DNA of 64,000 bases from the NCBI GenBank assembly GCA_000165345.1, contig CM000435.1:384001-448000 (forward strand). The letters are read 5' to 3'. Positions within the stretch are counted from its first letter, which is position 1, and each line of letters starts with the position of its first letter. Under the pieces are notes generated by a model, which was not told the DNA's origin, searched no databases, and saw nothing but the letters and a program-made list of their open reading frames with translations. Positions 1-64,000 of the stretch are shown here, piece after piece. The position numbers and the translations under genes were made by a program.

Positions 1-2374
1 ATTTCTTTTTTATTAATTTGGTATTTTTTTTGTTTGGATTATTTTGAAATAAACTGCTACTTGACTTGGCTGCATTCAGTATAACATTGGATTTATTTTC
101 TGCTACAAAGTCTCTGGTTGCAGCTCTGGAATGATGGTTGCCTTGAAACTTTGTTCTTCCTCTAGATCCCTCCTCAATGTTTGGGCTCAATCTTTCTGAG
201 CTTGAGTTTGGCTTTAATCCAACTTTTGATAATGGAGATTTGCTGGTAATTGAGTTATTGCTATTAATACTGCTAAAGCTTCCAATACTTGAAGACAAGT
301 TTTTATCTCTGTAATATTTATCCTGTAGTTCACACAAAGATGGTATTTCTTCAATACTTTTGGTATTTTTTTCACAATGGAAATTAGAAAGTTGATTTTC
401 TTGAACAGGGACAGAAATTGATCTCTTTGATTCAATTCTGCTTAATGGTTTGAATTTAAAAGATTCATTATATGATTGGACAATTTTTTGTATTGGGGGC
501 TTTCTAGTGACAAAATTAGTTTGTTCTTCTTCTTGGGAAAGCATTTCATCTCTCAAAAGTGGCAGATCAGTATTTGGTAATTTTCCAGAGTTATTTTTAT
601 TAAAAGTCACTTCATAGCTATCATGGTTATTTTGTTCAAATCTATGTTCATCTTCACTAAAAAATATACTGGCTTCGTTATCATTTTGGGATTTATGTTG
701 GTAATAAGTTGATTGAAAGTCTTTTTTTAGATTTTCAACTTGATTCAAATCTTCGTTCAGTTCATCTTGATCTTGTTTGATTTGTATCTTTTTATAAAGC
801 AGTTCCAGATTATCAAGTTTGTCTTGAAGGCCTTTAATGAGTACCCCTTCCATGGATGAAATCACATCTTCCTTTTCCTTCAAGCACTGGTCTAAGGCTA
901 AGTTTGTATTTGAAAGTTCCAAGCTAAGTCTAGAAAGAGCTTGAAAAAGTTGGGATTTTGGGTCCAGATCTTCCTTTTGGCTCTTTTGTTCATTTTTAAC
1001 TTTGGTTTCATCCTTATCTAAATAATCATTAGTATGGTCATATTCGCCTATATTTTCATCTTGAGCTCCACTTTTACTTTGATCTTGACTTTTACTTTTA
1101 TTCTGACCTTCAAGATGGATATGATTGGTTTCTTTATAATTATTATCAAAAACATGTTCAAACTTCTGATTTGAGTTTAATTCATGAGATACATTTTTAG
1201 GATTGGAACTTTTTGGAGATTTGGATATCTTGGCTTGGTCTATTGAAGATAATTTGTCTGTCAAATTACAAACAGTTTTAGACTTCAAATCTTTCGATAA
1301 AACTGCAGATTCTGCTTCTTTACCTGATCCATGAATGAGAAGATACATATTACGTGAATCATTTTTTGGACTTACATAGTTATTTTTCAAAGGAACTTTC
1401 TCACGCAGTTCGTTAATAAAAAGACTTTTTTGGATTATAACTTTATTTCTATCGTAGGGATTATTTGGTGATTCTTGAGATTTGCACAAACAAGGACTCA
1501 AAGTGAGATTTTTAAAGGTTTTTACAATTTCGCATTGGATAGATTCAATCTTGGAAGCGTGGTCAATCTCATCTTGTATCTTTTTGGAAATCATCTCAGA
1601 GTTTCTAAATTGGTCAAAATCACTATCTTTTGGAGAATCACTAACATCTTTCTCCTCACTACTATCATTAAATTGAGGAAATAAATCATGGTAATATTCT
1701 GGAAAATCTTCATTGGATCTAAATTTTTTATTATATTCATAATCACTTTTATTACCTTTTAAATTGGAACTTTTAAAATATTTTTTTCTTATGTTGGATT
1801 TAAGTTCTTTTCCATTATATTTGCTCCCAACAGAAACTCCCATTGGCCCAGAGTTTGGTGAAGAACATTTGTCTAGATCTTGAGATAAAAGTTTTTCAAT
1901 CTTTCCAATTTCTGGATTTTTTTCGACTGTAATGGTTTCATTACTATTTGCTTCAACATTATCATTATCATTCTTAATGGGCAATTCTGGAACCGTCTTC
2001 TTAACAAGTAATGCATCCTTTACATGACTGACGTTATATTTATGGCGCTCACTTGATAAAATTGAATTACTCTTGAGATCTCTTACCCGATTTTCCATAG
2101 AATTATTGGCTTTATTCTTATTCTTAATGATATCAGAAATACTGTTGGTTATACTTCTTGCCAAATCATCAGAAATGACTAATTGTTTCTGAGGTGCAAT
2201 TTGCAGGTTAGTGGGAGATTTTTCATTTGTGGTGTTTACCCAACGAACAACTTCGTCAGATTCCACTACATTTAATGATGTTGCTACTTCTTCATTTCCA
2301 AATTTTGCGTCATTCAAAGTCATATATAGTGGGATCTGCGATTTTGGTGCTCGAAGGATCACTTTAACCTTCAT
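1..2374 (-). CDS. Hypothetical K/S/N/E-rich, partly coiled-coil protein. The 5' end is complete with ATG at 2374. The 3' end is truncated by the window edge, giving at least 790 codons.
   Basis: I reverse-complemented this by hand and found the minus frame (+ strand triplets starting at positions congruent to 2 mod 3) free of tta/cta/tca from 2374 down to 1442. I checked it line by line. It is absent from the ORF track, presumably because no stop lies inside the window. An in-frame stop sits just upstream at 2390-2392. No recognisable catalytic motif. Confidence 0.55.
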   Translation of the reverse strand, partial: MKVKVILRAPKSQIPLYMTLNDAKFGNEEVATSLNVVESDEVVRWVNTTNEKSPTNLQIAPQKQLVISDDLARSITNSISDIIKNKNKANNSMENRVRDLKSNSILSSERHKYNVSHVKDALLVKKTVPELPIKNDNDNVEANSNETITVEKNPEIGKIEKLLSQDLDKCSSPNSGPMGVSVGSKYNGKELKSNIRKKYFKSSNLKGNKSDYEYNKKFRSNEDFPEYYHDLFPQFNDSSEEKDVSDSPKDSDFDQFRNSEMISKKIQDEIDHASKIESIQCEIVKTFKNLTLSPCLCKSQESPNNPYDRNKVIIQKSLFINELREKVPLKNNYVSPKNDSRNMYLLIHGSGKEAESAVLSKDLKSKTVCNLTDKLSSIDQAKISKSPKSSNPKNVSHELNSNQKFEHVFDNNYKETNHIHLEGQNKSKSQDQSKSGAQDENIGEYDHTNDYLDKDETKVKNEQKSQKEDLDPKSQLFQALSRLSLELSNTNLALDQCLKEKEDVISSMEGVLIKGLQDKLDNLELLYKKIQIKQDQDELNEDLNQVENLKKDFQSTYYQHKSQNDNEASIFFSEDEHRFEQNNHDSYEVTFNKNNSGKLPNTDLPLLRDEMLSQEEEQTNFVTRKPPIQKIVQSYNESFKFKPLSRIESKRSISVPVQENQLSNFHCEKNTKSIEEIPSLCELQDKYYRDKNLSSSIGSFSSINSNNSITSKSPLSKVGLKPNSSSERLSPNIEEGSRGRTKFQGNHHSRAATRDFVAENKSNVILNAAKSSSSLFQNNPNKKNTKLIKKK

Positions 2375-2624
2375 AATTCTTTTTTGTATTTATTCTTCCT
2401 CTTCTTTACCTTTCCTCCACCTTTTTTTTAAAATTCAACTGTTTCGTTGAAATTTGAAAAATTAATTAATTTTCAAGCATTGAAAATTTATTAATTTTTC
2501 TATTTAACTACTTCTTTCAATTTCAAAGAATTGTCTTTGAAAACTTTTGTGTGTTTTACATATCAATGTTTTTTTGTTATCTATTCACATTTTCCTACAT
2601 TATTCTAGTCAAGGCATACAATAC

Positions 2625-2647
2625 TTTTGGCGGGAATATTGGCGCCA
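2625..2647. promoter_or_regulatory. Tandem E2F-like sites TTTTGGCGGGAA and TTGGCGCCA, 255-275 bp upstream of the minus-strand gene that starts at 2374.
   Basis: ttttggcgggaatattggcgccatg. Confidence 0.45.
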
Positions 2648-2774
2648 TGATGCACACTAAATTAAAAGTAGGTAAGGTATTATTTAACAAGGAAATTTTT
2701 GACAAGAAGAGAATAGGAAGGTTTTGAGGTGAAGAAGAAAGAAATAATAATAGTGGAGAGGAGTAGATATTTAA

Positions 2775-4167
2775 TTATGGGTGGAGTAGATTAAATTGGT
2801 AAGAAATGATATAGTTTAGAGCAGTAATAAAAAGCTGCATGTATGTATGTATGCATGCATGCATGCAAATAATAGTATTGTTAAATTAGGAAAGGCTTTC
2901 TTTGATTTTTATTTTTTGAATTTTTCCTGTCATTAATAATTTTGGTACACTAATAAGTAATAGATATTGTAGGAAGGTAGCAAAAACATAAGTTAGGGTG
3001 AAATGAGGAGAAAAGAAAGGATTAGACTTACTTGTTGAAGTTTAGTTCTAACCTCAATATTTTGAGGTTCTATTGTTGCAGCTTTGTATAGGTCTATTCT
3101 GGCTTCATCCGGATCATCGAGTTTGAGATATGATGATGCTCTAAGATAGAGAGCTTTGACATTATTCTAAAAAAAGTTGAGTTTTATGAATTGTTAAGTA
3201 TATATTTGAGTAAGACTTACTTTGTCTAATTTCAGGGTTTCTGTACAGTATTTAAGAACGGATTTGTACTCTTGAAGTTTGATCATACAGCTAGATGAGT
3301 AATAAATAATTTAAGTAATATGAAAAAAAGGTTAACTTACTTAGAGATATTAAGGAGTACAGAAATTTTGATAGGTTTTGAGTCATTTTGTTGTTCAGAG
3401 GTCCATTCTTCAAAGTTATCGAGATATTGGATAGAGTTTTCATAGTGAATCTTTGCAGTTTGATAATCTCCAAGGTTGTAATAATGGTTTCCAAGATTCT
3501 TAGAATCCAGAGAGAGTTGCATTCTTTGTATTGGAGAAGTAAAGACTTTTTTTGTGCTTGTGACAATATCTGGAACCTGATCCTTTTTGGTTATAGAAAG
3601 GAGTTCGACTATGATCTGGATGATTTTAAAAGGTGAGTAGTAATTATAATAGATTATAGCAATAAGGTTATTGTGGAGGAAAAATTCACTCCAAAATCAT
3701 CTCTCAAAGTAACTTACTTGAAAATTCTTAAGACAACTTTCCTCATGTTTACTTGAATCTGAGCCAATTTCTGTGCTAAAAGATGATATCTCTGAAACAA
3801 AATTTGGATCTGAGTTTTCCAAGTTTGTAATACATATAGATTCTCCTACATTGATTCCACATATCTTCTGCTCAATCTGTGGGTCAACTACACCAGATCC
3901 AATTACAAAGCTATATTCAATCTCATTTCGAACTTAAGTAGGAAAAATGGTATTGAATACAAAATAACAAAATGAGATTAATTGTTTGGAAAAGAGAATG
4001 AGTAAAAATCTTTGTAATAAATATGAACCTCCAGAGCTTTTACATTTAAACTTACCATTTGGAATTTCGGAAATGAGTGGATGATCTTTCAGAATGGTCT
4101 TGTACTTAATATTTACCAAGTCCCCAGTCTCAGGCATCCCATTATTAGGATTCTGCTCTAAAGTCAT
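2775..4167 (-). CDS. FKBP-type immunophilin with a degenerate PPIase domain, three TPR motifs and a C-terminal hydrophobic tail anchor. The architecture is FKBP38/FKBP8-like. Six-exon model: 4167..4056, 3932..3718, 3615..~3341, 3290..3221, 3166..3032, 2834..2775.
   Basis: Exon 1 reads MTLEQNPNNGMPETGDLVNIKYKTILKDH, an FKBP GDxVxxxY-like motif. Exon 2 reads EYSFVIGSGVVDPQIEQKICGINVGES. Exons 3-5 hold TPR-like motifs: LGNHYYNLGDYQTAKIHYENSIQ, CMIKLQEYKSVLKYCTETLKLDKNNVKALYLRASSYLKLDDPDEARIDLYKAATIEPQN. Exon 6 encodes LFITALNYIISYQFNLLHP followed by a stop. Every intron begins GTAAGT and ends AG in phase. The model is hand-built and the exon ends may be off by 1-2 nt. Confidence 0.5.
2837..2868. 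repeat. Tetranucleotide microsatellite (ATGT)3(ATGC)4, which is an array of overlapping TGCATGCA motifs.
   Basis: The + strand reads gcatgtatgtatgtatgcatgcatgcatgcaaat. The repeat lies inside intron 5, at the acceptor, of the FKBP38-like gene. It is also about 470 bp upstream of the minus-strand gene that starts at 2374. Confidence 0.8.
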
Positions 4168-4335
4168 TTATCCCAAGAATCAAGTAAAATCAGTGTGTGT
4201 GCGTATATTTGTACCACTCTCCGCAATTTATCCTACTTCTACACTTCTAAACTAGTCTTTTCTGTATTTTTTTCCCCAGTTATTCTTCCCTTTATAAAAT
4301 TCTTTTACCGTTACTTTTTATTTGTTTTCACGCAT

Positions 4336-4363
4336 TGCCCGCCTGGTCAAATCTTTTGGCGGG
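4336..4363. promoter_or_regulatory. CCCGCC plus TTTTGGCGGG in the 279-bp bidirectional spacer between the FKBP38-like gene and NOB1.
   Basis: cattgcccgcctggtcaaatcttttggcgggttc. Confidence 0.45.
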
Positions 4364-4446
4364 TTCTTTGTGGAGGCAAATTATCAAAAAAAGACTAGAG
4401 GATCTTAGGAGCAAAGATAGAAGCGGAGAGAAGAGAATTTGAAGGA

Positions 4447-5661
4447 ATGGGTAGATATATAATATTGGATACAGGCGCTATATTGCGACTAGGGAAACAT
4501 GACTTTATGGACGATGTTTTGTTAACGGTACCTTCAGTAATTCGAGAGGTAAAGGATAAAAAGGCATTGGAGAAGATGTTTTACTTGCAAGATAGGATTC
4601 AGGTAATGGAGCCTTCAGAACAGGATTGCGGTTTTGTGAAGAAGTTTTCTAAAGAGACTGGCGATTTTGGGTTTCTTTCAGAGACAGACTTTCAAGTAAT
4701 TGCATTAACCTTGTCTTACCACAAGAAGTATGATGAAATTTCAAAGCTTAACAGTAAGCCTAGAGAGATTAGTCTTGTTACCAAGTCTGAAGAGGTGGGA
4801 AGTTGCGAGAAAGGGATGGATAAGGACTTACAGGAGGTAGAAATGGAGACTGGTGAGCAGAAAGAACAAAGCACAGAAGATGAGGATGACTGGGAGACTG
4901 CTAATGGACAAAGCAGCAGAAGAGAGGAAGTTCAGTCAGGGGAAGATGAGGAAGAGGAGGAGGAGTGTGAGGAAGAGGAGTGCGAGGAGGATGAGGATGT
5001 CTCCAAGGGACTGGAAGATGATGTGTTTTCTGGAGGATGGATTACCAAGGCAAATATTACAAGTGTTATGGGAGGTTTATCTTCTGGATCCCAGAGCCAC
5101 TTTGTGGTAGCATGTATGACCACTGACTATTCTATGCAGAATGTATTACTCCAGATGGGTTTGAATCTTGTAGAGATACATGGGTTATCGGTTAAAACTA
5201 TTAAGAGGTGGGGGCTTCTTTGCTGTGGATGTTATACTTATGAGAGAGATACAAGCCGAAAGTTTTGTGGAAAGTGCGGAAATGCTACTTTAGATAGAGT
5301 TCCAATTAAAGTTTCTTCTGATGGAACAATTGAATTAGACTGCTATAGAAAGAAAGTGAACCTAAGAGGAACTATTTACTCTATTCCTAAGCCAAGAAGA
5401 GGTGTTAGAAATCAAGAAATCATTTTGGCAGAGGATCAACTTATGATGGGAGGAAGACAAAGGTTACTAAATCATCAAAGAAAGAAATGGGAGAAGGCTT
5501 GCAAGGAAAGGGACCCTTTTTCTAATAGTGGAGCTGATCTTGAAAGCAGTTGGGGGAAGCAGTTTGGAAGTTTTAGGTACCCCGAAATAAAAATTGGAAT
5601 GGGAAGAGGAAACCCAAATTCTAATAGTTGGCAGAAGAAACGTAGTGGTAAGAAAAAATGA
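4447..5661 (+). CDS. NOB1: NOB1-like 20S pre-rRNA D-site endonuclease, with an N-terminal PIN domain and a C-terminal zinc ribbon.
   Basis: PIN-like N-terminus: MGRYIILDTGAILRLGKHDF...VIREVKD. NOB1 zinc ribbon: CCGCYTYERDTSRKFCGKCGNATLDRVPIK. The long acidic E/D insertion is typical of NOB1. Intronless ORF with ATG at 4447. Confidence 0.75.
   Translation: MGRYIILDTGAILRLGKHDFMDDVLLTVPSVIREVKDKKALEKMFYLQDRIQVMEPSEQDCGFVKKFSKETGDFGFLSETDFQVIALTLSYHKKYDEISKLNSKPREISLVTKSEEVGSCEKGMDKDLQEVEMETGEQKEQSTEDEDDWETANGQSSRREEVQSGEDEEEEEECEEEECEEDEDVSKGLEDDVFSGGWITKANITSVMGGLSSGSQSHFVVACMTTDYSMQNVLLQMGLNLVEIHGLSVKTIKRWGLLCCGCYTYERDTSRKFCGKCGNATLDRVPIKVSSDGTIELDCYRKKVNLRGTIYSIPKPRRGVRNQEIILAEDQLMMGGRQRLLNHQRKKWEKACKERDPFSNSGADLESSWGKQFGSFRYPEIKIGMGRGNPNSNSWQKKRSGKKK
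4941..4998 (+). repeat. Imperfect GAG/GAA trinucleotide tract encoding poly-Glu with interspersed Cys (EEEEEECEEEECEEDED), inside NOB1.
   Basis: ggaagatgaggaagaggaggaggagtgtgaggaagaggagtgcgaggaggatgaggatg. Confidence 0.7.
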
Positions 5662-6193
5662 AAATTTTTCATTTTTCTCAGACTCGACTCAATATATTAA
5701 TCATTATGTTTTCACTGCTATTACCAGAATCCAAGGCTTAAGATAACTAAGGTTGTTTCTCAATTTTGACTCGAATATTATCAGAGAGTTTAATAGGTAC
5801 GGATTTGGAATTAGACATTTAAGACACTGTTTTTTCCTAATTTTTATTAAAGAGAAGAGCTAGAACATAAATCAAATATGCTTATAATCATAATCAAACA
5901 AAAGCCAATCTAGAATAAATATTAGCATTTTTTTCAACCCAAACTTAATTACTCTAAACTTAATTTTCCTCGTTCTATATATGCATGCAAACATTAACCC
6001 GCCAAACCCCCAACCAAACTTTGACTTATAAATTCTTCAGATTTGCATGTAACCAGTTTTACCACGTGTACTAAAAACTTCTTTAAATCAACCCCTCACC
6101 CTATAATGGTCTACCGCCCATTATGTAATTAATTCATTTTTTTTACTTTTATTGCATTTTTAAATAAGTTGGAGGCATACAAATTAGAGCACT

Positions 6194-6204
6194 TTGGCGC
6201 CAAT
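6194..6204. promoter_or_regulatory. E2F-like palindrome TTTGGCGCCAA about 180 bp upstream of AspRS.
   Basis: agcactttggcgccaattac. Confidence 0.5.
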
Positions 6205-6383
6205 TACAAAAAGTAAATGTGATGTTAACAAATTAAAGATGGACGCGTCTAAGATAAAGACGAGAATAAATAAAGTTTGAAAAGGATTTCTATAAGAATA
6301 ATTTAGGATAAAGTTTTTGTGAGAATTGGATTCATAAGTATCAGTTTGGAGTTAAGATAGATAATTTACTGGAAAATAATTAA

Positions 6384-8595
6384 ATGACTACAGAACCAGA
6401 GGTAAAAGAACAAGTCCTTTCAAAAAAGGCATTGAAAAAGCAAGAAAAACAAGCACTTAAAGAAGCTAAAAAGGCAGAGGCAAAGAGCAATCAGCAGCAA
6501 CAACAGCAATCAGTTCATTGGAGTTCAGTTATTGTACATTCAACTGAGGCATCTCCATATGGAGTAATTCCTTTTAATTGCAAAATTGAGAACAGGACTT
6601 TTTCAAAGATTAAGGAATTGAATTCTAACCAGAAAGGTGAGAAAATCTGGTTAAGAGGTAGAATTACGGAGTCCAGATGTAAAGGATCTTTAGGATTTGT
6701 ACTGCTCAGACAAACTTTCTATAGACTACAATTAGTTGTTGATGCTAATAATGGTAGTTCTAAGGAAATGATTAAATGGCTTGGATGCCTTCCAATTGAG
6801 AGTATGATCGATGTATATGGCACTATAGTAGTTCCAGAAACTCCAGTGGTTTCATCAACACAAGATATAGAGGTTTTAGTTGAAAGAGTTTACTGTGTCT
6901 CATCGGCTTGCAGTGAATTACCTTTCCAATTAAAAGATGCTAATAGGGTTGAAACTGAGGATGAGGATTCCACAATTATTAAAGTTCTACAAGATGTCAG
7001 ACTGGACAACAGAGTATTGGACTTGAGAACTTATTTGAGTCAGGCAATATTCAGAATTCAATCGGAAGTATGCAGATTGCTTAGGGAATTCCTCATAGAA
7101 AGAGAATTCATTGAGATTCATACTCCCAAACTTTTACCAGGTGCTTCCGAAAGTGGTGCCACTGTATTCAAAGTAGACTACTTCTCAAATACAGCTTGCT
7201 TAGCACAGTCACCTCAACTCCATAAACAAATGTCAATTTGTGGAGATTTAGAAAGAGTCTTTGAAATTGGTCCTGTTTTCAGAGCAGAAAATTCAAATAC
7301 TCACAGACATTTATGTGAGTTTGTTGGAGTTGATATTGAAATGAACATTGAAAATACTTATCATGAGTTGGTTGACGTTTTCGACGCTATGTTTAGACAT
7401 ATATTCCAAGGAATCAATACTCATTGCAAGAATGAATTACTTATTGTCTCGGAATATAATCCATTTACTCCTTTCGTCATTTCAGAAAAGACTCCACGTC
7501 TTACTTTTGAAGAAGGATGTAATCTCCTTAAGGAGGCAGGCGCTGAAATTCCAGAAGATCTGTCTGATTTTGATATTTCCACAGAGCAGGAAAGATTACT
7601 TGGTAAGTTCCATACTAAGAATTTTCTAGTAAGATTGAAAAGGGCAGGATTTGAGAAGAGCGGACATAATTTTAAATGTTATTGGACTTGAATTTCAAAT
7701 CCGTAGTTCTTTCTCATTCCTTTTGCTTATTTCATCTTACTATGATATTATTATCTATCAATTGATAATATTATAAACCTTTTTGAATATATTTAATTAT
7801 AACTAACCTAAATCATTAATTTCCTATTTAGGTTCTATTGTCAAGGAAAAATACAACTCAGATTTCTATATGATGCTTAAATATCCACTCAAAGTGAGAC
7901 CTTTTTACACAATGCCTGACTTTGATGAACCAGAGGTAAGTTAATCTTTTATTTTGCCTCCCAAGAAATATAGAAAGCTTGAAAGTATAAAATAGAGAGA
8001 AGAAACAAGGGGATTTAGGGATTTTAAGGGAAAATTGAAGATTTGCTTTCTTATTGAGGGATGATGATTGTTCATTCACCCATAGCCTGTAAACTCAAAC
8101 GTGTATTTGCACATGCGTGTAGATACAGCTACGTTTGAACCCTTGATGACAACTTTTCATGCATCACCAACTGACCTCAATATAGCTCTTCCCCATTTTC
8201 CTATACTTCCTCTACCCGCTTTTCCTCCCTTTTACTTCTCTTAGGAGCAATATAGACAGCTTGGGAGGCGTTCCCGCTTTTACATGCAAATAATTACCGC
8301 CAATTTCCCCACATTTTAGAAATGGTCCAATTCTTTTGACTTCTTTATGAGAGGAGAAGAAATATTAAGTGGAGCACAGAGAGTACATGATTACGATTTA
8401 TTAGTAAAAAGGTGCCAAGAGTGCGGTGTTTCAGAACATTCACTTAGAGACTACTTGAACTCATTCAAGCTCGGCGCTCCTCCCCATGGTGGATGTGGAA
8501 TTGGGCTTGAAAGAGTCATTATGCTCTTTTTGAATCTTGGAAATATCAGGAAGTCTTCAATGTTTCCTCGTGATCCAAAGAGACTTAGTCCATAA
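6384..8595 (+). CDS. DARS: Cytoplasmic aspartyl-tRNA synthetase of class IIb. Three exons: 6384..7602, 7832..7935, 8320..8595.
   Basis: The N-terminal K-rich and poly-Q extension is followed by an anticodon-binding OB fold. Class II motifs are present: [15 protein letters not shown], then in exon 2 [14 protein letters not shown], then in exon 3 [22 protein letters not shown]...[15 protein letters not shown]. The introns begin GTAAGT and end TTTAG. Phases are consistent at 1/1 and 0/0. Confidence 0.85.
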
Positions 8596-8599
8596 AGTC

Positions 8600-9420
8600 T
8601 TATTTTATTTGACTCTAATTATGGTTATGCTGGACTGTACACCAATATTGCATACTCATTATTTAGTACATATACATTACTAGATTAAATATCTATTTAT
8701 GATTCTATATTAAAATATTAGTGAGCTTTATATAACACATCATTATCACTCTAAAAGTTTTCTCTAAACAAAGGCAAATTTTTTCTCTGGCATTTTCGTC
8801 GCCTTAATGTCTTTCTGTTATTTTATTACAAGATAAAAATATTTACCCGTAGCTCAAACTTTATTCTCTCTATTGTATGCAGAGACACAGACGTATGACC
8901 CCGCCTGGCACGAAGTTAATAGAAATGTAATAATATAAAAAAAGAGGTAAAAAGGGTACCCAGACATAATATATATTAAATAGGAGTAAAGTGAAATTAA
9001 ATAGTAAAGTTTAATGGCCAAATAAGAGGCAAAAAAAAGTTAAATTAAATATATAACAAAAGGGGGTAAAAAGAGGTAAAATAGAGAAAAAACGTTTGTA
9101 TAGACTGGACTATAATATGATCACAGGTACCTGCGGGGAATTAAAATAATTAAGTGACTAGAAAAGGTTTATGACTCTTATGTACAAGAAAGGAGAAAAA
9201 TTCGTTTTAAGAAATAAATTGTTAAGAGGAAGAGGAATTTGGTAGAGTTGAGTTTCCAAGTGATATTTAAACTTAATTGGGAGGCTGATTGGAATAGATA
9301 TTTAATAAATAAATAGAGAGAAATAGAGAAGAAAGGAGAGAGAAAGAAATAATAAATTAAGAAGTTTTGAATTCAAGGTGAAAGAAAGGTAAAAAACTTA
9401 ACGAGTTGAATAGTAAATAA
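8600..9420 (+). repeat. Strongly purine-rich (A/G), strand-asymmetric low-complexity 5' flank.
   Basis: aaagaggtaaaaagggtaccc...aaagggggtaaaaagaggtaaaatagagaaaaaa...agaagaaaggagagagaaagaaataat. Confidence 0.6.
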
Positions 9421-9421
9421 T

Positions 9422-11944
9422 ATGGAAGAAGGATATGATTGGGACCAAATTAGCAGCTTCCAAATAGTGGATGGAATGAATATTTCAAGTTCATCATTAT
9501 TGGATGATGAGCTATTGATAACGTCGCCAGATTCATCAAATAATGGTAATAGTGTTTCATTGGAGCAAAGAGAATTCTCCAGACCAATTTGTTCGCCTCT
9601 TTCACAGTTTTTGGTAGGCTCTGACGGATCTAATTCAAAAAATGTAGGTCAGAAACATTTTTCACAACACCAACATACTAATAGTGCCGGTGGTGCTGGT
9701 GGAAGTAACTTTAACTTAAATAACAGCCATTCTTCAATTGTTGGTGAGTCTCAGCATTATGGATTACAATCTGGGTTAACAAACTCTGGAAATAATATTA
9801 GAGATAACTCAATATATAATACTGGATATCAATTTAATGATACTGAAAAGATTTCCACAACTGAAAAGGAATTTACTAAACGTAAACGTCCATATAGTAA
9901 TAATAGTAACAACAATATCAATGTTGGTAGTAACTCATCCAATAGAATTGGTAACTGTACTCAAAATAGTTTATCTGGAATTACCAGATCTGTTATGGGT
10001 ATTGGCGGAATTGGAGCAGGAGTTACAAATAACTCATTAACTAAGACTCCTAGCAAGACTCGTACCAGAAAAGTGCGAGAAAGTTCGGATGATTTTGGAA
10101 ATTCTTCAAGCGGACCGTCAGTTCATTCAAAGTCTGGCTACTCTTCAAATTCATCAGGAGAAAGTTGTTCTTTTGGCTCATCTTCAAATGTTTCTGAAGA
10201 CCTTAATTCTGTTAAGTATTATGAAGGATTTAAGCTACCTCTCGGAGACCTTGGAAGAAAAATGCTTCTTAAGAAATTGCGTGAAATACATACTCAAAAC
10301 CCAACGAAAATGGAGAAAGCTCTTACTGACCATGGACTTTCTTATACAAGAATTAGATTCGCAAGTGTCCAACAACTTTTCAAAATCTCTTATGTATGCG
10401 ATGTATTTGACTATGCTCTGAGCATACATTGTGAATTTGGAAGGCCAAGACATAGAGATTCTTCCAAAAGTGTCCAACTCTCCTCTGTAAATTCAAATTC
10501 AAATATGATGCAACAACAATCGCACTCAAATATATCATCCAGAAGAGTATTAGATTCTCAACAACATAACAATGGACTCGGTGGAGGAGCTGCAGTACAA
10601 GGAGGTATTTCTGAAAAATTTGAATCGCATTCTTCTATCGGCAATACAAATGGAGGAGTTATTCCAAGAGGACAAGGTCTTTTGGATGATTCTTCAAAAG
10701 TATTAGGAAAACTTGAGACTGATTTAGATACTTACACACCAGAAACATCCCCGTGTAGTCATCGATCATATTCCTCCAGTAAAAGTCTTTATTCAAAGGA
10801 TTCGAGCTTGATTTCTAATACACCATTAAACAAGATTGAACATGATATTACTTCACCAATTTCAATATTCTCCACTACAAGTGGTTCACCAGCCTCACAA
10901 AGAAAAAGAAGAGGATCTGCAAAGTCAAGTTATAATTTCTCACCTCCCCCTATTCCCGTTACAAACTCTCCAATACAATCAGGAGACCCAAAAGATATAT
11001 CTTCCTTGAATCCAGAGCTCTCTAACTTTATGAATAACCAGAACCTAATTAATTATAACATAATTCAAGGTAATGTATCCAATAATAATATGAATGGAAA
11101 CTCATCTGTTTCAGGATTTAGTACACAAAGTGATGTTTGTACCAGCCATTTTCCTGATCATCAGCAGCAACTTCACCATAATATTGGCCATTATAACAAT
11201 ATAAATAACCACATTCAAAATGGAGGCCGAGCTCCTCACCATCCTCCTCCTTCGTACCATAAGAAACACGAAGAACATGAACCTTTGGATTCGATGATTT
11301 CTATGAATAGCGGCTCAGATAGTGTTCTACAAAAGCCAGCAAAAAGACAAAAGATTAGGTCCAAAAAGAAGAATGCTTTGGCAGATATTAGAAGTGAGCC
11401 TCCAACACAGGCAACTTATTCTTATTCCAGCTCAACTCAGCCTGGAATAAATAATGGCTCGAGTATATTTGTCTGCGGAGATATTGATGAGATTTACTGT
11501 ACCTCAACAATTAACACTGAAGTTACCCCCTTTTACCAACCAGAATCGGAGATTGCTCACCTTGGTGAATTCGAGACATCTCATCATAGTCATAATTATC
11601 ATAACCATCACCAAGATTCAATCCATTTTATTTCTTCAACTGAATCACATGACCAGAATATTCCAATTTGTTCAGCATTTGGATCACCCTTTGATTCTTC
11701 TTTAATTATTAGCTCTTCCCTGGATACTGAAAGCTCCCAAAATTCTGGAATTATTACATGTGATAGCCCAACATCATTTTACCTGTATTCACAACCAAAT
11801 ATCTCTTCCAATTATGATGAATATATGGATTCTTCTTGTCTCAATGGATTCCTTACTCAGGGCTTAAATTCTATAGAAATGCTTAATTCGAGCGAGCTAG
11901 AAATGGACAACTTTGACATTGGATGTCCTTTAATTTCAATTTAA
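9422..11944 (+). CDS. Large low-complexity protein, S/N/G/Q-rich, with a short ordered island around residues 270-345. Function unknown.
   Basis: Intronless 840-aa ORF. Composition is dominated by Ser, Asn and homopolymeric runs. The island reads KYYEGFKLPLGDLGRKMLLKKLREIHTQNPTKMEKALTDHGLSYTRIRF. A purine-rich 5' flank precedes it. Confidence 0.55.
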   Translation: MEEGYDWDQISSFQIVDGMNISSSSLLDDELLITSPDSSNNGNSVSLEQREFSRPICSPLSQFLVGSDGSNSKNVGQKHFSQHQHTNSAGGAGGSNFNLNNSHSSIVGESQHYGLQSGLTNSGNNIRDNSIYNTGYQFNDTEKISTTEKEFTKRKRPYSNNSNNNINVGSNSSNRIGNCTQNSLSGITRSVMGIGGIGAGVTNNSLTKTPSKTRTRKVRESSDDFGNSSSGPSVHSKSGYSSNSSGESCSFGSSSNVSEDLNSVKYYEGFKLPLGDLGRKMLLKKLREIHTQNPTKMEKALTDHGLSYTRIRFASVQQLFKISYVCDVFDYALSIHCEFGRPRHRDSSKSVQLSSVNSNSNMMQQQSHSNISSRRVLDSQQHNNGLGGGAAVQGGISEKFESHSSIGNTNGGVIPRGQGLLDDSSKVLGKLETDLDTYTPETSPCSHRSYSSSKSLYSKDSSLISNTPLNKIEHDITSPISIFSTTSGSPASQRKRRGSAKSSYNFSPPPIPVTNSPIQSGDPKDISSLNPELSNFMNNQNLINYNIIQGNVSNNNMNGNSSVSGFSTQSDVCTSHFPDHQQQLHHNIGHYNNINNHIQNGGRAPHHPPPSYHKKHEEHEPLDSMISMNSGSDSVLQKPAKRQKIRSKKKNALADIRSEPPTQATYSYSSSTQPGINNGSSIFVCGDIDEIYCTSTINTEVTPFYQPESEIAHLGEFETSHHSHNYHNHHQDSIHFISSTESHDQNIPICSAFGSPFDSSLIISSSLDTESSQNSGIITCDSPTSFYLYSQPNISSNYDEYMDSSCLNGFLTQGLNSIEMLNSSELEMDNFDIGCPLISI

Positions 11945-12622
11945 CAAAGTTCATTAACTTCTCAAAAACCGTCTGTCGTTTTGATAGACATTAATTATTA
12001 CTGCAATACTCTTTTGGTAATAATGATAACCTTTTATATCCAGTTTAATCTTAACTTCGAATACTTCTTCCTCATCCAAATCAAATTAATAGTTTTTAAG
12101 CTTTTGAGATAAATAATTTATGTACATATTTCTATATTCATTACGTCATCCCGATTATTATAATGCTTTTGAAAATATTATATATTTTAATATTCAAGTT
12201 TTGGAGCAATATAAGCACTAATTTGCTGTTATTTGCTTGCGCTCTTTTCCATTGAGAGGAAACTTGAAGCTTTGAAATTTTGGTCTCCACAATTATTTAA
12301 CGATTCAGTTGCTTTGGAAGAGTTAATTAACCCTCTTCGAGGGTCAACTAATTGCAGAAAATTTCTCTTTGCCTCTGCAAAATAAAAAAAAACAAAGGCC
12401 AACACATTTTTTTGCTATTTTTTATTTTTCTCTCTTTTTTTTCATTTTTATATGTAAAATATTCATTTTTGTGAATTTTAAGCATTCCCAATTCTTAAAT
12501 TGAACGTTATTGCTTTTTAATATTTTTTTCAAGGTTTTAAGTTAAAGGGGGATACAAACCAAAGATTAAATTGTAAATCAATATTAATTTATGCTTAAAA
12601 TCGACATAGTGGAAACAAAACT

Positions 12623-13402
12623 ATGTCTGATTCACAGAAACTGGATTCCAGGTACCTGAAAATACTGATTTCAGCAATTCTAATCATTGGTCCTTGTATT
12701 CTGTACTTTATTTCAACATCAAAATGGCTTTTTATGCAACATAATTACTTGTTAATTACCTTGAGTTATATACTTTTCATAATTATGACAACTTCCATGG
12801 TATTTACGTTTTTGAAAAATCCTGGAGTAATAATATCACAATCCAAGCTCAGCAATCCACCTTGCTCCATAGATTTACAGATTAATGCACAGATTGTTAA
12901 AGTCAAGTTCTGCTCTAATTGCAAAATTATCAGACCCCCACGAACTGTTCATTGTAATATCTGCAATCATTGCGTAGATAGGTTTGATCATCATTGTCCC
13001 TGGGTAGGAACATGTATCGGTGCAGGAAACTACAAATTGTTTATGTTATTCATCTCAACACTATTTTTACTTGAACTAGCCATGCTTTTGGGGTCATGCA
13101 AAATGGTAAACCATTTTACTTACGAAGCCTCGCATATACTAAATCTGGGAAATTCTACCAAAATCTTTGTTCACACAATGAATCACTCTGCTGGAGCGGC
13201 TGTAGTTATTGGGTTTGCTTGTTTTACCATCCTATTTTCACTTTCTCTCCTTATATTCCACTTGTATATTGGCGCCATGAACAAAACTACTTATGAAGAA
13301 ATTAAAAAACTTTATAGTGAGACTTCAAATCCATGGTATTCTGGAATTTCGAGGAATATAGCTGAGTTGTTTCTAAGTCCATCTCCAAAATTTAATTATT
13401 AG
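12623..13402 (+). CDS. DHHC-type protein S-palmitoyltransferase with four TM segments and a DHHC-CRD.
   Basis: [37 protein letters not shown] is the canonical DHHC cysteine-rich domain. It is flanked by hydrophobic helices. Confidence 0.85.
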
Positions 13403-13598
13403 TGCGATGATTTGCATTAACTTTAAGTATTCTCATCAAATTGGTTGTTTAAATCAGCGCCAGACTCATCCATTTTAAGCTATTAACAGGTACTTTCATT
13501 CAAAAAGAACATATTTTAATCTTTTTTTTTCTTTAATTAAGATTTTATACTCCATTGAGAAAATTATTAATCAACCATAATAAATCATTATCAACCTT

Positions 13599-13985
13599 GT
13601 GATGGAAACCTCTTATAATGAAGAAACTGGAGAAAAAAACCTTCTTCAACTAAATCTTGCAAACCGAGTTTCTGAAAAACTTGCAAAGACTGGACTTTGG
13701 AAAAATATTAATGTAAAATGGTCACACAATATTCATTTACATATTGTTACTGCTGTTCAAATCTTATTTTCTTCCAAACAGTATCTCAAACTTTCTACCT
13801 TTATTCCTCTCAGCGATTTAGACCATATTGATTCCTCTTTTTTTGAAAATTTGCAACAAGACTCAAAAATCATTCTGCCTTATATCAACTCAAAAATTAG
13901 TCACCATTATGTTCTTGCTATTGTTAGTAGTGATGACGAACTTATACTTCAATCAGTTAACTTTGATCTTAAGAAAATTGTTTGA
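13599..13985 (+). CDS. Hypothetical 128-aa protein.
   Basis: ATG-initiated ORF 196 bp downstream of the DHHC stop. No motif recognised. Coding status is uncertain. Confidence 0.3.
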   Translation: MMETSYNEETGEKNLLQLNLANRVSEKLAKTGLWKNINVKWSHNIHLHIVTAVQILFSSKQYLKLSTFIPLSDLDHIDSSFFENLQQDSKIILPYINSKISHHYVLAIVSSDDELILQSVNFDLKKIV

Positions 13986-14296
13986 TCCCAATTTTTTTAT
14001 TCAATTACTTTAAAATTTATTATGTTTTGCCGTTTTTTTAAAAAATTTGCACAATCATATTATAATATTCTTCCACATGCAAAACATACTTGCATTACCG
14101 GTACTAAAATTATTCACTGTTAACATTTTCATCCACATGGAAAAAAGTAATTATTGCATGCAATATAAAAATAAATACACGTAATGACAGCCAAAATATA
14201 TTCAAAAAAAAGAAACTAAGGAATAAAGATTTTTCTTATATATAATTTAATTAAAAGTTTATAGCAGGGCTAGTAGTAGTTAAGGTTCAAGTTAAA

Positions 14297-14566
14297 TTAC
14301 TTTACATTTGCTAATTTTAGAATTGCTTCCTCATTCTTAAGCTCTAAATCTCTAGTGATGTACTCGAAGTCTCGTTTAATGTCGAAATTATAATCTCTTT
14401 CCAATGGAACCTGTTGAAAAGCAATGATTTAAAATAAATAGTTGAAAAAAAAAATCAAAAAGGTTCATCAATAACTTACCACGTCGTTAAGCTCGCAATC
14501 AATCTTCTCTTCCTGAATCTTCAACAACACCTTCTGAAACTTGGTTGTGGATTCCTCAGAAGTCAT
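14297..14566 (-). CDS. Small 66-aa acidic, coiled-coil-like protein. Two exons: 14566..14480 and 14410..14297. The intron is about 69 bp.
   Basis: MTSEESTTKFQKVLLKIQEEKIDCELNDV | VPLERDYNFDIKRDFEYITRDLELKNEEAILKLANVK. The donor is GTAAGTTATTG and the acceptor is TTTTCAACAG, in phase. Not in the ORF track because its exons are under 60 aa. Confidence 0.35.
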
Positions 14567-14665
14567 GAAACACCTACTTCTTGGCTTATAATTTTTAAAA
14601 ACCAAGTTTTCTTCTTTCATCTTTTACTTTAATTTTTCCCACCCTAAAAATTCTGCAAATCAGAG

Positions 14666-14676
14666 TTGGCGCCAAA
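14666..14676. promoter_or_regulatory. E2F-like palindrome TTGGCGCCAAA in the bidirectional spacer between the 14566 (-) gene and tRNase Z (+).
   Basis: gagttggcgccaaatatg lies about 140 bp upstream of the ATG at 14814 and about 100 bp upstream of the ATG at 14566. Confidence 0.5.
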
Positions 14677-14813
14677 TATGCCTAAGGTCTAAATATACAT
14701 TTTTTTTTTAATAATTAGTCAAAGAAAAAAAAAGAATATCTTCCTTGGTTTCAGTTTCCCATTCATAAAAAATCAAGGAAAAATTGGTGATAATTACATA
14801 TCTCATTTGACTA

Positions 14814-17279
14814 ATGTCTGAGATACACTTCCAACGTATTGGGTCCAAACATCTTCTCTCCCCTCCATCTTTAGTACTTACATATAATGGAAATAAGTGT
14901 TTAATTAATGTTGGTGAAAATGTACAAAGATACTGCTTTGAACATAAAATCAGGCTTTCTAGATTAAGAAATATTCTTCTAACTAATATATCTGTTGAAA
15001 CTATTGGAGGTCTTCCAGGTCTTCTTCTTACATTAATAGGAGTTGGGGTTCAAAAGCTCAGAATTGTGGGGCCAGAACCCATAACTCGTTACTTAATTAT
15101 GTTTGGATATATAATTAGAACTCAGAAAAAGTATGAAAACTCTATAAACACTGTTGTATCTATTAATTCACAAGAATTTCTGGATAACTTTGATGGGATA
15201 AAATCCGATCTAGAAATTGAGATTATTGAGTTAATGCCATCTTCTTCTTCTGAGCCACTCAAACTTGAATTAGATCATGAACTTTTTCTTGAATGCTATC
15301 TAAATCATTCCTTTTCAGGATCTCAGACTTGTTTGGATTTTGAACATAATCAAATTCCAAACTCCAAAAAAAGATGTACCGAAAACTATTTATCTTGTTT
15401 ATCAAATCTATCCATATTGTACATGTTTGAGTTTCCAGAAAAAAGAGGAAAGTTTGATGTTATTAAAGCTAAAGAACTTGGTATTCCTCCAGGTCCTCTA
15501 TATTCCAAACTAAAGAATGGAGAAAGCGTACAAATTTCTGAATCAAGAATTATCCAGCCTAGTGATGTTTGCTCTCCCCCCATCAAGCTACCCTGGTCAA
15601 TCATTTTTCATACCCTAGATCCAACCGAGTTTGACTTCTTCTACTTTAGAATCTCTCAAATTCTCAAATTAAAAGGATTTGATTTAACTGAAACAGCTCA
15701 AAATTCTAGTAATTGCTCAAGTGAACAATACGAATCTTGTTCAAACTTTTATATATTCGAATTCCAAGCTTGTTTTGACTCTTTTTTAGACTTTAATAAC
15801 AATTTCTTAAAGCTTGATTCTTGCTTTATCCAAAATAAGTGTTATCTATCTAAAGGAACTATTAATGTTATAAGGCTAAATGAAAGATTAAATTTACTCA
15901 AAGATCAAGAAATTAACCCTTTTGTGACTTCTCAATTTCTTCAAGAGTTCCTAAGCCATATCTCCCCCAATCTATTTCCTTTACCATCAGCTAAAGTTGA
16001 TGAGTTTACTTGGAACCAACAGTTTTTCATATCATCAAACCAAAAATCTCTTCAAAATACTAACTCCATTGCAAATATACACAAAAAAAAAGCAAAGTTT
16101 GCTCCAATTTCACAAGAATCCGATGATCAAATCTTATTCCTAAAACAAGAATTTCAAGATATTTTTTCCAATTATATAGAAAACAATGAAAAAACACTTT
16201 TTCCTCTTTTATATGTTCTTGGAACAGGATCTGCAATTCCCTCGCCATATAGAAATGTCTCTGGTTACCTTTTACGTCTCGACGATAATACGAGCATGAT
16301 GCTAGACTGTGGGGAAGGCTCTATGTCCCAGCTTTTCATTCTTTGCAAGTTTGATTTTGACTTATTTTCAAAAATTATTGCTTCAATTAAGATCATTTTT
16401 ATTTCTCATCCCCATGAAGACCATTTTTTGGGTATTTTCAACCTTTTAAAACTAAAAAACTCTATCAATATTCAACAAAAAGTTGAAAATAGCTCTGAAT
16501 TAGTCAAAAATGACAATTTCTATCACATAAAATATGATGAAAACCTCCAAAGAGTCCAAGAAGTTTATTTTAATAATGAAATTAAAAGCAAGGATTTTAA
16601 GAACTTGTTAATTATTGGACCAAGAAAGGTAGAAAAGTTATACAATTTATTCCAAGAGAAAATTATACAAGACAAAGGAAATAGAATTAGAAATTGCGAA
16701 ATTTCTTTTATAGCTATAGAAAAGAGAATTAATAAAAGCTTTGATAAAATATCAGATCAAAGCAAACTGGTATTAGATGATTTCTTCTTAAAGCTTGAAC
16801 AATTCCCTGTTAAACATATAAAATCTTCTTATGGAGTAAAAGTAACATTTAAGCTTGAAAATAGTTTGAAAATTAGGGATGGTTATTCATTATTCAAAAT
16901 TGTATTTTCAGGAGATACTGCTACTCCATGTACATCTTTGGAATATGCATCAAAAGACTGTGATATCTTAATACATGAAGCAACTTTTGAGGATAGTTTA
17001 TCCAAAGATGCTCAAGAAAAGAATCATTCAACCATTTCTGGAGCAATAGGAACAGCTTATAATAGTTTAGCAAAGTTCCTTTTACTAACTCACTTTAGTC
17101 AAAGATACTTTAGCATGCCAAAAGTTGAAATGAAGAATGAGGATTTAAAGAGATACTTTTTAAATAACACGCTCTGTATGATGGATTTAATGATAATACC
17201 TTTAAAAATGGTGGGGAAATTAATAGAAAGATTCCACAATTTGAATGATTTAATTAGAGATTATTTGCCACAAGTTTAA
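14814..17279 (+). CDS. ELAC2: tRNase Z long form, an ELAC2-like tRNA 3'-processing endonuclease.
   Basis: Metallo-beta-lactamase HxHxDH motif: FISHPHEDHFLGIFNL. C-terminal motifs: SGDTATPCTSLEY and LLLTHFSQRYF. Intronless 821-aa ORF. Confidence 0.8.
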   Translation: MSEIHFQRIGSKHLLSPPSLVLTYNGNKCLINVGENVQRYCFEHKIRLSRLRNILLTNISVETIGGLPGLLLTLIGVGVQKLRIVGPEPITRYLIMFGYIIRTQKKYENSINTVVSINSQEFLDNFDGIKSDLEIEIIELMPSSSSEPLKLELDHELFLECYLNHSFSGSQTCLDFEHNQIPNSKKRCTENYLSCLSNLSILYMFEFPEKRGKFDVIKAKELGIPPGPLYSKLKNGESVQISESRIIQPSDVCSPPIKLPWSIIFHTLDPTEFDFFYFRISQILKLKGFDLTETAQNSSNCSSEQYESCSNFYIFEFQACFDSFLDFNNNFLKLDSCFIQNKCYLSKGTINVIRLNERLNLLKDQEINPFVTSQFLQEFLSHISPNLFPLPSAKVDEFTWNQQFFISSNQKSLQNTNSIANIHKKKAKFAPISQESDDQILFLKQEFQDIFSNYIENNEKTLFPLLYVLGTGSAIPSPYRNVSGYLLRLDDNTSMMLDCGEGSMSQLFILCKFDFDLFSKIIASIKIIFISHPHEDHFLGIFNLLKLKNSINIQQKVENSSELVKNDNFYHIKYDENLQRVQEVYFNNEIKSKDFKNLLIIGPRKVEKLYNLFQEKIIQDKGNRIRNCEISFIAIEKRINKSFDKISDQSKLVLDDFFLKLEQFPVKHIKSSYGVKVTFKLENSLKIRDGYSLFKIVFSGDTATPCTSLEYASKDCDILIHEATFEDSLSKDAQEKNHSTISGAIGTAYNSLAKFLLLTHFSQRYFSMPKVEMKNEDLKRYFLNNTLCMMDLMIIPLKMVGKLIERFHNLNDLIRDYLPQV

Positions 17280-20200
17280 ACAAACCAAAACACAATCTTT
17301 ATTTTTCTTTGAATCATCGCTTTCAACAATCATACAATCCCAGACATCATAATCTTCAATGATAATTCTTCGGATAAATCCGTTATGTGTTTTTTCTCCA
17401 AGATTATAACTAACTTTAAAGCTGCTTTTTTCTGTAATTTCTTTAATTGATGACTTGAAAATATCCTCTCTAATGATATAAAATGGAGTAGTAGGTCTAA
17501 AATTAAAGATTTCAAAACTCCTTCTTTGCAAATGGCTTAATCTTCCAGCAGGAAGTCCATTATTTTGAGTAATCAAGTCTAATGGTAGGATTAGTGATAT
17601 ATATCTTGTCTCATTTTGAGATTCTTGATCGTAACTTAAGTTCTTTTTAATAAATGTCTCACGGGACTCAGCAATAGTAAAAGTAGAATCTGCAATCATA
17701 GCATCCCTGTAGGAGTTTGACAGGTTATTATTTTTGATTCTATTAGAAGTTCTTTTTCTCGAAAAGTGTTCAATATTGAGATGCTGAATGTTTTCAAAGC
17801 TTTCCTTCAAATTATCTACTAACTCAACAAGCTCATCTGTACAAGATGAATTTAAACGAGGAGTAACCTGGCAATTAATTAAAATGAAAGGGTAAATAGT
17901 GACTTCATTATCTTCTTGGGTGTTGTTGTTAGAGTCAATTTCAGCTGACTGATTATTATTGGCTAGATTCCCTACATTGTAACATATATTCATAACTTTG
18001 ATTTTCTCAATATTTGCCATATGAGCAGGTATTTCAGTGAATTTTTCAATAAATCTAAGCATTGCACCATTTACTTTTCTATTTTTTGTTAAAATTGAAT
18101 TCATCCAAGAAAGATTAACCAAGAAATGCCCAGATTTGAAATAATAGAATTGATCCATTTGATCTGGAATTTGTTTCTCAATATAATCAAGTTTTTTTTC
18201 ATAATTCTTTCCAATAATGGAAATAAACTCTTCTTTATTATAGACAAAACCACTTCTAGAAGTAAGAATTGAGTCTTGGTTAAAGCCTGATAGTTCATAA
18301 CTTATACTTCCTCCAGTAGAAATAGTAATCAAATCACTAGGAACAATACTTTGCATCCATATTTTCAAATAAGCAGCAATGATTGAGATTCTCTTATTGA
18401 AAGAGGATGTAATAATATCTCCCAAAGGAATTTGAGTTTCTCCTTCAGGAGGATGAATACCACCTAAAGCATCCAACTCCCGTATCCACAAAGAATGCTT
18501 CTGAGATGTTTGTTTATCTAATTGAATGCCAAATGTTTCAAGAGAATCCATTGTAGTTTCGCAAATTTGCTTAATCAAAATAGTTATTTGCTTGAAGGTT
18601 TCTTGTGATGAATAGTATGTAACATCCACTCCTTTAGTAAATTGGCCAAATACTTGAGTAGATAGAGCAAAGATTTTGTCTAAGATTGAAAAATGAGTTT
18701 GAGTGTCATTATTGGCGCAAACAACCATAGGAAGGGTGATTTTAAGATAAATAGTTGTGATTTCCTTTATTATGTTTATGACAGAGAAATAAAAGAACTG
18801 TTTTTCTTGATCAATCCTGAGCAGTGATATGTTAAAAGGAACAAAAACTGGCTTGTTATTGCCAATACATTCTTGTACATATTTAGCAGAATTGAATGTT
18901 TCATGCTCAAACTCTTTTCCATTGAATGCGCTTTTTAGCTTAAGTTTCAGTTGGAACTCACAAAAATGATCTTCACAAAGAGAATTGATCAATGTTTCTA
19001 TCTCTTTCTTCTTACTCACAAACTTATAGTTTGGCTCGGTAGATTTAACCACAGGCTTTGATGAGATTGTTGCTGAGGTTGAATTCAATCTCAAAAAGTT
19101 TTGAATTTCAGCAACTTCTGGAGTAGAAACCAAATTATAAGGTAAGTTTCCTTCAGCTGATAAAGTACATAGAGGATTTGTGCAAGGAGTGGAATGAGAG
19201 ATATATTTATTGTTAAGACCTTCCATACAACTTGAAACAATAATGACCGATTTATATAATGTATTTTGTGTATTTATATTATTAAACAAAAAGTACTTGT
19301 TAGAGAATCGATCCACACCAATAAAATTATCATTTCTCCCAATGTTGATCTTCTTTTTCTGACTATTAAATGCATTATCAATGAATTCTTTGCCTATCTT
19401 TCCACTTCCAAGAGTATCAATCGACCAATTTAGAATTTCAAAGAACGATTCACTATTTAAAGCGCATAAGGAGTTGTTTTTGTCTTGTTTTTTTGATTGA
19501 GACGGTGAGTTTTGATTTGGTGTAATATCGCAAGATTCCATTTTTGTTTCTTCTACTATTAACTGTTCCCCACTATTATAATCATCAAAAGTACTTTCGT
19601 CCAAATAGTCACTAAGTTCATTCATACTAGACTCGTTCATCTTTGCAAGGAGCAAATCCAAAATTACAGGCCAAGATACGCAATCAATAGAGGATTTATT
19701 GATACTTAAAGTATCCAAAAGTTTAAGTTTGATTTCAGAACTCTTTAAATCAGACTCTGAATCAGAATGCTCGGAGTCATTTCTAAATGAAGAGTAACTT
19801 CTTTTGATGCTTGGACTGGTTTTTACTGTTTGGCTGGAATCTTCTGTATTATTTTTCTTTAAGTTAAAAACTTTCTCAGAAATGGCATTAACAAGGCACT
19901 TAATTGTCGAAAATAATGTGTTTTGAGGAAAAGCCTGAACTACTTTAATCAAACTACAAAGTCCTTCTTGACTAATTAAACCAGAAGCTCTTTCTTCTCT
20001 TAATTTTCCAATAACTTTGTTCAGTTCCAAATATACTTGATTTAAAATTTCCAGTGAAATGCATTTTGATTTTTCCAGAACAAAACTCTTTGATTGGAAT
20101 GACTGAATACTAAGTAGTGAACTTGAATAAATCGGTAATTCTAAGAAATCACCAAATGAGTGACAGAAGTCCGAAATCTTGAGTATTTTCTGACAAGTCC

Positions 20201-21626
20201 CGAAGCTATCAGTGAAGTCCTTGAACTTGACTAAAGCAAATTTAAGAGAATCTTCACCCTTATTAACAGAACTTCGTCTTCTCTTTAAATTATTAGCAGT
20301 TGTAGCACATGTTACTGAACTTGCTTGTAGCTTATTACTAGTGAAAATCTTCTCTGAAAGTTCATTGTTCTGTAACAAGCTATTAATATTTGAGCTTATA
20401 TAGCTTTCATCCAAAGTAGGGTCTTCACTTAATATCATTTTTGTGAGTTTATTTTTCATTGACGTAATTATCTGAAGTCCCAAAGTTTTGGATAGATTAT
20501 ACTTTTTCGAGTAAGTTTGTAAATAAAACTCAATGAAGGGAAACATCAACAAAACCTCTTTCTCAGATAATCCAGCAACAAATAAAGGCTCACCCCATGC
20601 AGTTGTAGACTGATCCACAGAAGGATTTGTATCCTTGCAAGCTTTCTTAGTTGGACTTGAAGTCTCGCTAGCAGGCTCTGGGCTCATTTCAGGAATCTGT
20701 TCGGAAGTTTGCTCCTCAGTTTGCTGCTTTGAAACTGGTTTATTAGATGATTTGTCAACCAATTTCCCAGTAACCTGATCAAGGAAAGTCTTGTATCCAA
20801 TTCTATTTGAGTTTGGAGAAAGTAAAGTCTTAATAAGTCTTGAAATAACTTCAAACTTGACCTTTGCAGATGAAAATAACTTGACGTATTTGCTTGCTGG
20901 CCAACACAGCCTATAGCAAGTTTTTGTGCTTCTATTTTCAGACATACTATTGACCCATATATGTGGTGTATCAAACAGATTACCTCCAAATTCAATAGTC
21001 CAAGAATGTATTTTACAAGTAATCTGGAAAGTCTTCAAGTCTCCCTGCTTTAAAATTGACTTTGGCATTTCCTTCATCTTTTTTGGCTTGTAACTTCCCC
21101 CACCTTTTTGGCGAATTCTCTGTAACTTCCTAAAGTTGTCTTTAAGAATATTAGTCTTTTCTTTCTCATAATTTAAAATATATTCAAAAGGGATCAAAGT
21201 ACCAACAAGAGTTAGTTCTTCAAAACTTTGATCATCTTGTGATTTCTCTGTGGCTCCCATATAATTCGAATCAACATTCACTTCAGGATCTGCTGCCTTT
21301 ACAAAAGAATCAAGGGTTCCCTCCTCATTCATAAAATAAATACTTTCAAATTTATTTGGTAAACAGTCTAAGGGCATCATCCTGGAAAGTTTGTTATTGT
21401 ATATCGAAAACTCTGCAATGTATCTATAAGTAATACCATAGTCTCCGCTCAATGTTACCTCTTCTGGAATATCATCTTCAGATGTTAACTCATGTTTAAG
21501 CTTAAAGGCTCCTCCCTCACTTGTATTACTTGACAAACTTGAACGCTTCTTTTTGTTGAAATTCTTACTATTGCTACTACTACTACTAGTATTATTCTCA
21601 TTCAAATTCGAATTTAAGCATGCCAT
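17250..21626 (-). CDS. Large hypothetical protein of at least 1458 aa, with no motif I can name. The 5' end may extend to an ATG near 21862 across N-containing sequence.
   Basis: Uninterrupted 4.4-kb ORF. The last 9 codons overlap the last 10 codons of tRNase Z on the opposite strand. Sequence upstream of 21626 contains NN gaps and an in-frame TAA. Confidence 0.55.
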   Translation of the reverse strand: MACLNSNLNENNTSSSSSNSKNFNKKKRSSLSSNTSEGGAFKLKHELTSEDDIPEEVTLSGDYGITYRYIAEFSIYNNKLSRMMPLDCLPNKFESIYFMNEEGTLDSFVKAADPEVNVDSNYMGATEKSQDDQSFEELTLVGTLIPFEYILNYEKEKTNILKDNFRKLQRIRQKGGGSYKPKKMKEMPKSILKQGDLKTFQITCKIHSWTIEFGGNLFDTPHIWVNSMSENRSTKTCYRLCWPASKYVKLFSSAKVKFEVISRLIKTLLSPNSNRIGYKTFLDQVTGKLVDKSSNKPVSKQQTEEQTSEQIPEMSPEPASETSSPTKKACKDTNPSVDQSTTAWGEPLFVAGLSEKEVLLMFPFIEFYLQTYSKKYNLSKTLGLQIITSMKNKLTKMILSEDPTLDESYISSNINSLLQNNELSEKIFTSNKLQASSVTCATTANNLKRRRSSVNKGEDSLKFALVKFKDFTDSFGTCQKILKISDFCHSFGDFLELPIYSSSLLSIQSFQSKSFVLEKSKCISLEILNQVYLELNKVIGKLREERASGLISQEGLCSLIKVVQAFPQNTLFSTIKCLVNAISEKVFNLKKNNTEDSSQTVKTSPSIKRSYSSFRNDSEHSDSESDLKSSEIKLKLLDTLSINKSSIDCVSWPVILDLLLAKMNESSMNELSDYLDESTFDDYNSGEQLIVEETKMESCDITPNQNSPSQSKKQDKNNSLCALNSESFFEILNWSIDTLGSGKIGKEFIDNAFNSQKKKINIGRNDNFIGVDRFSNKYFLFNNINTQNTLYKSVIIVSSCMEGLNNKYISHSTPCTNPLCTLSAEGNLPYNLVSTPEVAEIQNFLRLNSTSATISSKPVVKSTEPNYKFVSKKKEIETLINSLCEDHFCEFQLKLKLKSAFNGKEFEHETFNSAKYVQECIGNNKPVFVPFNISLLRIDQEKQFFYFSVINIIKEITTIYLKITLPMVVCANNDTQTHFSILDKIFALSTQVFGQFTKGVDVTYYSSQETFKQITILIKQICETTMDSLETFGIQLDKQTSQKHSLWIRELDALGGIHPPEGETQIPLGDIITSSFNKRISIIAAYLKIWMQSIVPSDLITISTGGSISYELSGFNQDSILTSRSGFVYNKEEFISIIGKNYEKKLDYIEKQIPDQMDQFYYFKSGHFLVNLSWMNSILTKNRKVNGAMLRFIEKFTEIPAHMANIEKIKVMNICYNVGNLANNNQSAEIDSNNNTQEDNEVTIYPFILINCQVTPRLNSSCTDELVELVDNLKESFENIQHLNIEHFSRKRTSNRIKNNNLSNSYRDAMIADSTFTIAESRETFIKKNLSYDQESQNETRYISLILPLDLITQNNGLPAGRLSHLQRRSFEIFNFRPTTPFYIIREDIFKSSIKEITEKSSFKVSYNLGEKTHNGFIRRIIIEDYDVWDCMIVESDDSKKNKDCVLVCLNLWQIISN

Positions 21627-22297
21627 ATTTACATCTTCCCCATAGCTGTTATTTTCATAATAGATCTGGTTGTTGTATAANNTGCCCGAACTAAATTATT
21701 TCATTGAAGTNNTTCTCATTTTCTCGAGGGAAAACGTAATCAGGAATAGCATCCTCCTCCATTCTAAACTGGTTATCTTTCTTCATTATAAATAGGATCG
21801 GAAAGCTTCATAGAAATCTCAAAAGAATCCATCGTACTGCCACAATCAATATTTGAAGACATTTTCCCCCATCAACCTTTTAACCTCTATTAATATTAAT
21901 TAATAAATGTGAATATTAATTAAATTTCAGCTTCTATAAAGGCTATACTATTCTTAATACCAAAATACTTTGTACTTCGTTTCTTATATGCTTTTTACTA
22001 AGATCCCAAAAACATACATATGCATTTATAAATGTATATTTAATGTTAATTAAAACTATACTTCAATTCCATCAACACCAATAATTTTGAGGAGTAACTA
22101 GATTTAACACAAAATTTAAATTGTGAAGAATCTAACTAAGTCTGTGTTTTTACTCCTTATTTTTTCTTGGTTCTCAAAAAACTTTAATCCATATACCTTT
22201 GACTTTTTTGCCAAGCAACCTATTCTCCTCCCACGGCGCTTACATGACTAGACAAACTTAAATAGTAAGTAATATTCAAATTAACTTGATATTGTTC

Positions 22298-22321
22298 TTT
22301 TTTTTAAAAAAAAAAAAAAAA
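22298..22321. repeat. T7 then A16 homopolymer junction.
   Basis: ctttttttt followed by 16 A in the spacer between the 17250 gene's 5' region and the UNG 3' end. Confidence 0.8.
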
Positions 22322-22525
22322 GGATATAATTACCTCTTTCAAAAACTTATTTTTTTAAAAATTTTGCACCTATGTTTCATAGCTACTTTAATTACACTAC
22401 GTGGAACCAGTTACATGCATGCAAACACGTGTTGAGTTTTTTTACCATATTCCGAGCATTCATGTGGACAAACAACGTTAGAGTAAAAGAATAATAGTAA
22501 TTTAAATTTAAACAATATTATTTTC

Positions 22526-23561
22526 TTATGGAATCCAATTGATTTCAGGGCGTCGAGTTTTTCTTAGGAATTCATTGCATTTGTTGAAATGATCACAGCC
22601 TAGATTCATTTTTTTAGTTAAAATAGGTATTTGAAAGTATATTATAAGTTAGCCTTTTGATAACTTTTGTTATATTATAAAGGAAAACTCACCCATAAAC
22701 TTCTTTTGTGATAATGGAGAGGGATGAGCTGATTCTAGCACCAAATGTTTCTTTTTGCAAACGCTCGCGGCCTTAGCTTGGGCGGACCTCCCCCAAAGCA
22801 TAAATACTATAGGTCTTTCTAATTTATTAATTTTTGATATAACCATGGATGTAAAGATATCCCNACCCTGAACGATAAAAAAAAGTTAGTAGAAAATTTC
22901 AGTATTCAATAAATTTGTTNGNTTTCTAAACACTGTAGTTATTACTGTCAAACTTACATAAGTCTTNGTGGGACATTGGCTTCCCTTCTTCTACAGAAAG
23001 TAAAGAGTTTAGAAGGAATACTCCCTGTTCAGCCCACGATGATAGGTCTCCATGACCAGGATTACCTTTACCTATTTCTTTATAAATATTTCTTAAACTA
23101 GGAGGAACTGGAACGCCCTTCGGAACTGAGAAACTAAGTCCCATTGCCTGTCCAGGTTGGTGATATGGGTCTTGACCCAAGATTACCACTGAAATCTTGT
23201 TCAATGGAGTAGCTTTGAAACAACTAAACATTTTGTCACTGGGTGGGTACACTTTAGCATAATTCCTTCTTTCTTGAACCTTTTTCATACACTTCACAAA
23301 ATAGGGCTTCCTTAATTCATCTTTAAGGGCCTCAAACCACTCATCTCCAAAGTATTCCCTCAACTCCGACTCACTCGGATAGTACTCTTGATTCTCTTCC
23401 TCAGCCTCCTTACTTGATTTAATTTCTGTTTCTTTAACGCATATTCTCCTATTCTTCACTGCTGAATCTCTATTCAAGTCACTCCCACACTCAATACTGT
23501 CCTTGCAAATGTTTTCTGCACTCCTTTTATTCAAATAAGACAGTATTGACGTTTGACTCAT
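22526..23561 (-). CDS. UNG: Uracil-DNA glycosylase, UNG family. Three exons: 23561..22958, 22867..22693, 22599..22526.
   Basis: Exon 1 carries GQDPYH and SLRNIYKEIG. Exon 2 carries DIFTSMVISKINKLERPIVFMLWG and SAHPSPLS. Exon 3 reads CDHFNKCNEFLRKTRRPEINWIP followed by a stop. The introns begin GTAAGT and GTGAGT. The Ns at 22864 and 22967 create an apparent 1-nt frame offset between exons 1 and 2. Confidence 0.75.
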
Positions 23562-23603
23562 ATTTCTCTATATATTTATTTACATGTATTAAAAAATAAT
23601 TTG

Positions 23604-23615
23604 TTGGCGCCGAAA
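23604..23615. promoter_or_regulatory. E2F-like site TTGGCGCCGAAA about 45 bp upstream of the UNG ATG.
   Basis: ttgttggcgccgaaatgtcg. Confidence 0.5.
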
Positions 23616-23840
23616 TGTCGTTCCCTATAATTTAAAAGGCATGAAAAGGAAACACAAGCATGAGGGGAGGGGATAGAGAAGATGGGAAAAACTAATTAAG
23701 ATTTCTATAATAATACTTGGATACTTTCTTCCGTAATCTCCGCCGCTTTTATTCCAAAAAAAAAGTTATTAATGGAATATCAGCAAGGGTGAGAACGAAA
23801 AGAATATGATAGTCTATTATTAAGGAAAAGATGCAACAAC

Positions 23841-24509
23841 TTATTCCATGTCAGCATTTTCGAAGTGAGTCAACTCCTCATTGTGTAGACATGCAATTGG
23901 TTTTATTTCAAACTTTACTGAGGGAATTTCAAGATGTTTAAGTAACAAATATTGGTATTTATTCAAAGGGTTGCCTTTCTCGCATATGATAACTTTTCCC
24001 TGATCAGAGCCAAGAAGAGTTGGCTTAAGCTGAGGAAATTGCTTTCTCATATAAAATTCTGCATTTTTGTATAAACATTCTAACTCTGTGTTTGGTTCAA
24101 CAACGCAAGTAATGTCAGATAGTGAACCTTCTCTACCAAATTCCATCGTAGAACTTTCTTCCAGTACCTTGTTTAAGTTACTAGGAGCCAAGTCTGTAAA
24201 TATAAGACCTCTTTCCCCGCGAAGAAAAGAAGAGATTTTATGAGCATTCTTTGCAGACTCTGAATCTGAGTCTGCACCAAATGCGACCTGAAGAAGTTTG
24301 TTTTTCCCAACTAATAACTTTCCAGGTTCAAGCCTAACTCTAAGTTGTTTTAAAGCAGCATTTCTTTGGTTCTTCAGCTTAACAACATAAATAAACTTGA
24401 ATTTACCAATGTACTCATGTACGTTTTCGATTATTTCTGACTTGTCCTTTCTCTTCTTCTTCAGATCCTTGGTCATAAGGACCTTCTTTACTCTCTTTGA
24501 TTTTGCCAT
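23841..24509 (-). CDS. MRTO4: mRNA turnover protein 4 (MRT4), a ribosomal P0/L10-like 60S assembly factor.
   Basis: MAKSKRVKKVLMTKDLKKKRKDKSEIIENVHEYIGKFKFIYVVKLKNQRNAALKQLR...GKNKLLQVAFG matches the N-terminal MRT4/P0 domain pattern. Confidence 0.75.
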   Translation of the reverse strand: MAKSKRVKKVLMTKDLKKKRKDKSEIIENVHEYIGKFKFIYVVKLKNQRNAALKQLRVRLEPGKLLVGKNKLLQVAFGADSDSESAKNAHKISSFLRGERGLIFTDLAPSNLNKVLEESSTMEFGREGSLSDITCVVEPNTELECLYKNAEFYMRKQFPQLKPTLLGSDQGKVIICEKGNPLNKYQYLLLKHLEIPSVKFEIKPIACLHNEELTHFENADME

Positions 24510-24613
24510 CTTCTTTTAACCTACTTTCTTTTTTCCTCCCTAGACAAGAAAATAAATTTTTCTTTTATTTTAATCAATTCGTGACTATTACCCATTTATC
24601 TACATACCGGCGC

Positions 24614-24626
24614 ATTGGCGCCAAAT
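24614..24626. promoter_or_regulatory. E2F-like palindrome ATTGGCGCCAAAT about 105 bp upstream of MRT4. It is adjacent to a TACCGGCG motif.
   Basis: tacataccggcgcattggcgccaaatgtg. Confidence 0.5.
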
Positions 24627-24796
24627 GTGTCTACCTTAAGAAAATTAAATGTAGTCTGGCATGCGAAAATAATAGCCTAGAAAAAAAAGAAAGAAAAATG
24701 ATAAGTAAAGGATGTAATTGTTAATTAAGTAGCTTACTATAGGTTTTAGAGCATTTAGTTGACTAATGTGTATCCCTGATTGTGTGAAACTAGAGA

Positions 24797-27700
24797 TTAG
24801 GAATGTTTAGAATGAGCGAGTTGATCGGGAGAGACCAAAACTAGCATCTCTTTAAGAAGCTTATGAATTTTTTCTGCAGAGCTTGACTGAATGCTATACA
24901 TCGAAGTAAGAGAATTTACCAGAGAATTAATAATATGGAAGTTGCAGAAAATGGCATTATGAACATCATCTGGAATGCTACTACCAGCATTGTCGTTTCT
25001 GCAAAGCTCAAACAGTGACACTACATAAGCTTCAATAATTTTTGGTAAGAATCCCACATTTGAAGAGTTTATTCCACTCTCCGACTTTGGGATGAAGTTC
25101 TTTGATTCTATATATTCTTTAGCTGAGCGATAGAAACCCTTTTGAATCAAAACAAATGCATGCACAATCTCATTCAAATATCTAACTTCATCCAACTTTG
25201 TCTGAACTGCAAGACCTTGTTGTAAATAAGAAGAATCTGTAAAAACTTTGTTTATGATGGTCTGTAATTTGTCAAAGAAAAGTTGTTGTCTCGTATTGAG
25301 AGTTGTAAAAGAATAACAAACTGGAAGTCTCAAGCAATCTAAAATTGTGTCCAAGACCTCCTCCAAGAGGTTTGCTTCCATGAAAAATAGAATTGAAGTA
25401 ATATAATGGCCCCTATTTTTAGCTAATCTTGCTATAATACTGTTTATTTCTTCACATATTTCAGAGTATTCACTTGTATTCATACTCTCATATGTATCAA
25501 ACTTAACAAAAGACTTTCCTTGTTCAATATAAGTATGGAAACTAGCACTATCAGTGTAATCATCTTCAACAATATCATGTAATAGACTGAACTCTACATA
25601 ATCCTGTAATATCTTTGTTCTCATTGATTCTGGGAAAAGCCTTGCAAGCTTTGCAACAAAAGGGAAGGGAATATTAAAGTTTTTAATTGATTTCTCAAGA
25701 ACTTCATAAAGGCTTAAAACCCTATCTTCTGGCTCAATCTTGTCAGAAAATGAAGAGAAGACCCCAAATTGATCATTTTCTATTTTTTTCCAAAGTGGAA
25801 TTAAACCAGCAACTGCTAAGTAAAGAACCCACTGAAGTTGTATGATTTTTAATTCATGATGACAAGAATAAATCCACCTCATTGCCTCCCCAAAATGTAA
25901 AGTGTAGCACATTAGTCTTGCCATATTGAGATTTGTCTGTTCTTTTACCATTCTATCATTCTGATTTAACTCATTCTTATCTTCTTGTCTAGATATAGTT
26001 CTTTCATGTAAATGAGAATTCTGGCTACGATTTAAGCTTAACTTAGTGCTTCCTGCATGAGCATCTCCTCTTCTGGATGTATGAGTCAATAAGAAGGGGC
26101 TAACCTCTTCTTGAGAGTGAATGGATAAATCCCGGCTTGATGATTCTCCTCCATAGGAAAATTGGTCTACCTGGTTTCGAAGTCTATTATACAAAGTATT
26201 TAATTCCTTTGCTGATTCATTGTCATCATTAGTCTTAAGGATAATATGAAGTTGATACCAAATATAATCTTCCATATTTGTATTAGGAAGAAGTTTCATC
26301 ACATTCAAAGACTGAGATGAAACGTTAATTATACTGAAAATAACTTGATAATAGGCTTGTTCTCTAAAGTCTGCATCCTGGCTTGGTTTTGAGTAAAACA
26401 TAGAATTCAACTCTCTATATTCTCTGCTAGAGTAAAGGTCTCTATTAAAGTCAAATTGTACGCATTGCTTAATCCAATTCTCCTCACCTTGAACAATATC
26501 ATCATATGTTTGAGAAATTAAGAGTGAACTACTTGTTGAAAGAAGTATTGCTGCTAAACATTTACATACCAAGGAGAAATGTTGAGGTATATGAGAGAAT
26601 TTGGATGCCATATCCCAAAGTATTTGACCAGACCCAATTCTAAATGCCCAGTAAGCCAAAAACCAATAGTGAACTTGTTCGCATGGGAAATTCATATTGT
26701 AATTGATATTTCGTTGGTCTGTTGACTCACTTATGAACAACTTTCTACAAAAATTGGTAAAGTTCTTTAAGGAAATAAGTACACTACTTCCTACTCCTGA
26801 GCCATATCTGTTTCCTAAGAAAATGTTAGAATTGTGATACAAAACATTATCAACAGCAGAAACTTCTAAAGCTCGAATTGAATTAGAAATCATCTGACGA
26901 GTTGTATAATTGTTCTTTGAGGAATTGCCAACTAATAGTGTCAAAAGTCTCCATAGTAATGAAATTTCCTCCTTGTATTCAACAGGAGCCAATAGAGAAC
27001 CCATTTCTTGAATCAACTGGATACGAGAATTGAAGGAAGAAAGACACATTTTCTGAATAGATACATATTTGTCAGAAGCTAAATCAGAAACAGTAACATT
27101 TGGAATAATCTCAGAAAGAACATAATAGTACTCATTAATAGAGTCTTCAGTTCTTCTAGATCCTCCAACTCCTTGCTCTTGTATTGTTTCAAAGTGTGGT
27201 TTTCTAGGATTAAGTAAAAGTCCAAATTCTGATTTGGTTGATAGATGAGAATTATCATTACAATATCCTGATACTATATCCTGTTTTTGACCATCAAGGA
27301 TCTTGGATTTTCTTTCATTCCATTCTGTGAAAAATAAATCAAAGACTTCTGAATAATAAATCTGGAAAATAGACGTAGTAGATTCATCTATCAAGTATGA
27401 AAGAAAATTTGAATAGCTAGTTTGAAGATACTTTGGCAGTCCTCCTGATCCTAACTCACTATAGTTGTCTTTATCCTGCCCACAGCCTCCTCTATGAGGG
27501 GCCCTTTTGAAATTAAAAGCTTCTGCTAAGTATCTCCTTTTAGAGTCATAACTTTCCAGTCTAGAGCTAAGATATTGGATTGAACGCTCAAGAGTTGTAA
27601 TTCCCAAGTCATTTACTATTCCCTTCCCACTACTTGCTCGTTTTGACACACCAAAATACCCCGGCTCTTTTTGCTTACTTCCAAGAGAATCCCTTGAAAC

Positions 27701-27805
27701 ATCCAAAAGCTCTTTAATTCCACTCCAAACCACAGGCTTTAGTATTGGAACTGTCCTATATGCTCTTTCTAGGGAGGAATTTATGTCCATTGAAAAGTTT
27801 GACAT
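24797..27805 (-). CDS. Large alpha-helical hypothetical protein of 1002 aa. Possibly a solenoid scaffold or nucleoporin-like, but unassigned.
   Basis: Intronless ORF with ATG at 27805. It has no enzymatic motif and is helix-rich with aromatic periodicity. An E2F-like site lies 66 bp upstream. Confidence 0.55.
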   Translation of the reverse strand: MSNFSMDINSSLERAYRTVPILKPVVWSGIKELLDVSRDSLGSKQKEPGYFGVSKRASSGKGIVNDLGITTLERSIQYLSSRLESYDSKRRYLAEAFNFKRAPHRGGCGQDKDNYSELGSGGLPKYLQTSYSNFLSYLIDESTTSIFQIYYSEVFDLFFTEWNERKSKILDGQKQDIVSGYCNDNSHLSTKSEFGLLLNPRKPHFETIQEQGVGGSRRTEDSINEYYYVLSEIIPNVTVSDLASDKYVSIQKMCLSSFNSRIQLIQEMGSLLAPVEYKEEISLLWRLLTLLVGNSSKNNYTTRQMISNSIRALEVSAVDNVLYHNSNIFLGNRYGSGVGSSVLISLKNFTNFCRKLFISESTDQRNINYNMNFPCEQVHYWFLAYWAFRIGSGQILWDMASKFSHIPQHFSLVCKCLAAILLSTSSSLLISQTYDDIVQGEENWIKQCVQFDFNRDLYSSREYRELNSMFYSKPSQDADFREQAYYQVIFSIINVSSQSLNVMKLLPNTNMEDYIWYQLHIILKTNDDNESAKELNTLYNRLRNQVDQFSYGGESSSRDLSIHSQEEVSPFLLTHTSRRGDAHAGSTKLSLNRSQNSHLHERTISRQEDKNELNQNDRMVKEQTNLNMARLMCYTLHFGEAMRWIYSCHHELKIIQLQWVLYLAVAGLIPLWKKIENDQFGVFSSFSDKIEPEDRVLSLYEVLEKSIKNFNIPFPFVAKLARLFPESMRTKILQDYVEFSLLHDIVEDDYTDSASFHTYIEQGKSFVKFDTYESMNTSEYSEICEEINSIIARLAKNRGHYITSILFFMEANLLEEVLDTILDCLRLPVCYSFTTLNTRQQLFFDKLQTIINKVFTDSSYLQQGLAVQTKLDEVRYLNEIVHAFVLIQKGFYRSAKEYIESKNFIPKSESGINSSNVGFLPKIIEAYVVSLFELCRNDNAGSSIPDDVHNAIFCNFHIINSLVNSLTSMYSIQSSSAEKIHKLLKEMLVLVSPDQLAHSKHS

Positions 27806-27870
27806 TTTTTCCCCCTTACACTTTTTTTTCGCTATTTTTCAGTTCCAGCCTTAAAAACCCTATACATGAG

Positions 27871-27880
27871 TTGGCGCCCA
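27871..27880. promoter_or_regulatory. E2F-like site TTGGCGCCCA upstream of the 27805 (-) gene.
   Basis: gagttggcgcccaagtg. Confidence 0.45.
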
Positions 27881-28407
27881 AGTGTGGTGCTGATGGGATT
27901 AAGAAAATAATAATTAAATATTCAAAAAGCGAGAAGGAAAAAAAAACAAGGAGCTAAAATATAGAAAATCCTTTTCAAAAATTTTCTTGATGCCTCACTA
28001 ATGGACTAGTTTTATAAGTTGAGAGTCTCGCTAGTATTTACTCCGAGTTGAATCATAAGTTTCTATACAAAATATCTTGCTTATTTTACCTACAAAAGTT
28101 AACTTGGCTATCCTATTCTGTCAACATGCATGAAAAATACGCCGGTATTCAACTTGGCAAAAAATTAATTTTTTTAAATTCGAAAATTGTTAAAAAACAT
28201 TGTGGCGCTAAAACAAGTAGTGTCTAATAGTCAAAAGAGATTATTTTAAAATAAAGAAAAGGCAAAGAAGATTTTCCGGTTAAGTTTGGAGAACGAAAAT
28301 AGAGAAAATACCAGTCTTTAGGAGATCATACTAAGATACTTAAGGTTCTGGTTAATATTTTGAGTAATTATCCACTTTTGTTATAAGTGTTATATATATT
28401 TATATAT

Positions 28408-28857
28408 ATGTCAAAAGCAAAACGAGAGAGAGCAATAGTATATGTAGGCCATATTCCATTTGGATTATTTGAGCCTCAACTCAAAGAATACTTTTCTCAG
28501 TTTGGTAAGATTTTGAGGATTAAGCTGAGCAGGTCCAAGAAGAATGGTCACTCGAGAGGATATGCATTTATTGAATTTGAATCAATGGAAGTGGCTCAGA
28601 TTGCAGCCTCAACTATGAACAATTATATTATTTTTAAGAGAAGTCTCAAATGTCACGTGCTTCCTAAAGAAAGCATTCACCCATACATTTTTATTAGGTC
28701 AAAGAAGAAGAATTCTTCTGAATCTAATAATGCCTTAACTGAAGATGAAAAACAAGCAAAGATTGATAAGTCTGTTCTTTCTAAGAAAAAGAAGCTACTT
28801 AAAATCAATAAAATTCTTGAAAATAATAATATAAATTACAAGCTTCCTTCTGTGTAG
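28408..28857 (+). CDS. RRM protein of the Nop15/NIFK family, a ribosome-biogenesis RNA-binding protein.
   Basis: Canonical RRM with RNP2 AIVYVGHIPF and RNP1 RGYAFIEFE. A K-rich tail follows. The track ORF begins at a GTG at 28387, and the first ATG is at 28408. Confidence 0.7.
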   Translation: MSKAKRERAIVYVGHIPFGLFEPQLKEYFSQFGKILRIKLSRSKKNGHSRGYAFIEFESMEVAQIAASTMNNYIIFKRSLKCHVLPKESIHPYIFIRSKKKNSSESNNALTEDEKQAKIDKSVLSKKKKLLKINKILENNNINYKLPSV

Positions 28858-29119
28858 TTTTGTTATTTTATATCGTTTTTTTTATATATCTTTTTTTTCT
28901 AATTTATTATTTTTTTTTTTTCCTTTCCCATCTTGCATTTCTTTTTTCTTTCCCATCCAACTCTCTTATTCCTAATTCTTTCTTCCCAGCTCTTTCCTAC
29001 TTCTCTTTTATCCAGATTTAAGCTCTTTCTATCTCGAGCTCTCTGATTATCCAAACCAAAACTTATCCTTTATTTTTCCTCTTGAATTTATGTGGGTTTC
29101 CAAACTGTATATACCGGTG

Positions 29120-29133
29120 TTTTGGCGCCAACA
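29120..29133. promoter_or_regulatory. E2F-like palindrome TTTTGGCGCCAAC about 50 bp upstream of the NSUN2-like ATG. It lies inside the GTG-started track ORF.
   Basis: atataccggtgttttggcgccaacatc. Confidence 0.5.
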
Positions 29134-29178
29134 TCTGGTGTAAAAATAGACCAAGGAAAAGTGGGTTTATTGGTCAAA

Positions 29179-31227
29179 ATGGTGAAGGAAGAAAGTAACA
29201 AAAGAAAAAGAGACAACTCCAGGAGATCTGAGTTAGAAAATGTCTCTGTTGAAGGAGAACTTAAGAACAACGACTCATTTACTCCTTTTGAAAAGTCCAA
29301 TCCAATATTTGAGAATTACTATAGATTACAACAAATATGTACTGAAAATGAGTTCCAAGATTTCATTCATTCTCTTTCTTCTCAGCTTCCAACAACTCTA
29401 AGAGTTAATATTTCCCACCCATTGCACTCATTATTAGAGTTTCTTCTCAACGCTGAAACAGAAAAATTATATAATAATAATGCTATTTTCAACTTGAAAA
29501 GACTAAGTAAGAATTGTAAGTTATATTTGATAACTGAATATTCCAGAAAAATGCTCAAGAAAGAGTCTCAGCTAGCTAAGCTACACAGCTTCATAGTTTC
29601 TCAAGATGAGTTTGGAACCCTATCAAGTCAGGAACTTGTTTCCATGTTGCCTTGTATATGTCTTGATCCCAAACCAGGCCACTTCGTTCTAGATTTGTGT
29701 TCTGCTCCTGGAAGCAAATCTACTCAAATCTTAGATATGATTCTCTCATCAAGAGATGACCAACTTGGGATAGCATGCAAAAAAGGTTTATTAATTTGTA
29801 ATGATGTAAGCTCAAAAAGATTGGATACGCTCTCATCTCGTCTAAGTAGAATACCATCTCCCAATGTTCTAATCACTTGTATAGATGCATCTTTTTTTCC
29901 AACTTTTAAACCAAGTAAAACTACTATTACTTCTCCTTTCCAGTTTGACAGAATACTTGTAGATTCTATTTGTTCTGGTGATGGGACACTCAGAAAAAAT
30001 CCCGATATATGGACAATATGGAAGCCTGAAAAAGCTTTAAGCCTCCATAAAAAGCAAGTTTCCTTGCTTTCCAGAGCATTTAAACTACTAAAGAATGGAG
30101 GAAAACTTGTTTACTCAACATGCAGCCTAAATCCCATAGAGAATGAAGCAGTTATCTCTACTCTATTACGAAAGTTCCCCGATGCAAAACTTATAAGTCC
30201 AACAAACCTGGATGAAAGAGAATTTGAAATTTCTAAGGGTCTTAGGACATGGGGAGTTCATTTTGAACTAAAAGAACAAAACAAACTTCAACTTTTTGAT
30301 ACTTTAGATGAAGTCCCAGATACTCCTTTTAAGGAAAAGCTTACAGAAAGTATGTTCCCTGATAAAGAATGGTACGAGTCTGACAATTTCATGAGATGTT
30401 TTAGAGTATTACCCCATAGAAACGATACTGGAGGGTTCTTTTTTGCAGTTGTTCAAAAAAATGGACCTGATGAAATACCTCAAATCGAACAAAGATCAGA
30501 ATCCTCATCATGCAAATATGAGACAGTTGAAACAAAGGATTTGGAACCTATATTAAGCTTTTATGGGCTTGATAATCAGAATATACAAGGAAAACTTATG
30601 AAAGGTATTGAAAATTTTCCATCCAAAATTAAGAATCATTTAAATAGTATAAATTCTATAGAAAAATCATCTTTTGTAAAAAGAAAGTCTCATGATAAAA
30701 CTATTTATCTCATTGGGGAAGATGTCTCAAAGCTTATTATGAATTATAATCTAGAATTAGATCTTAGATCAGTAGGTATCAGAGCATTTGAGTATCTTAA
30801 AGGTAAAATTTCTGGAGATGGAAGATGCAAATGGAGAATTAACCAGAATTCATCCAGTTATTTAGTTAGATTAATGAAAAGAAGACTAATCTTTGTGAGT
30901 ATCTCATTACTAGATTTACTTGATGATGAAAATAAATTCATTGGAGGTAAAGAAATTTTGGATCTTGAAAAGAAAGGAGAACTTCTTGGGTTGAAAGAAC
31001 TTTGTTCTGGAATATCACAGGAGAAGAAATTAGAAAGTGGTGGAATTTTAGTAGTAATTTTACCTCCAAGTATTATAAATTATGGAGGAAACAGTAAAGT
31101 AAATCCAAACTTTAAAGAATTAGACCAAGGAGTCCCTCTCTCGGGAATTCTATATGAAGATTCAGGAATAAATTTTTTCGTTTCAAAGAATGAAATAAAA
31201 TCTATTAAAGAGTTAATATTAATTTAA
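29179..31227 (+). CDS. NOL1/NOP2/Sun-family RNA (cytosine-5)-methyltransferase, most like the NSUN2/Trm4 tRNA m5C methyltransferases.
   Basis: SAM-binding motif LDLCSAPGSKSTQIL. Motif IV is FDRILVDSICSGDGT. The catalytic TC motif is VYSTCSLNPIENEAV. The start is moved to ATG 29179, in frame with the track ORF at 29092, which begins at GTG. Confidence 0.8.
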   Translation: MVKEESNKRKRDNSRRSELENVSVEGELKNNDSFTPFEKSNPIFENYYRLQQICTENEFQDFIHSLSSQLPTTLRVNISHPLHSLLEFLLNAETEKLYNNNAIFNLKRLSKNCKLYLITEYSRKMLKKESQLAKLHSFIVSQDEFGTLSSQELVSMLPCICLDPKPGHFVLDLCSAPGSKSTQILDMILSSRDDQLGIACKKGLLICNDVSSKRLDTLSSRLSRIPSPNVLITCIDASFFPTFKPSKTTITSPFQFDRILVDSICSGDGTLRKNPDIWTIWKPEKALSLHKKQVSLLSRAFKLLKNGGKLVYSTCSLNPIENEAVISTLLRKFPDAKLISPTNLDEREFEISKGLRTWGVHFELKEQNKLQLFDTLDEVPDTPFKEKLTESMFPDKEWYESDNFMRCFRVLPHRNDTGGFFFAVVQKNGPDEIPQIEQRSESSSCKYETVETKDLEPILSFYGLDNQNIQGKLMKGIENFPSKIKNHLNSINSIEKSSFVKRKSHDKTIYLIGEDVSKLIMNYNLELDLRSVGIRAFEYLKGKISGDGRCKWRINQNSSSYLVRLMKRRLIFVSISLLDLLDDENKFIGGKEILDLEKKGELLGLKELCSGISQEKKLESGGILVVILPPSIINYGGNSKVNPNFKELDQGVPLSGILYEDSGINFFVSKNEIKSIKELILI

Positions 31228-31310
31228 GAAAGTAGTTAAGTATTTAAGTAAATATAATATAGAATAGGATAGAATACTAAGCCTAATATATAATATTAAG
31301 CGTGAGACAT

Positions 31311-32813
31311 CTAAAATCCCATACCTCCAAACATCTTCTGAAAATCTGGAGAACCCTGGAACTTATCCATTTCCCTCATCATATTCATCATATTTTGAGC
31401 TCCTCCCATATGTTTAAATATTCTGGGGTCAATAGCCTTTTGCATCTTTTGTATGAGTTGAGTAGGATTCTTCATAATAGATGACATATCCAATCCTCCT
31501 TTCTTTCCTAAACCAAGCTTACCAATCTGTCCAACCATCTTGGAGAACATTTTATGCTGAGAAAGAAGTTCTTGAACATCTTGATTAGAAGTTCCACTTC
31601 CCCTGGAAATACGCTCTACTCTGGAAGCATTAATCGTCTTTTCATTATCTAATTCACTTTCTGTCATAGAATCCATAATGACCATGAATTTCTTAAGCCT
31701 TTCTATACCCGCCTGTTCATCTTCTTTTGCAAGGATATTTGGACCCATTCCAGGAATCATAGACAAAAGAGCACTTGGAGAACCCATATTCAACATATTC
31801 TGGAACTGTTCGTACATATCTCTCAAAGTAAATATACCTTGAACAAGCCTATTAACCATATCTGGCTGTCTATCTAAGGGAACAACTTCGTTAATCTTAG
31901 CCATTAAACCACTAATATCTCCAAGTCCAAGTAATCTGGAAACGAATCCTTTGGTTTCAAAAGGTTCAAACTCATCAAAATGCTCTCCAGTTCCAATAAA
32001 GATGATTGGAGCTCCAGTTGCAGCAACAGCTGAAAGTGCTCCTCCTCCCTTGGCATGTCCATCTAATTTGGTAATAATTACACTTCCAACATCAACTGCA
32101 TTGCAGAATGCCATAGCTTGATCGTAACAAGCTTGTCCAATATGACTATCCATAACAAAAACAACATCGTCAGGATTAGTTTCCATCACAACTTGTTCCA
32201 TTTCCACAAATAAAGACGATTCCTGTTTGTGACGACCAGAAGTATCTACGATAATTAAGTCATAACCTTCTTTTCTGAATTCCCTAACACCATCACGAGC
32301 AATCTTGACAGGATCAGTCTCTGTATAACTTCCATAGAATGGAATCTTAACTTTTGTGGCGTTTTGTTTAAGCTGATCAAAAGCACCAGCTCTGAAGGTA
32401 TCAGCACAAACTAGAGCAGTTTTCCAACCTCTCCTTTGGTAATAGTTGGCAAACTTTGTACAGGTTGTTGTCTTTCCTGAACCCTGAAGACCAACAAAGA
32501 CTATAACATTGGACTTATCTCTCTGAGGAACATAGGGAGTTCTACTGGGAGTCAGTATATTAACTAATTCCTCCACAACGGCACTTTGAATCTGTCGGCG
32601 TCTATTTGAGCCTCCTACTGAATCTTCCTGTTCCACAGCTTTCTTAATATTGTTTCTAAGTTGAGCAACCAACTTAACATTAACATCTGCCTTGAGAAGA
32701 GCCGTTGCAATTTCCTTCAAGCACAGGTCTATAGCAGCTTCATCGGCAATAGTGCTGGATTGGAACTTCCGAATAGCCGAGGCGAGTTGACCTCCCAAAT
32801 CTGCCAAAACCAT
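31311..32813 (-). CDS. SRP54: Signal recognition particle 54-kDa GTPase.
   Basis: N domain, then G domain GLQGSGKTT and DTSGR, then a C-terminal M domain with Met-rich tail MGGAQNMMNMMREM...MFGGMGF. Confidence 0.9.
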   Translation of the reverse strand: MVLADLGGQLASAIRKFQSSTIADEAAIDLCLKEIATALLKADVNVKLVAQLRNNIKKAVEQEDSVGGSNRRRQIQSAVVEELVNILTPSRTPYVPQRDKSNVIVFVGLQGSGKTTTCTKFANYYQRRGWKTALVCADTFRAGAFDQLKQNATKVKIPFYGSYTETDPVKIARDGVREFRKEGYDLIIVDTSGRHKQESSLFVEMEQVVMETNPDDVVFVMDSHIGQACYDQAMAFCNAVDVGSVIITKLDGHAKGGGALSAVAATGAPIIFIGTGEHFDEFEPFETKGFVSRLLGLGDISGLMAKINEVVPLDRQPDMVNRLVQGIFTLRDMYEQFQNMLNMGSPSALLSMIPGMGPNILAKEDEQAGIERLKKFMVIMDSMTESELDNEKTINASRVERISRGSGTSNQDVQELLSQHKMFSKMVGQIGKLGLGKKGGLDMSSIMKNPTQLIQKMQKAIDPRIFKHMGGAQNMMNMMREMDKFQGSPDFQKMFGGMGF

Positions 32814-32960
32814 TAGGAATACTTTAAAATATGATTCTTCTTTAGGATAGAGCGGTGTTTAACTTATATTAGTTGTTAATTATGGCCAAATTTTGCCGAA
32901 TTCAGGAGGATTTTATTTCTTTGTTTAATTGCCTTTTCAGACAAATATAGTTGGGCAAGA

Positions 32961-32969
32961 TTTCCCGCG
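32961..32969. promoter_or_regulatory. E2F-type TTTCCCGCG about 150 bp upstream of SRP54.
   Basis: caagatttcccgcgactttt. Confidence 0.45.
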
Positions 32970-33423
32970 ACTTTTCAACAAAAATTCGAGGACCCCAGAA
33001 AAGAGGTAATTTGACAACTAACAAAGAAATCTGTTTCACACGTAAAAAAGAATGTGAAAACCTTCATAAGAAATGAGAAACATAATATTTTAAGAATTAG
33101 TAAAATCTTAGCAGTAACTTGCTATAGCAGTAGTTCAAATGCGTTATCAATTCTACTCGTAATGAATGCTATTACCTATTGTTCAAAAATATACTATAAC
33201 GGCTTTACTTGAGTTACACAGGGGCTTAGAGTCACAATTCCCAGCTCACGAATTTATTCCAACACTTGCCCTCGTAAAGACCTATTGCACACTGACTACC
33301 TGAGTTTTTCTGCAAGAAAAAAGAAAGAAAGCGCCAAAATTCAATTTCCTTGTTTTAAACTGATCTACACTGACCTGACCTTACCTTACCTGATTCTATT
33401 TTAAGAAAGGGAATGGAATTTTC

Positions 33424-34458
33424 TCAAAGTGAGAATGGGATAATTAAGTCAGAAGCATATTGAATTGTCTTCTCTCCATTAAATTTGGCTCTAAAGTAGT
33501 GGTAAGCAAAATCTAAGAGAATACCTATATTAAAGATTTGGACAGCTATATTATAATTCCTGGACTCATGAGGCATTCTAAATAAAGGCATTGAAATCCA
33601 GTAAAATAGTGCCAGAACCTTTAGTATGAATTCAAATACCACAAATAAGGCTAAATGCTCAGAAACTTTTCTTGGACTTTTAATATGGAACATATATAAT
33701 TGAGGAACAAGAGCTAATGCTCTAACTGCGTCATCATAAGCTAGGAGGGAAGTAATTAAACCGAGCCTTCTTCTGGTCCTAAACATTAAGAAAATGAAAG
33801 AGAGTGGAATGGCTAAAATGTAAAGTACAAGCCAGTATAAAGATCCAGAAATTAATCCTGTAATACCAGTAGGCTTGATTTTTCCAGCCCTTTCACCATT
33901 TCGCATCGCATCCTTATCTACAGATTTAGAACCCATGATAGAAAGTATCCTCACTAGAATATTTAGTCCAAAAGTATCATATTGATCTTCAATAGAATTT
34001 GAGAATTTTTTCCAAACAGTATATAAGCATAAAACCGATAAAAATGTAGAAATTATATCAATTTGGAATGACCAATCCAAAGTAATTCCAGTATATAAAG
34101 AAAACCAAACATTGAGAAGAGCGCCACAGAACTCAGAAAAACATAATGCACATAATGTTTGCATGGAAATTCCTAACGCACTTCTATCACTGTATACCTT
34201 GAAAGTGATCACTCCATAACAGGTAATGCACATTAAAGCATGGAACCAACTACAAGCATCGTGAACCCAGACATATTTGTTCAAAGATAGAAACAAAAAG
34301 TTCTTTTTATTAGAGCTTTCATTTTGTGAGGAATTTTGAGTGCTGGTGGTTCCTTGGTCTTCTGCTAAGATCTGGGAGATGTTTGCAAGGAAAATAACCA
34401 GTAAAAAACATGAAAAAATCACCTTTTTGCAAGAAGCACCTTTTAATATAGCCAACAT
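33424..34458 (-). CDS. Multi-pass membrane protein related to the ERD2/KDEL-receptor family. It has a hydrophobic N-terminal leader followed by a low-complexity Q/S/N segment.
   Basis: Seven or eight predicted TM helices. ALALVPQLYMFHIKSPRKVSEHLALFVVFEFILKVLALFYWI resembles the KDEL-receptor block [38 protein letters not shown]. The N-terminal 60 residues are not part of canonical ERD2. Confidence 0.5.
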   Translation of the reverse strand: MLAILKGASCKKVIFSCFLLVIFLANISQILAEDQGTTSTQNSSQNESSNKKNFLFLSLNKYVWVHDACSWFHALMCITCYGVITFKVYSDRSALGISMQTLCALCFSEFCGALLNVWFSLYTGITLDWSFQIDIISTFLSVLCLYTVWKKFSNSIEDQYDTFGLNILVRILSIMGSKSVDKDAMRNGERAGKIKPTGITGLISGSLYWLVLYILAIPLSFIFLMFRTRRRLGLITSLLAYDDAVRALALVPQLYMFHIKSPRKVSEHLALFVVFEFILKVLALFYWISMPLFRMPHESRNYNIAVQIFNIGILLDFAYHYFRAKFNGEKTIQYASDLIIPFSL

Positions 34459-34869
34459 TTTAATATATATTTTTTAGCTTCACACAAACCGATAACATTT
34501 TGAATCAGAGCACTCAAGCGCCAGTTGCATTATCCGGTTGAAAAAATTATTAAATTTTCAACACAATTTCGTAAATGACAAAATAAATTTATTAATATTT
34601 GAGGGGAAAAATCCAAAAAAAGCGGCTCATGTACAATCTATAGATATTTTTCCTCCTTCCCATGTATTTACATATTTATTCTTAATTTATTTCTCTCTAT
34701 TGCTTGATATTTCTTCGGTCACATGTTATACCTGGTTTGTGTGAATAACCGCTCAACTTAAATAATTATTTTAATTAAATATACCTGGAGGAATTCATCA
34801 AAAAAAACAAATATATGTATATATATTATATATAAACGAATATATAAAGTTATTGCTGTTAATATAGCA

Positions 34870-35142
34870 TTATTTATCGATCAATTTCTTAGAAATCCCG
34901 TAGTTTGTTTTAACATAGTTTGTGATGTCTTCAATCTTCACTTCAGATGAGTCTCTAGTTAACATTCTATGCACCCCTGATAATAAACTACTGTCTATAC
35001 ATTCCTCCACTATCATTCCTATTGCTTGAATTACTTTTCCATCTATTTTTTGACTAGGTTCGGACGATATTTTTGGTCGGTTTTGGATTGATTCCTTAAG
35101 AACTTTCGAGGTAATGTGAACGATTTCATTCCTAGTGTTCAT
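34870..35142 (-). CDS. Small 90-aa protein, possibly a histone-fold TAF10-like subunit.
   Basis: VIQAIGMIVEECIDSSLLSGVHRM...IEDITNYVKTNYGISKK loosely resembles the TAF10 C-terminal histone fold (…IANDALQH…LTMEDLTPALSEYGINVKKP). Weak. Confidence 0.3.
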   Translation of the reverse strand: MNTRNEIVHITSKVLKESIQNRPKISSEPSQKIDGKVIQAIGMIVEECIDSSLLSGVHRMLTRDSSEVKIEDITNYVKTNYGISKKLIDK

Positions 35143-36377
35143 TTTATGTCCTATTTTGTTTTTAGAAAACTCTCTAACCGATATTTATAGCCTTTTCAAT
35201 TTTTACTTGATCATAGACTAATTCGAATAATATTTTATCTTTTCATTTCTATTGTTACCTTGGTAATACTAAGTTAAAATGGCGGTAACTTTAAAAATTT
35301 TAATATATTTACTGCGTAATATTTTATCAATTCGAATCAGAAAATAATACAAAACAACACAAGTAGTCAAGAAGGAGCAATGACTCAGACGATTAGTTTT
35401 TTATTAAAATAATATAGGAAGAGAAAATATAAATTTTTTTCCTCCTCCCGTAGTTATAAATTCCCCTTAATTTTTTTGTTTTTAGAATTTAACGATCTGT
35501 TAAACCTGGAACCCTCATTTTCTTTCTCCCATATTCACTAATCATCCAAAATCAACCAAATTACGAGCATATTTGCATGCAAATATTCTTACACGTATTT
35601 CCTTTTTTTCATGTGGACAATTTTTTTATACCGGCATTGCAAATATGTCATAGAAAAAGTTGCATGCTGCAGCGGTAATGTCACAATGTTAGCTTGAAGA
35701 ATTTCTTAAAAAAATATGGGAATTTTGTGAAATTGGAGAAAATGAAAAATTAAGTAGAGATTGACATAAAATTAAAAGTATTAGGGGAATTAAGTGAGAA
35801 TGAGTTGACAATATTGAACAAATTCAACATAATTTATAAGTTTGAAATATGGTTTTTCTTTTTTAAAATGAGAAGCATTTTCGAATAAGAATTGGTCCCG
35901 GACCTTTCCTAGAAGAAAATAATAAATATAACAATAATTTGATATATATATAAGTAAAATTTCAATAAAATAAGGAGATTCTATAAAGTATTATATTTGG
36001 TGGCTATTTTTTTAATAATATTTTTAACTCATTTTAAGACAGAGGCTTGGGTAAAAAATAGAGGGAGTCATAAATATATAAATAGAGTTTAAATTTCCAG
36101 TATTAACAAATAAAATAAAAGGATCTTTAAAAGAAGAATTTTTTAAGTTTTTTGGTTTTTTTAATTTGTTATTTACTGAACTATCATTAAAGTGTGTGAT
36201 ATTATTCACCCAAGTAGGTAATTTAATATTAAAAAATTGGTGCAAGCTATAGTCGTATACAGAAGAAAAAAATCCATAAAATTTAAACTATAAGCATATA
36301 ATTTTGGTAAATTAAATCATTAATCTCTTATTATTCTTTGAAACAAACAGTCTGGATTTTAATTAACAAAGTTAGAA

Positions 36378-37355
36378 ATGTCAGCATTCATAGAAAGCGA
36401 GGTAAGTTAGTTTTTAAATACCATTGGAAACCTAACTAAATAATAAATACAATAAATTGAAGAGAGAAAAGTGTAAATTCATGTATTTTCTCTTCAATAC
36501 ATTCTATTTACTTGGCGTTTCTGATGATGATTATGAGAATATTCTTTTTAGCCTTTCCCTATCAGATAAAAAAAAAGGAATCATAGGCTAATGTGAAAAT
36601 TCTCTCAATTTTTAAATTAAAAAATAAATTTTAACTATTTAATAAACTTTTATTTGCAGAAATCAGAACATCTTTTATCAAGAGGAAGAAAAGTTGGAAG
36701 ATGCCCGGATGAACATTGTAGATCAAAATCTCCAAGCGGTCAGCCAGGAAAATCAGTTGAAGAATTATGTACATGCGGAAAACATATTTGCCCAGCTCCA
36801 TTACATGATTCAATTTCTTTTCAGGCTGAGAGCTCCTATAACACAGAATTTAAGCAGTGGGAACTACCAACTTTCCCAAAGCCAGTTCCAGAAGAGTTGC
36901 CAAAATCTATCCCTTTTGACTCTGATTCTAGTTACCATATGGACTATCGAAAGTGGGACTTACCAAAAAAGATTGTCAGACCACCAGAGCAATTCTCTGA
37001 ATCACCTGAAAATCGTGACTTCATGACAAGTTACCAAAGTAACTTTAAGCAATGGGAACTTCCAAAATTCAAGAAACCTCAGCCACCTCCAGAAGTCGTT
37101 TCTTCTCCTTATGGCAACATCAATTCAGTCTACAGAGAAAATTATCAGCAATGGGATCTCCCTAAAAAGATTGTTAACCCCTCTGAAATTTACAGTCCAT
37201 CTAAGGAGGATCGAAATTTTGAGACAGTCTACAGGAACTCCTATCAAGGCGTACAACCTCCCGTCTGCCCTGTTAGTCTTCTTCCCCCTATTCCTCATCC
37301 TCCTCCTGGCAGACATACTATGTTTTGGGATTCAGTCTCTAAAAATTGGTACTAG
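36378..37355 (+). CDS. Putative microtubule-associated repeat protein, SAXO/MAP6-like. It has an N-terminal Cys-rich segment and then 4-5 tandem aromatic repeats of about 28 aa. Two exons: 36378..36401 and 36660..37355.
   Basis: Exon 1 reads MSAFIESE and ends at a GTAAGT donor. The acceptor is TATTTGCAG. Cys-rich region: CPDEHCRSKSPSGQPGKSVEELCTCGKHICP. Repeats: SSYNTEFKQWELPTF, SSYHMDYRKWDLPKK, TSYQSNFKQWELPKF, SVYRENYQQWDLPKK, TVYRNSYQGV. A proline-rich tail follows. Confidence 0.5.
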
Positions 37356-38203
37356 GCATTTCAATTATCACAAAAAGATAAATCTAAATGAGAGGAGATT
37401 AGGAGAGGGTAGAATTAAATGAAGAAGATTTTAATATAATCACAACAAATCAGGAACTTTGGTCTATGACATGGCTTGCCATAATATTCTACACCTTCCT
37501 GATTATCCTCTTACAAGTTCCCGTCATCCAACTCATTCTCAAACTATTTTTTTTAGCTCTCACAGAAAGTACAAAAACAACTACAACTATTTCTAGAGAT
37601 ATTAAATTTATTAGTTTATTTTATGGATCCTTATTGCTTTGGTTTATTTCTTGCATGCAGCATTTCAACCTGTTACGCTTTAATTGAAAATGGTTCCATG
37701 CAATTTCTTAACAATAAATATTTACGTGCGCTTTTTTTTTTTTCCTTTATGCATTTAAATTTAGAAAACAGTCAATTTTAATAATAAATTACTCCTTGTA
37801 AGGCTCAATAAGAAATTGTCAATCGTATTATTTGCATGCAAAATGCCACCATTCGATTTCTTAATGTTTTTAAAACCCAAGTAATACTTGAAGCGAAGTA
37901 AAAAATTTGTTTATGCACACACAAAACAAGAAAGGAAATAAATCGCTAATTTTGTTCTTTATTTCCTTTTTCCATTCCCTCGAACTATGACTTATTTAAC
38001 CTCCACGAAATTTTCACAAACTCTACAAATGCAATTTTTTAGTCCTACAAATTCCTCAAATAGCGACTGAAAAAATCATCAAACTCTCCAGTTCTTCAAT
38101 TCTTCCAGCTCTTCTTATTCTTGTTCCATATAATAATTTATTAATTCTAATTTGAACATTCTAATTGCTGCTTAATAAATTGACTAGACATACGTGAGGA
38201 ATT

Positions 38204-38214
38204 TTAGGCGCCAT
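38204..38214. promoter_or_regulatory. E2F-like TTAGGCGCCAT about 100 bp upstream of exportin-7.
   Basis: ggaattttaggcgccataacccc. Confidence 0.4.
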
Positions 38215-38315
38215 AACCCCTCACAAAAAAAGCTGAAAAAAATAGAGGGAAATAGGACTACATTGGAAGCAAACGATTAAGTTAATAATTAATTCTCCAA
38301 ACGGAAGGATTTGTG

Positions 38316-41300
38316 ATGTCCTTAGATCCGAGTCAACTTTCGCAGCTGGAAGGGCTGTGTGAGTCTTTCTATGGGTAAGTTTACAAACAACTAGTGAAAG
38401 CAAAAAAGCGTTTTTAAAAGTGGGGTCTTAGGTTTTCACTAGGAATAGATCTTGTAAATTCTTGTGATTTTTAACTTTAATTTTTATTTTCTTAACTAAA
38501 ATTGCAGGGGAGATGTGAATCAGCAAAAACAGGCTCACGAGGTTTTGCTTCCCTTGACATGTAATCTTGGATGTCTGACTCAGCTCCAAGCTTTGCTTGC
38601 CCAAAGCAGCAATCCCCACGCCTTAATGTTTGCTGCAACAGGTCTTTCTAAGCTCTTTACGTCTTGTTGGGCTCAAATTCCAGATAATCAAAAAGAGGAA
38701 ACCAAAACATTTCTATTAAATTACCTCTATAAGTGTGGTCCTGATATGTTACGTTCAGCTCCTTATTTGGTTGGCCACTATGTTCGTCTTTTGGCTCAGT
38801 TGGTGAAATTCGGGCTTCTAGACTCCTTGTCTCCTAGGCCAACAATTACCGATCAAGTTGGGCAGTTTCTAAGTGCTTCCACTTCTCATTGGATCATTGG
38901 TTTAATAATCTTTACGACTTTGACTCAAGAGATGCAAACTTCTACAGGTTTATACTTTGCAAAGTATAGAAGGGCCGCAATACTATTCAGAGATACTTCT
39001 CTTCCAGTAATATTTCAGATTGCAATTAAAACTCTTCGTCAGTTCCACTTAGGAAGCGTTTCAGTTTCTACTCAGCATGAAGAGTATAGACTTCTTCGCC
39101 AGGTACTGCAATTAACCCTTTGCTGTCTTTCTTATGACTTTATGGGAACAGTACCTGATGAAACATCTGAGGAGCAGAATACAGTTATGATTCCCCATTC
39201 CTGGACAATTCTCAGGGAGGAATATATTCCCATAATATTCTTTGATATCTATGCAAAATGCTGCTCTCCGAACAGTTCCATGCCAGATTGTGCTTCAATC
39301 TGTCTCCAATGTCTCATCCTTTACTCCTCAGTTAGAAGATCCTTCTTCCCTACCCAAGCTGATAGAACTCGTTCTTTAGCAGCTCTAATGACTGGTACAG
39401 CTGGTATCATCCAAACTAAGATGGGCCTTGAACACGAGAGCTGCTATCATGAACTTTGCAGACTTTTGGGGAAGCTTAACACTGCAAACCAGCTCACAGA
39501 ACTCTCGTCTTCGGAAGCATTTGGACTCTGGATAGACCAGGTTTACAATTTTACTATTAAGTCTCTTGAGGAATGGAGCGTCTTACCAAACAGTAAGCAT
39601 TATCTCCTTGGTCTTTGGAGTCATATGGTTATCCCTTTACTCTACCAAGGGGATAGAGCTCCACAGAATCTTGAAAAGTATATCCATCATATAACAGTCA
39701 CCTTCATCCAAAGTAGGATGAAGCTTGCTGAGGCAATTGCTAGAGGCTCGGATGTAGAAGACCCTCTGGAAAGCGAAGTTGCAAGAACTGAGCAGCTTGA
39801 TGTTCTTTCTCAATTGAGTAGATGCCAATACCACGAAACTGCAGAATTCATTGTACAGCTCTTTGAACAGGTTACAGATGCAGCTAAAAACGGCAGCATT
39901 TCTCAGGATTGCTTTATTTCTCAAATTACCTGGTGTGTGTATATGCACGGAGCTTTAATTGGAGGACATAGCATTAAGTTAAGAAGACCTTTACTCCCTA
40001 GTGGCTCTTCATCCTCATCGGGAACTAGCAGACCAGATCAGAAGAACCAGGTATCACACCATGTTTTGAACGGAAAGCTCGCTAGACTTGTCTTTGGCCT
40101 CTCTCAACAAACTGACCAACTTCCAGAGACACCTGAGTCATTAGAATTGGCCTATCTCTATTTCTTGGAGCAGTTTAGAAAGGTTTGTCTCGGAGATTAC
40201 GCAAAACAATTTATTCAGCCTGAGACTGAGGACGCCACCTTGGCATCAATTCTGGGCGTCCAATCTGATGATGATGTTTTGAGCCTCATTATAAGCAAGA
40301 TTGGAAGGAATCTACAAGCCAAGAGTAATATGGAGAGTGTAGTTCAAAAGACTCTTTCTCTATTTCACGAATTGGTAGCTGGGATCTCGATCGTCCAGTA
40401 TACTGACAGAACTACCCATCTCATAGTTTCTGGACGACTTCTTCTCAAAAATGAACAAGTCAAGAAGATACTTTGCAACCATGCTTCTCCAGAGTTTGCT
40501 TTCCTGAACAATCCAAGATATGGTAGACATAGGACTTCTTACTATTTCACCCTATCAAAACTCTTGTTCTTAGAGTCAAAGGAGGAAGAGCCTGGAACTC
40601 AGCCTATAACAACTTTTGAAGACTTCATGAAACCTTTAGAGAAAGTTTTTACTTTGATCTGGGATGAAATAATCCTCGGAAACAATTCTTCGAATGGGGG
40701 GGGATATAATATTGGACAGTTCAGGGTTCCATTAATGGCTTTGGCAAGAGACTTAAGAGGCATTTGTATGGCTTGTGTAGGCCCTGAAAGCTACAACCAA
40801 CTTTTTAATTGGTTAGTAAATCGACCTAAACAGCTTGGACAGAGTAGAATTCATCTATTCACTTGGGCAGCTGACAAACTCTGGGAGGACTCTGATGTAA
40901 TGAATGCTTTGCTCAAGTTCATGGCCGAGTTTGTAGACAACAAATCCCAAAGAATAAACTTTGATAAAGCCTCTCCAAATGGAATTCTATTATTCAAAGA
41001 AGTTTCTTCATTAATTTGCACTTATGGCTCCAGAATCTTATCTAAACCTGATTCATCCTTCCAGAATATCTATAAGGAAAAGTATAAAGGTTTAGCTACA
41101 ACGTTAGCTATGCTCTGTCATGCTTTATCTGGAGGATATACAAATTTTGGAGTTTTTGAAGTTTATCAAGACCAATCACTGGAAAACGCTTTGCAACTTG
41201 CCTGTAGGATGTGTTTGGTGATTCCTGAGCATGATTTACAGTCATATATTAAGAGCCTCAAGTCTTATTATGAATTCTTAGAACTTGCAACTAGGTGCTT

Positions 41301-41898
41301 CATGTCCACATTCATCACTTCATTGGAGCCACAAAATCTTGCAACCATTTGTTACTCAATTGAATCTGGTCTGTGTGCTGTTGACAATGTGGTTCTTCTT
41401 GCCTGCTGTGCCACTTTGGATCATTTTGTAAGCTTCATTTTCACGACTCTTGAGAAGGAAAAGATTGTCCTTCCTAATGGAATGGGAGTTTCTAGAAATA
41501 ACGATAATATGAATTATGAACTCGGAGGAGGAAGCCCATCTCTAGTTCAGCAAGGGTCTACCCCTGAAGGAAAAGCTGTATATAGGTTTATGACTGAACA
41601 ACCCAATGCTTTGATTAGAATCATGCAGTTAATGTTCAATTTAATTACGACAGGGGATCTCAGTACTTGGACCTTTTCAAGGTCTTTGCTAGGGATGATT
41701 CTTCTATTTAACAATGAATTTCAGAACATCCAACAACAGCTTATTAACCAGCAGGTTGATGAAAAGAAAGCCAAGTATCAATCTCTTATTCAAGACCTTC
41801 TTAAAGGGACCGATGGAACCCTCTCAGCAGTTAGCAAAGATGCCTTTACAAGAAATCTCCATTTCTTTGCCCACTCAATTCGTTCAAATTCTCTTTAA
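38316..41898 (+). CDS. XPO7: Exportin-7 (RanBP16)-like karyopherin. Two exons: 38316..38374 and 38508..41898.
   Basis: Exon 1 reads MSLDPSQLSQLEGLCESFYG and aligns to the exportin-7 N-terminus (…LAQLENLCKQLYE…). The donor is GGGTAAGTT and the acceptor is AATTGCAG, in phase 2. The remainder is one 1127-aa HEAT-repeat ORF whose track start is GTG. Confidence 0.7.
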
Positions 41899-41984
41899 AA
41901 CTAAATTGTATTTCGTGAATTTTTTTTTGCTTCCACTTGCATCGTTTGCATGAATGCATGCACATGTTCCTTAAATTACAAAAC

Positions 41985-41994
41985 GGGCGGGAAA
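41985..41994. promoter_or_regulatory. Canonical E2F site GGGCGGGAAA (TTTCCCGCCC on the other strand) about 175 bp upstream of Rab7. Overlapping TGCATG copies lie next to it.
   Basis: gcatgaatgcatgcacatg...aaacgggcgggaaactacg. Confidence 0.5.
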
Positions 41995-42169
41995 CTACGT
42001 CGAGTCGGAATTAGTAGAGTAGGGAAAAATCAAAAAAAAAAAATCCTGTGAGCAAATATTATTTAATTTTCTAAGGCTTAAAAAAAAAAATTAGAAAAGT
42101 AGTCAAAACCATTAAAGATAATTTTGTTTCTTTTTGACTTTAGGTTGTTGTTTGCTAGATTGGGGAAGG

Positions 42170-43124
42170 ATGTCAATGGTCCAAAGTAAATCAAATCGCA
42201 AGAGAGTGCTTTTGAAGGTGATTATTCTGGGAGATAGCGGAGTTGGGAAGACTTCATTAATGAATCAGTATGTGAACAGCAAATTTTCGACTCAGTATAA
42301 GGCCACAATCGGGGCTGATTTTCTTACTAAAGACATCGTAATTGATAATAAGCTTGTAACTTTGCAGGTAAGTTAAGAAAGATTAAGTAGGTTGAGATCA
42401 AAACATCAGAGCTTTCAAAACAAATGAGATAAGAGGAGAGGAAAGGTAAAGTAATGGATTAGGTCTATTGCGATCGTTAGGAGGATGATTGATATTGAAA
42501 AAGCACACTCTTTGTATTTGAATGAAACTATGCAAGTTGCTTTTTTTTTTTGAATATATAGAAATATATATGAGCAAGTTGCGTTTGTGGATGATCTTCA
42601 GCTTATGGGTAATAATCTTTAATTGATTTATTAACTCTGAACCTTAAATGATTAATTTAAATTAATTCTTTTAGATTTGGGATACTGCAGGTCAAGAAAG
42701 ATTTCAATCTTTGGGAGTAGCTTTTTATAGAGGAGCTGACTGTTGTGCGTTGGTTTACGATATGACAAACCCAAAATCTTTTGAAGGATTAGATGCTTGG
42801 AGAGAAGAGTTTCTGATTCAAGCAACTCCAAAAGACCCAAACTCTTTTCCTTTTGTTGTTCTGGGAAATAAGTTGGATCTTGATCAGAAATCTAGAAAAG
42901 TTAGTTCCCAAAAAGCTTCAGCATGGTGTAAATCTAAAAACATTGAATACTTTGAAACTTCTGCAAAAAATGCAACGAACGTAGATGCTGCGTTCGAAGA
43001 AATTGGTCGAAGAGCACTTTATAGAGAAACTTCTGAAGATCAAGTCTACATTCCAGAGCCATTAACTCTAAATAATAATAACCAACAACACCACGAAATC
43101 GGATTTGGGGGCTGTTCTTGTTAA
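42170..43124 (+). CDS. RAB7: Rab7 small GTPase. Two exons: 42170..42367 and 42675..43124.
   Basis: [20 protein letters not shown] is the P-loop. The intron begins CAG|GTAAGT and ends TTTTAG. Exon 2 begins [24 protein letters not shown], which is the switch II block. C-terminal GGCSC is the prenylation motif. Confidence 0.9.
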
Positions 43125-43235
43125 ATCATTTATAAAGTCAAAAATAGCTGAGAAGTTGACAGAAAAGGAGAGTACTAATCTTTTTCTCTACTTGATCATA
43201 TAAATTCTCCTATTATTTGAATCTTTAAACTGCAC

Positions 43236-44264
43236 TTAATCAATTGGATCAATAATTCCTCCATCAGAAAGCTGAATTACGCACTCAGATTCTGGCAGAT
43301 GTGGAGAGCCATAAACTTTACATACTCTTTGCTCGCCCTTACCTTTTCTTAAACTAAGCCTTACATGTGAAGCATGACCAATTACGTGTCCACCAACAGG
43401 TTTTGCTACATTCGGCATGAAACTCATACCTCCTGCAGGGTCTGCCATAACATGATTTGTCATAACTATCGCAATATTGAATTGATCAGCCAATTTATTC
43501 AGCTTACTTAATGTTTTATTCAAAATCTGTTGTCTCTCTGCTAACTCTCCTCTTCCTGAGAATTCAGTTCTAAACAATGCAATAATAGAATCCACAATTA
43601 AGAGTGCGAACTTTTCTTCAATCATTTTTCCTGCTGCTGCGCTAATTAACTGATTCAAATGTTCGTGAGTATATGCTCTTGCGTACATGATATTGTCTAA
43701 AGCAACGTCTCCCTGAACACCAAATCTTTCTGCTATCTTTACAATTCTCTCTGGTCTGAAAGTACCTTCAGTATCAATAAAACAGACTTTCCCATTACCT
43801 CCATTCATTTCTAAAGGGAGTTGTGCTGCCACACATAAAGTATGGCAGATCTGAGTCTTCCCGCATCTATTTTCACCAAAAATTTCTGTAATACACATAC
43901 TTTCAAATCCGCCCATCAACATTTTGTCGAACTGCTCACTTCCTGTTGTGATTCTTAAGATATTTTGTCTTCTACTCATGACCTCACTTCCAGACTGAAA
44001 ACTTGATGACTGATCTAATTTTTGTGCTGCTTCTACAATCTTCTCAACTTTTGCCTCAGAAAGACCTTTAATATTACATAATTCCTTTTTGGTTGCTTGA
44101 ATAATGCTTAAAACTGTGCATAAACCTGCAGTTTTCAACTTATTAATATCTGCAACATTGATTCCTGCTGATTGTAATTTATCAATTTCTACAAATGCTT
44201 CTTCTTCAACTCCTTTAGCAGAAACTTGTTTAGCTACTGATTTTGATTGGCAAAAAGCACTCAT
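43236..44264 (-). CDS. DMC1: DMC1-type meiotic recombinase of the RecA/Rad51 family.
   Basis: N-terminal HhH: [22 protein letters not shown]...[22 protein letters not shown], which matches DMC1 (…GINVADIKKLKSVGICT…[22 protein letters not shown]). Walker A is GENRCGKTQ. Later motifs are [26 protein letters not shown] and [25 protein letters not shown]. Confidence 0.8.
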
Positions 44265-44833
44265 TTTTTTTTAATTTAATTGGACTCTTCTTCCCCCTTA
44301 TTTTCTTTTTTTCCGGATTTATTTGTTTAATTTATTGACTGACCATTTATTACATGCGCTATCATCCACTTAAAAATAATCATCGAATTATTGTCAAATT
44401 CGCATGCAGAAATTCCTTTAATGCCGGCAAAACAATTATTTAAATAATTGGATGGGGAAAGGTTTTTTGTTATTTATAAAGTGAAATTAAAAGCAAATGA
44501 TCAAAACAAACTTCAAATTGCAATATTGTCTTTTATTATACATTTCAAGTTAAACATACTTTGCTTTTGTATTTCCTTAAAAAAACGAGCCTGAACGAAT
44601 TTCTTAGATTCGTCTATATTTAAAAAATAAAATTGCATGTAACCGTTCAAAATAATTGTATAACTTGCGCGCGCTGACCATTTTGCCCCCCTCCCTATGA
44701 TTAACGCATTATCTTTTTAAGTCCCAAATATGCTTTTTGCCCTCATAGCAATAACGTCCGCTTGATTTGTATACATTTCCAAAAAAAAACCGCTTTTAGA
44801 ATTACTTCTGTAATTTGTGTACATATTGCTAAA

Positions 44834-45385
44834 ATGGAACAGCACCAACTTATGCTTCAAAATAGAATTGTTAAGACGACATTTGCTATCAAGTCAAAGG
44901 AAGCTGCAATTCAATCTGTAAGTATAATCGACTACTTTCACACTTGAAAGCCGCTTAATCCGATTATTCTTTAAAAAAACACCTTTATTCCAAAAAAAAT
45001 TCATTTAGATCGATAGTATCAGAGATGACGAAAAAGTCTATAGAGAAGTTTCTAGAATGTAAGTAAACTACCAAAACGCAATAATTAATCAATTTTACTT
45101 TGAAACTATTTAATAAACCAAATGCAGGTTTGTGCTAAATACAAAATCATCACTCAAATCACAATTACAAAAAGAATTAGACGATTTGAAAACTCTTCTT
45201 AACAAAATGAAGGTAAGTTTTATACAAAACAGAAAAAAAAAAGAAAATACAAATATCATTTTAATTAAATTCTAACTTCAAACATTTCCCGCCTCACCCA
45301 TTTTTGTTCAATCTTTTTTTTCTATAATCAATATTAGAACTTAGAAGCATCTTGGGACTCAAAGCAAAAAAAAACTAGCCAATGA
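44834..45385 (+). CDS. Small coiled-coil protein of about 88 aa, possibly a beta-type prefoldin subunit. Four exons: 44834..44917, 45009..45058, 45128..45212, 45338..45385.
   Basis: MEQHQLMLQNRIVKTTFAIKSKEAAIQS | IDSIRDDEKVYREVSR | MFVLNTKSSLKSQLQKELDDLKTLLNKMK | NLEASWDSKQKKTSQ. The first three donors are all GTAAGT. The beta-hairpin-like block DEKVYREVSRMFVLNTK sits between two helices, as in prefoldin beta subunits. The last exon is tentative. Confidence 0.35.
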
Positions 45386-46054
45386 GTTATTTAGTATTAT
45401 TTTAGATGATATATATACATATTTAATTCGTTATTTTGTTCAATCCTTTGTTTTTACCTAATTTCCTATTCATTTTTTAAGTAAATCCCTTTATTCTTGC
45501 ATGCAAGTATAAATTTTTGAGTAGCTGACGCAAGCGCATTTACTGCAGGTATTTATAAAAAAAATTGAAACAGAAATAATATAGGAAATAAATAATGAAG
45601 AAAATGCAAAGTTAATAACTAATTTACGAACAAAAGCGGAGAATCTGAACTAATAAGCAATGCATTTCTAGTTAAATAACATAATTGGAATCTCCAGCTA
45701 AACAAAATTGGAAAAATCATTGTAACTAGTTCGCCTAATATTTTAATTAATGTGAAAACTTCAACTCAACCTCTATAAACATACATAATATCTACAATTT
45801 CCATCATATCTTGTATGGGGAATAAATTTGTAATTGGTTAGGTGGTAATTTTCACACAAATGCTACCCCTTTCGTAAATTGTCAAATCAAAATACTCTTA
45901 GGATTTAATAGGCTCAGTCCAAATCTCTTGTTTCAATAGGATTATATATATAAACATATATTGCCTTTTCAAAACCATAGTCACACCCTGTTCGCTCTTG
46001 TAATTAATTATTAATCTCAAGCTCTTAACTAATTCATAATTAAACTCCTCACAT

Positions 46055-46450
46055 TTAAGCAGATGCAGAAGTGTATTTAGTAACAGCTTTAGTTCCTTCA
46101 GAGACTGCATGCTTTGAGAGCTCACCTGGAAGCATTAATCTAACTGAAGTCTGAACCTCTCTGCTTGATAAAGTCCTCTTCTTGTTATACTGAACCAACT
46201 TGACAGCTTCAGCTGAGAGACGATCAAAAACATCATTTATAAAAGAGTTCATGATACTCATGCTCTTCTTACTAATACCAGTCTCTGGATGAACCTGCTT
46301 CAAAACCTTGTAGATGTAAAGAGCAAAGGATTCTGTTCTCTTACGTCTCTTTCTCTTGCCACCGTCTGCTGGAGACTTTCCTGCAGTCTTCTTTGCTGCT
46401 TGCTGCTTCTGGGCTGGTCCCTTAATTGATTTACCACTTTTTCCTGACAT
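46055..46450 (-). CDS. H2B: Histone H2B.
   Basis: MSGKSGKS...[98 protein letters not shown]. The ATG is at 46450, whereas the track starts at an upstream TTG. Confidence 0.9.
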
Positions 46451-46804
46451 GGCGATTTTATTATTCAAATTTCAGAATTCTGAATATCTAAATTTTCCTT
46501 TTTTTTCAAGTGGAAAGCGCGGGCAAACTGGCCAATATATTATAATACCCACATGAAATTGCTAATTTACTCGTTTTTATGTGTTTTGTCTATTTTATTG
46601 CTATTCATGCAAAAAAAAAATCGAGGATGATCATTTGATTTATTTTATTCTGTTACAATCACATTTTAACATTAGTTCCTATATTTGTAGATACATTTGT
46701 GTTGAAGCTTCATTGTTTCATCTTCCAAATAAATTTTTAACATTTAAATTTCATGTTAGTTCAATTAAGTCCACTTAAAGCCCGAATATTACAGTTTGTC
46801 AGAA

Positions 46805-46830
46805 CTTTCCCGCATATTTGCATGCATGCA
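46805..46830. promoter_or_regulatory. Composite TTTCCCGC plus TTTGCATGCATGCA element in the divergent H2B/ThrRS spacer.
   Basis: ctttcccgcatatttgcatgcatgcaggc. Confidence 0.45.
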
Positions 46831-47390
46831 GGCAATACCAAAATAGGCAACAAATTAATACATTAAGAGGGGCTTCTTGATAATACGAATTTAATTTTTC
46901 TTTCTCTTGAATTAAATTAAAAATTGAAATAAAATGTTTAATGGTTCAAAGTTTGATCGTTAATGATTTTTTTTGAGCTAATAATTCTAGTTTTTCCAAA
47001 CCAAAAATAACTAGTAGTATTCTACCATTACTTATATTTGTTAAAAATATTCTTGAAATAAATTTAACGAATATCGAAACTAAAAAAACGAATTAACCTA
47101 CATTAAGAAACTTTGAAAAGAGAAAGTTACTTATTTACTCCAAGTAGAATGAATTTATTAATATTAATATCTTAATAACTCTTTGAATTATATTTATATA
47201 AAATTCAAAGTTAAAGATTGTGCGGTAAATTTTATTTTCCTTGATCAAGAAAATCTTGTCAATAAAAGCGTAATAGGAAACTATTAAATTCATTTTTAAT
47301 AAATATATATAAATTTAGCATTGTAAATATATAGTAATTATATTAAAAGTTTTAGAATAAACTTAAAGACCTTAATAATAATTTCCCACT

Positions 47391-49682
47391 ATGGATCCAA
47401 AGAGAATTCAAAAAGGTACTGAAAAAACACTTTCCAGTGTTGGAAAAATTGGTGGAGAATTCAAAGTAGAAAAGAAGCCAGAATTCATAAATAGACGTCT
47501 CTCACTATTCAAAACGCTTTATGAAAAACAATGTGCATTGCTCCAGGAAAAGGCTTCAAAAAATGAACCAATTAAAATTACCCTTCAGAATGGTGATCAA
47601 AGAGACGGTGTTAAGTTCCAAACATCCCCTATGGAAATTGCAAGACAAATATCAAAGAAATTAGCGGAGAGCTGCATTGTAGCAAAAATCAGATATAACA
47701 AATCATTATTTATTGAGGATGATGAAGTTCGTGGTATTGAAGAAGATGAAGAAGAAACATGTTGTCAAGGGCACGAAAATCAAAGTGATGGATGGAGACT
47801 TTGGGATGCAACTAGACCATTAGAAGGGGATTGTGAATTAGAGATTTTAACATTTGATTCTCTTGAAGGTAGTGGTGTTTTCTGGCACTCTTCATCACAT
47901 ATTCTTGGTCAATGTTTAGAAAATGAATATGGAGCTCAAGTTACAATTGGTCCTGCACTTAATCCAGGATTTTACTATGATTCATACATGGGAACTCACA
48001 GTGTTAGTAATACTGAATATTCTGATATTGAAAATTGTGCAAAAACAATAATTTCTGAAAAGCAACAATTTGAAAGGTTACAATGCAATAAAGAAGAAGC
48101 ATTGGAACTCTTTAAAGATAACCCTTTTAAGGTTTCATTGATCATGTCAAAGATCCCAGATGGTGCTCAAACAACAATATATAGATGTGGTTCATTCGTA
48201 GATTTATGTACAGGTCCCCATATTCCTCATACAGGGATTGTTAAGGCTTTTAAAGTTACAAAGAATTCTGGATGTAACTGGCTTGGAAATACTGAAAATG
48301 ATGCATTACAAAGAGTTTATGGTGTATCTTTCCCAGATAAGAAACGCTTAGATGAGTATTTGAATATGTTGGAAGAGGCTAAAAAGCGTGATCATAGATT
48401 ACTTGGATCAAACTTACAGCTATTCTTCTTCGACTCAAATGTATCGCCTGGATCATGTTTCTGGCTTCCAGCAGGAGCAAGACTGTATAATAAGTTAATG
48501 GACTTTATTAGAAATGAATACAGAATTCGTGAATTTACTGAAGTTATTACCCCAAACATTTTTAGTTGCGATTTGTGGAAGACTTCAGGACATTACTTTG
48601 CTTACAAAGAAAATATGTTTATTTTTGATGTAGAAGAAAAGGAATGGGGTCTAAAACCAATGAACTGTCCAGGACACTGTGTTATGTTCAAACATATGAA
48701 TCCATCATATAGACAACTTCCAATTAGATTAGCTGATTTTGGTGTACTTCACAGAAATGAATTTTCTGGTGCTTTAAATGGCTTAACTAGAGTTAGAAGA
48801 TTCCAACAAGATGATGCGCATATCTTCTGTACTCCTGAACAGATCCAAGAAGAAGTATTTAAAGCTCTTGACTTTTTATTCTTCATATATGGTCAATTGG
48901 GATTCACATTCGACCTCTTTCTAAGTACAATGCCAAAAGAACATTTGGGAACAGAAGAACAGTGGAAAGAGGCAGAAAATGCATTAAAGTCTGCATTGGA
49001 TAAGACTGGTAGAGACTGGAAATTAAACCCTGGGGATGGAGCATTTTATGGCCCAAAAATTGATATTATGCTTTGGGATGCCTTAAAAAGGCAACATCAA
49101 TGCGGAACAATCCAACTTGACTTCCAGCTCCCAATTAGATTTAATCTCCAATATAGAACTGACGAAAATATTTCTGAAGAGTCCACAAATCAAGAACAAC
49201 CTCCCTCTCACCAAAATGCTGATCAAAACCCAGACAATAGTCTTAAACAAGGATACAGAAGGCCAGTAATTATTCACAGAGCAATTCTTGGTAGTGTAGA
49301 AAGAATGTCAGCTGTAATTCTTGAACATACAGGAGGAAAATTACCCTTTTGGCTTTCTCCAAGGCAAGCCATTGTTCTCTCTATCTCAGAAAAAACTGTT
49401 GAATATGCTAAATCTGTTGAAAGAGAGCTTTGCAGAAGAGGTTTTGACGTTTCTGGAGATTACAGTGCTGCCACCATTAACAAAAAAATTAGAGAATCAC
49501 AACTTTTGCAATGGAACTACATGCTTGTTATTGGCGAAAACGAAGCAAGAGACAAAAAAGTCACTCTCCGCTGCAGAGATACCACTATTCCCCAAGAATT
49601 ACTTACTTTGGATCAACTTATTCTCAAGTTCTCTTCTATGGGCTTCCCTTCAAGTATCGACTCAAATTCTTCTAACCAATGA
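47391..49682 (+). CDS. TARS: Threonyl-tRNA synthetase of class II, with N-terminal TGS and editing domains.
   Basis: Intronless 763-aa ORF. Motifs: HRLLGSNLQLFFF, FQQDDAHIFC, RRPVIIHRAILGSVERM and GENEARDKKVTLRCRD. Confidence 0.9.
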   Translation: MDPKRIQKGTEKTLSSVGKIGGEFKVEKKPEFINRRLSLFKTLYEKQCALLQEKASKNEPIKITLQNGDQRDGVKFQTSPMEIARQISKKLAESCIVAKIRYNKSLFIEDDEVRGIEEDEEETCCQGHENQSDGWRLWDATRPLEGDCELEILTFDSLEGSGVFWHSSSHILGQCLENEYGAQVTIGPALNPGFYYDSYMGTHSVSNTEYSDIENCAKTIISEKQQFERLQCNKEEALELFKDNPFKVSLIMSKIPDGAQTTIYRCGSFVDLCTGPHIPHTGIVKAFKVTKNSGCNWLGNTENDALQRVYGVSFPDKKRLDEYLNMLEEAKKRDHRLLGSNLQLFFFDSNVSPGSCFWLPAGARLYNKLMDFIRNEYRIREFTEVITPNIFSCDLWKTSGHYFAYKENMFIFDVEEKEWGLKPMNCPGHCVMFKHMNPSYRQLPIRLADFGVLHRNEFSGALNGLTRVRRFQQDDAHIFCTPEQIQEEVFKALDFLFFIYGQLGFTFDLFLSTMPKEHLGTEEQWKEAENALKSALDKTGRDWKLNPGDGAFYGPKIDIMLWDALKRQHQCGTIQLDFQLPIRFNLQYRTDENISEESTNQEQPPSHQNADQNPDNSLKQGYRRPVIIHRAILGSVERMSAVILEHTGGKLPFWLSPRQAIVLSISEKTVEYAKSVERELCRRGFDVSGDYSAATINKKIRESQLLQWNYMLVIGENEARDKKVTLRCRDTTIPQELLTLDQLILKFSSMGFPSSIDSNSSNQ

Positions 49683-50292
49683 ACAAACTTTTCACTTTTT
49701 TTTTAAACAAGTCCCGTAATACCAAAATTTTGGAATTATTAACTTAAAATCTCTTTTAGAGTCATCCTATTCGCTTTTACATATTCCTGCATTCAGTTGT
49801 GTATTTCCGTTCCTATTCTTCAACATCCTGACTTATTCTTTATTGTCACTTTAACTTTAATGTACCTTCCCTCGTTTATATATACCCATCCTTTATTTTT
49901 TATTCCCAAGTTACTTGTTATTACTCATTTTCCCCACATTAAATTCCAAATTGTCTCCATCAGTCACACAAACGCATTGTGCAATTATTAACAACTATTA
50001 ATATGTATGCATGCAATTTTTGTCCACATGATACTTGCAAACTACGTAGCAATGCGTCATGTCTATTTGCCCAAAATGTATTATTTGATAAAGCAAAGAT
50101 TTAATACAATTAGTGAAGAAATAGAGAAACAATTTTTTTTAAGAAGAATCTGGTATTCAAGTATATTTCAATCTTTGTAAAGGAAATTTCTACTTAGAGG
50201 AAACTTGTTTTAAGCCTAATTTAAAAACCTAATTTCATTGTAAAGTTTATTCTTTCGTTGTTGATTTATTCGTTATTATATTTTGTATAGCC

Positions 50293-50743
50293 ATGCCATC
50301 AAAGAAGCAAGATAAAGGTGGTTGTGTACTTGTATTTGAAAAATTTCTCGATGGAATTGGAGTAAGTTTTGGATCATGAAATTCCCATTTTGATAAAAAG
50401 AATACCATTAATACGACCTTTAATTTTTCCTTTTAATTTTTTCCGAAAAAAAAAATGACAAACATTCATTCTCCAATACCTTGAACTATTACTGACTTAT
50501 TTTTCTCCCCAAAAGTTTTTAGGTAGTCAATTAAGAACGGCGTATTTAGCTACTTCTGAAGTCGTGAAAGAATCTGTGTATCCAATGAAAGAAAACTGTA
50601 TTAAGAGATATTCTGAAGCAAATCCAACGTGGCAAAATGTTGGAAGTAAAACCAGCAACCCAAATAATAATACAATTACTTTCACGGATACAAAAGGTAC
50701 TGAAACCATCTTTTCGCAATCAAGTTACAGATCGGGTTTATAA
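50293..50743 (+). CDS. Small hypothetical protein of about 98 aa. Two exons: 50293..50361 and 50516..50743.
   Basis: MPSKKQDKGGCVLVFEKFLDGIG | FLGSQLRTAYLATSEVVKESVYPMKENCIKRYSEANPTWQNVG... The donor is GGA|GTAAGT. The only in-frame acceptor is the AAAAG at 50515, after a pyrimidine tract. No motif recognised. Confidence 0.3.
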
Positions 50744-50828
50744 ATTTCAAGATTGTTGATGAATCAATAGCTTGTATTAACATTATCTAATCCAAAAATT
50801 TTCCCCGATATCACAATTTGTCATTTAT

Positions 50829-52035
50829 TCAATCATCTTGATCATACTTAAGTTCTTTGGTTGACGCCTTCTTTTTCCATTTCATCCCATGAGAGCAATA
50901 ATCTCTAATATTACATTCTTGACACTATAGACATTTGTAATCGTTAATTTCCTCAATGATTGTAGAAGTATTCTTACCTTTGGATTTATTGGTTTACAGA
51001 TAGTTTGGCCATAGCCAACAAAAACTTTGTTAATATCGTTCCAATATATCCTAATCACGTATTTTCAAATTGAAGTTTCGAAAGTAGTTTATAATCTGAA
51101 AATCACCATTCCCAGGATTTCAACTTACCTTGGAAGCATCTTTTCCATCTCTTTGGATGTTTCAATAGGGTTTTTTGTTTTTACCCAACCAATTCTATTG
51201 AAAATACGATGCATATGAGTATCTACAGAAATCCCAACAACTATTCCAAACCCCTAACAAATAATTTTAATGAATATATCAAAGTAATATATCATAAAAA
51301 TCTTGGATCTTTAATGGTAGATTAACTTACAATCTGTAAAATTAAATTTGCCATTTTTGGTCCAATACCTGGTAACATTACAAGCTGTTCGTATTTTTCA
51401 GGAACTTTACCAGAATAATTCTGAATAATGATTCTGGATATTTCTTTCAAATTCTTCGCTTTAGTATTGTAGAATCCAACTCCATATAACATATCTCTTA
51501 ATGAATCAACCGACTGATTATTAATAAATTCAGGACTTAAACCATTATCAATTAGTCTATTCATACAAGCAGCAGTAACTTCATCTTTTGTTTGGCTGGA
51601 AAGAAAGGCTGCTACAAGGACATGAAATCTCTAAATTTGCGAGTTAGTAAAGTCCTTTTTTGAAATCTCAATCTCGTAATTCCTTCCCTCTCACTTACCC
51701 ATGTATCCTCTGGAAGATTCCTGTTTGCTAAATTGATAAATAATAAGTTAAAAACCATCCATTTTCCAACTTTATTTGGTTTACTTACCAAAAGAGCAAC
51801 AACCAAAATTGTCGACCGGTGCCAAATTCTGAAGAAATGTTATGCCAAGTTAATTTATTGGATTGAAAGAATTCATTTATCAAACTACCTTTTCTCTGGA
51901 TGCATTCACCTCTGATAAAAATTATCAATAATTAACACCAAATCCATATTTTCCCTAAACTTTACCTTTCCAAATAATATCGAAATTCTGAAGAGAACGA
52001 CACTCTGCATCCTCTCTTTTAATTTTTCTGGCCAT
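50829..52035 (-). CDS. NTH1: Endonuclease III (Nth) DNA glycosylase/AP lyase. Seven-exon model: 52035..51966, 51909..51789, 51720..51699, 51630..51331, 51253..51129, 51050..50978, 50924..50829.
   Basis: Exon 4 reads [21 protein letters not shown]...[18 protein letters not shown], the HhH block. Exon 5 reads [17 protein letters not shown], the catalytic Asp region. Exons 6 and 7 read [15 protein letters not shown] | [10 protein letters not shown], a C-x6-C-x2-C-x5-C 4Fe-4S ligand set completed across an intron. All donors are GTAAGT or GTAAGA, except the exon-1 donor, which is GTAAAG. The 5' exons 1-3, including a 22-bp micro-exon, are less certain. Confidence 0.6.
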
Positions 52036-52357
52036 AAATTAATCTTTTATTTTGTGAACTCTCCTGAAATTAAAATAATTTGTTAATAATAAAAAAAAAA
52101 AGAGATGATAAAGTTGATTTGGAAACATGTTTTGAATTCATTTGTTATAAGCGGGACAAATATATATTATATTTATATATATATAAATTATATTTAGTAT
52201 TAACCATGGTCTATTAAGTTGGATCTAAGAATTAGTATGTAAATTGGTTGTGATCATTCTCAAGCTTGTACTTTTATTCTGAGATTTATATTCAACTTTT
52301 GTTATTGCAGAGGATCCAAAATATATTGAATTGAAACATACATGGATTTGAAATAAT

Positions 52358-55300
52358 TTAGGCCAAAACCTTATCGGTATCAAATCTATGACTGCATTGA
52401 GCCTGGCAAGCTTTGACAACTATTCCTTGGATATCCTTTTGCACTCCATCGAATGCACTATTGCAACATAAATCACAAACCTCAATTTTGCACTTTTGAT
52501 CAGTTTCTGTACAAATGTCAAAGGCTTTACTAGTTCCAGAAATACATGTAGCGAGCTGATTAATGTATTCCTTTGTTGAATTTTCAGCATAGCTATCATT
52601 AATTGAACAAGCACTCTTGCATGAATTATAGTATGTTCTGTCTGTAATCATATTTGTGTAGTAATCGCAACATTCAGTACAGTAGTTATTAGTACAAGTG
52701 ACCGACTTTTGTGAATTAGATCCAAACATAGTTTCACAATGTTGTTCTCTCTGCAAAATATGAGTGTTCAAAGTACAAGATTTATAGATAGAATCAGTTT
52801 TCTCTTTATCTGTAGAATTTTCGACATCTTTATTGGAGTCAACTCTGAAAGGCTCAAGAGAGACTTTATCAAAGGCTGTTTCAGAACAGTTTTTGACACT
52901 AAGTCCTACTCTACCATGTGAGACTTGAGTATCTTTTTCGGTGACCTTAATAATCTCCTTAGTATTTCCATTGTACTTTGTTGAGTAAACATAGATTGTT
53001 GTACCTTCAAAGTTTACAAGAATACGATTCCATTCATTTTGTGTGAAACCAAACATGACCTTCTTTAACAGAGTAGTTTTAGCTTTAGTTTTCTTAACCA
53101 AAGTTGTGGATGTGTTTGAAACAATAACCTGATAATAATTGTCATTGTCAGTATATCTGAAAATTCCGGATACCTTTCCATTAGAACAAGGTGGATTAAA
53201 ATCGAAGGAGAAATAACCATTTTTGCAAGTATGAGTTTCTTTTAAGAGTATTCTAGATTCACCAGATGTCTTGACAACCATTGCATTGGTTCTTCCCTTG
53301 TATTCCTTAATATATTCCCAGTTACCATTAACATCGTTATTTTTAACAATATCATAAGTTGTCTCAAATGTTGATAAGTAACATTGTTTATAATTTGAGC
53401 ATCTTGGAGATCTTGGAGCTGGTGACATGAAGAATTTTTTGCAAGATTTGGCCTTAATTGAAACATTATCAAAGTATACGCCGCCAACGACTCCATTTGA
53501 ATAGAATGCAACAGTACCTGAAAGTAAGCCTTCATCTACAACTTGAAGTTTAACATGTCCAATCTTTGCGTAAATTCTATCTCTTTGTACTGTAATCTCT
53601 ACTTTTTGGAACTCTCCTTCTTTGAATTTGAAATCTTCTTTTGTATCTAAAATGTAAGTAATACCTTCTTTAAGTCTTAATAGTCTAATTCTCTCTTCTT
53701 CTTGGTTGAACTCAAGCAAATAGTAATTAGATAAGTCTCTAACTCTAAATGCAATACCAAAAATACCTGAGACTGGTGGATAGACTTCAGTAGTTAATGT
53801 AAAATCAAAGAATCTTCTGTTCTTAATTTGTGCAAAGGTTCCTCTTGGTGAATGTTCCGATGAACCAGTGATTGGAGAATTCTGTCCAAGCAACTTAGTT
53901 CTTCCATTAATTGCTGTGGTTGTATAACCCCAATCACTTGGTCCTCTTTGGGTTCTTGGCATATCATATACGGAAAATGTTTGTTCAAATGGCATTTTCT
54001 GTGTGTCTAATGTGAAACTTTGGAATCCAGTTTGTGAAGAGTGAATTGCTTCGACGTCGTCTAATTTATCAAGAAGTTCCTTAGTTATTGATTTATATAC
54101 ACCAGTAACCTTTAATAGTTCGTTTGCAATATGATCGACATTGTCAACAACATCCATTATCTTTGGTGATTGTGATTTTGTTAACATTTCTGCTGGCTTT
54201 AGTTTTCTTCTCATCTCTAATATTGCCATCTTTGACTCTTCTTGAGTTGCAAAACTTAAAGATGGATCCACACCATATGACTCATCAATATATTGTGAAG
54301 CTTCCTTCAAAATTTTACTAATGAAAGGCTCATTTGTTTTTCCTTCCCATAAATCTGTTTTGATAACTGGAGTGGAGACTTTAACTGGATTTTGTAATTT
54401 TTGTCCTTGTTTTGCCTGTTGATTTAGAGTTGTAGCGGTAGAGAGTTGATGTAGATCATTTCCTCCCTTTGAAATAACATCAATTGGACATTCCTTTGAA
54501 ATAGTACTAATTCTTAAACTTCTAGTTGGAATGCCTGATAATTTTTCTGACTCAATTTCATTCTTAGTTGATCCTTCGTATGAATTCTTTGGACCTTCCA
54601 AAGCTACATTGAACATTCCTCCTGTATTTGTAGAAATTACTCCAACTTGTAAAGCAGCTTTGCAAATTGAACTTTTTTCTGAGTAAACACCATCGCTTCC
54701 ATAAACCTTGGTTTTATACTCTGCACAACCTGGTGGGCATTGTACAATGATGTTTGTGTTAATTGGTCCTTCGAATATTGGATTTTTATATGCAACAGTG
54801 TCACAATCAATATCAACGTGATTAATTTGTTTTTGAGTTGGTACCACATTTGTTGAACAAACAATTCCAACAATATTTGAATTTTTTAAGTTGAAGAAAC
54901 TTAAATAATTTTCACTGAATCCAAGTCCTACAGCATCGTTTCCAAATAATGTTGTAGCAGTAGATTCTGGAGATGCCAAAGAGAGAACCAAGCTGGTCAG
55001 ATCTGTTGTTCCATCTCTTAAATCTTGATATGATCCTGTGCACTTTCCATCTAAACAACCATAATCAACAGCCAATGGAATACCGCTACCTTCAGATAAT
55101 TTGAATCCCATAATTCCTAATGCGCTCTTGATTCCAGAAATTTGTTCAATATTTCTAAGTACTAATGGCTCCATTCCAACATGTGCACAGTACTTTCTTA
55201 TATCTGAAACAGATGTAACTGAAATATATGATCCTGGATTTCCACCATCATTCCAAATATAATATGATGCTCCAAACTTAATATCACACCATACTCGAAT

Positions 55301-57028
55301 AGGTTCTGGAGCACATCTTGGTAATATCCAGTAGAAACCAGAAATTGCATTTGGATTTCTTGAAGCAATTGAAAAACAATCTTCTGCTGGGAGATTTGGC
55401 TCATCCCCCGGCTCATTTCCAACTCCAACAGAAATTTCGTCCTTAACTGCTCCTAAACCTTCTTTTAATTGTTTAGCATTTGAAATATAATCTTCTAAAC
55501 GGGATACATATTCTTTCTTATCAGTAAAACATTCATCAATCGATGGAAGCAAAGTATTAACTCTATCATTTAACACTCCAAGGTTTTTTGTTCTGGACAA
55601 AACATCTCTAGCTGCGCTCTTTACCATTTCAGATGCCTTAGAATTAAAATCTTCTACATAATTCAAAAAGTATTTATCTCTTGCATCTTTTGATAAGGCA
55701 GCATCTCTACAGAATGAAACCACAGATCTTAAATTATTTGTCATTAATTCAATTTCTCTAATACCATACAAATATTTGTTGGAGTATTTACCATATCTTG
55801 GATGTGGCTTTTCCATGACAATCTGAATGAAATCTGAAATTACTCCGTTCATCTCATTCAATGTTGTATTTGATGGATTACCCTCAACCTTTGTAATCTG
55901 TTTCATTTCGCCATCTACCTTTGCTGCGATAGAATAAGTAAATGGAGGAAATTCCCAATCAATTCTTAAATTTTTAAGTTGATAAGTCATATTAGCTGAC
56001 AAATTGATTGAAACCTTGTGTTCACCAGTACTTTCAAAAGCTGCTGATGCCCAATATGTCGCTATATCACTATCTATTGCTGCATCCACTGTATGTAATG
56101 CATCCATTGTGGAAGAAGCTGTTCCACTCAATTCCAACTTTGTTGTTCCAACTCCGAAACCTGCCTTGTTTATTTGATTAACACATGCATTTGTTCCTTT
56201 AACCTGTAATTGAGAATTTTCATTAAACTCCCAGAATGATCGACCATCTTCAGCCTGTTCTGCAATTTCACAATCTTGAATAAGCAAAGGAGAAGATCCA
56301 CTGAAGTCGCCATTTGCTACGATCAAACATTTTGGAGGATTACTTGCTGCACTGATTATTTGCCCATTTGGCCCCATTTTCCATAATTCTCTTCCATCCC
56401 CTGCAGAAATACCATATACACATGAATCTAAATCTACTTGAGCGAAGTCATCCTGAACTCTACCTCCAATGACCTGTAAGCAGTTGTCCCCTTTCTCGTC
56501 TGTAATTCCCGATATAATCATCGCTAATGGAGAACCTGATCCAAGAGCAACCAGCTGTCTAATACCAATATATTGGCTTGGCTTTGCCTTCATTTGGATT
56601 TTCACTGCTCTCACATCTCTTGAATGGTCGAACATGAAGTCTTCAGTAAATTCCTTCTCGTTCTGAGTTGCTCTTCTATTTGGAACTACAATTTCATAAT
56701 TAATTCCATCAGGAGAAACCTGGATTTGAGTTTCTCTTGGACTTGAGCTCCAAACTATTTTCAAACCAATTGCTTTTGCTGTTGCTGAGATAAAAGCTGT
56801 ATAAACAATTTGTTGTTCTGCTGAGAGGTTACTTGCGGACCTCCACTCGCTATTTCCCATATTCAATGCATTTGATGGGTCAAATTCTCCATTAAAACTG
56901 CTCCCTACTAAAGTTGAGCTAGAAATTGCCTTCTTGAAGAAGTAGTAGTTTGATTCACCATCTTTTGCAGTTACTATAAGAGAAATACTCAAAAATGCTA
57001 ACAAAAATGAAAATGTCTTCCACCTCAT
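52358..57028 (-). CDS. Secreted modular adhesin of the apicomplexan CCp/LAP (LCCL-domain) family. It resembles the 135-kDa Cryptosporidium antigen Cpa135 in size and architecture. Order of domains: signal peptide, discoidin/F5-8C, ricin B, discoidin, LCCL, ConA/levanase-like, Cys-rich tail.
   Basis: Signal peptide MRWKTFSFLLAFLSISLIVTA. Ricin B QxW repeats: DNCLQVIGG...ELWKMGPNGQI...SFWEFNENSQL. LCCL domain: CPPGCAEYKTKVYGSDGVYSEKSSICKAALQVGVIS. ConA-like block: FGIAFRVRDLSNYYLLEF...GTVAFYSNGVVGGVYFDNVSI. The C-terminal cysteine cluster follows. Intronless 4671-bp ORF. Confidence 0.8.
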   Translation of the reverse strand: MRWKTFSFLLAFLSISLIVTAKDGESNYYFFKKAISSSTLVGSSFNGEFDPSNALNMGNSEWRSASNLSAEQQIVYTAFISATAKAIGLKIVWSSSPRETQIQVSPDGINYEIVVPNRRATQNEKEFTEDFMFDHSRDVRAVKIQMKAKPSQYIGIRQLVALGSGSPLAMIISGITDEKGDNCLQVIGGRVQDDFAQVDLDSCVYGISAGDGRELWKMGPNGQIISAASNPPKCLIVANGDFSGSSPLLIQDCEIAEQAEDGRSFWEFNENSQLQVKGTNACVNQINKAGFGVGTTKLELSGTASSTMDALHTVDAAIDSDIATYWASAAFESTGEHKVSINLSANMTYQLKNLRIDWEFPPFTYSIAAKVDGEMKQITKVEGNPSNTTLNEMNGVISDFIQIVMEKPHPRYGKYSNKYLYGIREIELMTNNLRSVVSFCRDAALSKDARDKYFLNYVEDFNSKASEMVKSAARDVLSRTKNLGVLNDRVNTLLPSIDECFTDKKEYVSRLEDYISNAKQLKEGLGAVKDEISVGVGNEPGDEPNLPAEDCFSIASRNPNAISGFYWILPRCAPEPIRVWCDIKFGASYYIWNDGGNPGSYISVTSVSDIRKYCAHVGMEPLVLRNIEQISGIKSALGIMGFKLSEGSGIPLAVDYGCLDGKCTGSYQDLRDGTTDLTSLVLSLASPESTATTLFGNDAVGLGFSENYLSFFNLKNSNIVGIVCSTNVVPTQKQINHVDIDCDTVAYKNPIFEGPINTNIIVQCPPGCAEYKTKVYGSDGVYSEKSSICKAALQVGVISTNTGGMFNVALEGPKNSYEGSTKNEIESEKLSGIPTRSLRISTISKECPIDVISKGGNDLHQLSTATTLNQQAKQGQKLQNPVKVSTPVIKTDLWEGKTNEPFISKILKEASQYIDESYGVDPSLSFATQEESKMAILEMRRKLKPAEMLTKSQSPKIMDVVDNVDHIANELLKVTGVYKSITKELLDKLDDVEAIHSSQTGFQSFTLDTQKMPFEQTFSVYDMPRTQRGPSDWGYTTTAINGRTKLLGQNSPITGSSEHSPRGTFAQIKNRRFFDFTLTTEVYPPVSGIFGIAFRVRDLSNYYLLEFNQEEERIRLLRLKEGITYILDTKEDFKFKEGEFQKVEITVQRDRIYAKIGHVKLQVVDEGLLSGTVAFYSNGVVGGVYFDNVSIKAKSCKKFFMSPAPRSPRCSNYKQCYLSTFETTYDIVKNNDVNGNWEYIKEYKGRTNAMVVKTSGESRILLKETHTCKNGYFSFDFNPPCSNGKVSGIFRYTDNDNYYQVIVSNTSTTLVKKTKAKTTLLKKVMFGFTQNEWNRILVNFEGTTIYVYSTKYNGNTKEIIKVTEKDTQVSHGRVGLSVKNCSETAFDKVSLEPFRVDSNKDVENSTDKEKTDSIYKSCTLNTHILQREQHCETMFGSNSQKSVTCTNNYCTECCDYYTNMITDRTYYNSCKSACSINDSYAENSTKEYINQLATCISGTSKAFDICTETDQKCKIEVCDLCCNSAFDGVQKDIQGIVVKACQAQCSHRFDTDKVLA

Positions 57029-57195
57029 CGTATTCCAATTAATACTTCCCTTTTCTACTAAAATAATGATTTAAAATTACTTGTGTTATTAACACAATAA
57101 AATTTTAAAAATCATTCAACTTTTTTCCAAGTTCTCAGTTAATAACTGCCAGAATTTTTTTTTTGGGTTTTATTTTCACAACGGTATAGGAAAAC

Positions 57196-57222
57196 TGCGC
57201 ATGTGCATGCAAATCCCCACCG
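57196..57222. promoter_or_regulatory. TGCATGCAAA motif plus an ACCGGTA element about 170-190 bp upstream of the adhesin ATG.
   Basis: gcgcatgtgcatgcaaatccccaccggtattag. Confidence 0.4.
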
Positions 57223-57432
57223 GTATTAGAAATAATAAAAAAACTATTTTCAGTTTTTATTTTACATGTAATATAATTAAATTTATAATTATAGCTAAAA
57301 TCCTAAAGTTATAATTTATTCATCAAAAAATGATATATTAGGTGAGGTTGGAATTTTTTTTTCTTTACGAAAAAAAAATTTATTATTAATAATTTGAACT
57401 CTAATAGTAATAGATGATCTTCAAATTATTAA

Positions 57433-58788
57433 TTAGGTATTTTGTGGGATTTCTTTGTATTCAGCTTCTCTCTTGATTTCATCATATGAATTATTGAGAC
57501 TTTCAGTGTAATTTGAAATTTCATTATTTCGATCAAAAAAACTTCCCCTACTTTGCTTCTTCTTAGGATACCCATCTACACTCTTTGATCTCTTTCTTTC
57601 CTTTTTACAGCTATTTTTCTTCTTTTCGTTCTTCGAATTAGTTAAAATTGGCGTTGCATTTGCCTTAGTTTCATCTTGATTTTTTGAGATATTAGCTTCT
57701 ATAGATTTCTTTAAAGCTTCCCTTTGGAATATATGAGACCACAAAGCTCGATATTCCTCATCTCTAGTACAGCCTGGACAATACCAAGTCTTTTGTGGTT
57801 CATTAATTATCTTTAAACATAGAAAATGAAACCAAACACCATAAATACATTGATTTCCAGATTCACATCTAATCATATTGTCTAGTACAGGTTGTTTACA
57901 GAAACAAAATTTGGATGTTTCATCAGAAATAGAGTGAAAATCATTTACCTCAATTTTTGGACTACCAGCTTGAACTGTACAGACTTCTTCCTCAAGAACT
58001 TTTGCTTGAATACGTTTACTTTTGCGGACTTTTAAAGAATTTGAATTCTTTTGTAAATCATTCGACTTCACAGTATCATGATTTGAACTCTCATTAGATA
58101 AATTAACTTTTTGAAGCTTCATAAATGCTTCGCTAATATTATTTCGAAGCAAATTTGTCATTTCAAGTTCATCCTTTGCCCATTGCATTTCAATTGAAGC
58201 ACAATTTTCAATCATCATAGTGATATACCTCAAAATGCTGATGTAAGATCTCAGTTTATACTTCTTTTGCTCGACAGAATCAATTTCAGACACTTCCTCA
58301 ATACTGAATCCGTGATTTCTCTGTCTTTTAGAGTCTTTAGTTAAAACACATTCTTGGAATTGCTGTTCCAAATTCCACATAATTCTTGAAATATCATCTT
58401 CAATATACTCAATACATAACTTTGTATTATATTGAAGCCTTTGGCTTCTACAATTAGGAATTTGTGAGTCAAAGAAGTTAACTCCTTGATTATTAAATTC
58501 CGAATTATCCAGGTAATCTGGAGTAACATCTTCTTTCTCACTCTCCACAACATTCCCGGGAACAGTTTTAACTGAATTCGGAAAACCAGTTGTTATATTA
58601 TTTGAATAAAACTCTGTTTGATATACAGGTTCTTTCTTTTCTTGGTCTTCTGGGGAATACCAACTTGATGAGAACATATAGGGGTAACTGTGGTCTTGAT
58701 TCAACCCCGGTAAATCCGAGAAATCACCTGGGCATCCCCAGGAATGATCCCAGTCACTTTCATCGGACGAAATTGAGGAATCTGACAT
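57433..58788 (-). CDS. ING/Yng-type PHD-finger protein, a candidate H3K4me3 reader.
   Basis: C4HC3 finger of ING type: CFCKQPVLDNMIRCESGNQCIYGVWFHFLCLKIINEPQKTWYCPGC. Compare the ING consensus YCxCxxxSxGxMIxCDxxxCxxxWFHxxCVxLxxxPKGxWxCxxC. A polybasic K/R tail follows, as in ING proteins. Confidence 0.6.
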   Translation of the reverse strand: MSDSSISSDESDWDHSWGCPGDFSDLPGLNQDHSYPYMFSSSWYSPEDQEKKEPVYQTEFYSNNITTGFPNSVKTVPGNVVESEKEDVTPDYLDNSEFNNQGVNFFDSQIPNCRSQRLQYNTKLCIEYIEDDISRIMWNLEQQFQECVLTKDSKRQRNHGFSIEEVSEIDSVEQKKYKLRSYISILRYITMMIENCASIEMQWAKDELEMTNLLRNNISEAFMKLQKVNLSNESSNHDTVKSNDLQKNSNSLKVRKSKRIQAKVLEEEVCTVQAGSPKIEVNDFHSISDETSKFCFCKQPVLDNMIRCESGNQCIYGVWFHFLCLKIINEPQKTWYCPGCTRDEEYRALWSHIFQREALKKSIEANISKNQDETKANATPILTNSKNEKKKNSCKKERKRSKSVDGYPKKKQSRGSFFDRNNEISNYTESLNNSYDEIKREAEYKEIPQNT

Positions 58789-58871
58789 AAAAATAGATTA
58801 TTATTCCATCACAAGTTTTACAAAGGAAATATATAAAAATATTGAAAATGGCGGCAAGCCCGAAAATCTTA

Positions 58872-60089
58872 TTAAATATTAGTACATTTTGAGAATCTAC
58901 ATGTTTGTTTACAACATCTGAAACCCCATTTTTTGGCCTCCAAATCGTAATAAGAGCCCCAAACTTGGGTGTGATTCGATATATATTCGTCTTCAACGTA
59001 AATTGAAGACACAAATTTTTTTGTGGTTTTTGTATTCATGCTACTAAGGTCGCCAACTGTTGTTGGCCTTTCAGTTAACTCTAACTTTGAGATGCTGGGC
59101 TGGTTATTTCTTTCATACTTTCTGGAAATTTCTTCTAGCTTCTTGAGATTGTCATTATCTTTGTTTGATATACTTGATTTATATAACATTTCTGATCTGG
59201 TCGGTAGTGCTTGTAGGTGTATACTTTCCCCTTGTTTATGTTTATTATATGCAAATGCTTCCATGAGGAGTATCTTTGACACTTCTCCAGAATTCCTAAT
59301 TGCGTTGTCTCCCCTATAGGTATTGCCAATATTTGAAGATTTGTGAAATGGATCTTCTCTCATCGATCTGCTTTTTGGGTCATAAAAAGCAGAGTTGAGG
59401 TCCAAATTACGCAAGTACTTTGCAGTATCTTCTCTAATTCTCAAATTCCTTACATTTGTCCTGGTTTTATCTGAAGAGGCACCAAAAGTTGTTTCATCAA
59501 AGTCTCCCAACTTTAGCTCATCCTTCTCATCTAATTCTTCATTCTTATCTTCAGGGTTGTTCTTGTTATTTGACAAGGACTCCTCCACTTTTTTTGCTCT
59601 TTTTTGTCTGGCAAGTTCCTCCACTGCCTCAAATTGCTCTATTATCGGTTTGTAGTCCTCGGGTCTAAAACCTCTCCATCTATCTCTCTTTTCATCTAAA
59701 TTAGTTGTTTTTCTGATTTCTGGAATTATCTCGTCTGGGCAAATATCCAAGTTATTCCACTTAGCACCTACTTTCCTTGGACGTTCCAAACAATCACGTG
59801 CCTGGTGAGTCATGGAACCACAGTTTGTGCATGCTCCTTTCCTATATTTTACATGAGCCTCTCCGAGCACTCCCTTTTTTATACCACTATCCAAGTCAAT
59901 TCTTGCCTCATCTGCCCTAAGTCTTTGGTGCTCTAAGCTGCTTTCTTGCTGATTAATATACCAAGGAGCCTTAGCAATGAACTGGGGAATATGAGGATTT
60001 AAAGCATCATCCGATGTTGTATTGGCACCTCTAACGTCATCTCTACCAATCTCCTCCGTAGCCGAGTCATCTCTTTCGTCTAAGTTCAT
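58872..60089 (-). CDS. SLU7: Pre-mRNA splicing factor SLU7.
   Basis: NPHIPQFIAKAPWY. CCHC zinc knuckle CTNCGSMTHQARDC. C-terminal HTQVWGSYYDLEAKKWGFRCC. Confidence 0.8.
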   Translation of the reverse strand: MNLDERDDSATEEIGRDDVRGANTTSDDALNPHIPQFIAKAPWYINQQESSLEHQRLRADEARIDLDSGIKKGVLGEAHVKYRKGACTNCGSMTHQARDCLERPRKVGAKWNNLDICPDEIIPEIRKTTNLDEKRDRWRGFRPEDYKPIIEQFEAVEELARQKRAKKVEESLSNNKNNPEDKNEELDEKDELKLGDFDETTFGASSDKTRTNVRNLRIREDTAKYLRNLDLNSAFYDPKSRSMREDPFHKSSNIGNTYRGDNAIRNSGEVSKILLMEAFAYNKHKQGESIHLQALPTRSEMLYKSSISNKDNDNLKKLEEISRKYERNNQPSISKLELTERPTTVGDLSSMNTKTTKKFVSSIYVEDEYISNHTQVWGSYYDLEAKKWGFRCCKQTCRFSKCTNI

Positions 60090-60131
60090 TAAAAATTTTC
60101 AAGCCTTGGCATTACTCAATTTTCAAACAAC

Positions 60132-60143
60132 TTTGGCGCCAAG
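60132..60143. promoter_or_regulatory. E2F-like palindrome TTTGGCGCCAAG about 45 bp upstream of the SLU7 ATG.
   Basis: ctttggcgccaagttcac. Confidence 0.5.
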
Positions 60144-60238
60144 TTCACTGTCAAAATCTAGCATGCAAAGTCAAAACAAAAGCAGGATGAGGGGAACAAT
60201 TAGCTAGTTAATTAAAACGGGATTATAATGAAAAAAAA

Positions 60239-63200
60239 CTACTTATCATCTACTTTGAGCCACTCACTGAATAAAACTTTAAAAAAGTAGTCTGGCCAAA
60301 GCGAAATACTAAGCCCAGAAATTAGGGTAATCCAAAGAAGAACATTATTATATAAGGGAATCCAAATCGTATAGACGTCGCTTCCAATTGAAAACGAAGC
60401 AGCACAAACAAAAAGAGTGCAAATCCAACTGAATAAAGAAAATGCCACAGCAAATCCAAGTAAGTAGTGGATATGGTCAGCCATTAATAGAACTTTGATA
60501 TTTACAACTAATATTACCAAATAATAAATGGCTGCTCCTACTATTGACTGGTTTGAGCCAAACAAATTTGTGCTATTAACTCTAAAAAGTATGTATGGGA
60601 TTGTAAAAACAACAAAGATATGCCAAGCCGAGTTAAGTAGATAAATTAAACAAATCTTTGTATTCAAAAATTTGTTTTCAGGGCCAAAACTGTACAGATG
60701 TGGCTTAGATAAGGATTCTGACTTTGTGACATCAAAGTCAAATACTGAAACTACAACGATGGGAACTGAAGAAAGAATTACATTATAAACTTGGTACCAA
60801 TAGTCAAAATAGAGCCTAGTCCCACTCCAAAGAGTGAAGAATCCATAAATAAAAACAGGAATACCAACTGTTAAATTCTTGTAAAACATATATAAGGCCA
60901 ATTTACATATCCTTCTATATGCAAGCCTCCCATGAACTAAAAGCAGCACCTTTAGGTCCTTAAAAGATGTTATGCCATAATCTGCAGTTAAAAAGGCCTG
61001 GTTACCTTCTAGTCCTCTAATTCCTACTCCAACATTGGCTGTCTGAATCATATTGCAATCATTTGCTCCATCTCCCACTGCAAGAGTTATTTCATCCATA
61101 TGCTTCCTCACAATCCTGACAATGTTACCTTTTTGTGAAGGTGCAAATCTTGCAAAAACTACAGTACGGCACTTACAACACATCTGTACAAAAAGCTTTT
61201 CAATTGAACTTATACTGGAGGTGATATCCTCGAATCTTTTACATTCTGAAACAAAATCATTGTTTGCAAGTGACCCTGAGAAAATCTCTCCCAGAACAGC
61301 TCCATCAATAAGTATTGAAAAGTTAGTTTCTTTCTTTTCAGATTTTGAACCACTAGCTTTAACTTTCCTTAGGAATCTTTCACTTTTGTCTGACTCTAAG
61401 TCTATGCCTAATGATTTACAGATACTTAAAACCCTTTTCTTAATTTCAGATTTATTCGAACATGTACTTTCTGTGAGTTCTAAGATTTCATGTCCAGGAC
61501 TCAGTAATCCAGCTGAAGCGGCGATTTCCCTAGCAGTTTCAACCTTATCTCCAGTGAGCATCCAAATCTTGATTCCAGCATCTCTCAAACATTTGATCGT
61601 TTCTGGTACTTCATCCTGTAGTCTATCTTCGACTCCCGTTACCCCTTGAAGTAAAAGATCCTTTTCAATCATAGAAGCAGCTTCCTGTAGAGATGATTCC
61701 CTATTTTCAACATTGTTCACAGCTAGTTGATATTTTTGGTTCCAATCTGCAAACTCATCTTCCGAAATCTCCTTTTCAGTAATACAAAGGACTCTCAAAG
61801 CTTGATTAGCCATTTTATTTCCAATCTCCAGATCCTTCTGAAATTTCTCCATATTTGACTGTCTCAATAAAGGAATCATAGCAGAATCTGCTCCTTTTGA
61901 AAAGACCATAATCCTTTCTCGGTAAAGCTCAGACATAATGCGGAGGTCCTTCATATTATGTTCGGAATTTAGTCTTTTTATTCTCACTACTGTACTACTT
62001 CGTTTCCTATCACTGGTAAAAGGAATCTTTGCAAGTATTTCAACATCCAAAAGTTCTCCAAAAACATCCAATATCAAATGTTTAGTTTTTGGATTTAGGC
62101 ATATAAGGGAAACCCCCAAGTACTGCGCTCCATAACATAGAGCAGCCTCGTCTGGAAATTGAGCTGAATATAGGGGGAAATTTGATTTAGGTTTCTGTTT
62201 TGTGTTGGAACTGTTGTTTGATGCGGATTTGGAACTTTGACTTGAAATTGATTTGATACTTGTCATAAAATTTGATCCAAGCCTAGACTTAGGCTTATTA
62301 TCGGGATTCAAAGTAATATCTGAGTTTAATCCAGTTAGATAAGTACTTGGTGAGAAAGTCTCTGGAAGGATATCAGGTTCTATTCTTCCTGAGTTATATA
62401 ACATGCTAAACATCTCGCTTTGGTTTTCAATGACAATAGAATTGTTTACTGCAATACCAATCAAAAGGTTTCCAATTTTGATGCTCTGACTATTTCTGGA
62501 CTTGATATCCAAAAGTATATTCTCATCTTTGATATTCACCTGAGGAATTTCTATTTCCCTGATTAAATTATCCTCTTTTGAAGAGGAAGTTTCAGTTGAG
62601 CCATAATGAACTCCACCAACACTCAGTGATTTGAATTCCATAATATTCCTGGTAAGGGTCCCAGTCTTATCTGAAAAGATATATCTAACTTGTCCAAGAT
62701 CCTCATTTAAGTCTGAATTTCTAGCAACAGCATAAGTATTATTCACTGCATCATACATTGCTCTATCTCTAGAAATGAACTGACCTTGAATTGCCTTAAC
62801 AATCTTCATTGAGACTACTAGAGCAATTGGGATAATATTTGCAAGTAAAACGATCCAAGTACAGAATCTAACAACAGGGACAAAAGAAATTGGAATGGCC
62901 TGGCCAGTGGCTCTATATGATATCTCATTAACGTCAGAAACCCCAAGGTAATCAAGATGATCAAACACTCCGTCAAATATGTATTTATATGTTAGCAGGG
63001 AGCCTGTCATACAGAGACAAAATAGAATAACCAGGACTACCAAAACCATTTTGTTTGTGAATTTATCAACATTACTCATCTTCTTGGTAGGCTTTAGAGA
63101 GTTCATCTGGATCTTTGACTCATGTCCTGCATATACTATACAGCCAATAGCCCATTCTGTTGACCTAAGGATGCATCCCCTCAATACAATGTTGTCAAGA

Positions 63201-64000
63201 TTTATAGGGAATTGGGTAATTGTGTTTCCTTGGGTAACCAGGCCTTCAGAAATTGGAGGGAGTCTTATAATCGCAGTCCCATCAAAGTTATGTAAATCTT
63301 TCCCAGGAGGAGAGCATTCAATTAAACCTTCTAAATACCTCGCTCTCTTGATTACATCATGAATATTGTTCCCAAGCATCTTGGTTGATTCCTTGTGGGA
63401 AAACCTTCTTTTTAAGTTTGATTCTCCATCCAAGGAAGAAGTATCTATAAAAACATCCCCATTCTCTGATGAGGTTGAAAGGAGAACAATATCAGCAGGA
63501 ATAGTCTCGTGGTTCCGTAATAAAACAATATCCCCGACTTTAAGCTCACTAGAACTCGACCTTTCTGATCCCTCAATTCCTAAAAACCAAGAATGGCTTG
63601 TATTTGATTGCTTATCATTTTCACTCTTAAAAGATATCACGTGCTTGAGAGAAGGATTCTTGTTCTTGGGTTTTTCTGCTTCCTCCAAGTCGCAAGCCAA
63701 AGTCCTTCCATGAATATAATTAATAAATGGAAATCTCTTAATAACAATAACCTCTCTTTCATTTTCAATTCGGTCATTTTGGTGTCTGTTAAGATCCTCC
63801 CACCCATCTTTTACAGCGCCAACAAACAAAACAAAAACCAAAGGAAGTGCTAGTGTAGGTATTCCATTCGTTGACGAAATGGAGGGAAATATCTGAAGCA
63901 ATGAGATTACCAAAAAATAAAAGTTCACAGGTCTACAAAACTGCTCAAAAAGATACTTTGGAATAAAGTTCAGTACTGTGTATCTTGAAGTCCTAATAAA
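60239..64000 (-). CDS. P4-type ATPase (aminophospholipid flippase), truncated at its 5' end by the window edge.
   Basis: P-type motif DKTGTLT appears as IFSDKTGTLTRN. Also TGDKVETA and GDGANDCNMIQTA. The track M at 63928 (MNFYFLVISLL) aligns to the first TM of P4-ATPases. The frame stays open from there to the window end (FIRTSRYTVLNFIPKYLFEQF), so the true N-terminus lies beyond 64000. Confidence 0.85.
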   Translation of the reverse strand, partial: FIRTSRYTVLNFIPKYLFEQFCRPVNFYFLVISLLQIFPSISSTNGIPTLALPLVFVLFVGAVKDGWEDLNRHQNDRIENEREVIVIKRFPFINYIHGRTLACDLEEAEKPKNKNPSLKHVISFKSENDKQSNTSHSWFLGIEGSERSSSSELKVGDIVLLRNHETIPADIVLLSTSSENGDVFIDTSSLDGESNLKRRFSHKESTKMLGNNIHDVIKRARYLEGLIECSPPGKDLHNFDGTAIIRLPPISEGLVTQGNTITQFPINLDNIVLRGCILRSTEWAIGCIVYAGHESKIQMNSLKPTKKMSNVDKFTNKMVLVVLVILFCLCMTGSLLTYKYIFDGVFDHLDYLGVSDVNEISYRATGQAIPISFVPVVRFCTWIVLLANIIPIALVVSMKIVKAIQGQFISRDRAMYDAVNNTYAVARNSDLNEDLGQVRYIFSDKTGTLTRNIMEFKSLSVGGVHYGSTETSSSKEDNLIREIEIPQVNIKDENILLDIKSRNSQSIKIGNLLIGIAVNNSIVIENQSEMFSMLYNSGRIEPDILPETFSPSTYLTGLNSDITLNPDNKPKSRLGSNFMTSIKSISSQSSKSASNNSSNTKQKPKSNFPLYSAQFPDEAALCYGAQYLGVSLICLNPKTKHLILDVFGELLDVEILAKIPFTSDRKRSSTVVRIKRLNSEHNMKDLRIMSELYRERIMVFSKGADSAMIPLLRQSNMEKFQKDLEIGNKMANQALRVLCITEKEISEDEFADWNQKYQLAVNNVENRESSLQEAASMIEKDLLLQGVTGVEDRLQDEVPETIKCLRDAGIKIWMLTGDKVETAREIAASAGLLSPGHEILELTESTCSNKSEIKKRVLSICKSLGIDLESDKSERFLRKVKASGSKSEKKETNFSILIDGAVLGEIFSGSLANNDFVSECKRFEDITSSISSIEKLFVQMCCKCRTVVFARFAPSQKGNIVRIVRKHMDEITLAVGDGANDCNMIQTANVGVGIRGLEGNQAFLTADYGITSFKDLKVLLLVHGRLAYRRICKLALYMFYKNLTVGIPVFIYGFFTLWSGTRLYFDYWYQVYNVILSSVPIVVVSVFDFDVTKSESLSKPHLYSFGPENKFLNTKICLIYLLNSAWHIFVVFTIPYILFRVNSTNLFGSNQSIVGAAIYYLVILVVNIKVLLMADHIHYLLGFAVAFSLFSWICTLFVCAASFSIGSDVYTIWIPLYNNVLLWITLISGLSISLWPDYFFKVLFSEWLKVDDK

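What the first reader, a model, noticed from the sequence alone, without database searches (positions are those of the whole stretch)
2625..60143. A GGCGCC-core E2F-like palindrome sits 45-270 bp upstream of almost every gene in the window
I found at least 14 instances of TTTGGCGCCAAA-type or TTTCCCGC-type elements. On the + strand the approximate positions are 2625, 2639, 4354, 6194, 14666, 23604, 24614, 27871, 28203, 29120, 32961, 38204, 41985, 46805 and 60132. Each lies in a 5' flank or a bidirectional spacer. Apart from the intronic copies at about 8260 and 45285, I did not notice copies in coding sequence. A single motif class shared by aaRS, ribosome-biogenesis, BER, trafficking and chromatin genes points to a global promoter grammar rather than a pathway-specific one. 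This grammar, together with TGCATGCA, is established knowledge for Cryptosporidium upstream regions. The organismal assignment itself is my inference.
Basis: partly seen in the sequence, partly recalled or inferred. Interest (0 to 1): 0.5.

Follow-up and report, generated by a model that had tools for sequence, protein, structure and literature searches.

The report
Known Cryptosporidium E2F-like promoter motif
The window is Cryptosporidium parvum DNA, and the GGCGCC-core motif upstream of many of its genes is real and conserved across species, but it is the E2F-like promoter element already published as the commonest upstream motif in this parasite.

Summary
All 15 listed positions carry a GGCGCC-, GGCGGG- or TTTCCCGC-type element. 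GGCGCC occurs 10 times against 1.0 expected. Nine of the ten copies lie in the 13.4 kb of intergenic DNA, a density 34 times that of genic DNA, although intergenic DNA is poorer in G+C. The strict sites sit 46-268 bp from the nearest ATG. The organism guess is correct: window proteins match C. parvum exactly.

New support comes from orthologous spacers of C. meleagridis, C. ubiquitum, C. canis, C. xiaoi and C. bovis. The motif is kept at almost the same distance from the ATG, and in two spacers it is the longest invariant block.

Two corrections apply. "Almost every gene" is too strong: 16 of 30 genes have a strict site within 300 bp, or 19 of 30 if half-sites count. One perfect copy, at 13271, lies inside the DHHC coding sequence.

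The motif equals the published C. parvum E2F-like motifs DTTGSCGCCH and TTTGGCGGGAAV (Oberstaller 2013; Xiao 2025 ATAC-seq). Binding by E2F/DP is still an inference, here and in the literature. Verdict: real, functional-looking, already known, low interest.

The parts
2626..2647 (.). Double site, TTTGGCGGGAAT followed by ATTGGCGCCA. It lies 257-268 bp upstream of the ATG (2374, minus strand) of the 931-aa hypothetical gene.
   Evidence: The same double site is present in C. ubiquitum, and a similar one in C. canis.
4338..4363 (.). Inverted pair CCCGCC ... TTTGGCGGG in the 279-bp divergent spacer between the TPR gene (ATG 4167, minus) and NOB1 (ATG 4447, plus).
   Evidence: The pair lies 109 and 87-90 bp from the NOB1 ATG in C. 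parvum, C. ubiquitum and C. canis.
5998..6006 (-). CCCGCCAAA (TTTGGCGGG on the minus strand), 383 bp upstream of the class II aaRS gene and 16 bp from a TGCATGCA.
6193..6204 (.). TTTGGCGCCAAT, 186 bp upstream of the aaRS ATG (6384).
   Evidence: Orthologous copies lie at -195 in C. ubiquitum and -182 in C. canis; C. bovis has E2F-like sites at -122 and -157.
8271..8277 (+). TTCCCGC inside intron 2 of the aaRS gene, about 45 nt before the 3' splice site.
   Evidence: An E2F-like site lies at about the same offset from the ATG within the aaRS gene span of C. ubiquitum and C. canis.
13268..13277 (.). ATTGGCGCCA inside the DHHC palmitoyltransferase coding sequence (codons GGC GCC), 331 bp upstream of the next gene's ATG (13602).
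   Evidence: Identical at +646 from the ATG in C. ubiquitum and C. canis, absent in C. bovis.
14665..14676 (.). GTTGGCGCCAAA in the 193-bp divergent spacer between the cwf18-like gene (50 bp away) and tRNase Z (144 bp away).
   Evidence: It lies 148, 144, 149 and 149 bp from the tRNase Z ATG in C. parvum, C. ubiquitum, C. canis and C. bovis.
22235..22240 (.). Half-site GGCGCT, 373 bp upstream of the WSD-domain gene ATG (21862, minus strand).
   Evidence: The hexamer is present in the orthologous spacer of all five species.
23603..23614 (.). GTTGGCGCCGAA, 46 bp upstream of the uracil-DNA glycosylase ATG (23561, minus strand).
24614..24625 (.). ATTGGCGCCAAA, 110 bp upstream of the L10/Mrt4-like gene ATG (24509, minus strand).
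   Evidence: GGCGCCAA is the longest invariant run in the five-species alignment of this spacer.
27870..27881 (.). GTTGGCGCCCAA, 69 bp upstream of the Nic96/Nup93-like gene ATG (27805, minus strand), in the divergent spacer shared with the RRM gene.
   Evidence: TTGGCGCC is the longest invariant run in the five-species alignment.
28201..28212 (.). Degenerate site TGTGGCGCTAAA, about 204 bp upstream of the RRM gene ATG (28408).
   Evidence: The orthologous position carries GGCGCC in C. ubiquitum, C. canis and C. xiaoi.
29121..29132 (.). TTTGGCGCCAAC, 53 bp upstream of the NSUN2-type methyltransferase ATG (29179).
   Evidence: GGCGCC lies at -55, -56, -52, -52 and -63 in the five species.
32961..32968 (+). 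TTTCCCGC, 152 bp upstream of the SRP54 ATG (32813, minus strand).
   Evidence: present at -147 to -149 in C. parvum, C. meleagridis and C. ubiquitum, not flagged in C. canis or C. xiaoi. C. andersoni and C. muris have AGCGGGAAT at -97.
33331..33338 (-). GCGCCAAA (TTTGGCGC on the minus strand), 521 bp upstream of SRP54 and 90 bp past the stop of the KDEL-receptor-like gene.
   Evidence: Also present in C. meleagridis.
34517..34523 (.). Half-site AGCGCCA, about 60 bp upstream of the KDEL-receptor-like gene ATG (34458, minus strand).
   Evidence: The hexamer AGCGCC is present in all five orthologous spacers.
38204..38215 (.). TTAGGCGCCATA, 107 bp upstream of the exportin-7-like gene ATG (38316).
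   Evidence: GGCGCC lies at -109, -109, -108 and -109 in four species.
41986..41994 (-). GGCGGGAAA (TTTCCCGCC on the minus strand), 181 bp upstream of the Arf ATG (42170) and 30 bp from a TGCATGCA.
44667..44674 (.). GCGCGCGC (SGCGCS core) in the DMC1/prefoldin divergent spacer, 164 bp upstream of the prefoldin ATG.
45285..45292 (+). TTTCCCGC in the last intron of the prefoldin gene.
46806..46813 (+). TTTCCCGC next to TGCATGCATGCA in the histone/ThrRS divergent spacer, 360 bp from the histone ATG and 581 bp from the ThrRS ATG.
60132..60143 (.). TTTGGCGCCAAG, 48 bp upstream of the SLU7 ATG (60089, minus strand), in a 149-bp spacer.

Best explanation
These are promoter cis-elements of the known Cryptosporidium E2F-like class. 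They are short, often palindromic G+C cores (TTGGCGCCAA, TTTGGCGGGAA or TTTCCCGC) embedded in A+T-rich spacers, 50-270 bp upstream of start codons.

The most likely mechanism is recognition by the parasite's E2F/DP winged-helix heterodimers. The literature reports two or three E2F and two DP genes. Binding would mark the nucleosome-free promoter region and drive transcription of a broad housekeeping gene set. Because the site is palindromic, one copy can serve both genes of a divergent pair.

Shown here: enrichment, restriction to non-coding 5' DNA, a fixed distance to the ATG, and purifying selection across species.

Inferred: that E2F/DP is the binding factor, and that binding activates transcription.
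For: Enrichment. GGCGCC gives 10 hits against 1.0 expected, and DTTGSCGCCH matches 8 loci against 0.3. Nine of 10 GGCGCC copies are intergenic, a 34-fold density excess with p = 6e-6. An unbiased k-mer scan of the spacers ranks GGCGCCAA and TGCATGCA as the two top 8-mers.

Position. Strict sites lie 46-268 bp from an ATG. Six of the 7 GGCGCC sites in tandem spacers lie in the half nearer the ATG. Sixteen of 30 genes have a site within 300 bp, against 3.6 expected. Sites occur in four of the six 5'/5' divergent spacers and in none of the 3'/3' convergent ones.

Conservation. The motif is kept at nearly the same ATG distance in C. meleagridis, C. ubiquitum, C. canis, C. xiaoi and C. bovis. It is the longest invariant run in two spacer alignments. 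Four of 5 GGCGCC hexamers are present in all four orthologous spacers, against 334 of 4,088 other hexamers (Fisher p = 2e-4). Every hexamer with at least 4 of 6 G/C bases that is conserved in all five species overlaps an E2F-like core or a GCGCC-type half-site.

Literature. The same motifs are published as the most over-represented upstream motif in C. parvum, and E2F/DP genes are retained in Cryptosporidium alone among Apicomplexa (PMC3734150, PMC4117751, PMC12246861). The E2F motif is the dominant motif in sporozoite ATAC-seq peaks (bioRxiv 10.1101/2025.01.17.633476).
Against: No direct evidence of E2F/DP binding exists here. According to the 2025 review, none exists in the literature either.

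Eleven to 14 of the 30 genes have no site within 300 bp.

In the gastric-clade species C. muris and C. andersoni the full palindrome is absent from the two fetched 21-kb blocks, and only half-sites remain.

One perfect copy lies in coding sequence and two in introns.

The convergent-spacer control has little power: it covers 1.26 kb, where about 1.6 sites would be expected.
Confidence: 0.85

Rival explanations
1. The motif is a real promoter element but is bound by a factor other than E2F/DP, for example an ApiAP2, Myb or zinc-finger protein. On this reading the resemblance to TTTSSCGC is coincidental.
For: No binding data exist. C. muris and C. andersoni show only AGCGCCA and AGCGGGAAT half-sites, which a monomeric factor could read. 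E2F expression profiles do not track all the target clusters (PMC3734150).
Against: The sites match both published E2F-type variants, including the T-run and A-run flanks. Published protein-binding arrays of C. parvum AP2 domains recovered TGCAT, CACACA and G-box motifs. That study treats the E2F-like motif as recognised by a non-AP2 protein (PMC4117751). Cryptosporidium is also the one apicomplexan genus that keeps E2F/DP, and the one where this motif dominates upstream regions.
Confidence: 0.1
2. The element works mainly as a structural core-promoter or chromatin signal. A G+C island in A+T-rich DNA would position the transcription start or exclude nucleosomes, rather than act as a regulated transcription-factor switch.
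For: The distance to the ATG is nearly fixed across species: about -55 for NSUN2, -109 for XPO7 and -148 for tRNase Z. Some sites lie only 46-53 bp from the ATG. The motif sits in ATAC-seq open regions.
Against: Control G+C-rich 5-mers show little or no intergenic enrichment. Conservation is sequence-specific down to 8 bp, not merely compositional. This reading is also compatible with E2F/DP being the factor that opens chromatin.
Confidence: 0.04
3. The element is a 3'-end, termination or insulator signal of the upstream gene in tandem arrays, not a promoter element.
For: Most copies lie in tandem spacers, which are also the 3' flank of a neighbouring gene. Seven of 29 genes have a site within 300 bp after their stop codon. 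With the broad site definition only 7 of 14 sites lie nearer the ATG.
Against: Sites occur in pure 5'/5' divergent spacers (4338-4363, 14665, 27870, 44667, 46806) and in no 3'/3' spacer. Six of 7 strict sites lie in the half nearer the ATG. The distance to the ATG is conserved, not the distance to the stop.
Confidence: 0.01

Closest known systems
C. parvum E2F-like upstream motifs: motif 3 DTTGSCGCCH and motif 4 TTTGGCGGGAAV (Oberstaller, Joseph and Kissinger 2013, PMC3734150). The motif was noted earlier in non-coding DNA of chromosome 6 by Bankier et al. 2003.
   Same: The sequences are identical. Eight loci match motif 3 exactly, and 2626-2637 matches motif 4 with one mismatch. The location is the same: upstream spacers of genes from many functional classes. 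TGCATGCA (AP2_1) co-occurs, as published.
   Different: Nothing essential differs. This window adds a local view: the ATG distance and its cross-species conservation. The papers read here do not report those.
Canonical E2F/DP binding site TTTSSCGC of animals and plants (Zheng et al. 1999 structure; Arabidopsis TTTCCCGCC and TTTGGCGGG).
   Same: The SGCGCS or GGCGGG core has T-rich and A-rich flanks. Ten exact TTTSSCGC matches occur against 1.47 expected. The sites lie close to the promoter.
   Different: In animals and plants the site marks mainly cell-cycle and DNA-replication genes. Here it marks more than half of all genes, including tRNA synthetases, ribosome biogenesis, trafficking and splicing genes. 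Rb-type partners are reported absent from C. parvum. Binding has not been shown.
E2F motif in open-chromatin peaks and in spacers within polycistronic transcripts of C. parvum (Xiao et al. 2025, bioRxiv 10.1101/2025.01.17.633476).
   Same: Many copies here lie in very short tandem spacers: 149 bp before SLU7, 279 bp before UDG, 287 bp before L10 and 321 bp before NSUN2. That matches the kind of inter-gene spacer that the paper reports as E2F-rich.
   Different: No transcript or ATAC-seq data were available here. Whether these particular genes belong to polycistrons is unknown.

Membership tests
Published C. parvum E2F-like upstream motif family (motifs 3 and 4 of PMC3734150) | Sequence matches DTTGSCGCCH or TTTGGCGGGAAV, with core SGCGCS or GGCGGG. 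| tested here: met
   DTTGSCGCCH matches 8 loci (12 strand matches) against 0.30 expected. TTTGGCGGGAAT at 2626 has one mismatch, and three more GGCGGG-type sites have two. The motif-4 pattern with two mismatches is not enriched as a whole: 13 hits against 8.9 expected.
Published C. parvum E2F-like upstream motif family (motifs 3 and 4 of PMC3734150) | Lies in non-coding DNA upstream of genes and is over-represented there. | tested here: met
   Nine of 10 GGCGCC copies are intergenic, a 34-fold density excess with p = 6e-6. The intergenic count is 9 against 0.23 expected from an order-1 model. Sixteen of 30 genes have a site within 300 bp, against 3.6 expected.
Published C. parvum E2F-like upstream motif family (motifs 3 and 4 of PMC3734150) | The source organism is Cryptosporidium parvum. 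| tested here: met
   Five proteins match C. parvum Iowa II and ATCC entries exactly. A stretch of 22,292 bp is identical to CP141124.1.
Functional cis-regulatory element (general criterion) | Purifying selection: conserved in orthologous non-coding DNA where the flanks have diverged. | tested here: met
   Searches show conservation in five other species of the intestinal-type clades. The motif is the longest invariant run in two spacer alignments, and the hexamer test gives Fisher p = 2e-4. Conservation is only partial, as half-sites, in C. muris and C. andersoni.
Genuine E2F/DP binding site | Matches the TTTSSCGC consensus. | tested here: met
   Ten exact matches against 1.47 expected. Nine are intergenic and one is intronic.
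Genuine E2F/DP binding site | Cognate E2F and DP proteins are encoded by the organism. | not testable with these tools
   No E2F or DP gene lies in this window (Pfam scans). The literature reports two or three E2F and two DP genes in C. parvum.
Genuine E2F/DP binding site | Physical occupancy or in-vitro binding by E2F/DP. | not testable with these tools
   This needs ChIP, CUT&RUN or protein-binding arrays. The 2025 review states that most regulatory components lack functional validation.

The most novel reading that the evidence does not exclude
The E2F-like site may be more than one transcription-factor site among many. In the intestinal-type Cryptosporidium clades it could be a position-locked core-promoter determinant. 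Its distance to the ATG is held within a few bp in species whose NSUN2 proteins are 62-88% identical to C. parvum's, and GGCGCC persists nearby in C. xiaoi (43%). The gastric clade (C. muris, C. andersoni) would use a half-site version. Conserved copies inside a coding sequence (DHHC, +646) and inside an intron (aaRS) would mark internal or alternative promoters of the kind invoked for monocistronic transcripts within polycistrons.
Probability: 0.25. Interest if true: 0.4.

Novelty: already known. Interest (0 to 1): 0.15.

Why it matters

Biologically, this motif is the main clue that Cryptosporidium, unlike other apicomplexans, relies heavily on E2F/DP rather than only on ApiAP2 factors. That point is already in the literature.

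The modest addition here is the footprint across species. The ATG distance is nearly fixed, and the motif is practically the only conserved G+C-rich block in the spacers examined. This supports function and picks out good candidate promoters for reporter tests, such as the cwf18/tRNase Z, TPR/NOB1, L10 and NSUN2 spacers.

Tried and rejected
Convergent-spacer control. No sites occur in the five 3'/3' spacers, but these total only 1,259 bp, where about 1.6 sites would be expected. The control is therefore uninformative on its own.

Position within tandem spacers. With the broad site definition, 7 of 14 sites lie nearer the ATG (p = 0.6), so there is no signal. Only the strict GGCGCC set shows a bias, 6 of 7.

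Motif 4 with two mismatches is not enriched: 13 hits against 8.9 expected. Only exact GGCGGG/CCCGCC cores are, with 6 intergenic and 2 genic (p = 1.6e-3).

Deep conservation in the gastric clade. The C. andersoni (L009) and C. muris (L010) blocks show no full palindrome, only half-sites upstream of SRP54, Nic96 and the histone gene. Synteny is also broken in C. muris, so six of the sites could not be compared.

Non-coding RNA as an alternative content of the long spacers and introns: Rfam at gathering thresholds and ARAGORN found nothing.

Chance or composition artefact is rejected. Dinucleotide shuffles never reach the observed counts. Control G+C-rich 5-mers show little or no intergenic excess.

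Only this window and ten orthologous loci were available.
Full report
**Observation**

There are eight TTGGCGCC-type palindromes or near-palindromes, at 2639, 6194, 14666, 23604, 24614, 27871, 29120 and 60132. One has weaker flanks (38204, TTAGGCGCCATA) and one is degenerate (28203, GTGGCGCTAAAA). Five are of the GGCGGG or TTTCCCGC type, at 2625, 4354, 32961, 41985 and 46805.

The counts are far above chance.
- GGCGCC: 10 hits against 1.0 expected from dinucleotide-preserving shuffles, with none of 100 shuffles reaching 10.
- TTTSSCGC: 10 against 1.47.
- TTTCCCGC: 4 against 0.55.
- TGCATGCA, the companion motif: 16 against 0.8.

**Organism**

Five window proteins (DMC1, SRP54, ThrRS, NOB1, SLU7) are exact matches to Cryptosporidium parvum Iowa II and ATCC entries. 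Window 37391-59682 is base-for-base identical to C. parvum chromosome record CP141124.1. Elsewhere the window differs from that record by occasional substitutions and small indels. The closest SRP54 relatives outside the genus are chromerids, gregarines and other apicomplexans.

**Gene map**

Public gene calls on the same C. parvum record were transferred to window coordinates. Three gene ends were corrected using C. meleagridis orthologues. The result is 31 genes, 50.6 kb of genic DNA and 13.4 kb of intergenic DNA.
- tRNA synthetases: ThrRS and a class II D/K/N-type enzyme.
- Ribosome and RNA biogenesis: NOB1, an L10/Mrt4-like protein, tRNase Z, NSUN2.
- Base-excision repair: UDG and endonuclease III.
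- Trafficking and transport: SRP54, a KDEL-receptor-like protein, Arf, exportin-7, Nic96.
- Chromatin and others: a histone, a WSD protein, SLU7, DMC1.

**Where the motif lies**

Nine of the ten GGCGCC copies are intergenic: 0.67 per kb against 0.02 per kb in genes, a 34-fold excess with binomial p = 6e-6. Intergenic DNA is nevertheless poorer in G+C, 27.8% against 34.8%. An order-1 Markov model of the spacers predicts 0.23 copies where 9 are seen. An unbiased k-mer scan ranks TGCATGCA and GGCGCCAA as the two most over-represented 8-mers in the spacers. Control G+C-rich 5-mers show little or no such bias.

The strict sites lie 46-268 bp from the nearest ATG. Six of the seven GGCGCC sites in tandem spacers lie in the half nearer the ATG. 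E2F-like sites occur in four of the six divergent 5'/5' spacers (TPR/NOB1, cwf18/tRNase Z, Nic96/RRM, DMC1/prefoldin and histone/ThrRS are the ones carrying them, the last with a distant copy) and in none of the five convergent 3'/3' spacers. Those convergent spacers total only 1.26 kb, so their emptiness proves little on its own.

**Corrections to the finding**

"Almost every gene" is too strong. Sixteen of 30 genes have a strict site within 300 bp upstream, against 3.6 +/- 1.7 for random placement, and none of 5,000 trials reached 16. The count rises to 19 of 30 if half-sites such as AGCGCCA or GCGGGA are allowed, and to 21 of 30 anywhere in the upstream spacer. DHHC, the 90-aa gene, the SAXO-like gene, the 98-aa gene and the LCCL gene have none. 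Several of these carry TGCATGCA instead.

The two copies described as intronic are indeed intronic: 8271 lies in aaRS intron 2 and 45285 in the last prefoldin intron.

**Evidence for function: conservation across species**

Orthologous, fully syntenic blocks were fetched from C. meleagridis, C. ubiquitum, C. canis and C. xiaoi using an NSUN2 anchor. Further blocks came from C. ubiquitum, C. canis and C. bovis using a DHHC anchor. The motif is retained at nearly the same distance from the ATG.

| Gene | Distance upstream of the ATG (bp) | Species compared |
|---|---|---|
| NSUN2 | 55, 56, 52, 52, 63 | C. parvum, C. meleagridis, C. ubiquitum, C. canis, C. xiaoi |
| XPO7 | 109, 109, 108, 109 | the first four of those |
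| L10 | 108, 108, 100, 122, 165 | all five |
| Nic96 | 68, 64, 69, 67, 108 | all five |
| tRNase Z | 148, 144, 149, 149 | C. parvum, C. ubiquitum, C. canis, C. bovis |
| aaRS | 190, 195, 182 | C. parvum, C. ubiquitum, C. canis |

The TPR/NOB1 inverted pair lies 109 and 87-90 bp from the NOB1 ATG in three species.

In five-species alignments the surrounding spacer has largely diverged. GGCGCCAA is the longest invariant run upstream of L10, and TTGGCGCC is the longest in the Nic96/RRM spacer.

In a hexamer test over eight spacers, 4 of 5 C. parvum GGCGCC copies are present in all four orthologous spacers. The figure for other hexamers is 334 of 4,088 (Fisher p = 2e-4). Every hexamer with at least 4 of 6 G/C bases that is shared by all five species overlaps an E2F-like core or a GCGCC-type half-site. 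That list includes half-sites upstream of the WSD gene (22235) and the KDEL-receptor-like gene (34517).

In the more distant gastric-clade species C. andersoni and C. muris the two fetched blocks contain no full palindrome. Only half-sites remain: AGCGGGAAT at -97 of SRP54 in both, AGCGCCA at -57 and -117 of Nic96 in C. muris, and TTTGCCGCGCC at -77 of the histone gene in C. andersoni. Conservation is therefore strong within the intestinal-type clades and partial beyond them.

**Mechanism**

The sites fit the canonical E2F/DP consensus TTTSSCGC and its palindromic high-affinity form. The best-supported model is that Cryptosporidium E2F/DP heterodimers bind these sites in the nucleosome-free region just upstream of transcription starts. 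They would drive a broad housekeeping gene set, with one palindromic copy able to serve both genes of a divergent pair.

What is shown here is enrichment, restriction to 5' non-coding DNA, a fixed position and purifying selection. What is inferred is the identity of the binding protein and the direction of regulation. No E2F or DP gene lies in this window.

The alternatives are less likely. They are a different binding factor, a purely structural G+C signal, and a 3'-end signal. Sequence-specific conservation, unenriched control G+C k-mers and presence in 5'/5' spacers all argue against them. Published AP2 binding arrays recovered other motifs, and that study treats the E2F-like motif as recognised by a non-AP2 protein.

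**Comparison with what is known**

This is established knowledge.
- Oberstaller et al. 2013 (PMC3734150) reported E2F-like motif 3 (DTTGSCGCCH) and motif 4 (TTTGGCGGGAAV) as the most over-represented upstream motifs in C. parvum. They occur upstream of 161 of 200 co-expression clusters spanning RNA processing, transport, repair and ribosomal genes. The paper noted that E2F/DP genes are retained in Cryptosporidium but not in other apicomplexans.
- In this window, eight loci match motif 3 exactly.
- Bankier et al. 2003 had already seen the motif in non-coding DNA of chromosome 6 (cited).
- Oberstaller et al. 2014 (PMC4117751) and a 2025 review (PMC12246861) repeat the point. The review stresses that functional validation is lacking.
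- Xiao et al. 2025 (bioRxiv 10.1101/2025.01.17.633476) found the E2F motif to be the dominant motif in sporozoite ATAC-seq peaks and in spacers within polycistronic transcripts.
- TGCATGCA is the published AP2_1 motif.

**Verdict**

The quantifier is overstated: the figure is about 55-65% of genes, not almost all. The feature is already known. The cross-species footprint and the near-fixed ATG distance documented here strengthen the case for function but do not change the picture. Interest is low.

Noticed in passing
window 2852-2867, 5982, 14155, 22416, 35574, 37652, 37833, 41955, 45498, 46819-46830, 50008, 57204 (one genic copy at 25157): TGCATGCA, the published AP2_1 motif, gives 16 matches against 0.8 expected. 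Twelve of 13 merged loci are intergenic. Unlike the E2F-like sites, two copies lie in 3'/3' convergent spacers (14155, 45498). Several genes without a nearby E2F-like site carry it instead: LCCL at -183, the 98-aa gene at -285, the hyp90/SAXO spacer, and WSD at -561. That pattern hints at two promoter classes.
   Followed up: partly
window 13268-13277 (DHHC coding sequence); L011 and L012 at about 10647: A perfect ATTGGCGCCATG lies in the DHHC coding sequence (codons GGC GCC ATG), 331 bp upstream of the next gene's ATG. It is identical at +646 in C. ubiquitum and C. canis and absent in C. bovis. It could be an embedded promoter element for the 127-aa gene downstream, or simply a conserved Gly-Ala-Met.
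   Followed up: partly
window about 7937-8318 (aaRS intron 2): The class II aaRS gene has a mini-exon and a second intron of about 380 nt, which seems long for this compact genome. The intron holds promoter-like elements: TTCCCGC at 8271, CCGCCAA at 8297 and several CATGCA. An E2F-like site lies at about the same offset from the ATG in C. ubiquitum and C. canis. Rfam finds no RNA gene there. It might be an internal or antisense promoter.
   Followed up: partly
window 24575-24590, 28225-28240, 29140-29150, 23565-23575, 38240-38255: An ATAG-containing element (TAATAGTCA, AAATAGAC, TATATAGAG) lies 20-45 bp downstream of the E2F-like site towards the gene in 6 of 17 promoters. ATAG is invariant in the L10 and UDG spacer alignments across five species. 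It may be an initiator or transcription-start element.
   Followed up: partly
window 4338-4363; L011 1843-1870; L012 2246-2276: The TPR/NOB1 divergent spacer carries an inverted pair, CCCGCC then GGCGGG about 20 bp later. The pair is kept at the same spacing and the same distance from the NOB1 ATG (109 and 87-90 bp) in three species.
   Followed up: partly
L010 (C. muris) 11495-19495, compared with window 24797-32813: Synteny breaks in C. muris. After SRP54 comes a 2.2-kb stretch with no ORF of 100 aa or more, so no NSUN2 gene was found there. Then come a P4-ATPase, the RRM gene and the Nic96-like gene. In the six other species examined the order is SRP54, NSUN2, RRM, Nic96.
   Followed up: no
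window 17250-17279: The tRNase Z gene (plus strand, ends 17279) and the 1,536-aa WSD-domain gene (minus strand, ends 17250) overlap by 30 bp at their 3' ends. In C. ubiquitum the two genes abut, with 1 bp between them.
   Followed up: no
window spacers generally, for example 27882-27890: CATGTGGA occurs 5 times in intergenic DNA against 0.14 expected and never in genes. AAGTGTGG directly flanks the Nic96 E2F-like site and is largely conserved across five species. It may be related to the published G-box-like TGTGGGG motif.
   Followed up: no
window 58789-58871 and 60090-60238: Some tandem spacers are extremely short: 83 bp between the SLU7 stop and the ATG of the 451-aa gene, and 149 bp between the P4-ATPase stop and the SLU7 ATG. 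Each still holds an E2F-like site 48-66 bp from the ATG. This fits either very compact promoters or the published polycistronic transcription.
   Followed up: no
window 17954 and elsewhere before 37391: The window is not identical to assembly GCA_035232765.1. The first difference is a substitution at 17954, and small indels shift the WSD and UDG gene ends by 1-2 bp. The window therefore comes from another C. parvum isolate or assembly.
   Followed up: no

What the first reader, a model, noticed from the sequence alone, without database searches (positions are those of the whole stretch)
2775..4167. An intron-rich FKBP38-like tail-anchored immunophilin, with its last acceptor inside a microsatellite
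The model has six exons in a locus where most genes are intronless. It combines a degenerate FKBP domain, three TPR motifs and a C-terminal single TM segment, as in FKBP8/FKBP38. The final exon encodes only the tail anchor, LFITALNYIISYQFNLLHP. Its AG acceptor is the last unit of the (ATGT)n(ATGC)n repeat, so repeat-length changes could affect splicing.
Basis: partly seen in the sequence, partly recalled or inferred. Interest (0 to 1): 0.5.

Follow-up and report, generated by a model that had tools for sequence, protein, structure and literature searches.

The report
Annotated Cryptosporidium FKBP-TPR gene, no tail anchor
This is an already annotated six-exon Cryptosporidium parvum gene for a soluble FKBP-like/TPR co-chaperone-type protein; the proposed membrane "tail-anchor" exon spliced from inside a microsatellite is not real, because the true last exon lies upstream and the microsatellite sits in the 3' untranslated/intergenic DNA.

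Summary
The window is Cryptosporidium parvum chromosome 7. On the minus strand, 4167..2881, lies a six-exon gene. All five donors are GTAAGT. Its 291-aa product matches the GenBank protein "putative peptidylprolyl isomerase" (QOY40465.1 and others) exactly.

The last exon is wrong. The real exon 6 is 2949..2881 and encodes CTKIINDRKNSKNKNQRKPFLI*. It follows the first AG after an 82-nt intron. It is conserved without indels in seven Cryptosporidium species. It continues the homology to helix 7 of PfFKBP35 and FKBP52.

It is frameshifted in C. meleagridis and has no AG in C. ubiquitum or C. canis. It is too polar for a membrane anchor (Kyte-Doolittle (KD) mean 0.88, against 2.2 for FKBP8). An ORF like it arises by chance in 40% of shuffles.

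The microsatellite is real and varies in length. It is a tandem run of the known ApiAP2 motif TGCATGCA in the spacer upstream of the next gene. The finding is ordinary and already annotated; the novel claim is refuted by comparative evidence.

The parts
4056..4167 (-). Exon 1 (ATG at 4167; 112 nt). Encodes the N-terminus and first strand of the FKBP-like domain.
   Evidence: The donor GTAAGT starts at 4055. The spliced product equals annotated protein P0005.
3718..3932 (-). Exon 2 (215 nt). Encodes the rest of the FKBP-like core and an acidic/Ser-rich insertion.
   Evidence: It has an AG acceptor and a GTAAGT donor at 3717. Pfam FKBP_C matches residues 12-72 below threshold.
3341..3615 (-). 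Exon 3 (275 nt). Encodes the last FKBP-like strand (IIVELLSI), the linker, TPR1 and the start of TPR2.
3221..3290 (-). Exon 4 (70 nt). Encodes part of TPR2.
3032..3166 (-). Exon 5 (135 nt). Encodes TPR3 and the start of helix 7, ending ...RTKLQQ.
2950..3031 (-). Intron 5 (82 nt). It runs GTAAGT ... CTAAC ... TTATTAG, and its acceptor is the first AG after a 75-nt AG-free tract.
   Evidence: It diverges with indels between species while both flanking exons stay gap-free.
2881..2949 (-). True exon 6. Encodes CTKIINDRKNSKNKNQRKPFLI plus the stop TAA (2883-2881). This is the continuation of TPR capping helix 7 and a basic tail.
   Evidence: It matches the annotated 291-aa protein exactly. It has 0 gap columns against the four closest species, with 83% identity to C. 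ubiquitum and 70% to C. canis. Equivalent exons exist in C. felis and C. ryanae. It aligns to PfFKBP35 ..YELCVNKLKEARKK and FKBP52 ..LAVCQQRIR. The AF2 helix 261-285 spans the junction.
2836..2867 (.). (TGCA)n/(TACA)n microsatellite, 14 nt downstream of the stop codon. It holds three overlapping copies of the palindromic ApiAP2 motif TGCATGCA.
   Evidence: TRF. TGCATGCA occurs 16 times in the window against 0.8 expected. The motif is documented as AP2_1, BGCATGCAH (PMC3734150). It is one unit shorter in C. hominis and C. meleagridis, shorter still in C. ubiquitum and C. canis, and absent in C. felis and C. ryanae.
2775..2834 (-). This is non-coding 3' UTR or intergenic DNA.
   Evidence: It lies after the conserved stop codon. 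C. meleagridis has 2-nt and 1-nt deletions here. The AG is absent in C. ubiquitum and C. canis, where identity is 57% and 43%. Hydropathy is too low for a TM segment. The chance expectation is 40%.
2626..2647 (.). Two E2F-type motifs (TTTGGCGGGAA at 2626-2636, TGGCGCCA at 2640-2647). They lie in the promoter region of the next minus-strand gene, whose ATG is at 2374.
   Evidence: Read directly from the sequence. Both motifs are conserved in five species. The motif families are documented in PMC3734150.

Best explanation
The locus is the already annotated Cryptosporidium parvum chromosome-7 gene for a 291-aa soluble immunophilin-like protein. Its parts are an N-terminal degenerate FKBP-like domain (about residues 12-119), three TPR motifs (about 137-256), a long capping helix 7 (261-285) and a short basic C-terminal tail.

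The gene has six exons on the minus strand: 4167-4056, 3932-3718, 3615-3341, 3290-3221, 3166-3032 and 2949-2881. The last intron is 82 nt and ends at the first AG after the donor. The stop codon is at 2883-2881. There is no transmembrane tail.

Inferred function: a TPR-mediated adaptor or co-chaperone for the C-terminal EEVD peptides of Hsp90/Hsp70, like PfFKBP35, FKBP51/52 and AIP. Its FKBP-like domain probably has no prolyl-isomerase or FK506-binding activity and serves as a protein-interaction module.

The microsatellite 14 nt after the stop codon is a tandem expansion of the ApiAP2 target motif TGCATGCA. It lies in the 508-bp spacer that also carries the E2F promoter motifs of the next gene. 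It has no role in splicing of this gene.
For: Shown:
- The spliced 291-aa product matches GenBank proteins QOY40465.1, WKS78833.1, WRK33318.1 and KAL5367461.1 exactly. C. hominis and C. meleagridis have 291-aa orthologues.
- The C. parvum IOWA-ATCC annotation that QOY40465.1 appears to come from (neighbouring QOY proteins carry CPATCC locus tags) reports its introns as 100% supported by RNA-seq (PMC8744675).
- Exon 6 is conserved and gap-free against the four closest species, while intron 5 and the downstream DNA accumulate indels. Genomic DNA of C. canis, C. felis and C. ryanae encodes the same C-x-x-(I/V)-(I/L)-x-x-(R/K)-(K/R)-N exon after a short intron.
- Homology to the PfFKBP35 TPR domain (2fbn, E 1.9e-19) and FKBP52 (E 2e-17) runs across the exon 5/6 junction and includes a conserved Cys.
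- The AF2 model has 7 helices, and helix 7 spans the junction.
- The full model matches FKBP52 FK2-TPR, FKBP38, FKBP51 and XAP2 over about 285 columns.
- Every accepted acceptor is the first AG after a 43-75-nt AG-free tract.
- Only 2 of 14 FKBP12 pocket residues (Y26, V55) are retained.
- Clamp residues K148, N152, N198 and K228 are retained.

Inferred: Hsp90/Hsp70 binding and loss of PPIase activity.
Against: - I could not see transcript reads directly. A search for either spliced junction in the JGI metagenome collection found nothing. Transcript support therefore rests on the published statement about the annotation.
- The FKBP assignment of the N-terminal domain is below the curated threshold (Pfam 17.8-19.2 bits against 21.1). 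The structure models are of low confidence (pLDDT 61 for the full protein, 46 for the domain alone).
- The fifth carboxylate-clamp residue (FKBP52 R358) is Leu232 in every Cryptosporidium orthologue in alignment A1. EEVD binding is therefore not assured.
Confidence: 0.92

Rival explanations
1. The last intron is 197 nt and ends at the AG on the edge of the microsatellite (2836-2835). The final exon 2834-2775 encodes a C-terminal tail anchor, making an FKBP38/FKBP8-like membrane-anchored immunophilin whose splicing depends on repeat length.
For: The AG exists and is in phase 0 with exon 5. The 19-codon ORF is intact in C. parvum and C. hominis, with 60/60 nt identical. A TTAAC lies 45 nt upstream, and the preceding AG-free tract is 59 nt. 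The architecture of one FKBP-like domain plus three TPRs resembles FKBP38, and a review calls PfFKBP35 'a putative FKBP38 homologue' (PMC9332011).
Against: - The exact 288-aa product is not in a 15-billion-protein collection, while the 291-aa alternative is annotated in four C. parvum assemblies.
- Splicing would have to skip four upstream AGs, including the conserved TTATTAG acceptor. The last 30 nt are only 50% pyrimidine.
- The ORF is frameshifted in C. meleagridis. The AG is missing in C. ubiquitum and C. canis. C. felis and C. ryanae have no equivalent.
- The Kyte-Doolittle mean is 0.88 and the Hessa sum is +8.9, against 2.20 and +0.3 for the FKBP8 anchor.
- 40% of shuffles give an equivalent ORF.
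- This model would also delete the conserved helix-7 continuation.
Confidence: 0.02
2. A rare alternative isoform, found only in the C. parvum/C. hominis lineage, uses the microsatellite-edge AG or retains intron 5 (giving ...KLQQVSLILSFLLISP*). This would add a weakly hydrophobic C-terminus to a minority of the protein.
For: Both ORFs are open in C. parvum. Nothing I could run excludes low-level use of these sites.
Against: The curated annotation reports only three putatively alternatively spliced genes in the genome. Their identifiers (CPATCC_0027530, 0027960, 0035590) do not fall at this locus (CPATCC_00331xx-00333xx). There is no conservation beyond closely related species. Neither tail reaches TM-like hydrophobicity.
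Confidence: 0.04
3. The N-terminal domain is not FKBP-derived at all, and the protein is simply a TPR adaptor with an unrelated small beta-rich domain.
For: Pfam FKBP_C is below the gathering score. PDB profile hits to FKBP12 have E 0.5-2. The domain-only model has pLDDT 46 and no Foldseek hit better than E 0.2.
Against: - Four of five orthologues hit FKBP_C and no other plausible family.
- 7 of the 13 weak PDB hits are FKBPs. Nearly all of the top 50 Foldseek hits are FKBP folds.
- The secondary-structure order beta-beta-alpha-beta-(insert)-beta matches FKBP.
- The motifs PxxGD-V-hhY and the terminal h-VELL-h align with FKBP12 and FKBP35.
- Its nearest TPR relatives are all FKBP-TPR or Cyp-TPR immunophilins.
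Confidence: 0.1

Closest known systems
Plasmodium falciparum FKBP35 (PFL2275c; TPR domain PDB 2FBN)
   Same: A single N-terminal FKBP-type domain, three TPRs, an extended helix 7 and a basic C-terminal tail, with no TM segment. It is the best natural PDB sequence match (E 1.9e-19), and the match runs through the exon 5/6 junction with a conserved Cys. It is apicomplexan. It is reported to bind Hsp90 through its TPR domain (PMC9332011).
   Different: PfFKBP35 has a canonical, FK506-sensitive PPIase domain. The Cryptosporidium protein keeps only 2 of 14 pocket residues and has a roughly 30-residue acidic/Ser-rich insertion where the 80s loop would be. At the last clamp position, PfFKBP35 has K and Cryptosporidium has L.
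Human FKBP52/FKBP51 (FKBP4/FKBP5), FK2-TPR module
   Same: An inactive FKBP-like domain (FK2) directly precedes a three-TPR domain with a long helix 7. This is the best fold match (1p5q, E 6.4e-11, 286 columns). The TPR sequence match is E 2e-17.
   Different: The human proteins have an additional active FK1 domain. They also have the full clamp (R358), where this protein has L232.
Human FKBP38/FKBP8
   Same: One non-canonical FKBP domain plus three TPRs. Foldseek E 1.1e-9 to 5mgx.
   Different: FKBP8 ends in a strongly hydrophobic tail anchor (KD 2.20). This protein ends in a basic, polar tail (KD -1.47) and has no TM segment anywhere. Its TPR sequence similarity is about 10 orders of magnitude weaker than to FKBP35 or FKBP52 (E 1e-8).
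AIP/XAP2, AIPL1 and FKBPL (pseudo-PPIase TPR co-chaperones)
   Same: An FKBP-like domain that lacks PPIase residues and carries an insertion, followed by three TPRs and a C-terminal helix. PDB hits: AIPL1 E 1.7e-11; XAP2 Foldseek 5e-9. This is the closest analogy for how the protein probably works.
   Different: No specific orthology is shown. The insertion sits in a different place and has a different sequence. The clients of the Cryptosporidium protein are unknown.

Membership tests
FKBP8/FKBP38 (tail-anchored immunophilin) | C-terminal single transmembrane tail anchor | tested here: not met
The real C-terminus, CTKIINDRKNSKNKNQRKPFLI, has a Kyte-Doolittle mean of -1.47. The highest 19-residue window anywhere in the 291-aa protein is 0.81. 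That exon is not conserved.
FKBP8/FKBP38 (tail-anchored immunophilin) | One FKBP domain followed by three TPRs | tested here: met
   Pfam TPR hits and a sub-threshold FKBP_C hit. Foldseek to 5mgx gives E 1.1e-9 over 285 columns. This architecture is shared with FKBP35, AIP and FKBPL, so it is not diagnostic.
FKBP8/FKBP38 (tail-anchored immunophilin) | Closest sequence relationship is to FKBP8 rather than to other TPR immunophilins | tested here: not met
   phmmer against the PDB gives FKBP8 at E 1e-8, against PfFKBP35 at 1.9e-19, FKBP4 at 1.5e-17, Cyp40 at 2.8e-16 and FKBP5 at 2e-14.
FKBP8/FKBP38 (tail-anchored immunophilin) | Calmodulin-binding segment between the TPRs and the TM segment, which activates the FKBP domain | not testable with these tools
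   The basic tail RKNSKNKNQRK could be such a site, but no predictor or assay was available.
Pfam FKBP_C (PF00254), catalytic FKBP-type PPIase | Score at or above the Pfam gathering cutoff (21.1 bits) | tested here: not met
   17.8 bits for the full protein and 19.2 bits for the domain alone. Four of five orthologues hit, all below the cutoff or marginal.
Pfam FKBP_C (PF00254), catalytic FKBP-type PPIase | Conserved FK506/proline pocket (FKBP12 Y26, F36, D37, R42, F46, E54, V55, I56, W59, Y82, H87, I90, I91, F99) | tested here: not met
   Only Y26 and V55 are identical. D37 is S, W59 is I, Y82 is T and F99 is I (MAFFT alignment). The P0066-P0068 FK domains served as in-session controls and keep 7-9 of the 14 positions identical to FKBP12 (H87 and I90 differ in all three).
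TPR immunophilin co-chaperones of Hsp90/Hsp70 (FKBP35/51/52, Cyp40, AIP) | Three TPR motifs plus a capping helix 7 | tested here: met
   Pfam TPR_1, TPR_2 and TPR_8. AF2 helices: 137-156, 160-174, 182-205, 209-219, 224-237, 243-256, 261-285. Alignments to 2fbn and 1qz2 run through helix 7.
TPR immunophilin co-chaperones of Hsp90/Hsp70 (FKBP35/51/52, Cyp40, AIP) | Two-carboxylate clamp (K, N, N, K, R) that binds the EEVD C-terminus | tested here: inconclusive
   K148, N152, N198 and K228 are present. The position aligned to FKBP52 R358 is L232, and R233 is adjacent. YLRA is invariant in the five aligned Cryptosporidium sequences. PfFKBP35 has K at this position.
TPR immunophilin co-chaperones of Hsp90/Hsp70 (FKBP35/51/52, Cyp40, AIP) | Physical binding to Hsp90/Hsp70 | not testable with these tools
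   This needs a pull-down or ITC with C. parvum Hsp90/Hsp70 C-terminal peptides.

The most novel reading that the evidence does not exclude
Two things are mildly novel; the tail anchor is not one of them.

(a) Cryptosporidium's only FKBP-TPR protein is a pseudo-isomerase version of apicomplexan FKBP35. Its FK506 pocket is eroded, and one carboxylate-clamp Arg is replaced by Leu throughout the genus. The protein is absent from the 2004 annotation and from a 2024 inventory that lists only two FKBPs for the parasite. It would then be an AIP/FKBPL-like adaptor, not a drug-targetable PPIase.

(b) The microsatellite directly after its stop codon is a length-variable tandem array of the ApiAP2 site TGCATGCA. 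Repeat number could tune transcription of the downstream gene, or 3'-end formation of this one.
Probability: 0.35. Interest if true: 0.3.

Novelty: already known. Interest (0 to 1): 0.1.

Why it matters
It matters little beyond housekeeping. The gene and its exact six-exon structure are already in GenBank for several C. parvum, C. hominis and C. meleagridis assemblies. The striking claim, a tail-anchor exon whose acceptor lies in a microsatellite, does not survive comparative analysis.

There are some useful by-products:
- The gene is missing from published Cryptosporidium PPIase inventories, and it appears to be a non-catalytic FKBP35 relative. That is relevant to anyone considering FK506-type inhibitors against Cryptosporidium.
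- The GenBank models of the C. canis, C. felis and C. ryanae orthologues are mis-spliced at this same last intron and could be corrected.
- The microsatellite is a natural length-variable array of an ApiAP2 binding motif.

Tried and rejected
- **Tail-anchor model.** Rejected on exact-sequence look-up, seven-species comparison, hydropathy, splice-site context and chance expectation.
- **Intron-5 read-through (…VSLILSFLLISP*).** The tail is open but short, not hydrophobic enough, and not conserved.
- **Other internal AGs as acceptors.** They give EKFKK*, PFLI* or KAFPNLTILLFACMHAYIHTCSFLLLL*. None is supported.
- **Direct transcript evidence.** A degenerate pattern matching either spliced junction found nothing in JGI metagenome contigs. 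The protein has no Logan-derived (possibly cDNA) contigs.
- **Confirming the FKBP fold by structure prediction of the N-terminal domain alone.** The model was too poor (pLDDT 46). Its Foldseek hits are nearly all FKBP folds but not significant.
- **A PDB profile search with the N-terminal domain.** It gave only E 0.5-2 hits to FKBP12s.
- **First homology search.** It missed the C. parvum, C. hominis and C. meleagridis proteins. Their 90% cluster is represented by the 888-aa neighbouring gene product (P0006), linked through a fused C. meleagridis model (P0010, 1155 aa). This is a database artefact, not absence.
- **TGCATGCA conservation after the stop codon.** It holds in five species but not in C. 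felis or C. ryanae.
Full report
**Where we are.** The window is AT-rich (about 30-39% GC). It is packed with long single ORFs on both strands. Exact-sequence look-ups of six of these ORFs return Cryptosporidium parvum chromosome-7 proteins, such as Nob1/ART-4, the cgd7_1550 hypothetical protein, a DHHC palmitoyltransferase and DMC1. The finding therefore lies in C. parvum, a genome where about 10.8% of genes have introns. Intron-containing genes there have 2-10 exons (mean 2.6), and the mean intron is 99 bp (PMC4637869).

**The observation.**
- The gene runs on the minus strand from ATG 4167.
- Three-frame translation and motif searches give five introns. Each starts with GTAAGT and ends in AG.
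- A period-4 repeat lies at 2836-2867.
- On the minus strand it reads (TGCA)4(TACA)3TGCA followed by G. An AG therefore sits on its 3' edge, followed in phase 0 by LFITALNYIISYQFNLLHP*.

**Which last exon is real.** After the exon-5 donor (GTAAGT at 3031), the first AG downstream lies 82 nt away (TTATTAG, acceptor 2951-2950). A CTAAC precedes it by 42 nt. Splicing there gives CTKIINDRKNSKNKNQRKPFLI* (exon 2949-2881) and a 291-aa protein. Five lines of evidence decide for this exon.

1. **Annotation.** The 291-aa sequence is in the public collection as C. parvum 'putative peptidylprolyl isomerase' (QOY40465.1, WKS78833.1, WRK33318.1, KAL5367461.1). C. hominis and C. meleagridis have 291-aa orthologues. 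The QOY record appears to come from the IOWA-ATCC reannotation (neighbouring QOY proteins carry CPATCC locus tags). Its authors state that the introns are 100% supported by RNA-seq, and they list only three putatively alternatively spliced genes, none at this locus (PMC8744675).

2. **Comparative genomics.** I fetched the orthologous loci of C. ubiquitum, C. hominis, C. meleagridis and C. canis, and later C. ryanae and C. felis.
   - Exon 6 has no gap columns in the five-species alignment. It is 83% identical to C. ubiquitum and 70% to C. canis.
   - Intron 5 is only 60% and 37% identical to those species, with indels.
   - Genomic DNA encodes CTQIINDRKNSRKSEKKSPLLA* in C. canis, CTKVLNDRKNLQKSRRNLLTS* in C. 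felis and CNNIIMSKRNEKRTSSNKNAANKPAFQSKHQ* in C. ryanae. Each follows a short intron.
It lacks the AG in C. ubiquitum and C. canis, where identity is 57% and 43%.

3. **Homology beyond the genus.** The best natural PDB match is the TPR domain of Plasmodium falciparum FKBP35 (2fbn, E 1.9e-19). The alignment continues across the exon 5/6 junction...RTKLQQCTKIIND-RKN against ...RNSYELCVNKLKEARKK. FKBP52 aligns the same way...TQLAVCQQRIR, with the Cys conserved. In the AlphaFold model, helix 7 runs from residue 261 to 285, straight through the junction at 269/270.

4. **Splice-site context.** In all five accepted introns the acceptor is the first AG after a 43-75-nt AG-free tract. It has the least pyrimidine-rich upstream 30 nt of the set (0.50 pyrimidine, 0.23 T).

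5. **The 'anchor' is not an anchor.** Its 19-residue Kyte-Doolittle mean is 0.88 and its summed Hessa ΔG is +8.9 kcal/mol. The human FKBP8 anchor scores 2.20 and +0.3. In 403 of 1000 shuffles of the spacer, an AG is followed by a 15-30-codon ORF at least as hydrophobic.

A search for either spliced junction in JGI metagenome contigs found nothing. I could not inspect reads myself.

**What the protein is.**
- **TPR domain.** Pfam finds TPR_1, TPR_2 and TPR_8 with E 1e-8 to 1e-13.
- **FKBP_C.** It scores only 17.8 bits, or 19.2 on the isolated domain, against a gathering cutoff of 21.1. It hits four of five orthologues.
- **PDB profile search with the N-terminal domain.** This gives only marginal FKBP12 hits (E 0.5-2; 7 of 13 hits are FKBPs).
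- **Full-length AlphaFold model.** Its confidence is modest (pLDDT 61). The N-terminal secondary structure runs beta, beta, alpha, beta, insertion, beta, which is the FKBP order. Seven helices follow.
- **Foldseek on the full model.** It matches FKBP52 FK2-TPR (6.4e-11, 286 columns), FKBP38 (1.1e-9), FKBP51 and XAP2/AIP.
- **Domain-only model.** It was too poor (pLDDT 46) to give significant hits, although almost all of the top 50 are FKBP folds.
- **FKBP12 pocket.** Aligned with FKBP12 and three in-session FKBP-TPR proteins, only Y26 and V55 of the 14 pocket residues are kept. A roughly 30-residue acidic/Ser-rich insertion replaces the 80s loop.
- **TPR clamp.** It keeps K148, N152, N198 and K228, but has L232 where FKBP52 has R358. 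This is invariant in the five aligned Cryptosporidium sequences.

'Degenerate FKBP plus three TPRs' is therefore supported. PPIase activity is unlikely (inference). EEVD binding is plausible but unproven.

A profile search of the large protein database found only Cryptosporidium orthologues, then FKBP-TPR and FKBP-TPR-cyclophilin proteins with canonical FK domains. None has a C-terminal TM segment.

**Comparison with known families.** The protein works most like the TPR immunophilin co-chaperones.
- In sequence, it is closest to apicomplexan FKBP35.
- In having a non-catalytic FKBP-like module, it is closest to FKBP52-FK2, AIP/XAP2, AIPL1 and FKBPL.
The defining tail anchor was tested and is absent, and sequence similarity to FKBP8 is about ten orders of magnitude weaker than to FKBP35 or FKBP52.

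**The microsatellite.** It lies 14 nt after the stop codon, in the 508-bp spacer before the next minus-strand gene (ATG at 2374; the cgd7_1510 orthologue, judged from the neighbouring locus tags).
- It contains three overlapping copies of TGCATGCA. That octamer occurs 16 times in the window against 0.8 expected.
- The motif is the documented AP2_1 motif (BGCATGCAH) of C. parvum promoters (PMC3734150).
- Copies of the motif sit at the same place in C. hominis, C. meleagridis, C. ubiquitum and C. canis, with different repeat lengths. They are absent from C. felis and C. ryanae.
- Two E2F-type motifs (2626-2647), conserved in the five aligned species with a single substitution in C. meleagridis, lie further along the spacer.

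The repeat is best read as a cis-regulatory or neutral 3'-flank element, not a splice signal.

**Novelty and verdict.** The gene model is already public. A 2024 review of protozoan PPIases still lists only two FKBPs for C. parvum, cgd7_210 and cgd6_2690 (PMC11357558). No Iowa II (EAK or XP) accession carries this protein. The gene has therefore been overlooked in the PPIase literature, but it is not new. Interest is low.

Noticed in passing
window 2836-2867; also 5982, 14155, 22416, 25157, 35574, 37652, 37833, 41955, 45498, 46819-46830, 50008, 57204: The palindromic ApiAP2 motif TGCATGCA occurs 16 times in the window, against 0.8 expected. Judged against the ORF list, most copies fall between long ORFs. 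The microsatellite after the FKBP-TPR stop codon is a tandem array of this motif. Copies are retained at the same position in C. hominis, C. meleagridis, C. ubiquitum and C. canis, with varying repeat number, but not in C. felis or C. ryanae.
   Followed up: partly
window 2555-2647 (minus-strand promoter of the gene starting at 2374): E2F-type motifs TTTGGCGGGAA (2626-2636) and TGGCGCCA (2640-2647), plus blocks such as TTGACTAGAATAA and ATATGTAAAACACACAA, are conserved out to C. canis. The surrounding spacer is not. This is probably the core promoter or transcription start of the cgd7_1510 orthologue. Another GGCGGG motif lies at about 4353-4362, between this gene and the divergent Nob1 gene.
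   Followed up: partly
L004 (C. canis), L005 (C. ryanae), L006 (C. felis); proteins P0002, P0003, P0063, P0064: The GenBank models of these orthologues are mis-spliced. P0002 uses a distant final exon inside the next gene's promoter. P0003 and P0063 retain introns. P0064 is truncated and frameshifted. In each genome the conserved C-T/N-x-I/V-I/L-x-x-R/K-K/R-N last exon is present and unannotated.
   Followed up: partly
protein cluster of P0005; L003 4203-6294: The 90% cluster that holds the C. parvum, C. hominis and C. meleagridis FKBP-TPR proteins is represented by an 888-aa protein (P0006). That protein is the product of the neighbouring downstream gene. The link is a fused 1155-aa C. meleagridis model (P0010). 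This explains why the first homology search missed the identical C. parvum protein.
   Followed up: partly
protein residues 228-233 (window exon 5, about 3140-3157 minus strand): The carboxylate-clamp arginine of TPR co-chaperones (FKBP52 R358) is Leu in all five aligned Cryptosporidium orthologues (KA[LM]YLRA). The four other clamp residues are kept. This may mean altered or lost EEVD binding.
   Followed up: partly
window 6384-7691 (+): The aspartate-tRNA ligase ORF is 435 aa here. Curated orthologues are 527-575 aa. This neighbouring gene therefore also has at least one upstream exon and intron, and the locus is not entirely intronless.
   Followed up: no
window 21681-21682, 21711-21712, 22864, 22920, 22922, 22967: The window contains eight non-ACGT (ambiguity) characters.
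   Followed up: no
literature (PMC11357558): A 2024 inventory of protozoan PPIases lists only two FKBPs for C. parvum and C. hominis, cgd7_210 and cgd6_2690 (both classed as nucleolar). This FKBP-TPR gene is absent from it. It was presumably not in the gene set the review surveyed (CryptoDB release 52, C. parvum IOWA II).
   Followed up: yes

Follow-up and report, generated by a model that had tools for sequence, protein, structure and literature searches.

Proteins of the SAXO family, such as TbSAXO and human SAXO1/2 (FAM154A/B; Pfam PF05217), are stabilizers of axonemal microtubules. They are defined by an N-terminal Cys motif 1, repeated 15-aa Mn-like motifs, and a last unit that carries a Cys-Pro pair (Dacheux et al. 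2012, PMC3280300). Each Mn-like motif has T/S at position 6 and F/Y at position 12 and is followed by an inter-repeat of ~18–20 aa; the proteins have a high Pro content and, in the founding members, a basic pI of 8.25–9.05 (PMC3280300). Mn modules are also the microtubule-stabilizing elements of vertebrate MAP6/STOP and MAP6d1. MAP6 is vertebrate-specific, its N-terminal cysteines are palmitoylated, and its calmodulin-binding domains overlap the microtubule-stabilizing modules (PMC3280300). In 2012, Cryptosporidium was the sole non-flagellate named as holding a SAXO orthologue (PMC3280300).

An apicomplexan protein of this kind is Toxoplasma SPM1 (subpellicular microtubule protein 1; TgSPM1), which single-particle cryo-EM of cortical microtubules resolves as a filamentous microtubule inner protein in the lumen (PMC8144581). 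Each of its 32-residue R domains holds one Mn motif and covers one 8-nm period along a single protofilament, and the helix from position 6 to position 12 binds the intradimer α/β-tubulin interface (PMC8144581). The protein sits between tubulin and TrxL1/TrxL2 and is needed for TrxL1/2 localization, and head-to-tail chaining through its N- and C-terminal domains has been proposed (PMC8144581). At least four repeats are needed for microtubule localization in Toxoplasma (PMC12905489, PMC8144581). Single SPM1 knockouts in Toxoplasma and Plasmodium berghei show no growth defect under standard conditions; the knockout microtubules shorten under chemical or cold stress, an effect that is most marked if there are additional losses (PMC12905489). 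In Cryptosporidium, SPM1 is conserved (PMC12905489); TrxL1 is found in most apicomplexans, and TrxL2 is absent from Cryptosporidia (PMC8144581). A related arrangement has been described for Chlamydomonas FAP363, an Mn-motif filament that repeats every 8 nm and places a short helix where the two tubulins of a dimer meet (PMC8144581).

Gene structure and repeat organization

The gene considered here lies on the plus strand at positions 36378–37355 of the window, by which we mean the whole 64,000-nt stretch of C. parvum DNA that was analysed. It contains two exons. Exon 1 (36378..36401, +) is 24 nt long and consists of the ATG and seven further codons (MSAFIESE); it is followed by a 258-nt intron (36402..36659, +; GTAAGT...TTGCAG) with a GC content of 23%, in an AT-rich window of 33% GC, and by exon 2 (36660..37355, +), which ends in a TAG stop at 37353–37355. 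The spliced product of 239 aa is identical in an exact-sequence look-up to the deposited C. parvum protein QOY40481.1/CPATCC_0007420, “STOP repeat protein”, and this exact match bears out the 8-codon first exon that an earlier note on this DNA, made from the sequence alone, had proposed. The C. hominis protein differs from it by one residue. An older, intron-less model (XP_628346.1/EAK90604.1) is annotated as “STOP repeat protein involved in microtubule stabilization”. Scans of the whole window for tRNA genes and Rfam families gave no match.

From N- to C-terminus, the protein consists of a head with several cysteines, four W[ED]LP units, a degenerate fifth unit, and a Pro-rich tail, the last two of which were also correctly recognized in the earlier reading. 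Its Pro content of 13.8% falls inside the SAXO range, and its calculated pI is 7.04, compared with 8.25–9.05 in the SAXO founding members. Cysteines occur at residues 23, 28, 45, 47, 52, and 211, which gives C-x4-C followed by C-x-C-x4-C in the head and agrees with the Cys-rich pattern (C-x4-C…C-x-C…C) read from the DNA beforehand. The second of these clusters lies in an N-terminal conserved domain at aa 25–53 (DEHCRSKSPSGQPGKSVEELCTCGKHICP; 36708..36794, +), which contains a partial form of the SAXO-type Cys motif 1. Relative to the published form of that motif, [GR][KT]CVC[ESR][LI]CTCGK[HC][KR]C, the segment GKSVEELCTCGKHIC agrees at 12 of 15 positions, but only three of the five cysteines are kept; TgSPM1 keeps four.

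The repeat array occupies the rest of the protein. Cores of the form Y-x3-[FY] are found at aa 68, 100, 133, 166, and 199, with spacings of 32, 33, 33, and 33 aa, so the period is 32–33 aa and not the ~28 aa given in the earlier note. Unit R1 (aa 61–92; 36816..36911, +) consists of the Mn motif SFQAESSYNTEFKQW and a linker of the LPF-like type, with S66 at Mn position 6 and F72 at position 12. R2 (aa 93–125; 36912..37010, +) has the Mn motif PFDSDSSYHMDYRKW and its linker, with S98 and Y104 at the same two positions. R3 (aa 126–158; 37011..37109, +), of the DRDF-like type, has NRDFMTSYQSNFKQW with its linker and carries T131 and F137, and R4 (aa 159–191; 37110..37208, +) has YGNINSVYRENYQQW with its linker and carries S164 and Y170. 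The last segment (aa 192–239, DRNFETVYRNSYQGVQPPVCPVSLLPPIPHPPPGRHTMFWDSVSKNWY; 37209..37352, +) combines R5, with T197 and Y203, and the C-terminal conserved domain. Both Mn-defining residues are therefore present in all five units, and the Cys-Pro pair, C211-P212, comes after the fifth and last core, as in the SAXO definition.

The periodicity is statistically strong. W[ED]LP occurs four times in the protein, and only 0.49% of composition-preserving shuffles hold even one copy. BLOSUM62 autocorrelation of residues 56–239 peaks at lags of 65, 66, and 33, with z = 7.9 relative to 2000 shuffles. Pairwise comparison of the cores places 10 of 20 residues in common between R1 and R3 and likewise between R2 and R4, against 7 of 20 for neighbouring units and 6 of 20 for R1 and R4. 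Because R1 is most like R3 and R2 most like R4, the array is a duplicated two-unit block followed by a terminal unit. Identity between the units at the DNA level is only 0.33–0.57, a value that led us to reject a recent tandem duplication of the DNA and that indicates that the repeats are old and have been kept at the protein level. The count of four W[ED]LP units and a fifth thus holds, but the description of the units as near-identical does not, with only 6–10 of 20 core residues in common and the DNA identities just given. The literal unit pattern proposed for the array fits three units, and unit 4 departs from it in reading SVY where [ST]Y had been expected.

Relationship to SPM1 and SAXO proteins

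Searches of solved structures with phmmer return Toxoplasma SPM1 as the best match (7tnq/7tns, 7miz; E = 2e-23), in four collinear stretches that run over the head, the repeats, and the last 43 residues and cover 90% of the query. Human SAXO1 (8ou0_D) is next at E = 2e-11, and the chain named “DMIP1 | STOP family protein” (9e78) scores 3.9e-4. BLASTP against TgSPM1 gives a single alignment with 31% identity from residue 25 to the C-terminus. In Pfam, the top match is SAXO1-2 (PF05217) at 19.5 bits (E = 5.4e-4), below the gathering cut-off of 26.5 bits. Long metazoan proteins underlie this model, and TgSPM1 itself has no match whatever in Pfam, so the sub-threshold score does not separate the C. 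parvum protein from SPM1.

A profile built from nine Cryptosporidium sequences and searched against 1.84 billion representatives recovers 327 proteins at E <= 1e-3, 95 of them at <= 1e-10. The best named matches outside Cryptosporidium are from the archigregarine Filipodium, Colpodella, Siedleckia, P. berghei (“subpellicular microtubule protein 1”), and Eimeria, together with TgSPM1 (2.5e-29) and metazoan SAXO proteins. An annelid protein matched at 5e-21 itself scores 186.5 bits on PF05217. A head of the form …V[DE]ELC.C..H.CP and an end of the form CPV..LP…FWD…K.WY are common to the apicomplexan and colpodellid homologues. Residues 25–52 (to 53) of the N-terminal domain align with TgSPM1 109–136, and residues 197–239 align with its C-terminus, 309–351 (CPVS.LP ... 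FWD...K.WY). The N-terminal domain (DE..R..SPS..PG..V[ED]ELC.CG.H.C) precedes the repeats, as it does in SPM1, is largely invariant in the nine Cryptosporidium sequences, and is also found in the P. berghei, Eimeria, Colpodella, and Siedleckia homologues.

The protein therefore has the sequence features by which SPM1 is recognized: the N-terminal domain, at least four repeats of ~32 aa with one Mn motif each, the C-terminal domain, and orthology. Apart from the Pfam cut-off, and with Cys motif 1 only partly matched and the pI below the described range, the sequence tests place it as an ordinary member of SPM1/SAXO, and specifically of SPM1, the branch of SAXO found in apicomplexans. The earlier note had called it SAXO/MAP6-like, an assignment to be given up if profile similarity to these families and conservation of the W[ED]LP repeats in orthologues were both lacking. 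The assignment stands, because the solved-structure matches support it, the orthologue profile recovers both apicomplexan SPM1 and metazoan SAXO, with PF05217 alone remaining sub-threshold, and the repeats are kept in orthologues.

Comparison with TgSPM1 (TGME49_263520; PDB 7MIZ, 7TNQ) shows a collinear head, tandem Mn repeats, CPVS.LP after the last repeat, and a terminal FWD...K.WY in both proteins. Several differences are also apparent. The period is exactly 32 aa in TgSPM1 and 32–33 aa in the C. parvum protein, which has five Mn cores rather than six and is without the ~100-aa N-terminal extension of TgSPM1. The first Cys of the TgSPM1 C-V-E-E-L-C cluster is a Ser in C. parvum, and the Mn helix is followed by W-[DE]-L-P, whereas TgSPM1 has K-P-L-P. 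Finally, units of the LPF and DRDF types alternate in the C. parvum protein, whereas those of TgSPM1 are homogenized.

SAXO proteins share with the C. parvum protein part of Cys motif 1, the Mn-like motifs, Cys-Pro in the last unit, and a high Pro content, and metazoan and gregarine SAXO-like proteins also share the Trp three residues after the Mn F/Y. The C. parvum protein differs in being much shorter, with 5 units against 12 in MmSaxo1 and PfSAXO (PMC3280300), and in its neutral pI and sub-gathering Pfam score. Because Cryptosporidium has no flagellum at any stage (PMC3280300, PMC12905489), the axoneme cannot be the target. FAP363 likewise differs, in that its six motifs extend over two protofilaments, in axonemal doublets. 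With vertebrate MAP6/STOP and MAP6d1, the likeness lies in the Mn microtubule-stabilizing module, the source of the “STOP repeat” annotation. The C. parvum head, however, partly matches SAXO motif 1, which is reported to be absent from MAP6 (PMC3280300), and for this reason the protein is not filed as MAP6.

Conservation within Cryptosporidium

The nine aligned orthologues comprise C. parvum, C. meleagridis, C. ubiquitum, the chipmunk genotype, two sequences from sequencing-run assemblies, C. felis, C. ryanae, and C. serpentis, with identities of 97–50%. Only one protein is recovered per Cryptosporidium species. Within the genus, very little changes in the CTCGKHxCP block or in the C-terminal domain with its last ~30 residues. 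The aa 25–53 domain contains the longest invariant runs of the head, and CTCGKHxCP is the only invariant part of its Cys region. C. serpentis has Asn and Tyr in place of C23 and C28, so only the second Cys cluster is a conserved feature. W.LP is kept in unit 1 of every species in the alignment, in units 2 and 3 of all but single sequences (unit 3 of C. ryanae reads WDIK), and in unit 4 everywhere but in C. serpentis, where the whole unit has decayed.

The locus is conserved as well. A KDEL-receptor-like gene (minus strand), SPM1, and the exportin-7 gene (plus strand) stand in the same order in the window and in C. felis, C. ryanae, and C. serpentis. The intron position and the short first exon are also conserved in these three species: C. 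ryanae has an 8-codon first exon and a 234-nt intron, C. serpentis an 11-codon first exon and a 53-nt intron, and C. felis an unannotated MSAFVESE exon with a 52-nt intron.

Flanking sequences

The gene-poor flanks and their palindromic sites had been read in the earlier note as a hint of stage-specific regulation. The sites themselves are present in both flanks. The 12-mer TTTGCATGCAAA has exactly two occurrences in the window, at 35572 and 37831, and these lie on either side of the gene. The first is inside an 18-nt perfect palindrome of the AP2_1 type, ATATTTGCATGCAAATAT (35569..35586), located in the divergent spacer 792 nt upstream of the gene’s ATG and 427 nt from the ATG of the minus-strand neighbour. 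The second (37831..37842) is found 476 nt beyond the stop codon, with ~475 nt separating it from the exportin-7 gene downstream, and a further TGCATGCA is found downstream of the gene at 37652–37659. The 8-mer TGCATGCA is the AP2_1 motif bound by the ApiAP2 protein cgd2_3490, and the Plasmodium orthologue of this protein controls sporozoite genes (PMC3734150).

That the only two exact 12-mers of the window flank this gene, and that their core is bound by a factor with such an orthologue, would be expected if the palindromes were dedicated stage-specific control elements of the SPM1 gene, a reading that we consider unlikely. The window contains 16 copies of TGCATGCA where 0.8 are expected; 15 of these copies are intergenic, and the sequence thus behaves as a general promoter motif. 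Genome-wide, an excess of it is seen upstream of ~1,034 genes that fall into 55 co-expression clusters (PMC3734150). Neither TGCATGCA nor GCATGC is present in the upstream spacer of C. felis or C. ryanae, and the only GCATGC site in that of C. serpentis abuts the divergent neighbour gene. GCATGC sites do recur in the SPM1-to-exportin-7 spacer of C. felis and C. ryanae; because of this and of their position ahead of the exportin-7 gene, the downstream sites more likely serve that gene. The flanks measure 1235 nt and ~960 nt, within a window range that reaches 3126 nt around a median of 644 nt. Because the motif is genome-wide, the upstream sites are not kept in the three other species, and the flank lengths are within range, the regulatory hint is weak and non-specific, and gene-specific regulatory palindromes were rejected.

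Proposed function

The gene is very probably the C. parvum orthologue of SPM1, related to SAXO/MAP6 and acting by a luminal microtubule-stabilizing mechanism. Identity, architecture, homology, conservation, and synteny are direct observations of the present analysis. A luminal location, an 8-nm register, TrxL1 recruitment, and a stabilizing role would follow from the structures and genetics of the Toxoplasma protein. The C. parvum protein has the same period, defining residues, and terminal domains as TgSPM1, which suggests that it too would staple microtubules longitudinally from the luminal side.

By this mechanism, the protein would be an extended polypeptide, disordered alone, that follows a single protofilament on the inner wall of stable microtubules. 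Each 32–33-aa unit would span one 8-nm tubulin dimer, so that five units may cover ~40 nm, with the Mn helix, from Ser/Thr at position 6 to Phe/Tyr at position 12, placed at the intradimer α/β-tubulin interface. The conserved head and tail could serve in head-to-tail chaining and in targeting to the apical polar ring, and the protein may dock the thioredoxin-like partner TrxL1. The expected outcome would be that the few rigid microtubules of the parasite are stiffened and stabilized.

An AlphaFold2 model computed on the nine-sequence alignment is essentially unfolded (pLDDT 52.3, pTM 0.15) and has a few short helices, with those at aa 103–106 and 198–204 on the Mn cores of units 2 and 5. This predicted near-absence of fold, with short helices on Mn cores, is consistent with a filamentous microtubule inner protein that takes up its fold only when bound to the lattice. 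A search of the literature found no localization, knockout, structure, or expression data for the Cryptosporidium protein, no cgd identifier for the gene, and no paper on a Cryptosporidium “STOP repeat protein”.

The likely substrates are the long and short rigid microtubules of the sporozoite, and apical structures and the microtubule cage of the microgamete are also possible. In C. parvum sporozoites, the microtubules are both stable and rigid (PMC8464796); 2–3 of them are long, and many measure 100–200 nm (PMC10412601). The SPM1 orthologue might instead act mainly on the reduced conoid, the central microtubules, or the cage around the microgamete nucleus, and not on the subpellicular array. 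Toxoplasma SPM1 also lines the intraconoidal microtubules and conoid fibres, luminally (PMC12819142), long subpellicular microtubules are few in C. parvum (PMC10412601, PMC8464796), and the aflagellate male gametes of this species carry a microtubule cage (PMC12905489). We nevertheless regard such a main site as distinctly unlikely, given that almost every protofilament of the subpellicular microtubules in Toxoplasma carries SPM1 and that the stable microtubules of C. parvum sporozoites offer the obvious substrate.

A further idea concerns what sets the Cryptosporidium protein apart from other SPM1 proteins. The Trp and the DRDF-type units are also seen in gregarine, colpodellid, and metazoan relatives and look ancestral, not new. 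Cryptosporidium SPM1 might keep an ancestral-looking SAXO-like Trp at Mn position 15 and a two-unit super-repeat of 65–66 aa that were lost in coccidian and Plasmodium SPM1. If each unit spans 8 nm, the super-repeat could impose a 16-nm luminal register, and the protein might dock a different set of partners in a parasite with only 2–3 long microtubules and no TrxL2; we regard this reading as improbable.

The earlier note and the 2004 annotation imply a classical external MAP that binds the outer lattice, as was first thought for MAP6/STOP. Mn modules were indeed defined as microtubule-binding and stabilizing in cell-based expression assays (PMC3280300), and sequence alone does not fix which face of the lattice is bound. 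An external position is nonetheless very improbable, since the closest structure-bearing homologue, TgSPM1, has been resolved inside the lumen, where the related FAP363, another protein with Mn motifs, also lies (PMC8144581), and SPM1 is luminal in conoid fibres and intraconoidal microtubules as well (PMC12819142). That the gene is a chance low-complexity, proline-rich ORF, for which nothing more than the AT-rich context and the short first exon can be cited, was rejected as virtually inconceivable in view of its exact match to the deposited protein, the orthologues at 50–97% identity with conserved intron position and synteny, the strong repeat statistics, and the strong homology to the solved SPM1 and SAXO1 chains.

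Implications

Public annotation has carried the gene and the functional idea since C. parvum was first sequenced, and the conservation of SPM1 in the genus is noted in reviews. The corrected 32–33-aa period, the two-unit duplication pattern, and the retained SAXO-like Trp and DRDF-type units are newly noted here, and are only mildly new. Tubulin-based structures are considered drug targets in C. parvum. The corrected two-exon model and the five-unit map provide a clean tagging target for the rigid microtubules of C. parvum sporozoites, and the map may aid in reading luminal densities in cryo-ET of this parasite.

AP2_1 motifs and gene content of the window

The sequence TGCATGCA, already known from apicomplexan promoters as the AP2_1 motif, is ~20-fold enriched across window positions 1–64000, with 16 sites against 0.8 expected. 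All but one of these sites (15 of 16) are intergenic, the sole exception being the site at 25157, which falls within the ORF at 24797–27805 (− strand). Three overlapping TGCATGCA sites form a (TGCA)4 run at 2852–2867, in intergenic sequence upstream of the ORF starting at 4447. A histone H2B-like ORF (46055–46468, − strand) sits in a 3.1-kb stretch that appeared gene-free under a 150-aa ORF cut-off, and the spacer between this ORF and its divergent neighbor, the threonyl-tRNA synthetase gene (47391–49682), carries a doubled TGCATGCATGCA at 46819–46830. A 2.7-kb gap contains an 80-aa ORF (51322–51564, − strand) with the helix-hairpin-helix-like sequence LPGIGPKMA. This ORF probably belongs, as a single exon, to an endonuclease-III-like gene with several exons. 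Elsewhere, the 3' ends of two long ORFs, 14814–17279 (+ strand) and 17250–21626 (− strand), converge and share 30 nt (17250–17279).

The SPM1 gene is adjoined by housekeeping genes, encoding an NSUN2-like RNA methyltransferase, SRP54, a KDEL-receptor-like protein, exportin-7, and Rad51 (29092–44264); no cytoskeletal gene cluster was seen among the neighbors in this interval.

SPM1 gene models and repeat content

The spliced C. parvum SPM1 gene agrees with the newer 239-aa model. The older model, XP_628346.1 (244 aa), begins KINFNYLINFYLQ... without a start Met and includes the 3' part of the intron as coding sequence (window 36624–36659). In C. felis (JABXOJ010000011.1), the conserved 8-codon exon 1 is missing from the deposited 230-aa model, which starts MEHLL. 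An exon encoding MSAFVESE is present at positions 2922–2945 of the C. felis locus, followed by a 52-nt GTAGGT...TAG intron, and splicing over this intron gives an in-frame join and a 239-aa product.

Alignment of nine Cryptosporidium SPM1 orthologues reveals two departures in C. serpentis, a gastric-clade species. First, the Y-x3-Y-x2-W-D-L-P signature is missing from Mn unit 4 (alignment columns ~160–180; gene at 3001–3773 of the C. serpentis locus). Second, other residues take the place of both cysteines of the first pair, C23 and C28. Four intact Mn units are retained, equal to the reported minimum of four repeats needed in Toxoplasma (PMC12905489, PMC8144581).

Follow-up and report, generated by a model that had tools for sequence, protein, structure and literature searches.

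Within the 64,000 nucleotides of contig CM000435.1 analysed here (the window), a reading frame on the minus strand runs uninterrupted from ATG to stop over 4671 nt and encodes a protein of 1556 aa, as recorded in the ORF listing (Table 1). A protein homologue search with this ORF recovered the NCBI entry 'CpCCp1-like protein [C. parvum]' at 100% identity over 100% of the length, and the computed mass of the product, 172,756 Da, agrees with the 172.76 kDa tabulated for cgd7_1730 (PMC9508764), the gene that encodes Cpa135 (PMC6518611). A preliminary description had proposed a complete single exon of 4671 bp whose size and layout matched Cpa135; the first part is upheld by the ORF listing and the database identity, and the second can be put more strongly since, judged by identity and mass, the ORF is the Cpa135/CpCCp1 gene (cgd7_1730) itself, beyond mere similarity. 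As the ORF matches the protein annotated in C. parvum at 100% identity and is collinear with its orthologues, the gene can be read as intronless, while the intact frame, an identity of 59-83% across species and a set of invariant cysteines rule out a pseudogene or an annotation artefact.

Genomic setting

The genes adjoining CpCCp1 are housekeeping genes, and the order Slu7, a PHD-like ORF, CCp1 and a HhH-GPD glycosylase is kept in all three of the other Cryptosporidium species examined, with ThrRS next in line wherever the locus extends that far. CpCCp1 is the only gene for a multi-lectin secreted protein within the window, as had been suggested. The gene is already known, having been cloned and named, its SA35 fragment used as a vaccine antigen and its product re-localised by spatial proteomics, such that the useful outcome for this locus is the correction of a label and the gene itself adds nothing new.

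Table 1. Features of the CpCCp1 gene and its upstream region, in window positions (offsets are relative to the ATG)
Feature	Residues	Positions	Strand	Basis or remark
Complete intronless CDS of cgd7_1730 (CpCCp1, Cpa135)	1-1556	52358..57028	-	1556 aa, 172.76 kDa
Signal peptide, predicted cleavage VTA-KD	1-21	56966..57028	-	hydropathy
Discoidin / F5/8 type C domain 1	40-155	56564..56911	-	PF00754, E 4.5e-6 on segment
Ricin B-type beta-trefoil lectin domain (borderline)	176-284	56177..56503	-	PF00652, E 1.4-1.7e-6
Discoidin / F5/8 type C domain 2	303-412	55793..56122	-	PF00754, E 2e-6
Helical, probably coiled-coil spacer	~440-535	55424..55711	-	family profile
NEC (neurexin/collagen) cap and putative C-type-lectin-like fold, one compact domain	538-738	54815..55417	-	
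LCCL domain	740-831	54536..54811	-	PF03815, E 4e-25 whole protein, E 2e-27 segment
Low-complexity / helical linker	835-1010	53999..54526	-	~175 aa after LCCL
ConA-like / levanase-type (LamG) lectin domain 1	1060-1192	53453..53851	-	PF06439, E 7e-5
ConA-like / levanase-type lectin domain 2	1237-1391	52856..53320	-	PF06439, E 0.0024 on segment
Two Cys-rich ApicA-type modules	1418-1474, 1495-1545	52394..52777	-	Cys spacing
Second conserved upstream block, palindrome TTGTGTT-AAT-AACACAA		57069..57116	-	-88 to -41
Conserved upstream module		57179..57225	-	-197 to -151; cross-species conservation
TACCGTTG of upstream module		57179-57186	-	
Inverted repeat GCATG-CA-CATGC of upstream module		57199-57210	-	
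Octamer TGCATGCA		57204-57211	-	-183 to -176; overlaps inverted repeat
TACCGGTG of upstream module		57218-57225	-	

Modular architecture and family membership

Pfam domain searches were run both on the complete protein and segment by segment. Behind the signal peptide, the modules follow one another in the order discoidin, ricin B, discoidin, coiled coil, NEC-capped C-type-lectin-like region, LCCL, linker, two ConA-like domains and two ApicA modules, and almost every one of them is of a carbohydrate-binding type of fold. The coiled-coil stretch (~440-535), the NEC and C-type-lectin-like region (538-738) and the ~175-aa linker had been absent from the preliminary list of modules; the remainder of that list, namely the signal peptide, discoidin, ricin B, discoidin, LCCL and ConA-like domains and a Cys-rich C-terminus, is confirmed by PF00754, PF00652, PF03815 and PF06439 matches, by hydropathy and by 16 C-terminal cysteines. 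LCCL and ricin profile matches, the absence of which had been named as evidence against the assignment, are both present, the former strong and the latter borderline yet corroborated.

The signal peptide is predicted from a hydropathy scan: residues 3-21 form the sole hydrophobic stretch of the protein (Kyte-Doolittle 1.67), with small residues at -3 and -1 of the putative cleavage site (VTA|KD). The same scan of the whole protein gave no further transmembrane-like segment and a hydrophilic C-terminus, so that by hydropathy CpCCp1 carries a secretory signal at its N-terminus and is not anchored in a membrane. In the whole-protein Pfam scan, two F5/8-type-C stretches flanking the ricin domain together reach 39.9 bits against a cut-off of 28.2, and the region of the second matches CBM32/discoidin structures when the family profile is compared with the PDB (E 6e-6).

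The ricin B domain is real but borderline. On its own, the segment scores 28.7-28.9 bits for Ricin_B_lectin against a cut-off of 29.0, the whole-protein Pfam scan returned no ricin match even at E<=1, and the full-length family profile searched against the PDB likewise missed it. The same segment of the orthologues, however, matches PF00652 in six of six cases (best E 1e-11), and the top PDB match of the ricin-segment profile is the ricin B chain. An AF2 model of the segment, built from six sequences, is of low confidence (pLDDT 56), and its Foldseek matches, those listed being almost all beta-trefoil lectin domains and mostly ricin-type (CBM13, ricin B, abrin), are therefore corroborative only. 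Because segment scans alone recover the domain, a lone whole-protein scan would wrongly report it as absent.

Between the second discoidin and the LCCL domain lie the two least familiar stretches. Residues ~440-535, for which the segment scan found no Pfam domain, are aligned by the family profile with the coiled coils of fibrinogen beta/gamma and of trimeric autotransporters, and are tentatively a coiled coil. The NEC module that follows matches the collagen C-propeptide (E 7e-6) and fibrinogen (E 2e-4) by family profile and COLFI in the segment Pfam scan (E 0.0026), in keeping with the NEC or COLFI/FBG labels that the region carries in the literature (Pradel 2004 among the sources). The nearest known counterparts of the region are the metazoan C-type lectin-like domains (DC-SIGN, dectin-2, tetranectin) and the fibrillar collagen C-propeptide. 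In contrast to the former, residues 538-738 gave no Lectin_C match in the segment Pfam scan and are not assigned to the C-type lectin family on that basis, and on reading the sequence by eye we saw no EPN/QPD...WND sugar/calcium-binding motif at the expected place. The putative C-type-lectin-like fold would add one more lectin-type module to a lectin-rich scaffold.

The LCCL domain is a single stretch that also matches the LCCL domain of cochlin by family profile (1jbi, E 9e-10). The linker behind it gave no family match in the segment Pfam scan; in the orthologue alignment its conservation is low at the start, and residues 930-1010 are conserved. The first ConA-like domain matches the levanase CBM structures 4azz and 4b1l by family profile (E 2e-4), and the second is a further PF06439 stretch in the whole-protein scan. 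For the ApicA modules no Pfam model exists; the 16 cysteines of residues 1418-1545 fall into two sets of eight with the common spacing C..C..C-x4-C-x2-CC-x15/18-C-x3-C, and 14 of them are invariant in the alignment across Cryptosporidium, Babesia and Toxoplasma. When the two halves are aligned locally the score is 30, against 28.8 +/- 5.6 for shuffled sequences, which is not significant, and the apparent duplication is thus read from cysteine spacing alone.

All features of LAP2/4-type LCCL proteins that were compared are found in CpCCp1, these being a signal, ricin B, two discoidin, NEC, LCCL, two ConA-like and two ApicA modules. A word-index search for homologues yielded eight proteins, and an exhaustive search of representatives was needed to bring in Plasmodium and the CpCCp2 paralogue. 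An all-against-all BLAST matrix separates two paralogue groups, one holding CpCCp1 together with P. falciparum Q8IK83, Toxoplasma P0010, B. divergens and Theileria, the other holding CpCCp2 and the Plasmodium 'CCP2' cluster. Summed BLAST bits for CpCCp1 are 755 to Q8IK83 against 430 to the 'CCP2' cluster, with the reverse for CpCCp2, the branch assignment being made from these reciprocal bits. Q8IK83, the best Plasmodium match (E 2e-116, collinear over 956 residues), is probably PfCCp1, given the gene list and the exclusion of the CCP2-labelled cluster. By module set and BLAST grouping, then, CpCCp1 represents the CCp1/LAP2 branch in Cryptosporidium, and the split agrees with the two ancestral LAP2/4 radiations described for the family (PMC11285972). 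The preliminary assignment to the apicomplexan CCp/LAP proteins is sound as regards family, although its 'lineage-specific' and its apicomplexan 'hallmark' are too narrow, as chromerids and colponemids have proteins of the LAP2/4 type too (PMC11285972).

Upstream elements and the AP2-F gene set

A promoter element 170 bp upstream of the gene had been proposed, and a motif is indeed present close by; it reads TGCATGCACA rather than TGCATGCAAA, a difference of one base, and the decamer begins at -183 and ends at -174 from the ATG, its octamer lying 176-183 nt upstream and hence about 6-13 nt from the position given. The window contains the octamer TGCATGCA 16 times, with 15 of these copies lying outside ORFs, and because it is such a generic upstream element its presence is not diagnostic. 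Nor is the exact octamer the conserved unit, as C. felis carries TGCATGTACATGCA, and an AP2-FG-like TGCACA reading of GCATGCACATGC was rejected since it is unconserved in C. felis and C. bovis. What is conserved is the larger upstream module of Table 1, the only block kept in the upstream spacers of all four species, C. serpentis included. A second block, nearer the ATG, is kept in C. parvum, C. felis and C. bovis and only partly in C. serpentis, and is possibly a core promoter or 5' UTR.

The conserved module takes the form of a T[A/G]CCGG[A/C/T] box followed 11-22 nt on by GCATG, about 100-200 nt before the ATG, with the GCATG often part of an inverted repeat GCATG-N2-3-CATGC. The TACCGG box alone is mildly enriched in the window (8 occurrences against 3.65 expected) and was ruled out as a signal in its own right; strong non-randomness is seen only in the composite of TACCGG and GCATG. 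The CCGG box is absent from the upstream motifs of the two Cryptosporidium motif surveys compared.

The same bipartite arrangement, T[A/G]CCGG[A/C/T]-N-GCATG, is kept upstream of CCp1 and CCp2 in all species examined, the TACCGG/GCATG grammar being found upstream of CCp2 in four species, and it is also present upstream of DMC1, an AP2-F-dependent gene within the window.

All three AP2-F-dependent genes inspected (CpCCp1, CpCCp2 and DMC1) thus have the module in common. AP2-F, a female-specific factor (Tandel 2023), carries three AP2 domains, and we put forward tentatively, as a proposal with somewhat less than even prospects, that the bipartite element is a candidate cis-regulatory signature of the female genes that depend on AP2-F, and that two DNA-binding domains may read this element at once. 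Alternatively, AP2-F could share the reading with a second factor that binds TGCATGCA, for instance the female-specific cgd2_3490. Transcription of CpCCp1 would likely be driven from this module, 150-200 nt upstream, through its TACCGG box and GCATG inverted repeat. The module would offer a defined element to mutate in studies of how Cryptosporidium controls transcription in its female stage.

Proposed role and comparison with known systems

CpCCp1 is very probably a female-expressed component of a crystalloid-body scaffold with a role in the transmission stages. Cpa135 is placed in the crystalloid body, which sits at the posterior of the sporozoite, by hyperLOPIT as cited in PMC10865969 and other later papers, and a review concurs on the crystalloid and female-gamete assignment (PMC12246861). 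On loss of AP2-F, the cgd7_1730 transcript falls by a log2FC of -1.542, about 2.9-fold (Tandel 2023 Data Set S1); the analysis code of that study lists the gene with cgd7_300, cgd2_790 and other crystalloid-body genes, a set exclusive to female gametes (Tandel 2023). A finding that speaks against this reading is the abundance of the transcript in vitro 2 h after infection. We propose that CpCCp1 would enter the ER of the macrogamont and assemble there with CpCCp2, CpCCp3 and other luminal partners, via its lectin, LCCL and coiled-coil modules, into a multi-protein scaffold, which would be packed into crystalloid-body vesicles and inherited by sporozoites. Such a scaffold would be required for the maturation of oocysts or sporozoites, and hence for transmission, rather than for recognition of a specific host receptor. 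Complex formation and the part in sporulation are extrapolated from Plasmodium, in which the six LAPs act as one complex and parasites that lose LAP expression have no crystalloid and are blocked, within the oocyst, in forming sporozoites or in releasing them (PMC11285972); the literature searched contained neither a knockout nor a tagged version of cgd7_1730 itself.

An unlikely alternative, though the likeliest of those considered, is that both reported localisations are right at different times, with storage in the crystalloid body followed by release into the parasitophorous vacuole after excystation or invasion. With reference to both localisations, crystalloid and vacuole, Dessens and colleagues suggest that LAPs act in vesicle-mediated exocytosis (PMC11285972), PfCCp proteins occur in the gametocyte parasitophorous vacuole (PMC11285972, Pradel 2004), and Cpa135 abundance shifts within the first hour after excystation. 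Direct evidence for a secretory Cryptosporidium crystalloid body was not, however, found in the literature searched, and the vacuole signal may stem from sexual stages instead of secreted sporozoite protein. Sexual-stage timing in culture is compatible with macrogamonts at 72 h in HCT-8 cells.

That same timing weakens the older view of a micronemal or apical adhesin, discharged at the sporozoite apex to bind host glycans through its lectin modules in attachment or invasion, as the vacuole signal reported at 72 h in HCT-8 cells (Pradel 2004) could reflect macrogamonts. The signal peptide and lectin-type modules (ricin, two discoidin, CTLD-like and two ConA-like) would suit an adhesin, as would the antibody signal at the sporozoite apical pole and parasitophorous vacuole (Tosini 2004, as cited later) and the immunogenicity of SA35, which in a mix with SA40 cut parasite load in mouse pups and was partly protective (PMC6518611). 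Against these stand the move of Cpa135 to the posterior crystalloid body (hyperLOPIT, as cited in PMC10865969), an AP2-F-dependent transcript within the female-gamete-exclusive set (Tandel 2023) and a micronemal localisation never confirmed at the ultrastructural level. The architecture is, moreover, conserved among parasites whose hosts are unrelated, as well as in colponemids and chromerids, which are free-living (PMC11285972, Pradel 2004), and conservation across unrelated hosts was held by Pradel 2004 to argue against specific host recognition. We consider the adhesin reading doubtful in the extreme, and the 'host-interaction' gene of the preliminary description, which follows the view of Tosini 2004, is contradicted by the later hyperLOPIT citations and the female, AP2-F-dependent expression; since the evidence now available favours a role in the crystalloid body and the transmission stages, the label should not be propagated. 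That CpCCp1 is a structural part of the oocyst wall or residual body is the least probable reading, and barely credible, since its place among the 20 most abundant proteins of a wall preparation, with CpCCp2 and CpCCp3, was suspected by the same authors to reflect sporozoite or residual-body contamination (PMC9508764), and wall genes are unaffected by AP2-F loss while cgd7_1730 is affected (Tandel 2023).

From Cpa135/CpCCp1 as described (cgd7_1730; Tosini et al. 2004, Pradel et al. 2004) the window ORF shows no sequence differences, being identical, intronless and of the same module order; only the functional view has shifted since the first description, from microneme to crystalloid body. The paralogue CpCCp2 (cgd7_300), of the LAP4 branch, has the same domain order, yet is only ~30% identical, ~120 aa longer and groups with Plasmodium CCP2; it is likewise AP2-F dependent (log2FC -1.16), with a promoter of the same T[A/G]CCGG[A/C/T] and GCATG grammar. 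Plasmodium CCp1/LAP2 (P. falciparum Q8IK83, 1620 aa) is a collinear, full-length homologue of CpCCp1, at 32% identity over residues 436-1400, and has its module set and paralogue group in common with it (PMC11285972; Pradel 2004), whereas the crystalloid belongs to the ookinete and young oocyst in Plasmodium and to the sporozoite in Cryptosporidium (Tandel 2023).

Identity and domain architecture of CpCCp1

The minus-strand ORF at the centre of this analysis is Cpa135 itself, beyond mere resemblance, since its product shows 100% identity at 100% coverage with a protein that NCBI lists as 'CpCCp1-like protein [Cryptosporidium parvum]', located on a 1.32-Mb contig, its computed mass of 172,756 Da equals the 172.76 kDa listed for cgd7_1730 as CpCCp1/Cpa135 (PMC9508764), and Cpa135 is cgd7_1730 (PMC6518611). 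The preliminary description, exact in coordinates and size, had claimed only a match to Cpa135 and so understated the case; the gene is already known, the family assignment made there is correct, its functional gloss is outdated and its motif detail slightly wrong. Orthologues in C. felis, C. bovis and C. serpentis are 83%, 76% and 59% identical, all collinear, and these species share the gene order Slu7, 451-aa PHD-like ORF, CCp1 and HhH-GPD glycosylase, with ThrRS next wherever the orthologous locus sequence extends far enough. The PHD-finger match of the 451-aa ORF is below threshold (E 0.017, aa 295-340).

Pfam was run twice, on the whole protein and on ten overlapping segments. The whole-protein scan returned LCCL, two stretches of F5/8 type C (39.9 bits) and two of PF06439, and the segment scan resolved the layout in the table, leaving the last 160 residues without a Pfam match; the C-terminal 140 contain 16 cysteines in two units of equal spacing. 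The sole hydrophobic stretch, residues 3-21, fits a cleaved signal peptide in a protein predicted to have no membrane anchor. The signal peptide, paired discoidin, LCCL and ConA-like modules and Cys-rich C-terminus proposed earlier were thus all recovered. Ricin was not found in the whole-protein scan even at E ≤ 1, and the segment match on its own is borderline. We nevertheless accept this domain because the orthologous segments match PF00652 in six of six cases (best E 1e-11), a profile built from the six has the ricin B chain as its top solved structure (E 1e-3), and the 50 listed Foldseek matches of its AF2 model (low confidence, pLDDT 56) are almost all beta-trefoil lectin domains, mostly ricin-type. 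LCCL and ricin, the two profiles set beforehand as the refutation test, are therefore both present, the latter borderline but corroborated.

The gap of ~300 residues between the second discoidin module and LCCL was absent from the earlier list. A family profile aligns residues 460-580 both with fibrinogen, over its coiled coil and the beginning of its globular domain, and with the collagen C-propeptide. A profile of 538-738 (12 sequences) also matches the two, the C-propeptide at E 7e-6 and fibrinogen at E 2e-4, but in each case only within the initial ~50 residues of the profile, which are the NEC module. The AF2 model of 538-738 is a single compact domain (pLDDT 84.8, pTM 0.83), modelled as a C-type-lectin-like fold with an NEC cap; we use this label rather than family membership because the Lectin_C profile had no match in the segment scan. 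The region is named COLFI/FBG in a 2024 architecture paper, and the fold is a modest by-product that deserves note.

Features of the CCp1 locus, its protein and related loci (L001-L003, CCp1 loci of three other Cryptosporidium species; L007-L010, CCp2 loci of four species)
Feature	Position	Strand	Remarks
CpCCp1 ORF	52358..57028	-	uninterrupted; 4671 nt, 1556 aa
F5/8-C, first copy	aa 40-155		segment scan
Ricin_B_lectin (PF00652)	aa 176-284		segment scan, E 1.7e-6; 28.7 bits, cut-off 29.0
F5/8-C, second copy	aa 303-412		segment scan
COLFI	aa 545-586		segment scan, weak
LCCL	aa 740-831		whole-protein scan, E 4e-25
PF06439 (ConA-like), two copies	aa 1060-1192; 1237-1391		segment scan
Second conserved CCp1 upstream block	57069-57116	-	41-88 nt before ATG; palindrome TTGTGTT-AAT-AACACAA
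CCp1 module, C. parvum	57179-57225	-
Octamer TGCATGCA	57204-57211	-
Tandem overlapping TGCATGCA	2852-2867; 46819-46830	+; +	(TGCA)4; double copy
CCp1 modules, other species	L001:2022-2041; L002:2803-2829; L003:2822-2844
CCp2 modules	L007:2343-2366; L008:2354-2377; L009:2342-2357; L010:2386-2420
Rad21/Rec8-family cohesin	L007-L010, about 300-2260	same as CpCCp2	upstream neighbour of CpCCp2, 4/4 species; spacer just 240-300 nt
Rad51/DMC1-family gene	43236..44264	-	Pfam Rad51, 417 bits; matches cgd7_1690
Rad51/DMC1 composite	44403-44429	-	TGCCGGC-N15-GCATG; -165 to -139 from ATG
Further composites, intergenic	14076-14103; 28125-28147; 35630-35666	-; -; +	CCGG box + GCATG
451-aa ORF	57433-58788	-	directly upstream of CCp1; syntenic in 4/4 species
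840-aa ORF	9422-11944	+	no confident Pfam domain
1458-aa ORF	17250-21626	-	no confident Pfam domain; weak WSD/DDT-type and DNMT1-RFD matches

A bipartite module upstream of CCp genes

An octamer does lie upstream of CCp1, as described earlier, at -183 to -176 from the ATG rather than 170 bp away, and the decamer at this site is TGCATGCACA, not TGCATGCAAA. The octamer is the known AP2_1 motif (PMC12246861) and occurs 16 times in the window (0.8 expected), 15 of these outside ORFs, and its bare presence upstream of CCp1 tells little. More is told by footprinting, in which the CCp1 upstream spacers of C. parvum, C. felis, C. bovis and C. serpentis were aligned. A single block is conserved as far as C. 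serpentis, TACCGG ... TTGCATG-(2-3 nt)-CATGC ... TACCG(G/T)TGT; because C. felis lacks the exact octamer, what is conserved is a GCATG inverted repeat between flanking CCGG boxes. The second upstream block, which C. parvum, C. felis and C. bovis share and C. serpentis retains only in part, may belong to the core promoter or the 5' UTR.

The same grammar, T[A/G]CCGG[A/C/T] then GCATG, often GCATG-N2-3-CATGC, precedes the paralogue CpCCp2 in C. tyzzeri, C. canis, C. bovis and C. muris (TACCGGTATACCGGTACTTGCATGTCACATGCATG in the last). All nine promoters (four each of CCp1 and CCp2, and Rad51/DMC1) have the box at -107 to -198, with the first GCATG 11-22 nt downstream. Across the 135 kb scanned, the strict composite occurs 13 times against 0.18 expected, 10 of the copies falling within these promoters in gene orientation; a looser form occurs five times in the window (0.16 expected). 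Oberstaller 2013 has no CCGG-type box in its set of 25 motifs, and the text of the AP2 binding study of 2014 does not mention one.

On loss of AP2-F, the female-specific factor, cgd7_1690 falls (log2FC -1.181; Tandel et al. 2023 Data Set S1); with cgd7_1730 also dependent, two of the 16 such genes in the genome lie ≤13 kb apart here. A link between the module and AP2-F-dependent genes is suggestive, three of the 16 having been inspected and orthologous promoters not being independent. Nor is the composite strictly specific, since three of its sites adjoin genes that the AP2-F list does not include. Of the three further intergenic composites in the table, one lies 320-342 nt upstream of the Nup93-like ORF 24797..27805. 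The module is likewise a modest by-product worth noting.

Expression and proposed role

The preliminary description called this the one clearly lineage-specific, host-interaction gene in the window. It is the sole gene there for a multi-lectin secreted protein, the others in this AT-rich stretch (GC about 29-39%) being housekeeping: NOB1, class II aminoacyl-tRNA synthetase, DHHC palmitoyltransferase, tRNase Z, UDG-superfamily glycosylase, ribosomal L10/P0-type protein, Nup93-like protein, NSUN2, SRP54, KDEL-receptor-like protein, exportin-7, Rad51/DMC1, histone, ThrRS, HhH-GPD glycosylase, Slu7 and P4-ATPase. The weak matches of the 1458-aa ORF hint at a putative chromatin protein.

The host-interaction label does not hold. 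It follows the 2004 original description, which, as cited in other papers, localised the protein by antibody to the apical pole of the sporozoite and to the parasitophorous vacuole, a picture changed by later work. hyperLOPIT, as cited in later papers, places the protein in the crystalloid body. Expression of crystalloid-body genes is reported to be confined to female gametes, and these genes form the chief set lost upon AP2-F ablation (Tandel et al. 2023); cgd7_1730, grouped with them in that study's analysis code, has a log2FC of -1.542 in Data Set S1, with cgd7_300 at -1.164 and cgd2_790 at -1.249. Plasmodium LAPs form a single complex; parasites that lose them have no crystalloid and are blocked in the development or egress of sporozoites (PMC11285972). 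The best explanation is that CpCCp1 would be a soluble multi-lectin scaffold protein, produced in macrogamonts, joining other CCp proteins in assembly and stored in the crystalloid body to serve oocyst or sporozoite maturation, the steps beyond signal peptide and modules being drawn from the literature or Plasmodium analogy.

Comparison with other CCp/LAP proteins

Searched exhaustively with HMMER, residues 436-1400 matched 1424 representatives at a threshold of E ≤ 1e-3, of which 94 reached E ≤ 1e-30. All-against-all BLAST of 10 representatives separated CpCCp1, P. falciparum Q8IK83, Toxoplasma protein P0010, B. divergens and Theileria from CpCCp2 (the cgd7_300 orthologue), Plasmodium CCP2, Toxoplasma protein P0006 and two other Babesia species, a split that matches the two ancestral LAP2/4 radiations of PMC11285972. 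The CCp/LAP assignment stands, although not as an apicomplexan hallmark, the LAP2/4 type being present in chromerids and colponemids (PMC11285972). All modules listed for CCp1/2 by Pradel et al. 2004 (ricin, discoidin, NEC, LCCL, levanase-type lectin and two ApicA modules) are found in CpCCp1. Its top Plasmodium match, the CCp1 candidate Q8IK83 (1620 aa, E 2e-116), is collinear and 32% identical, whereas the CCP2-labelled Plasmodium cluster is a more distant match (27% identity, E 1e-59).
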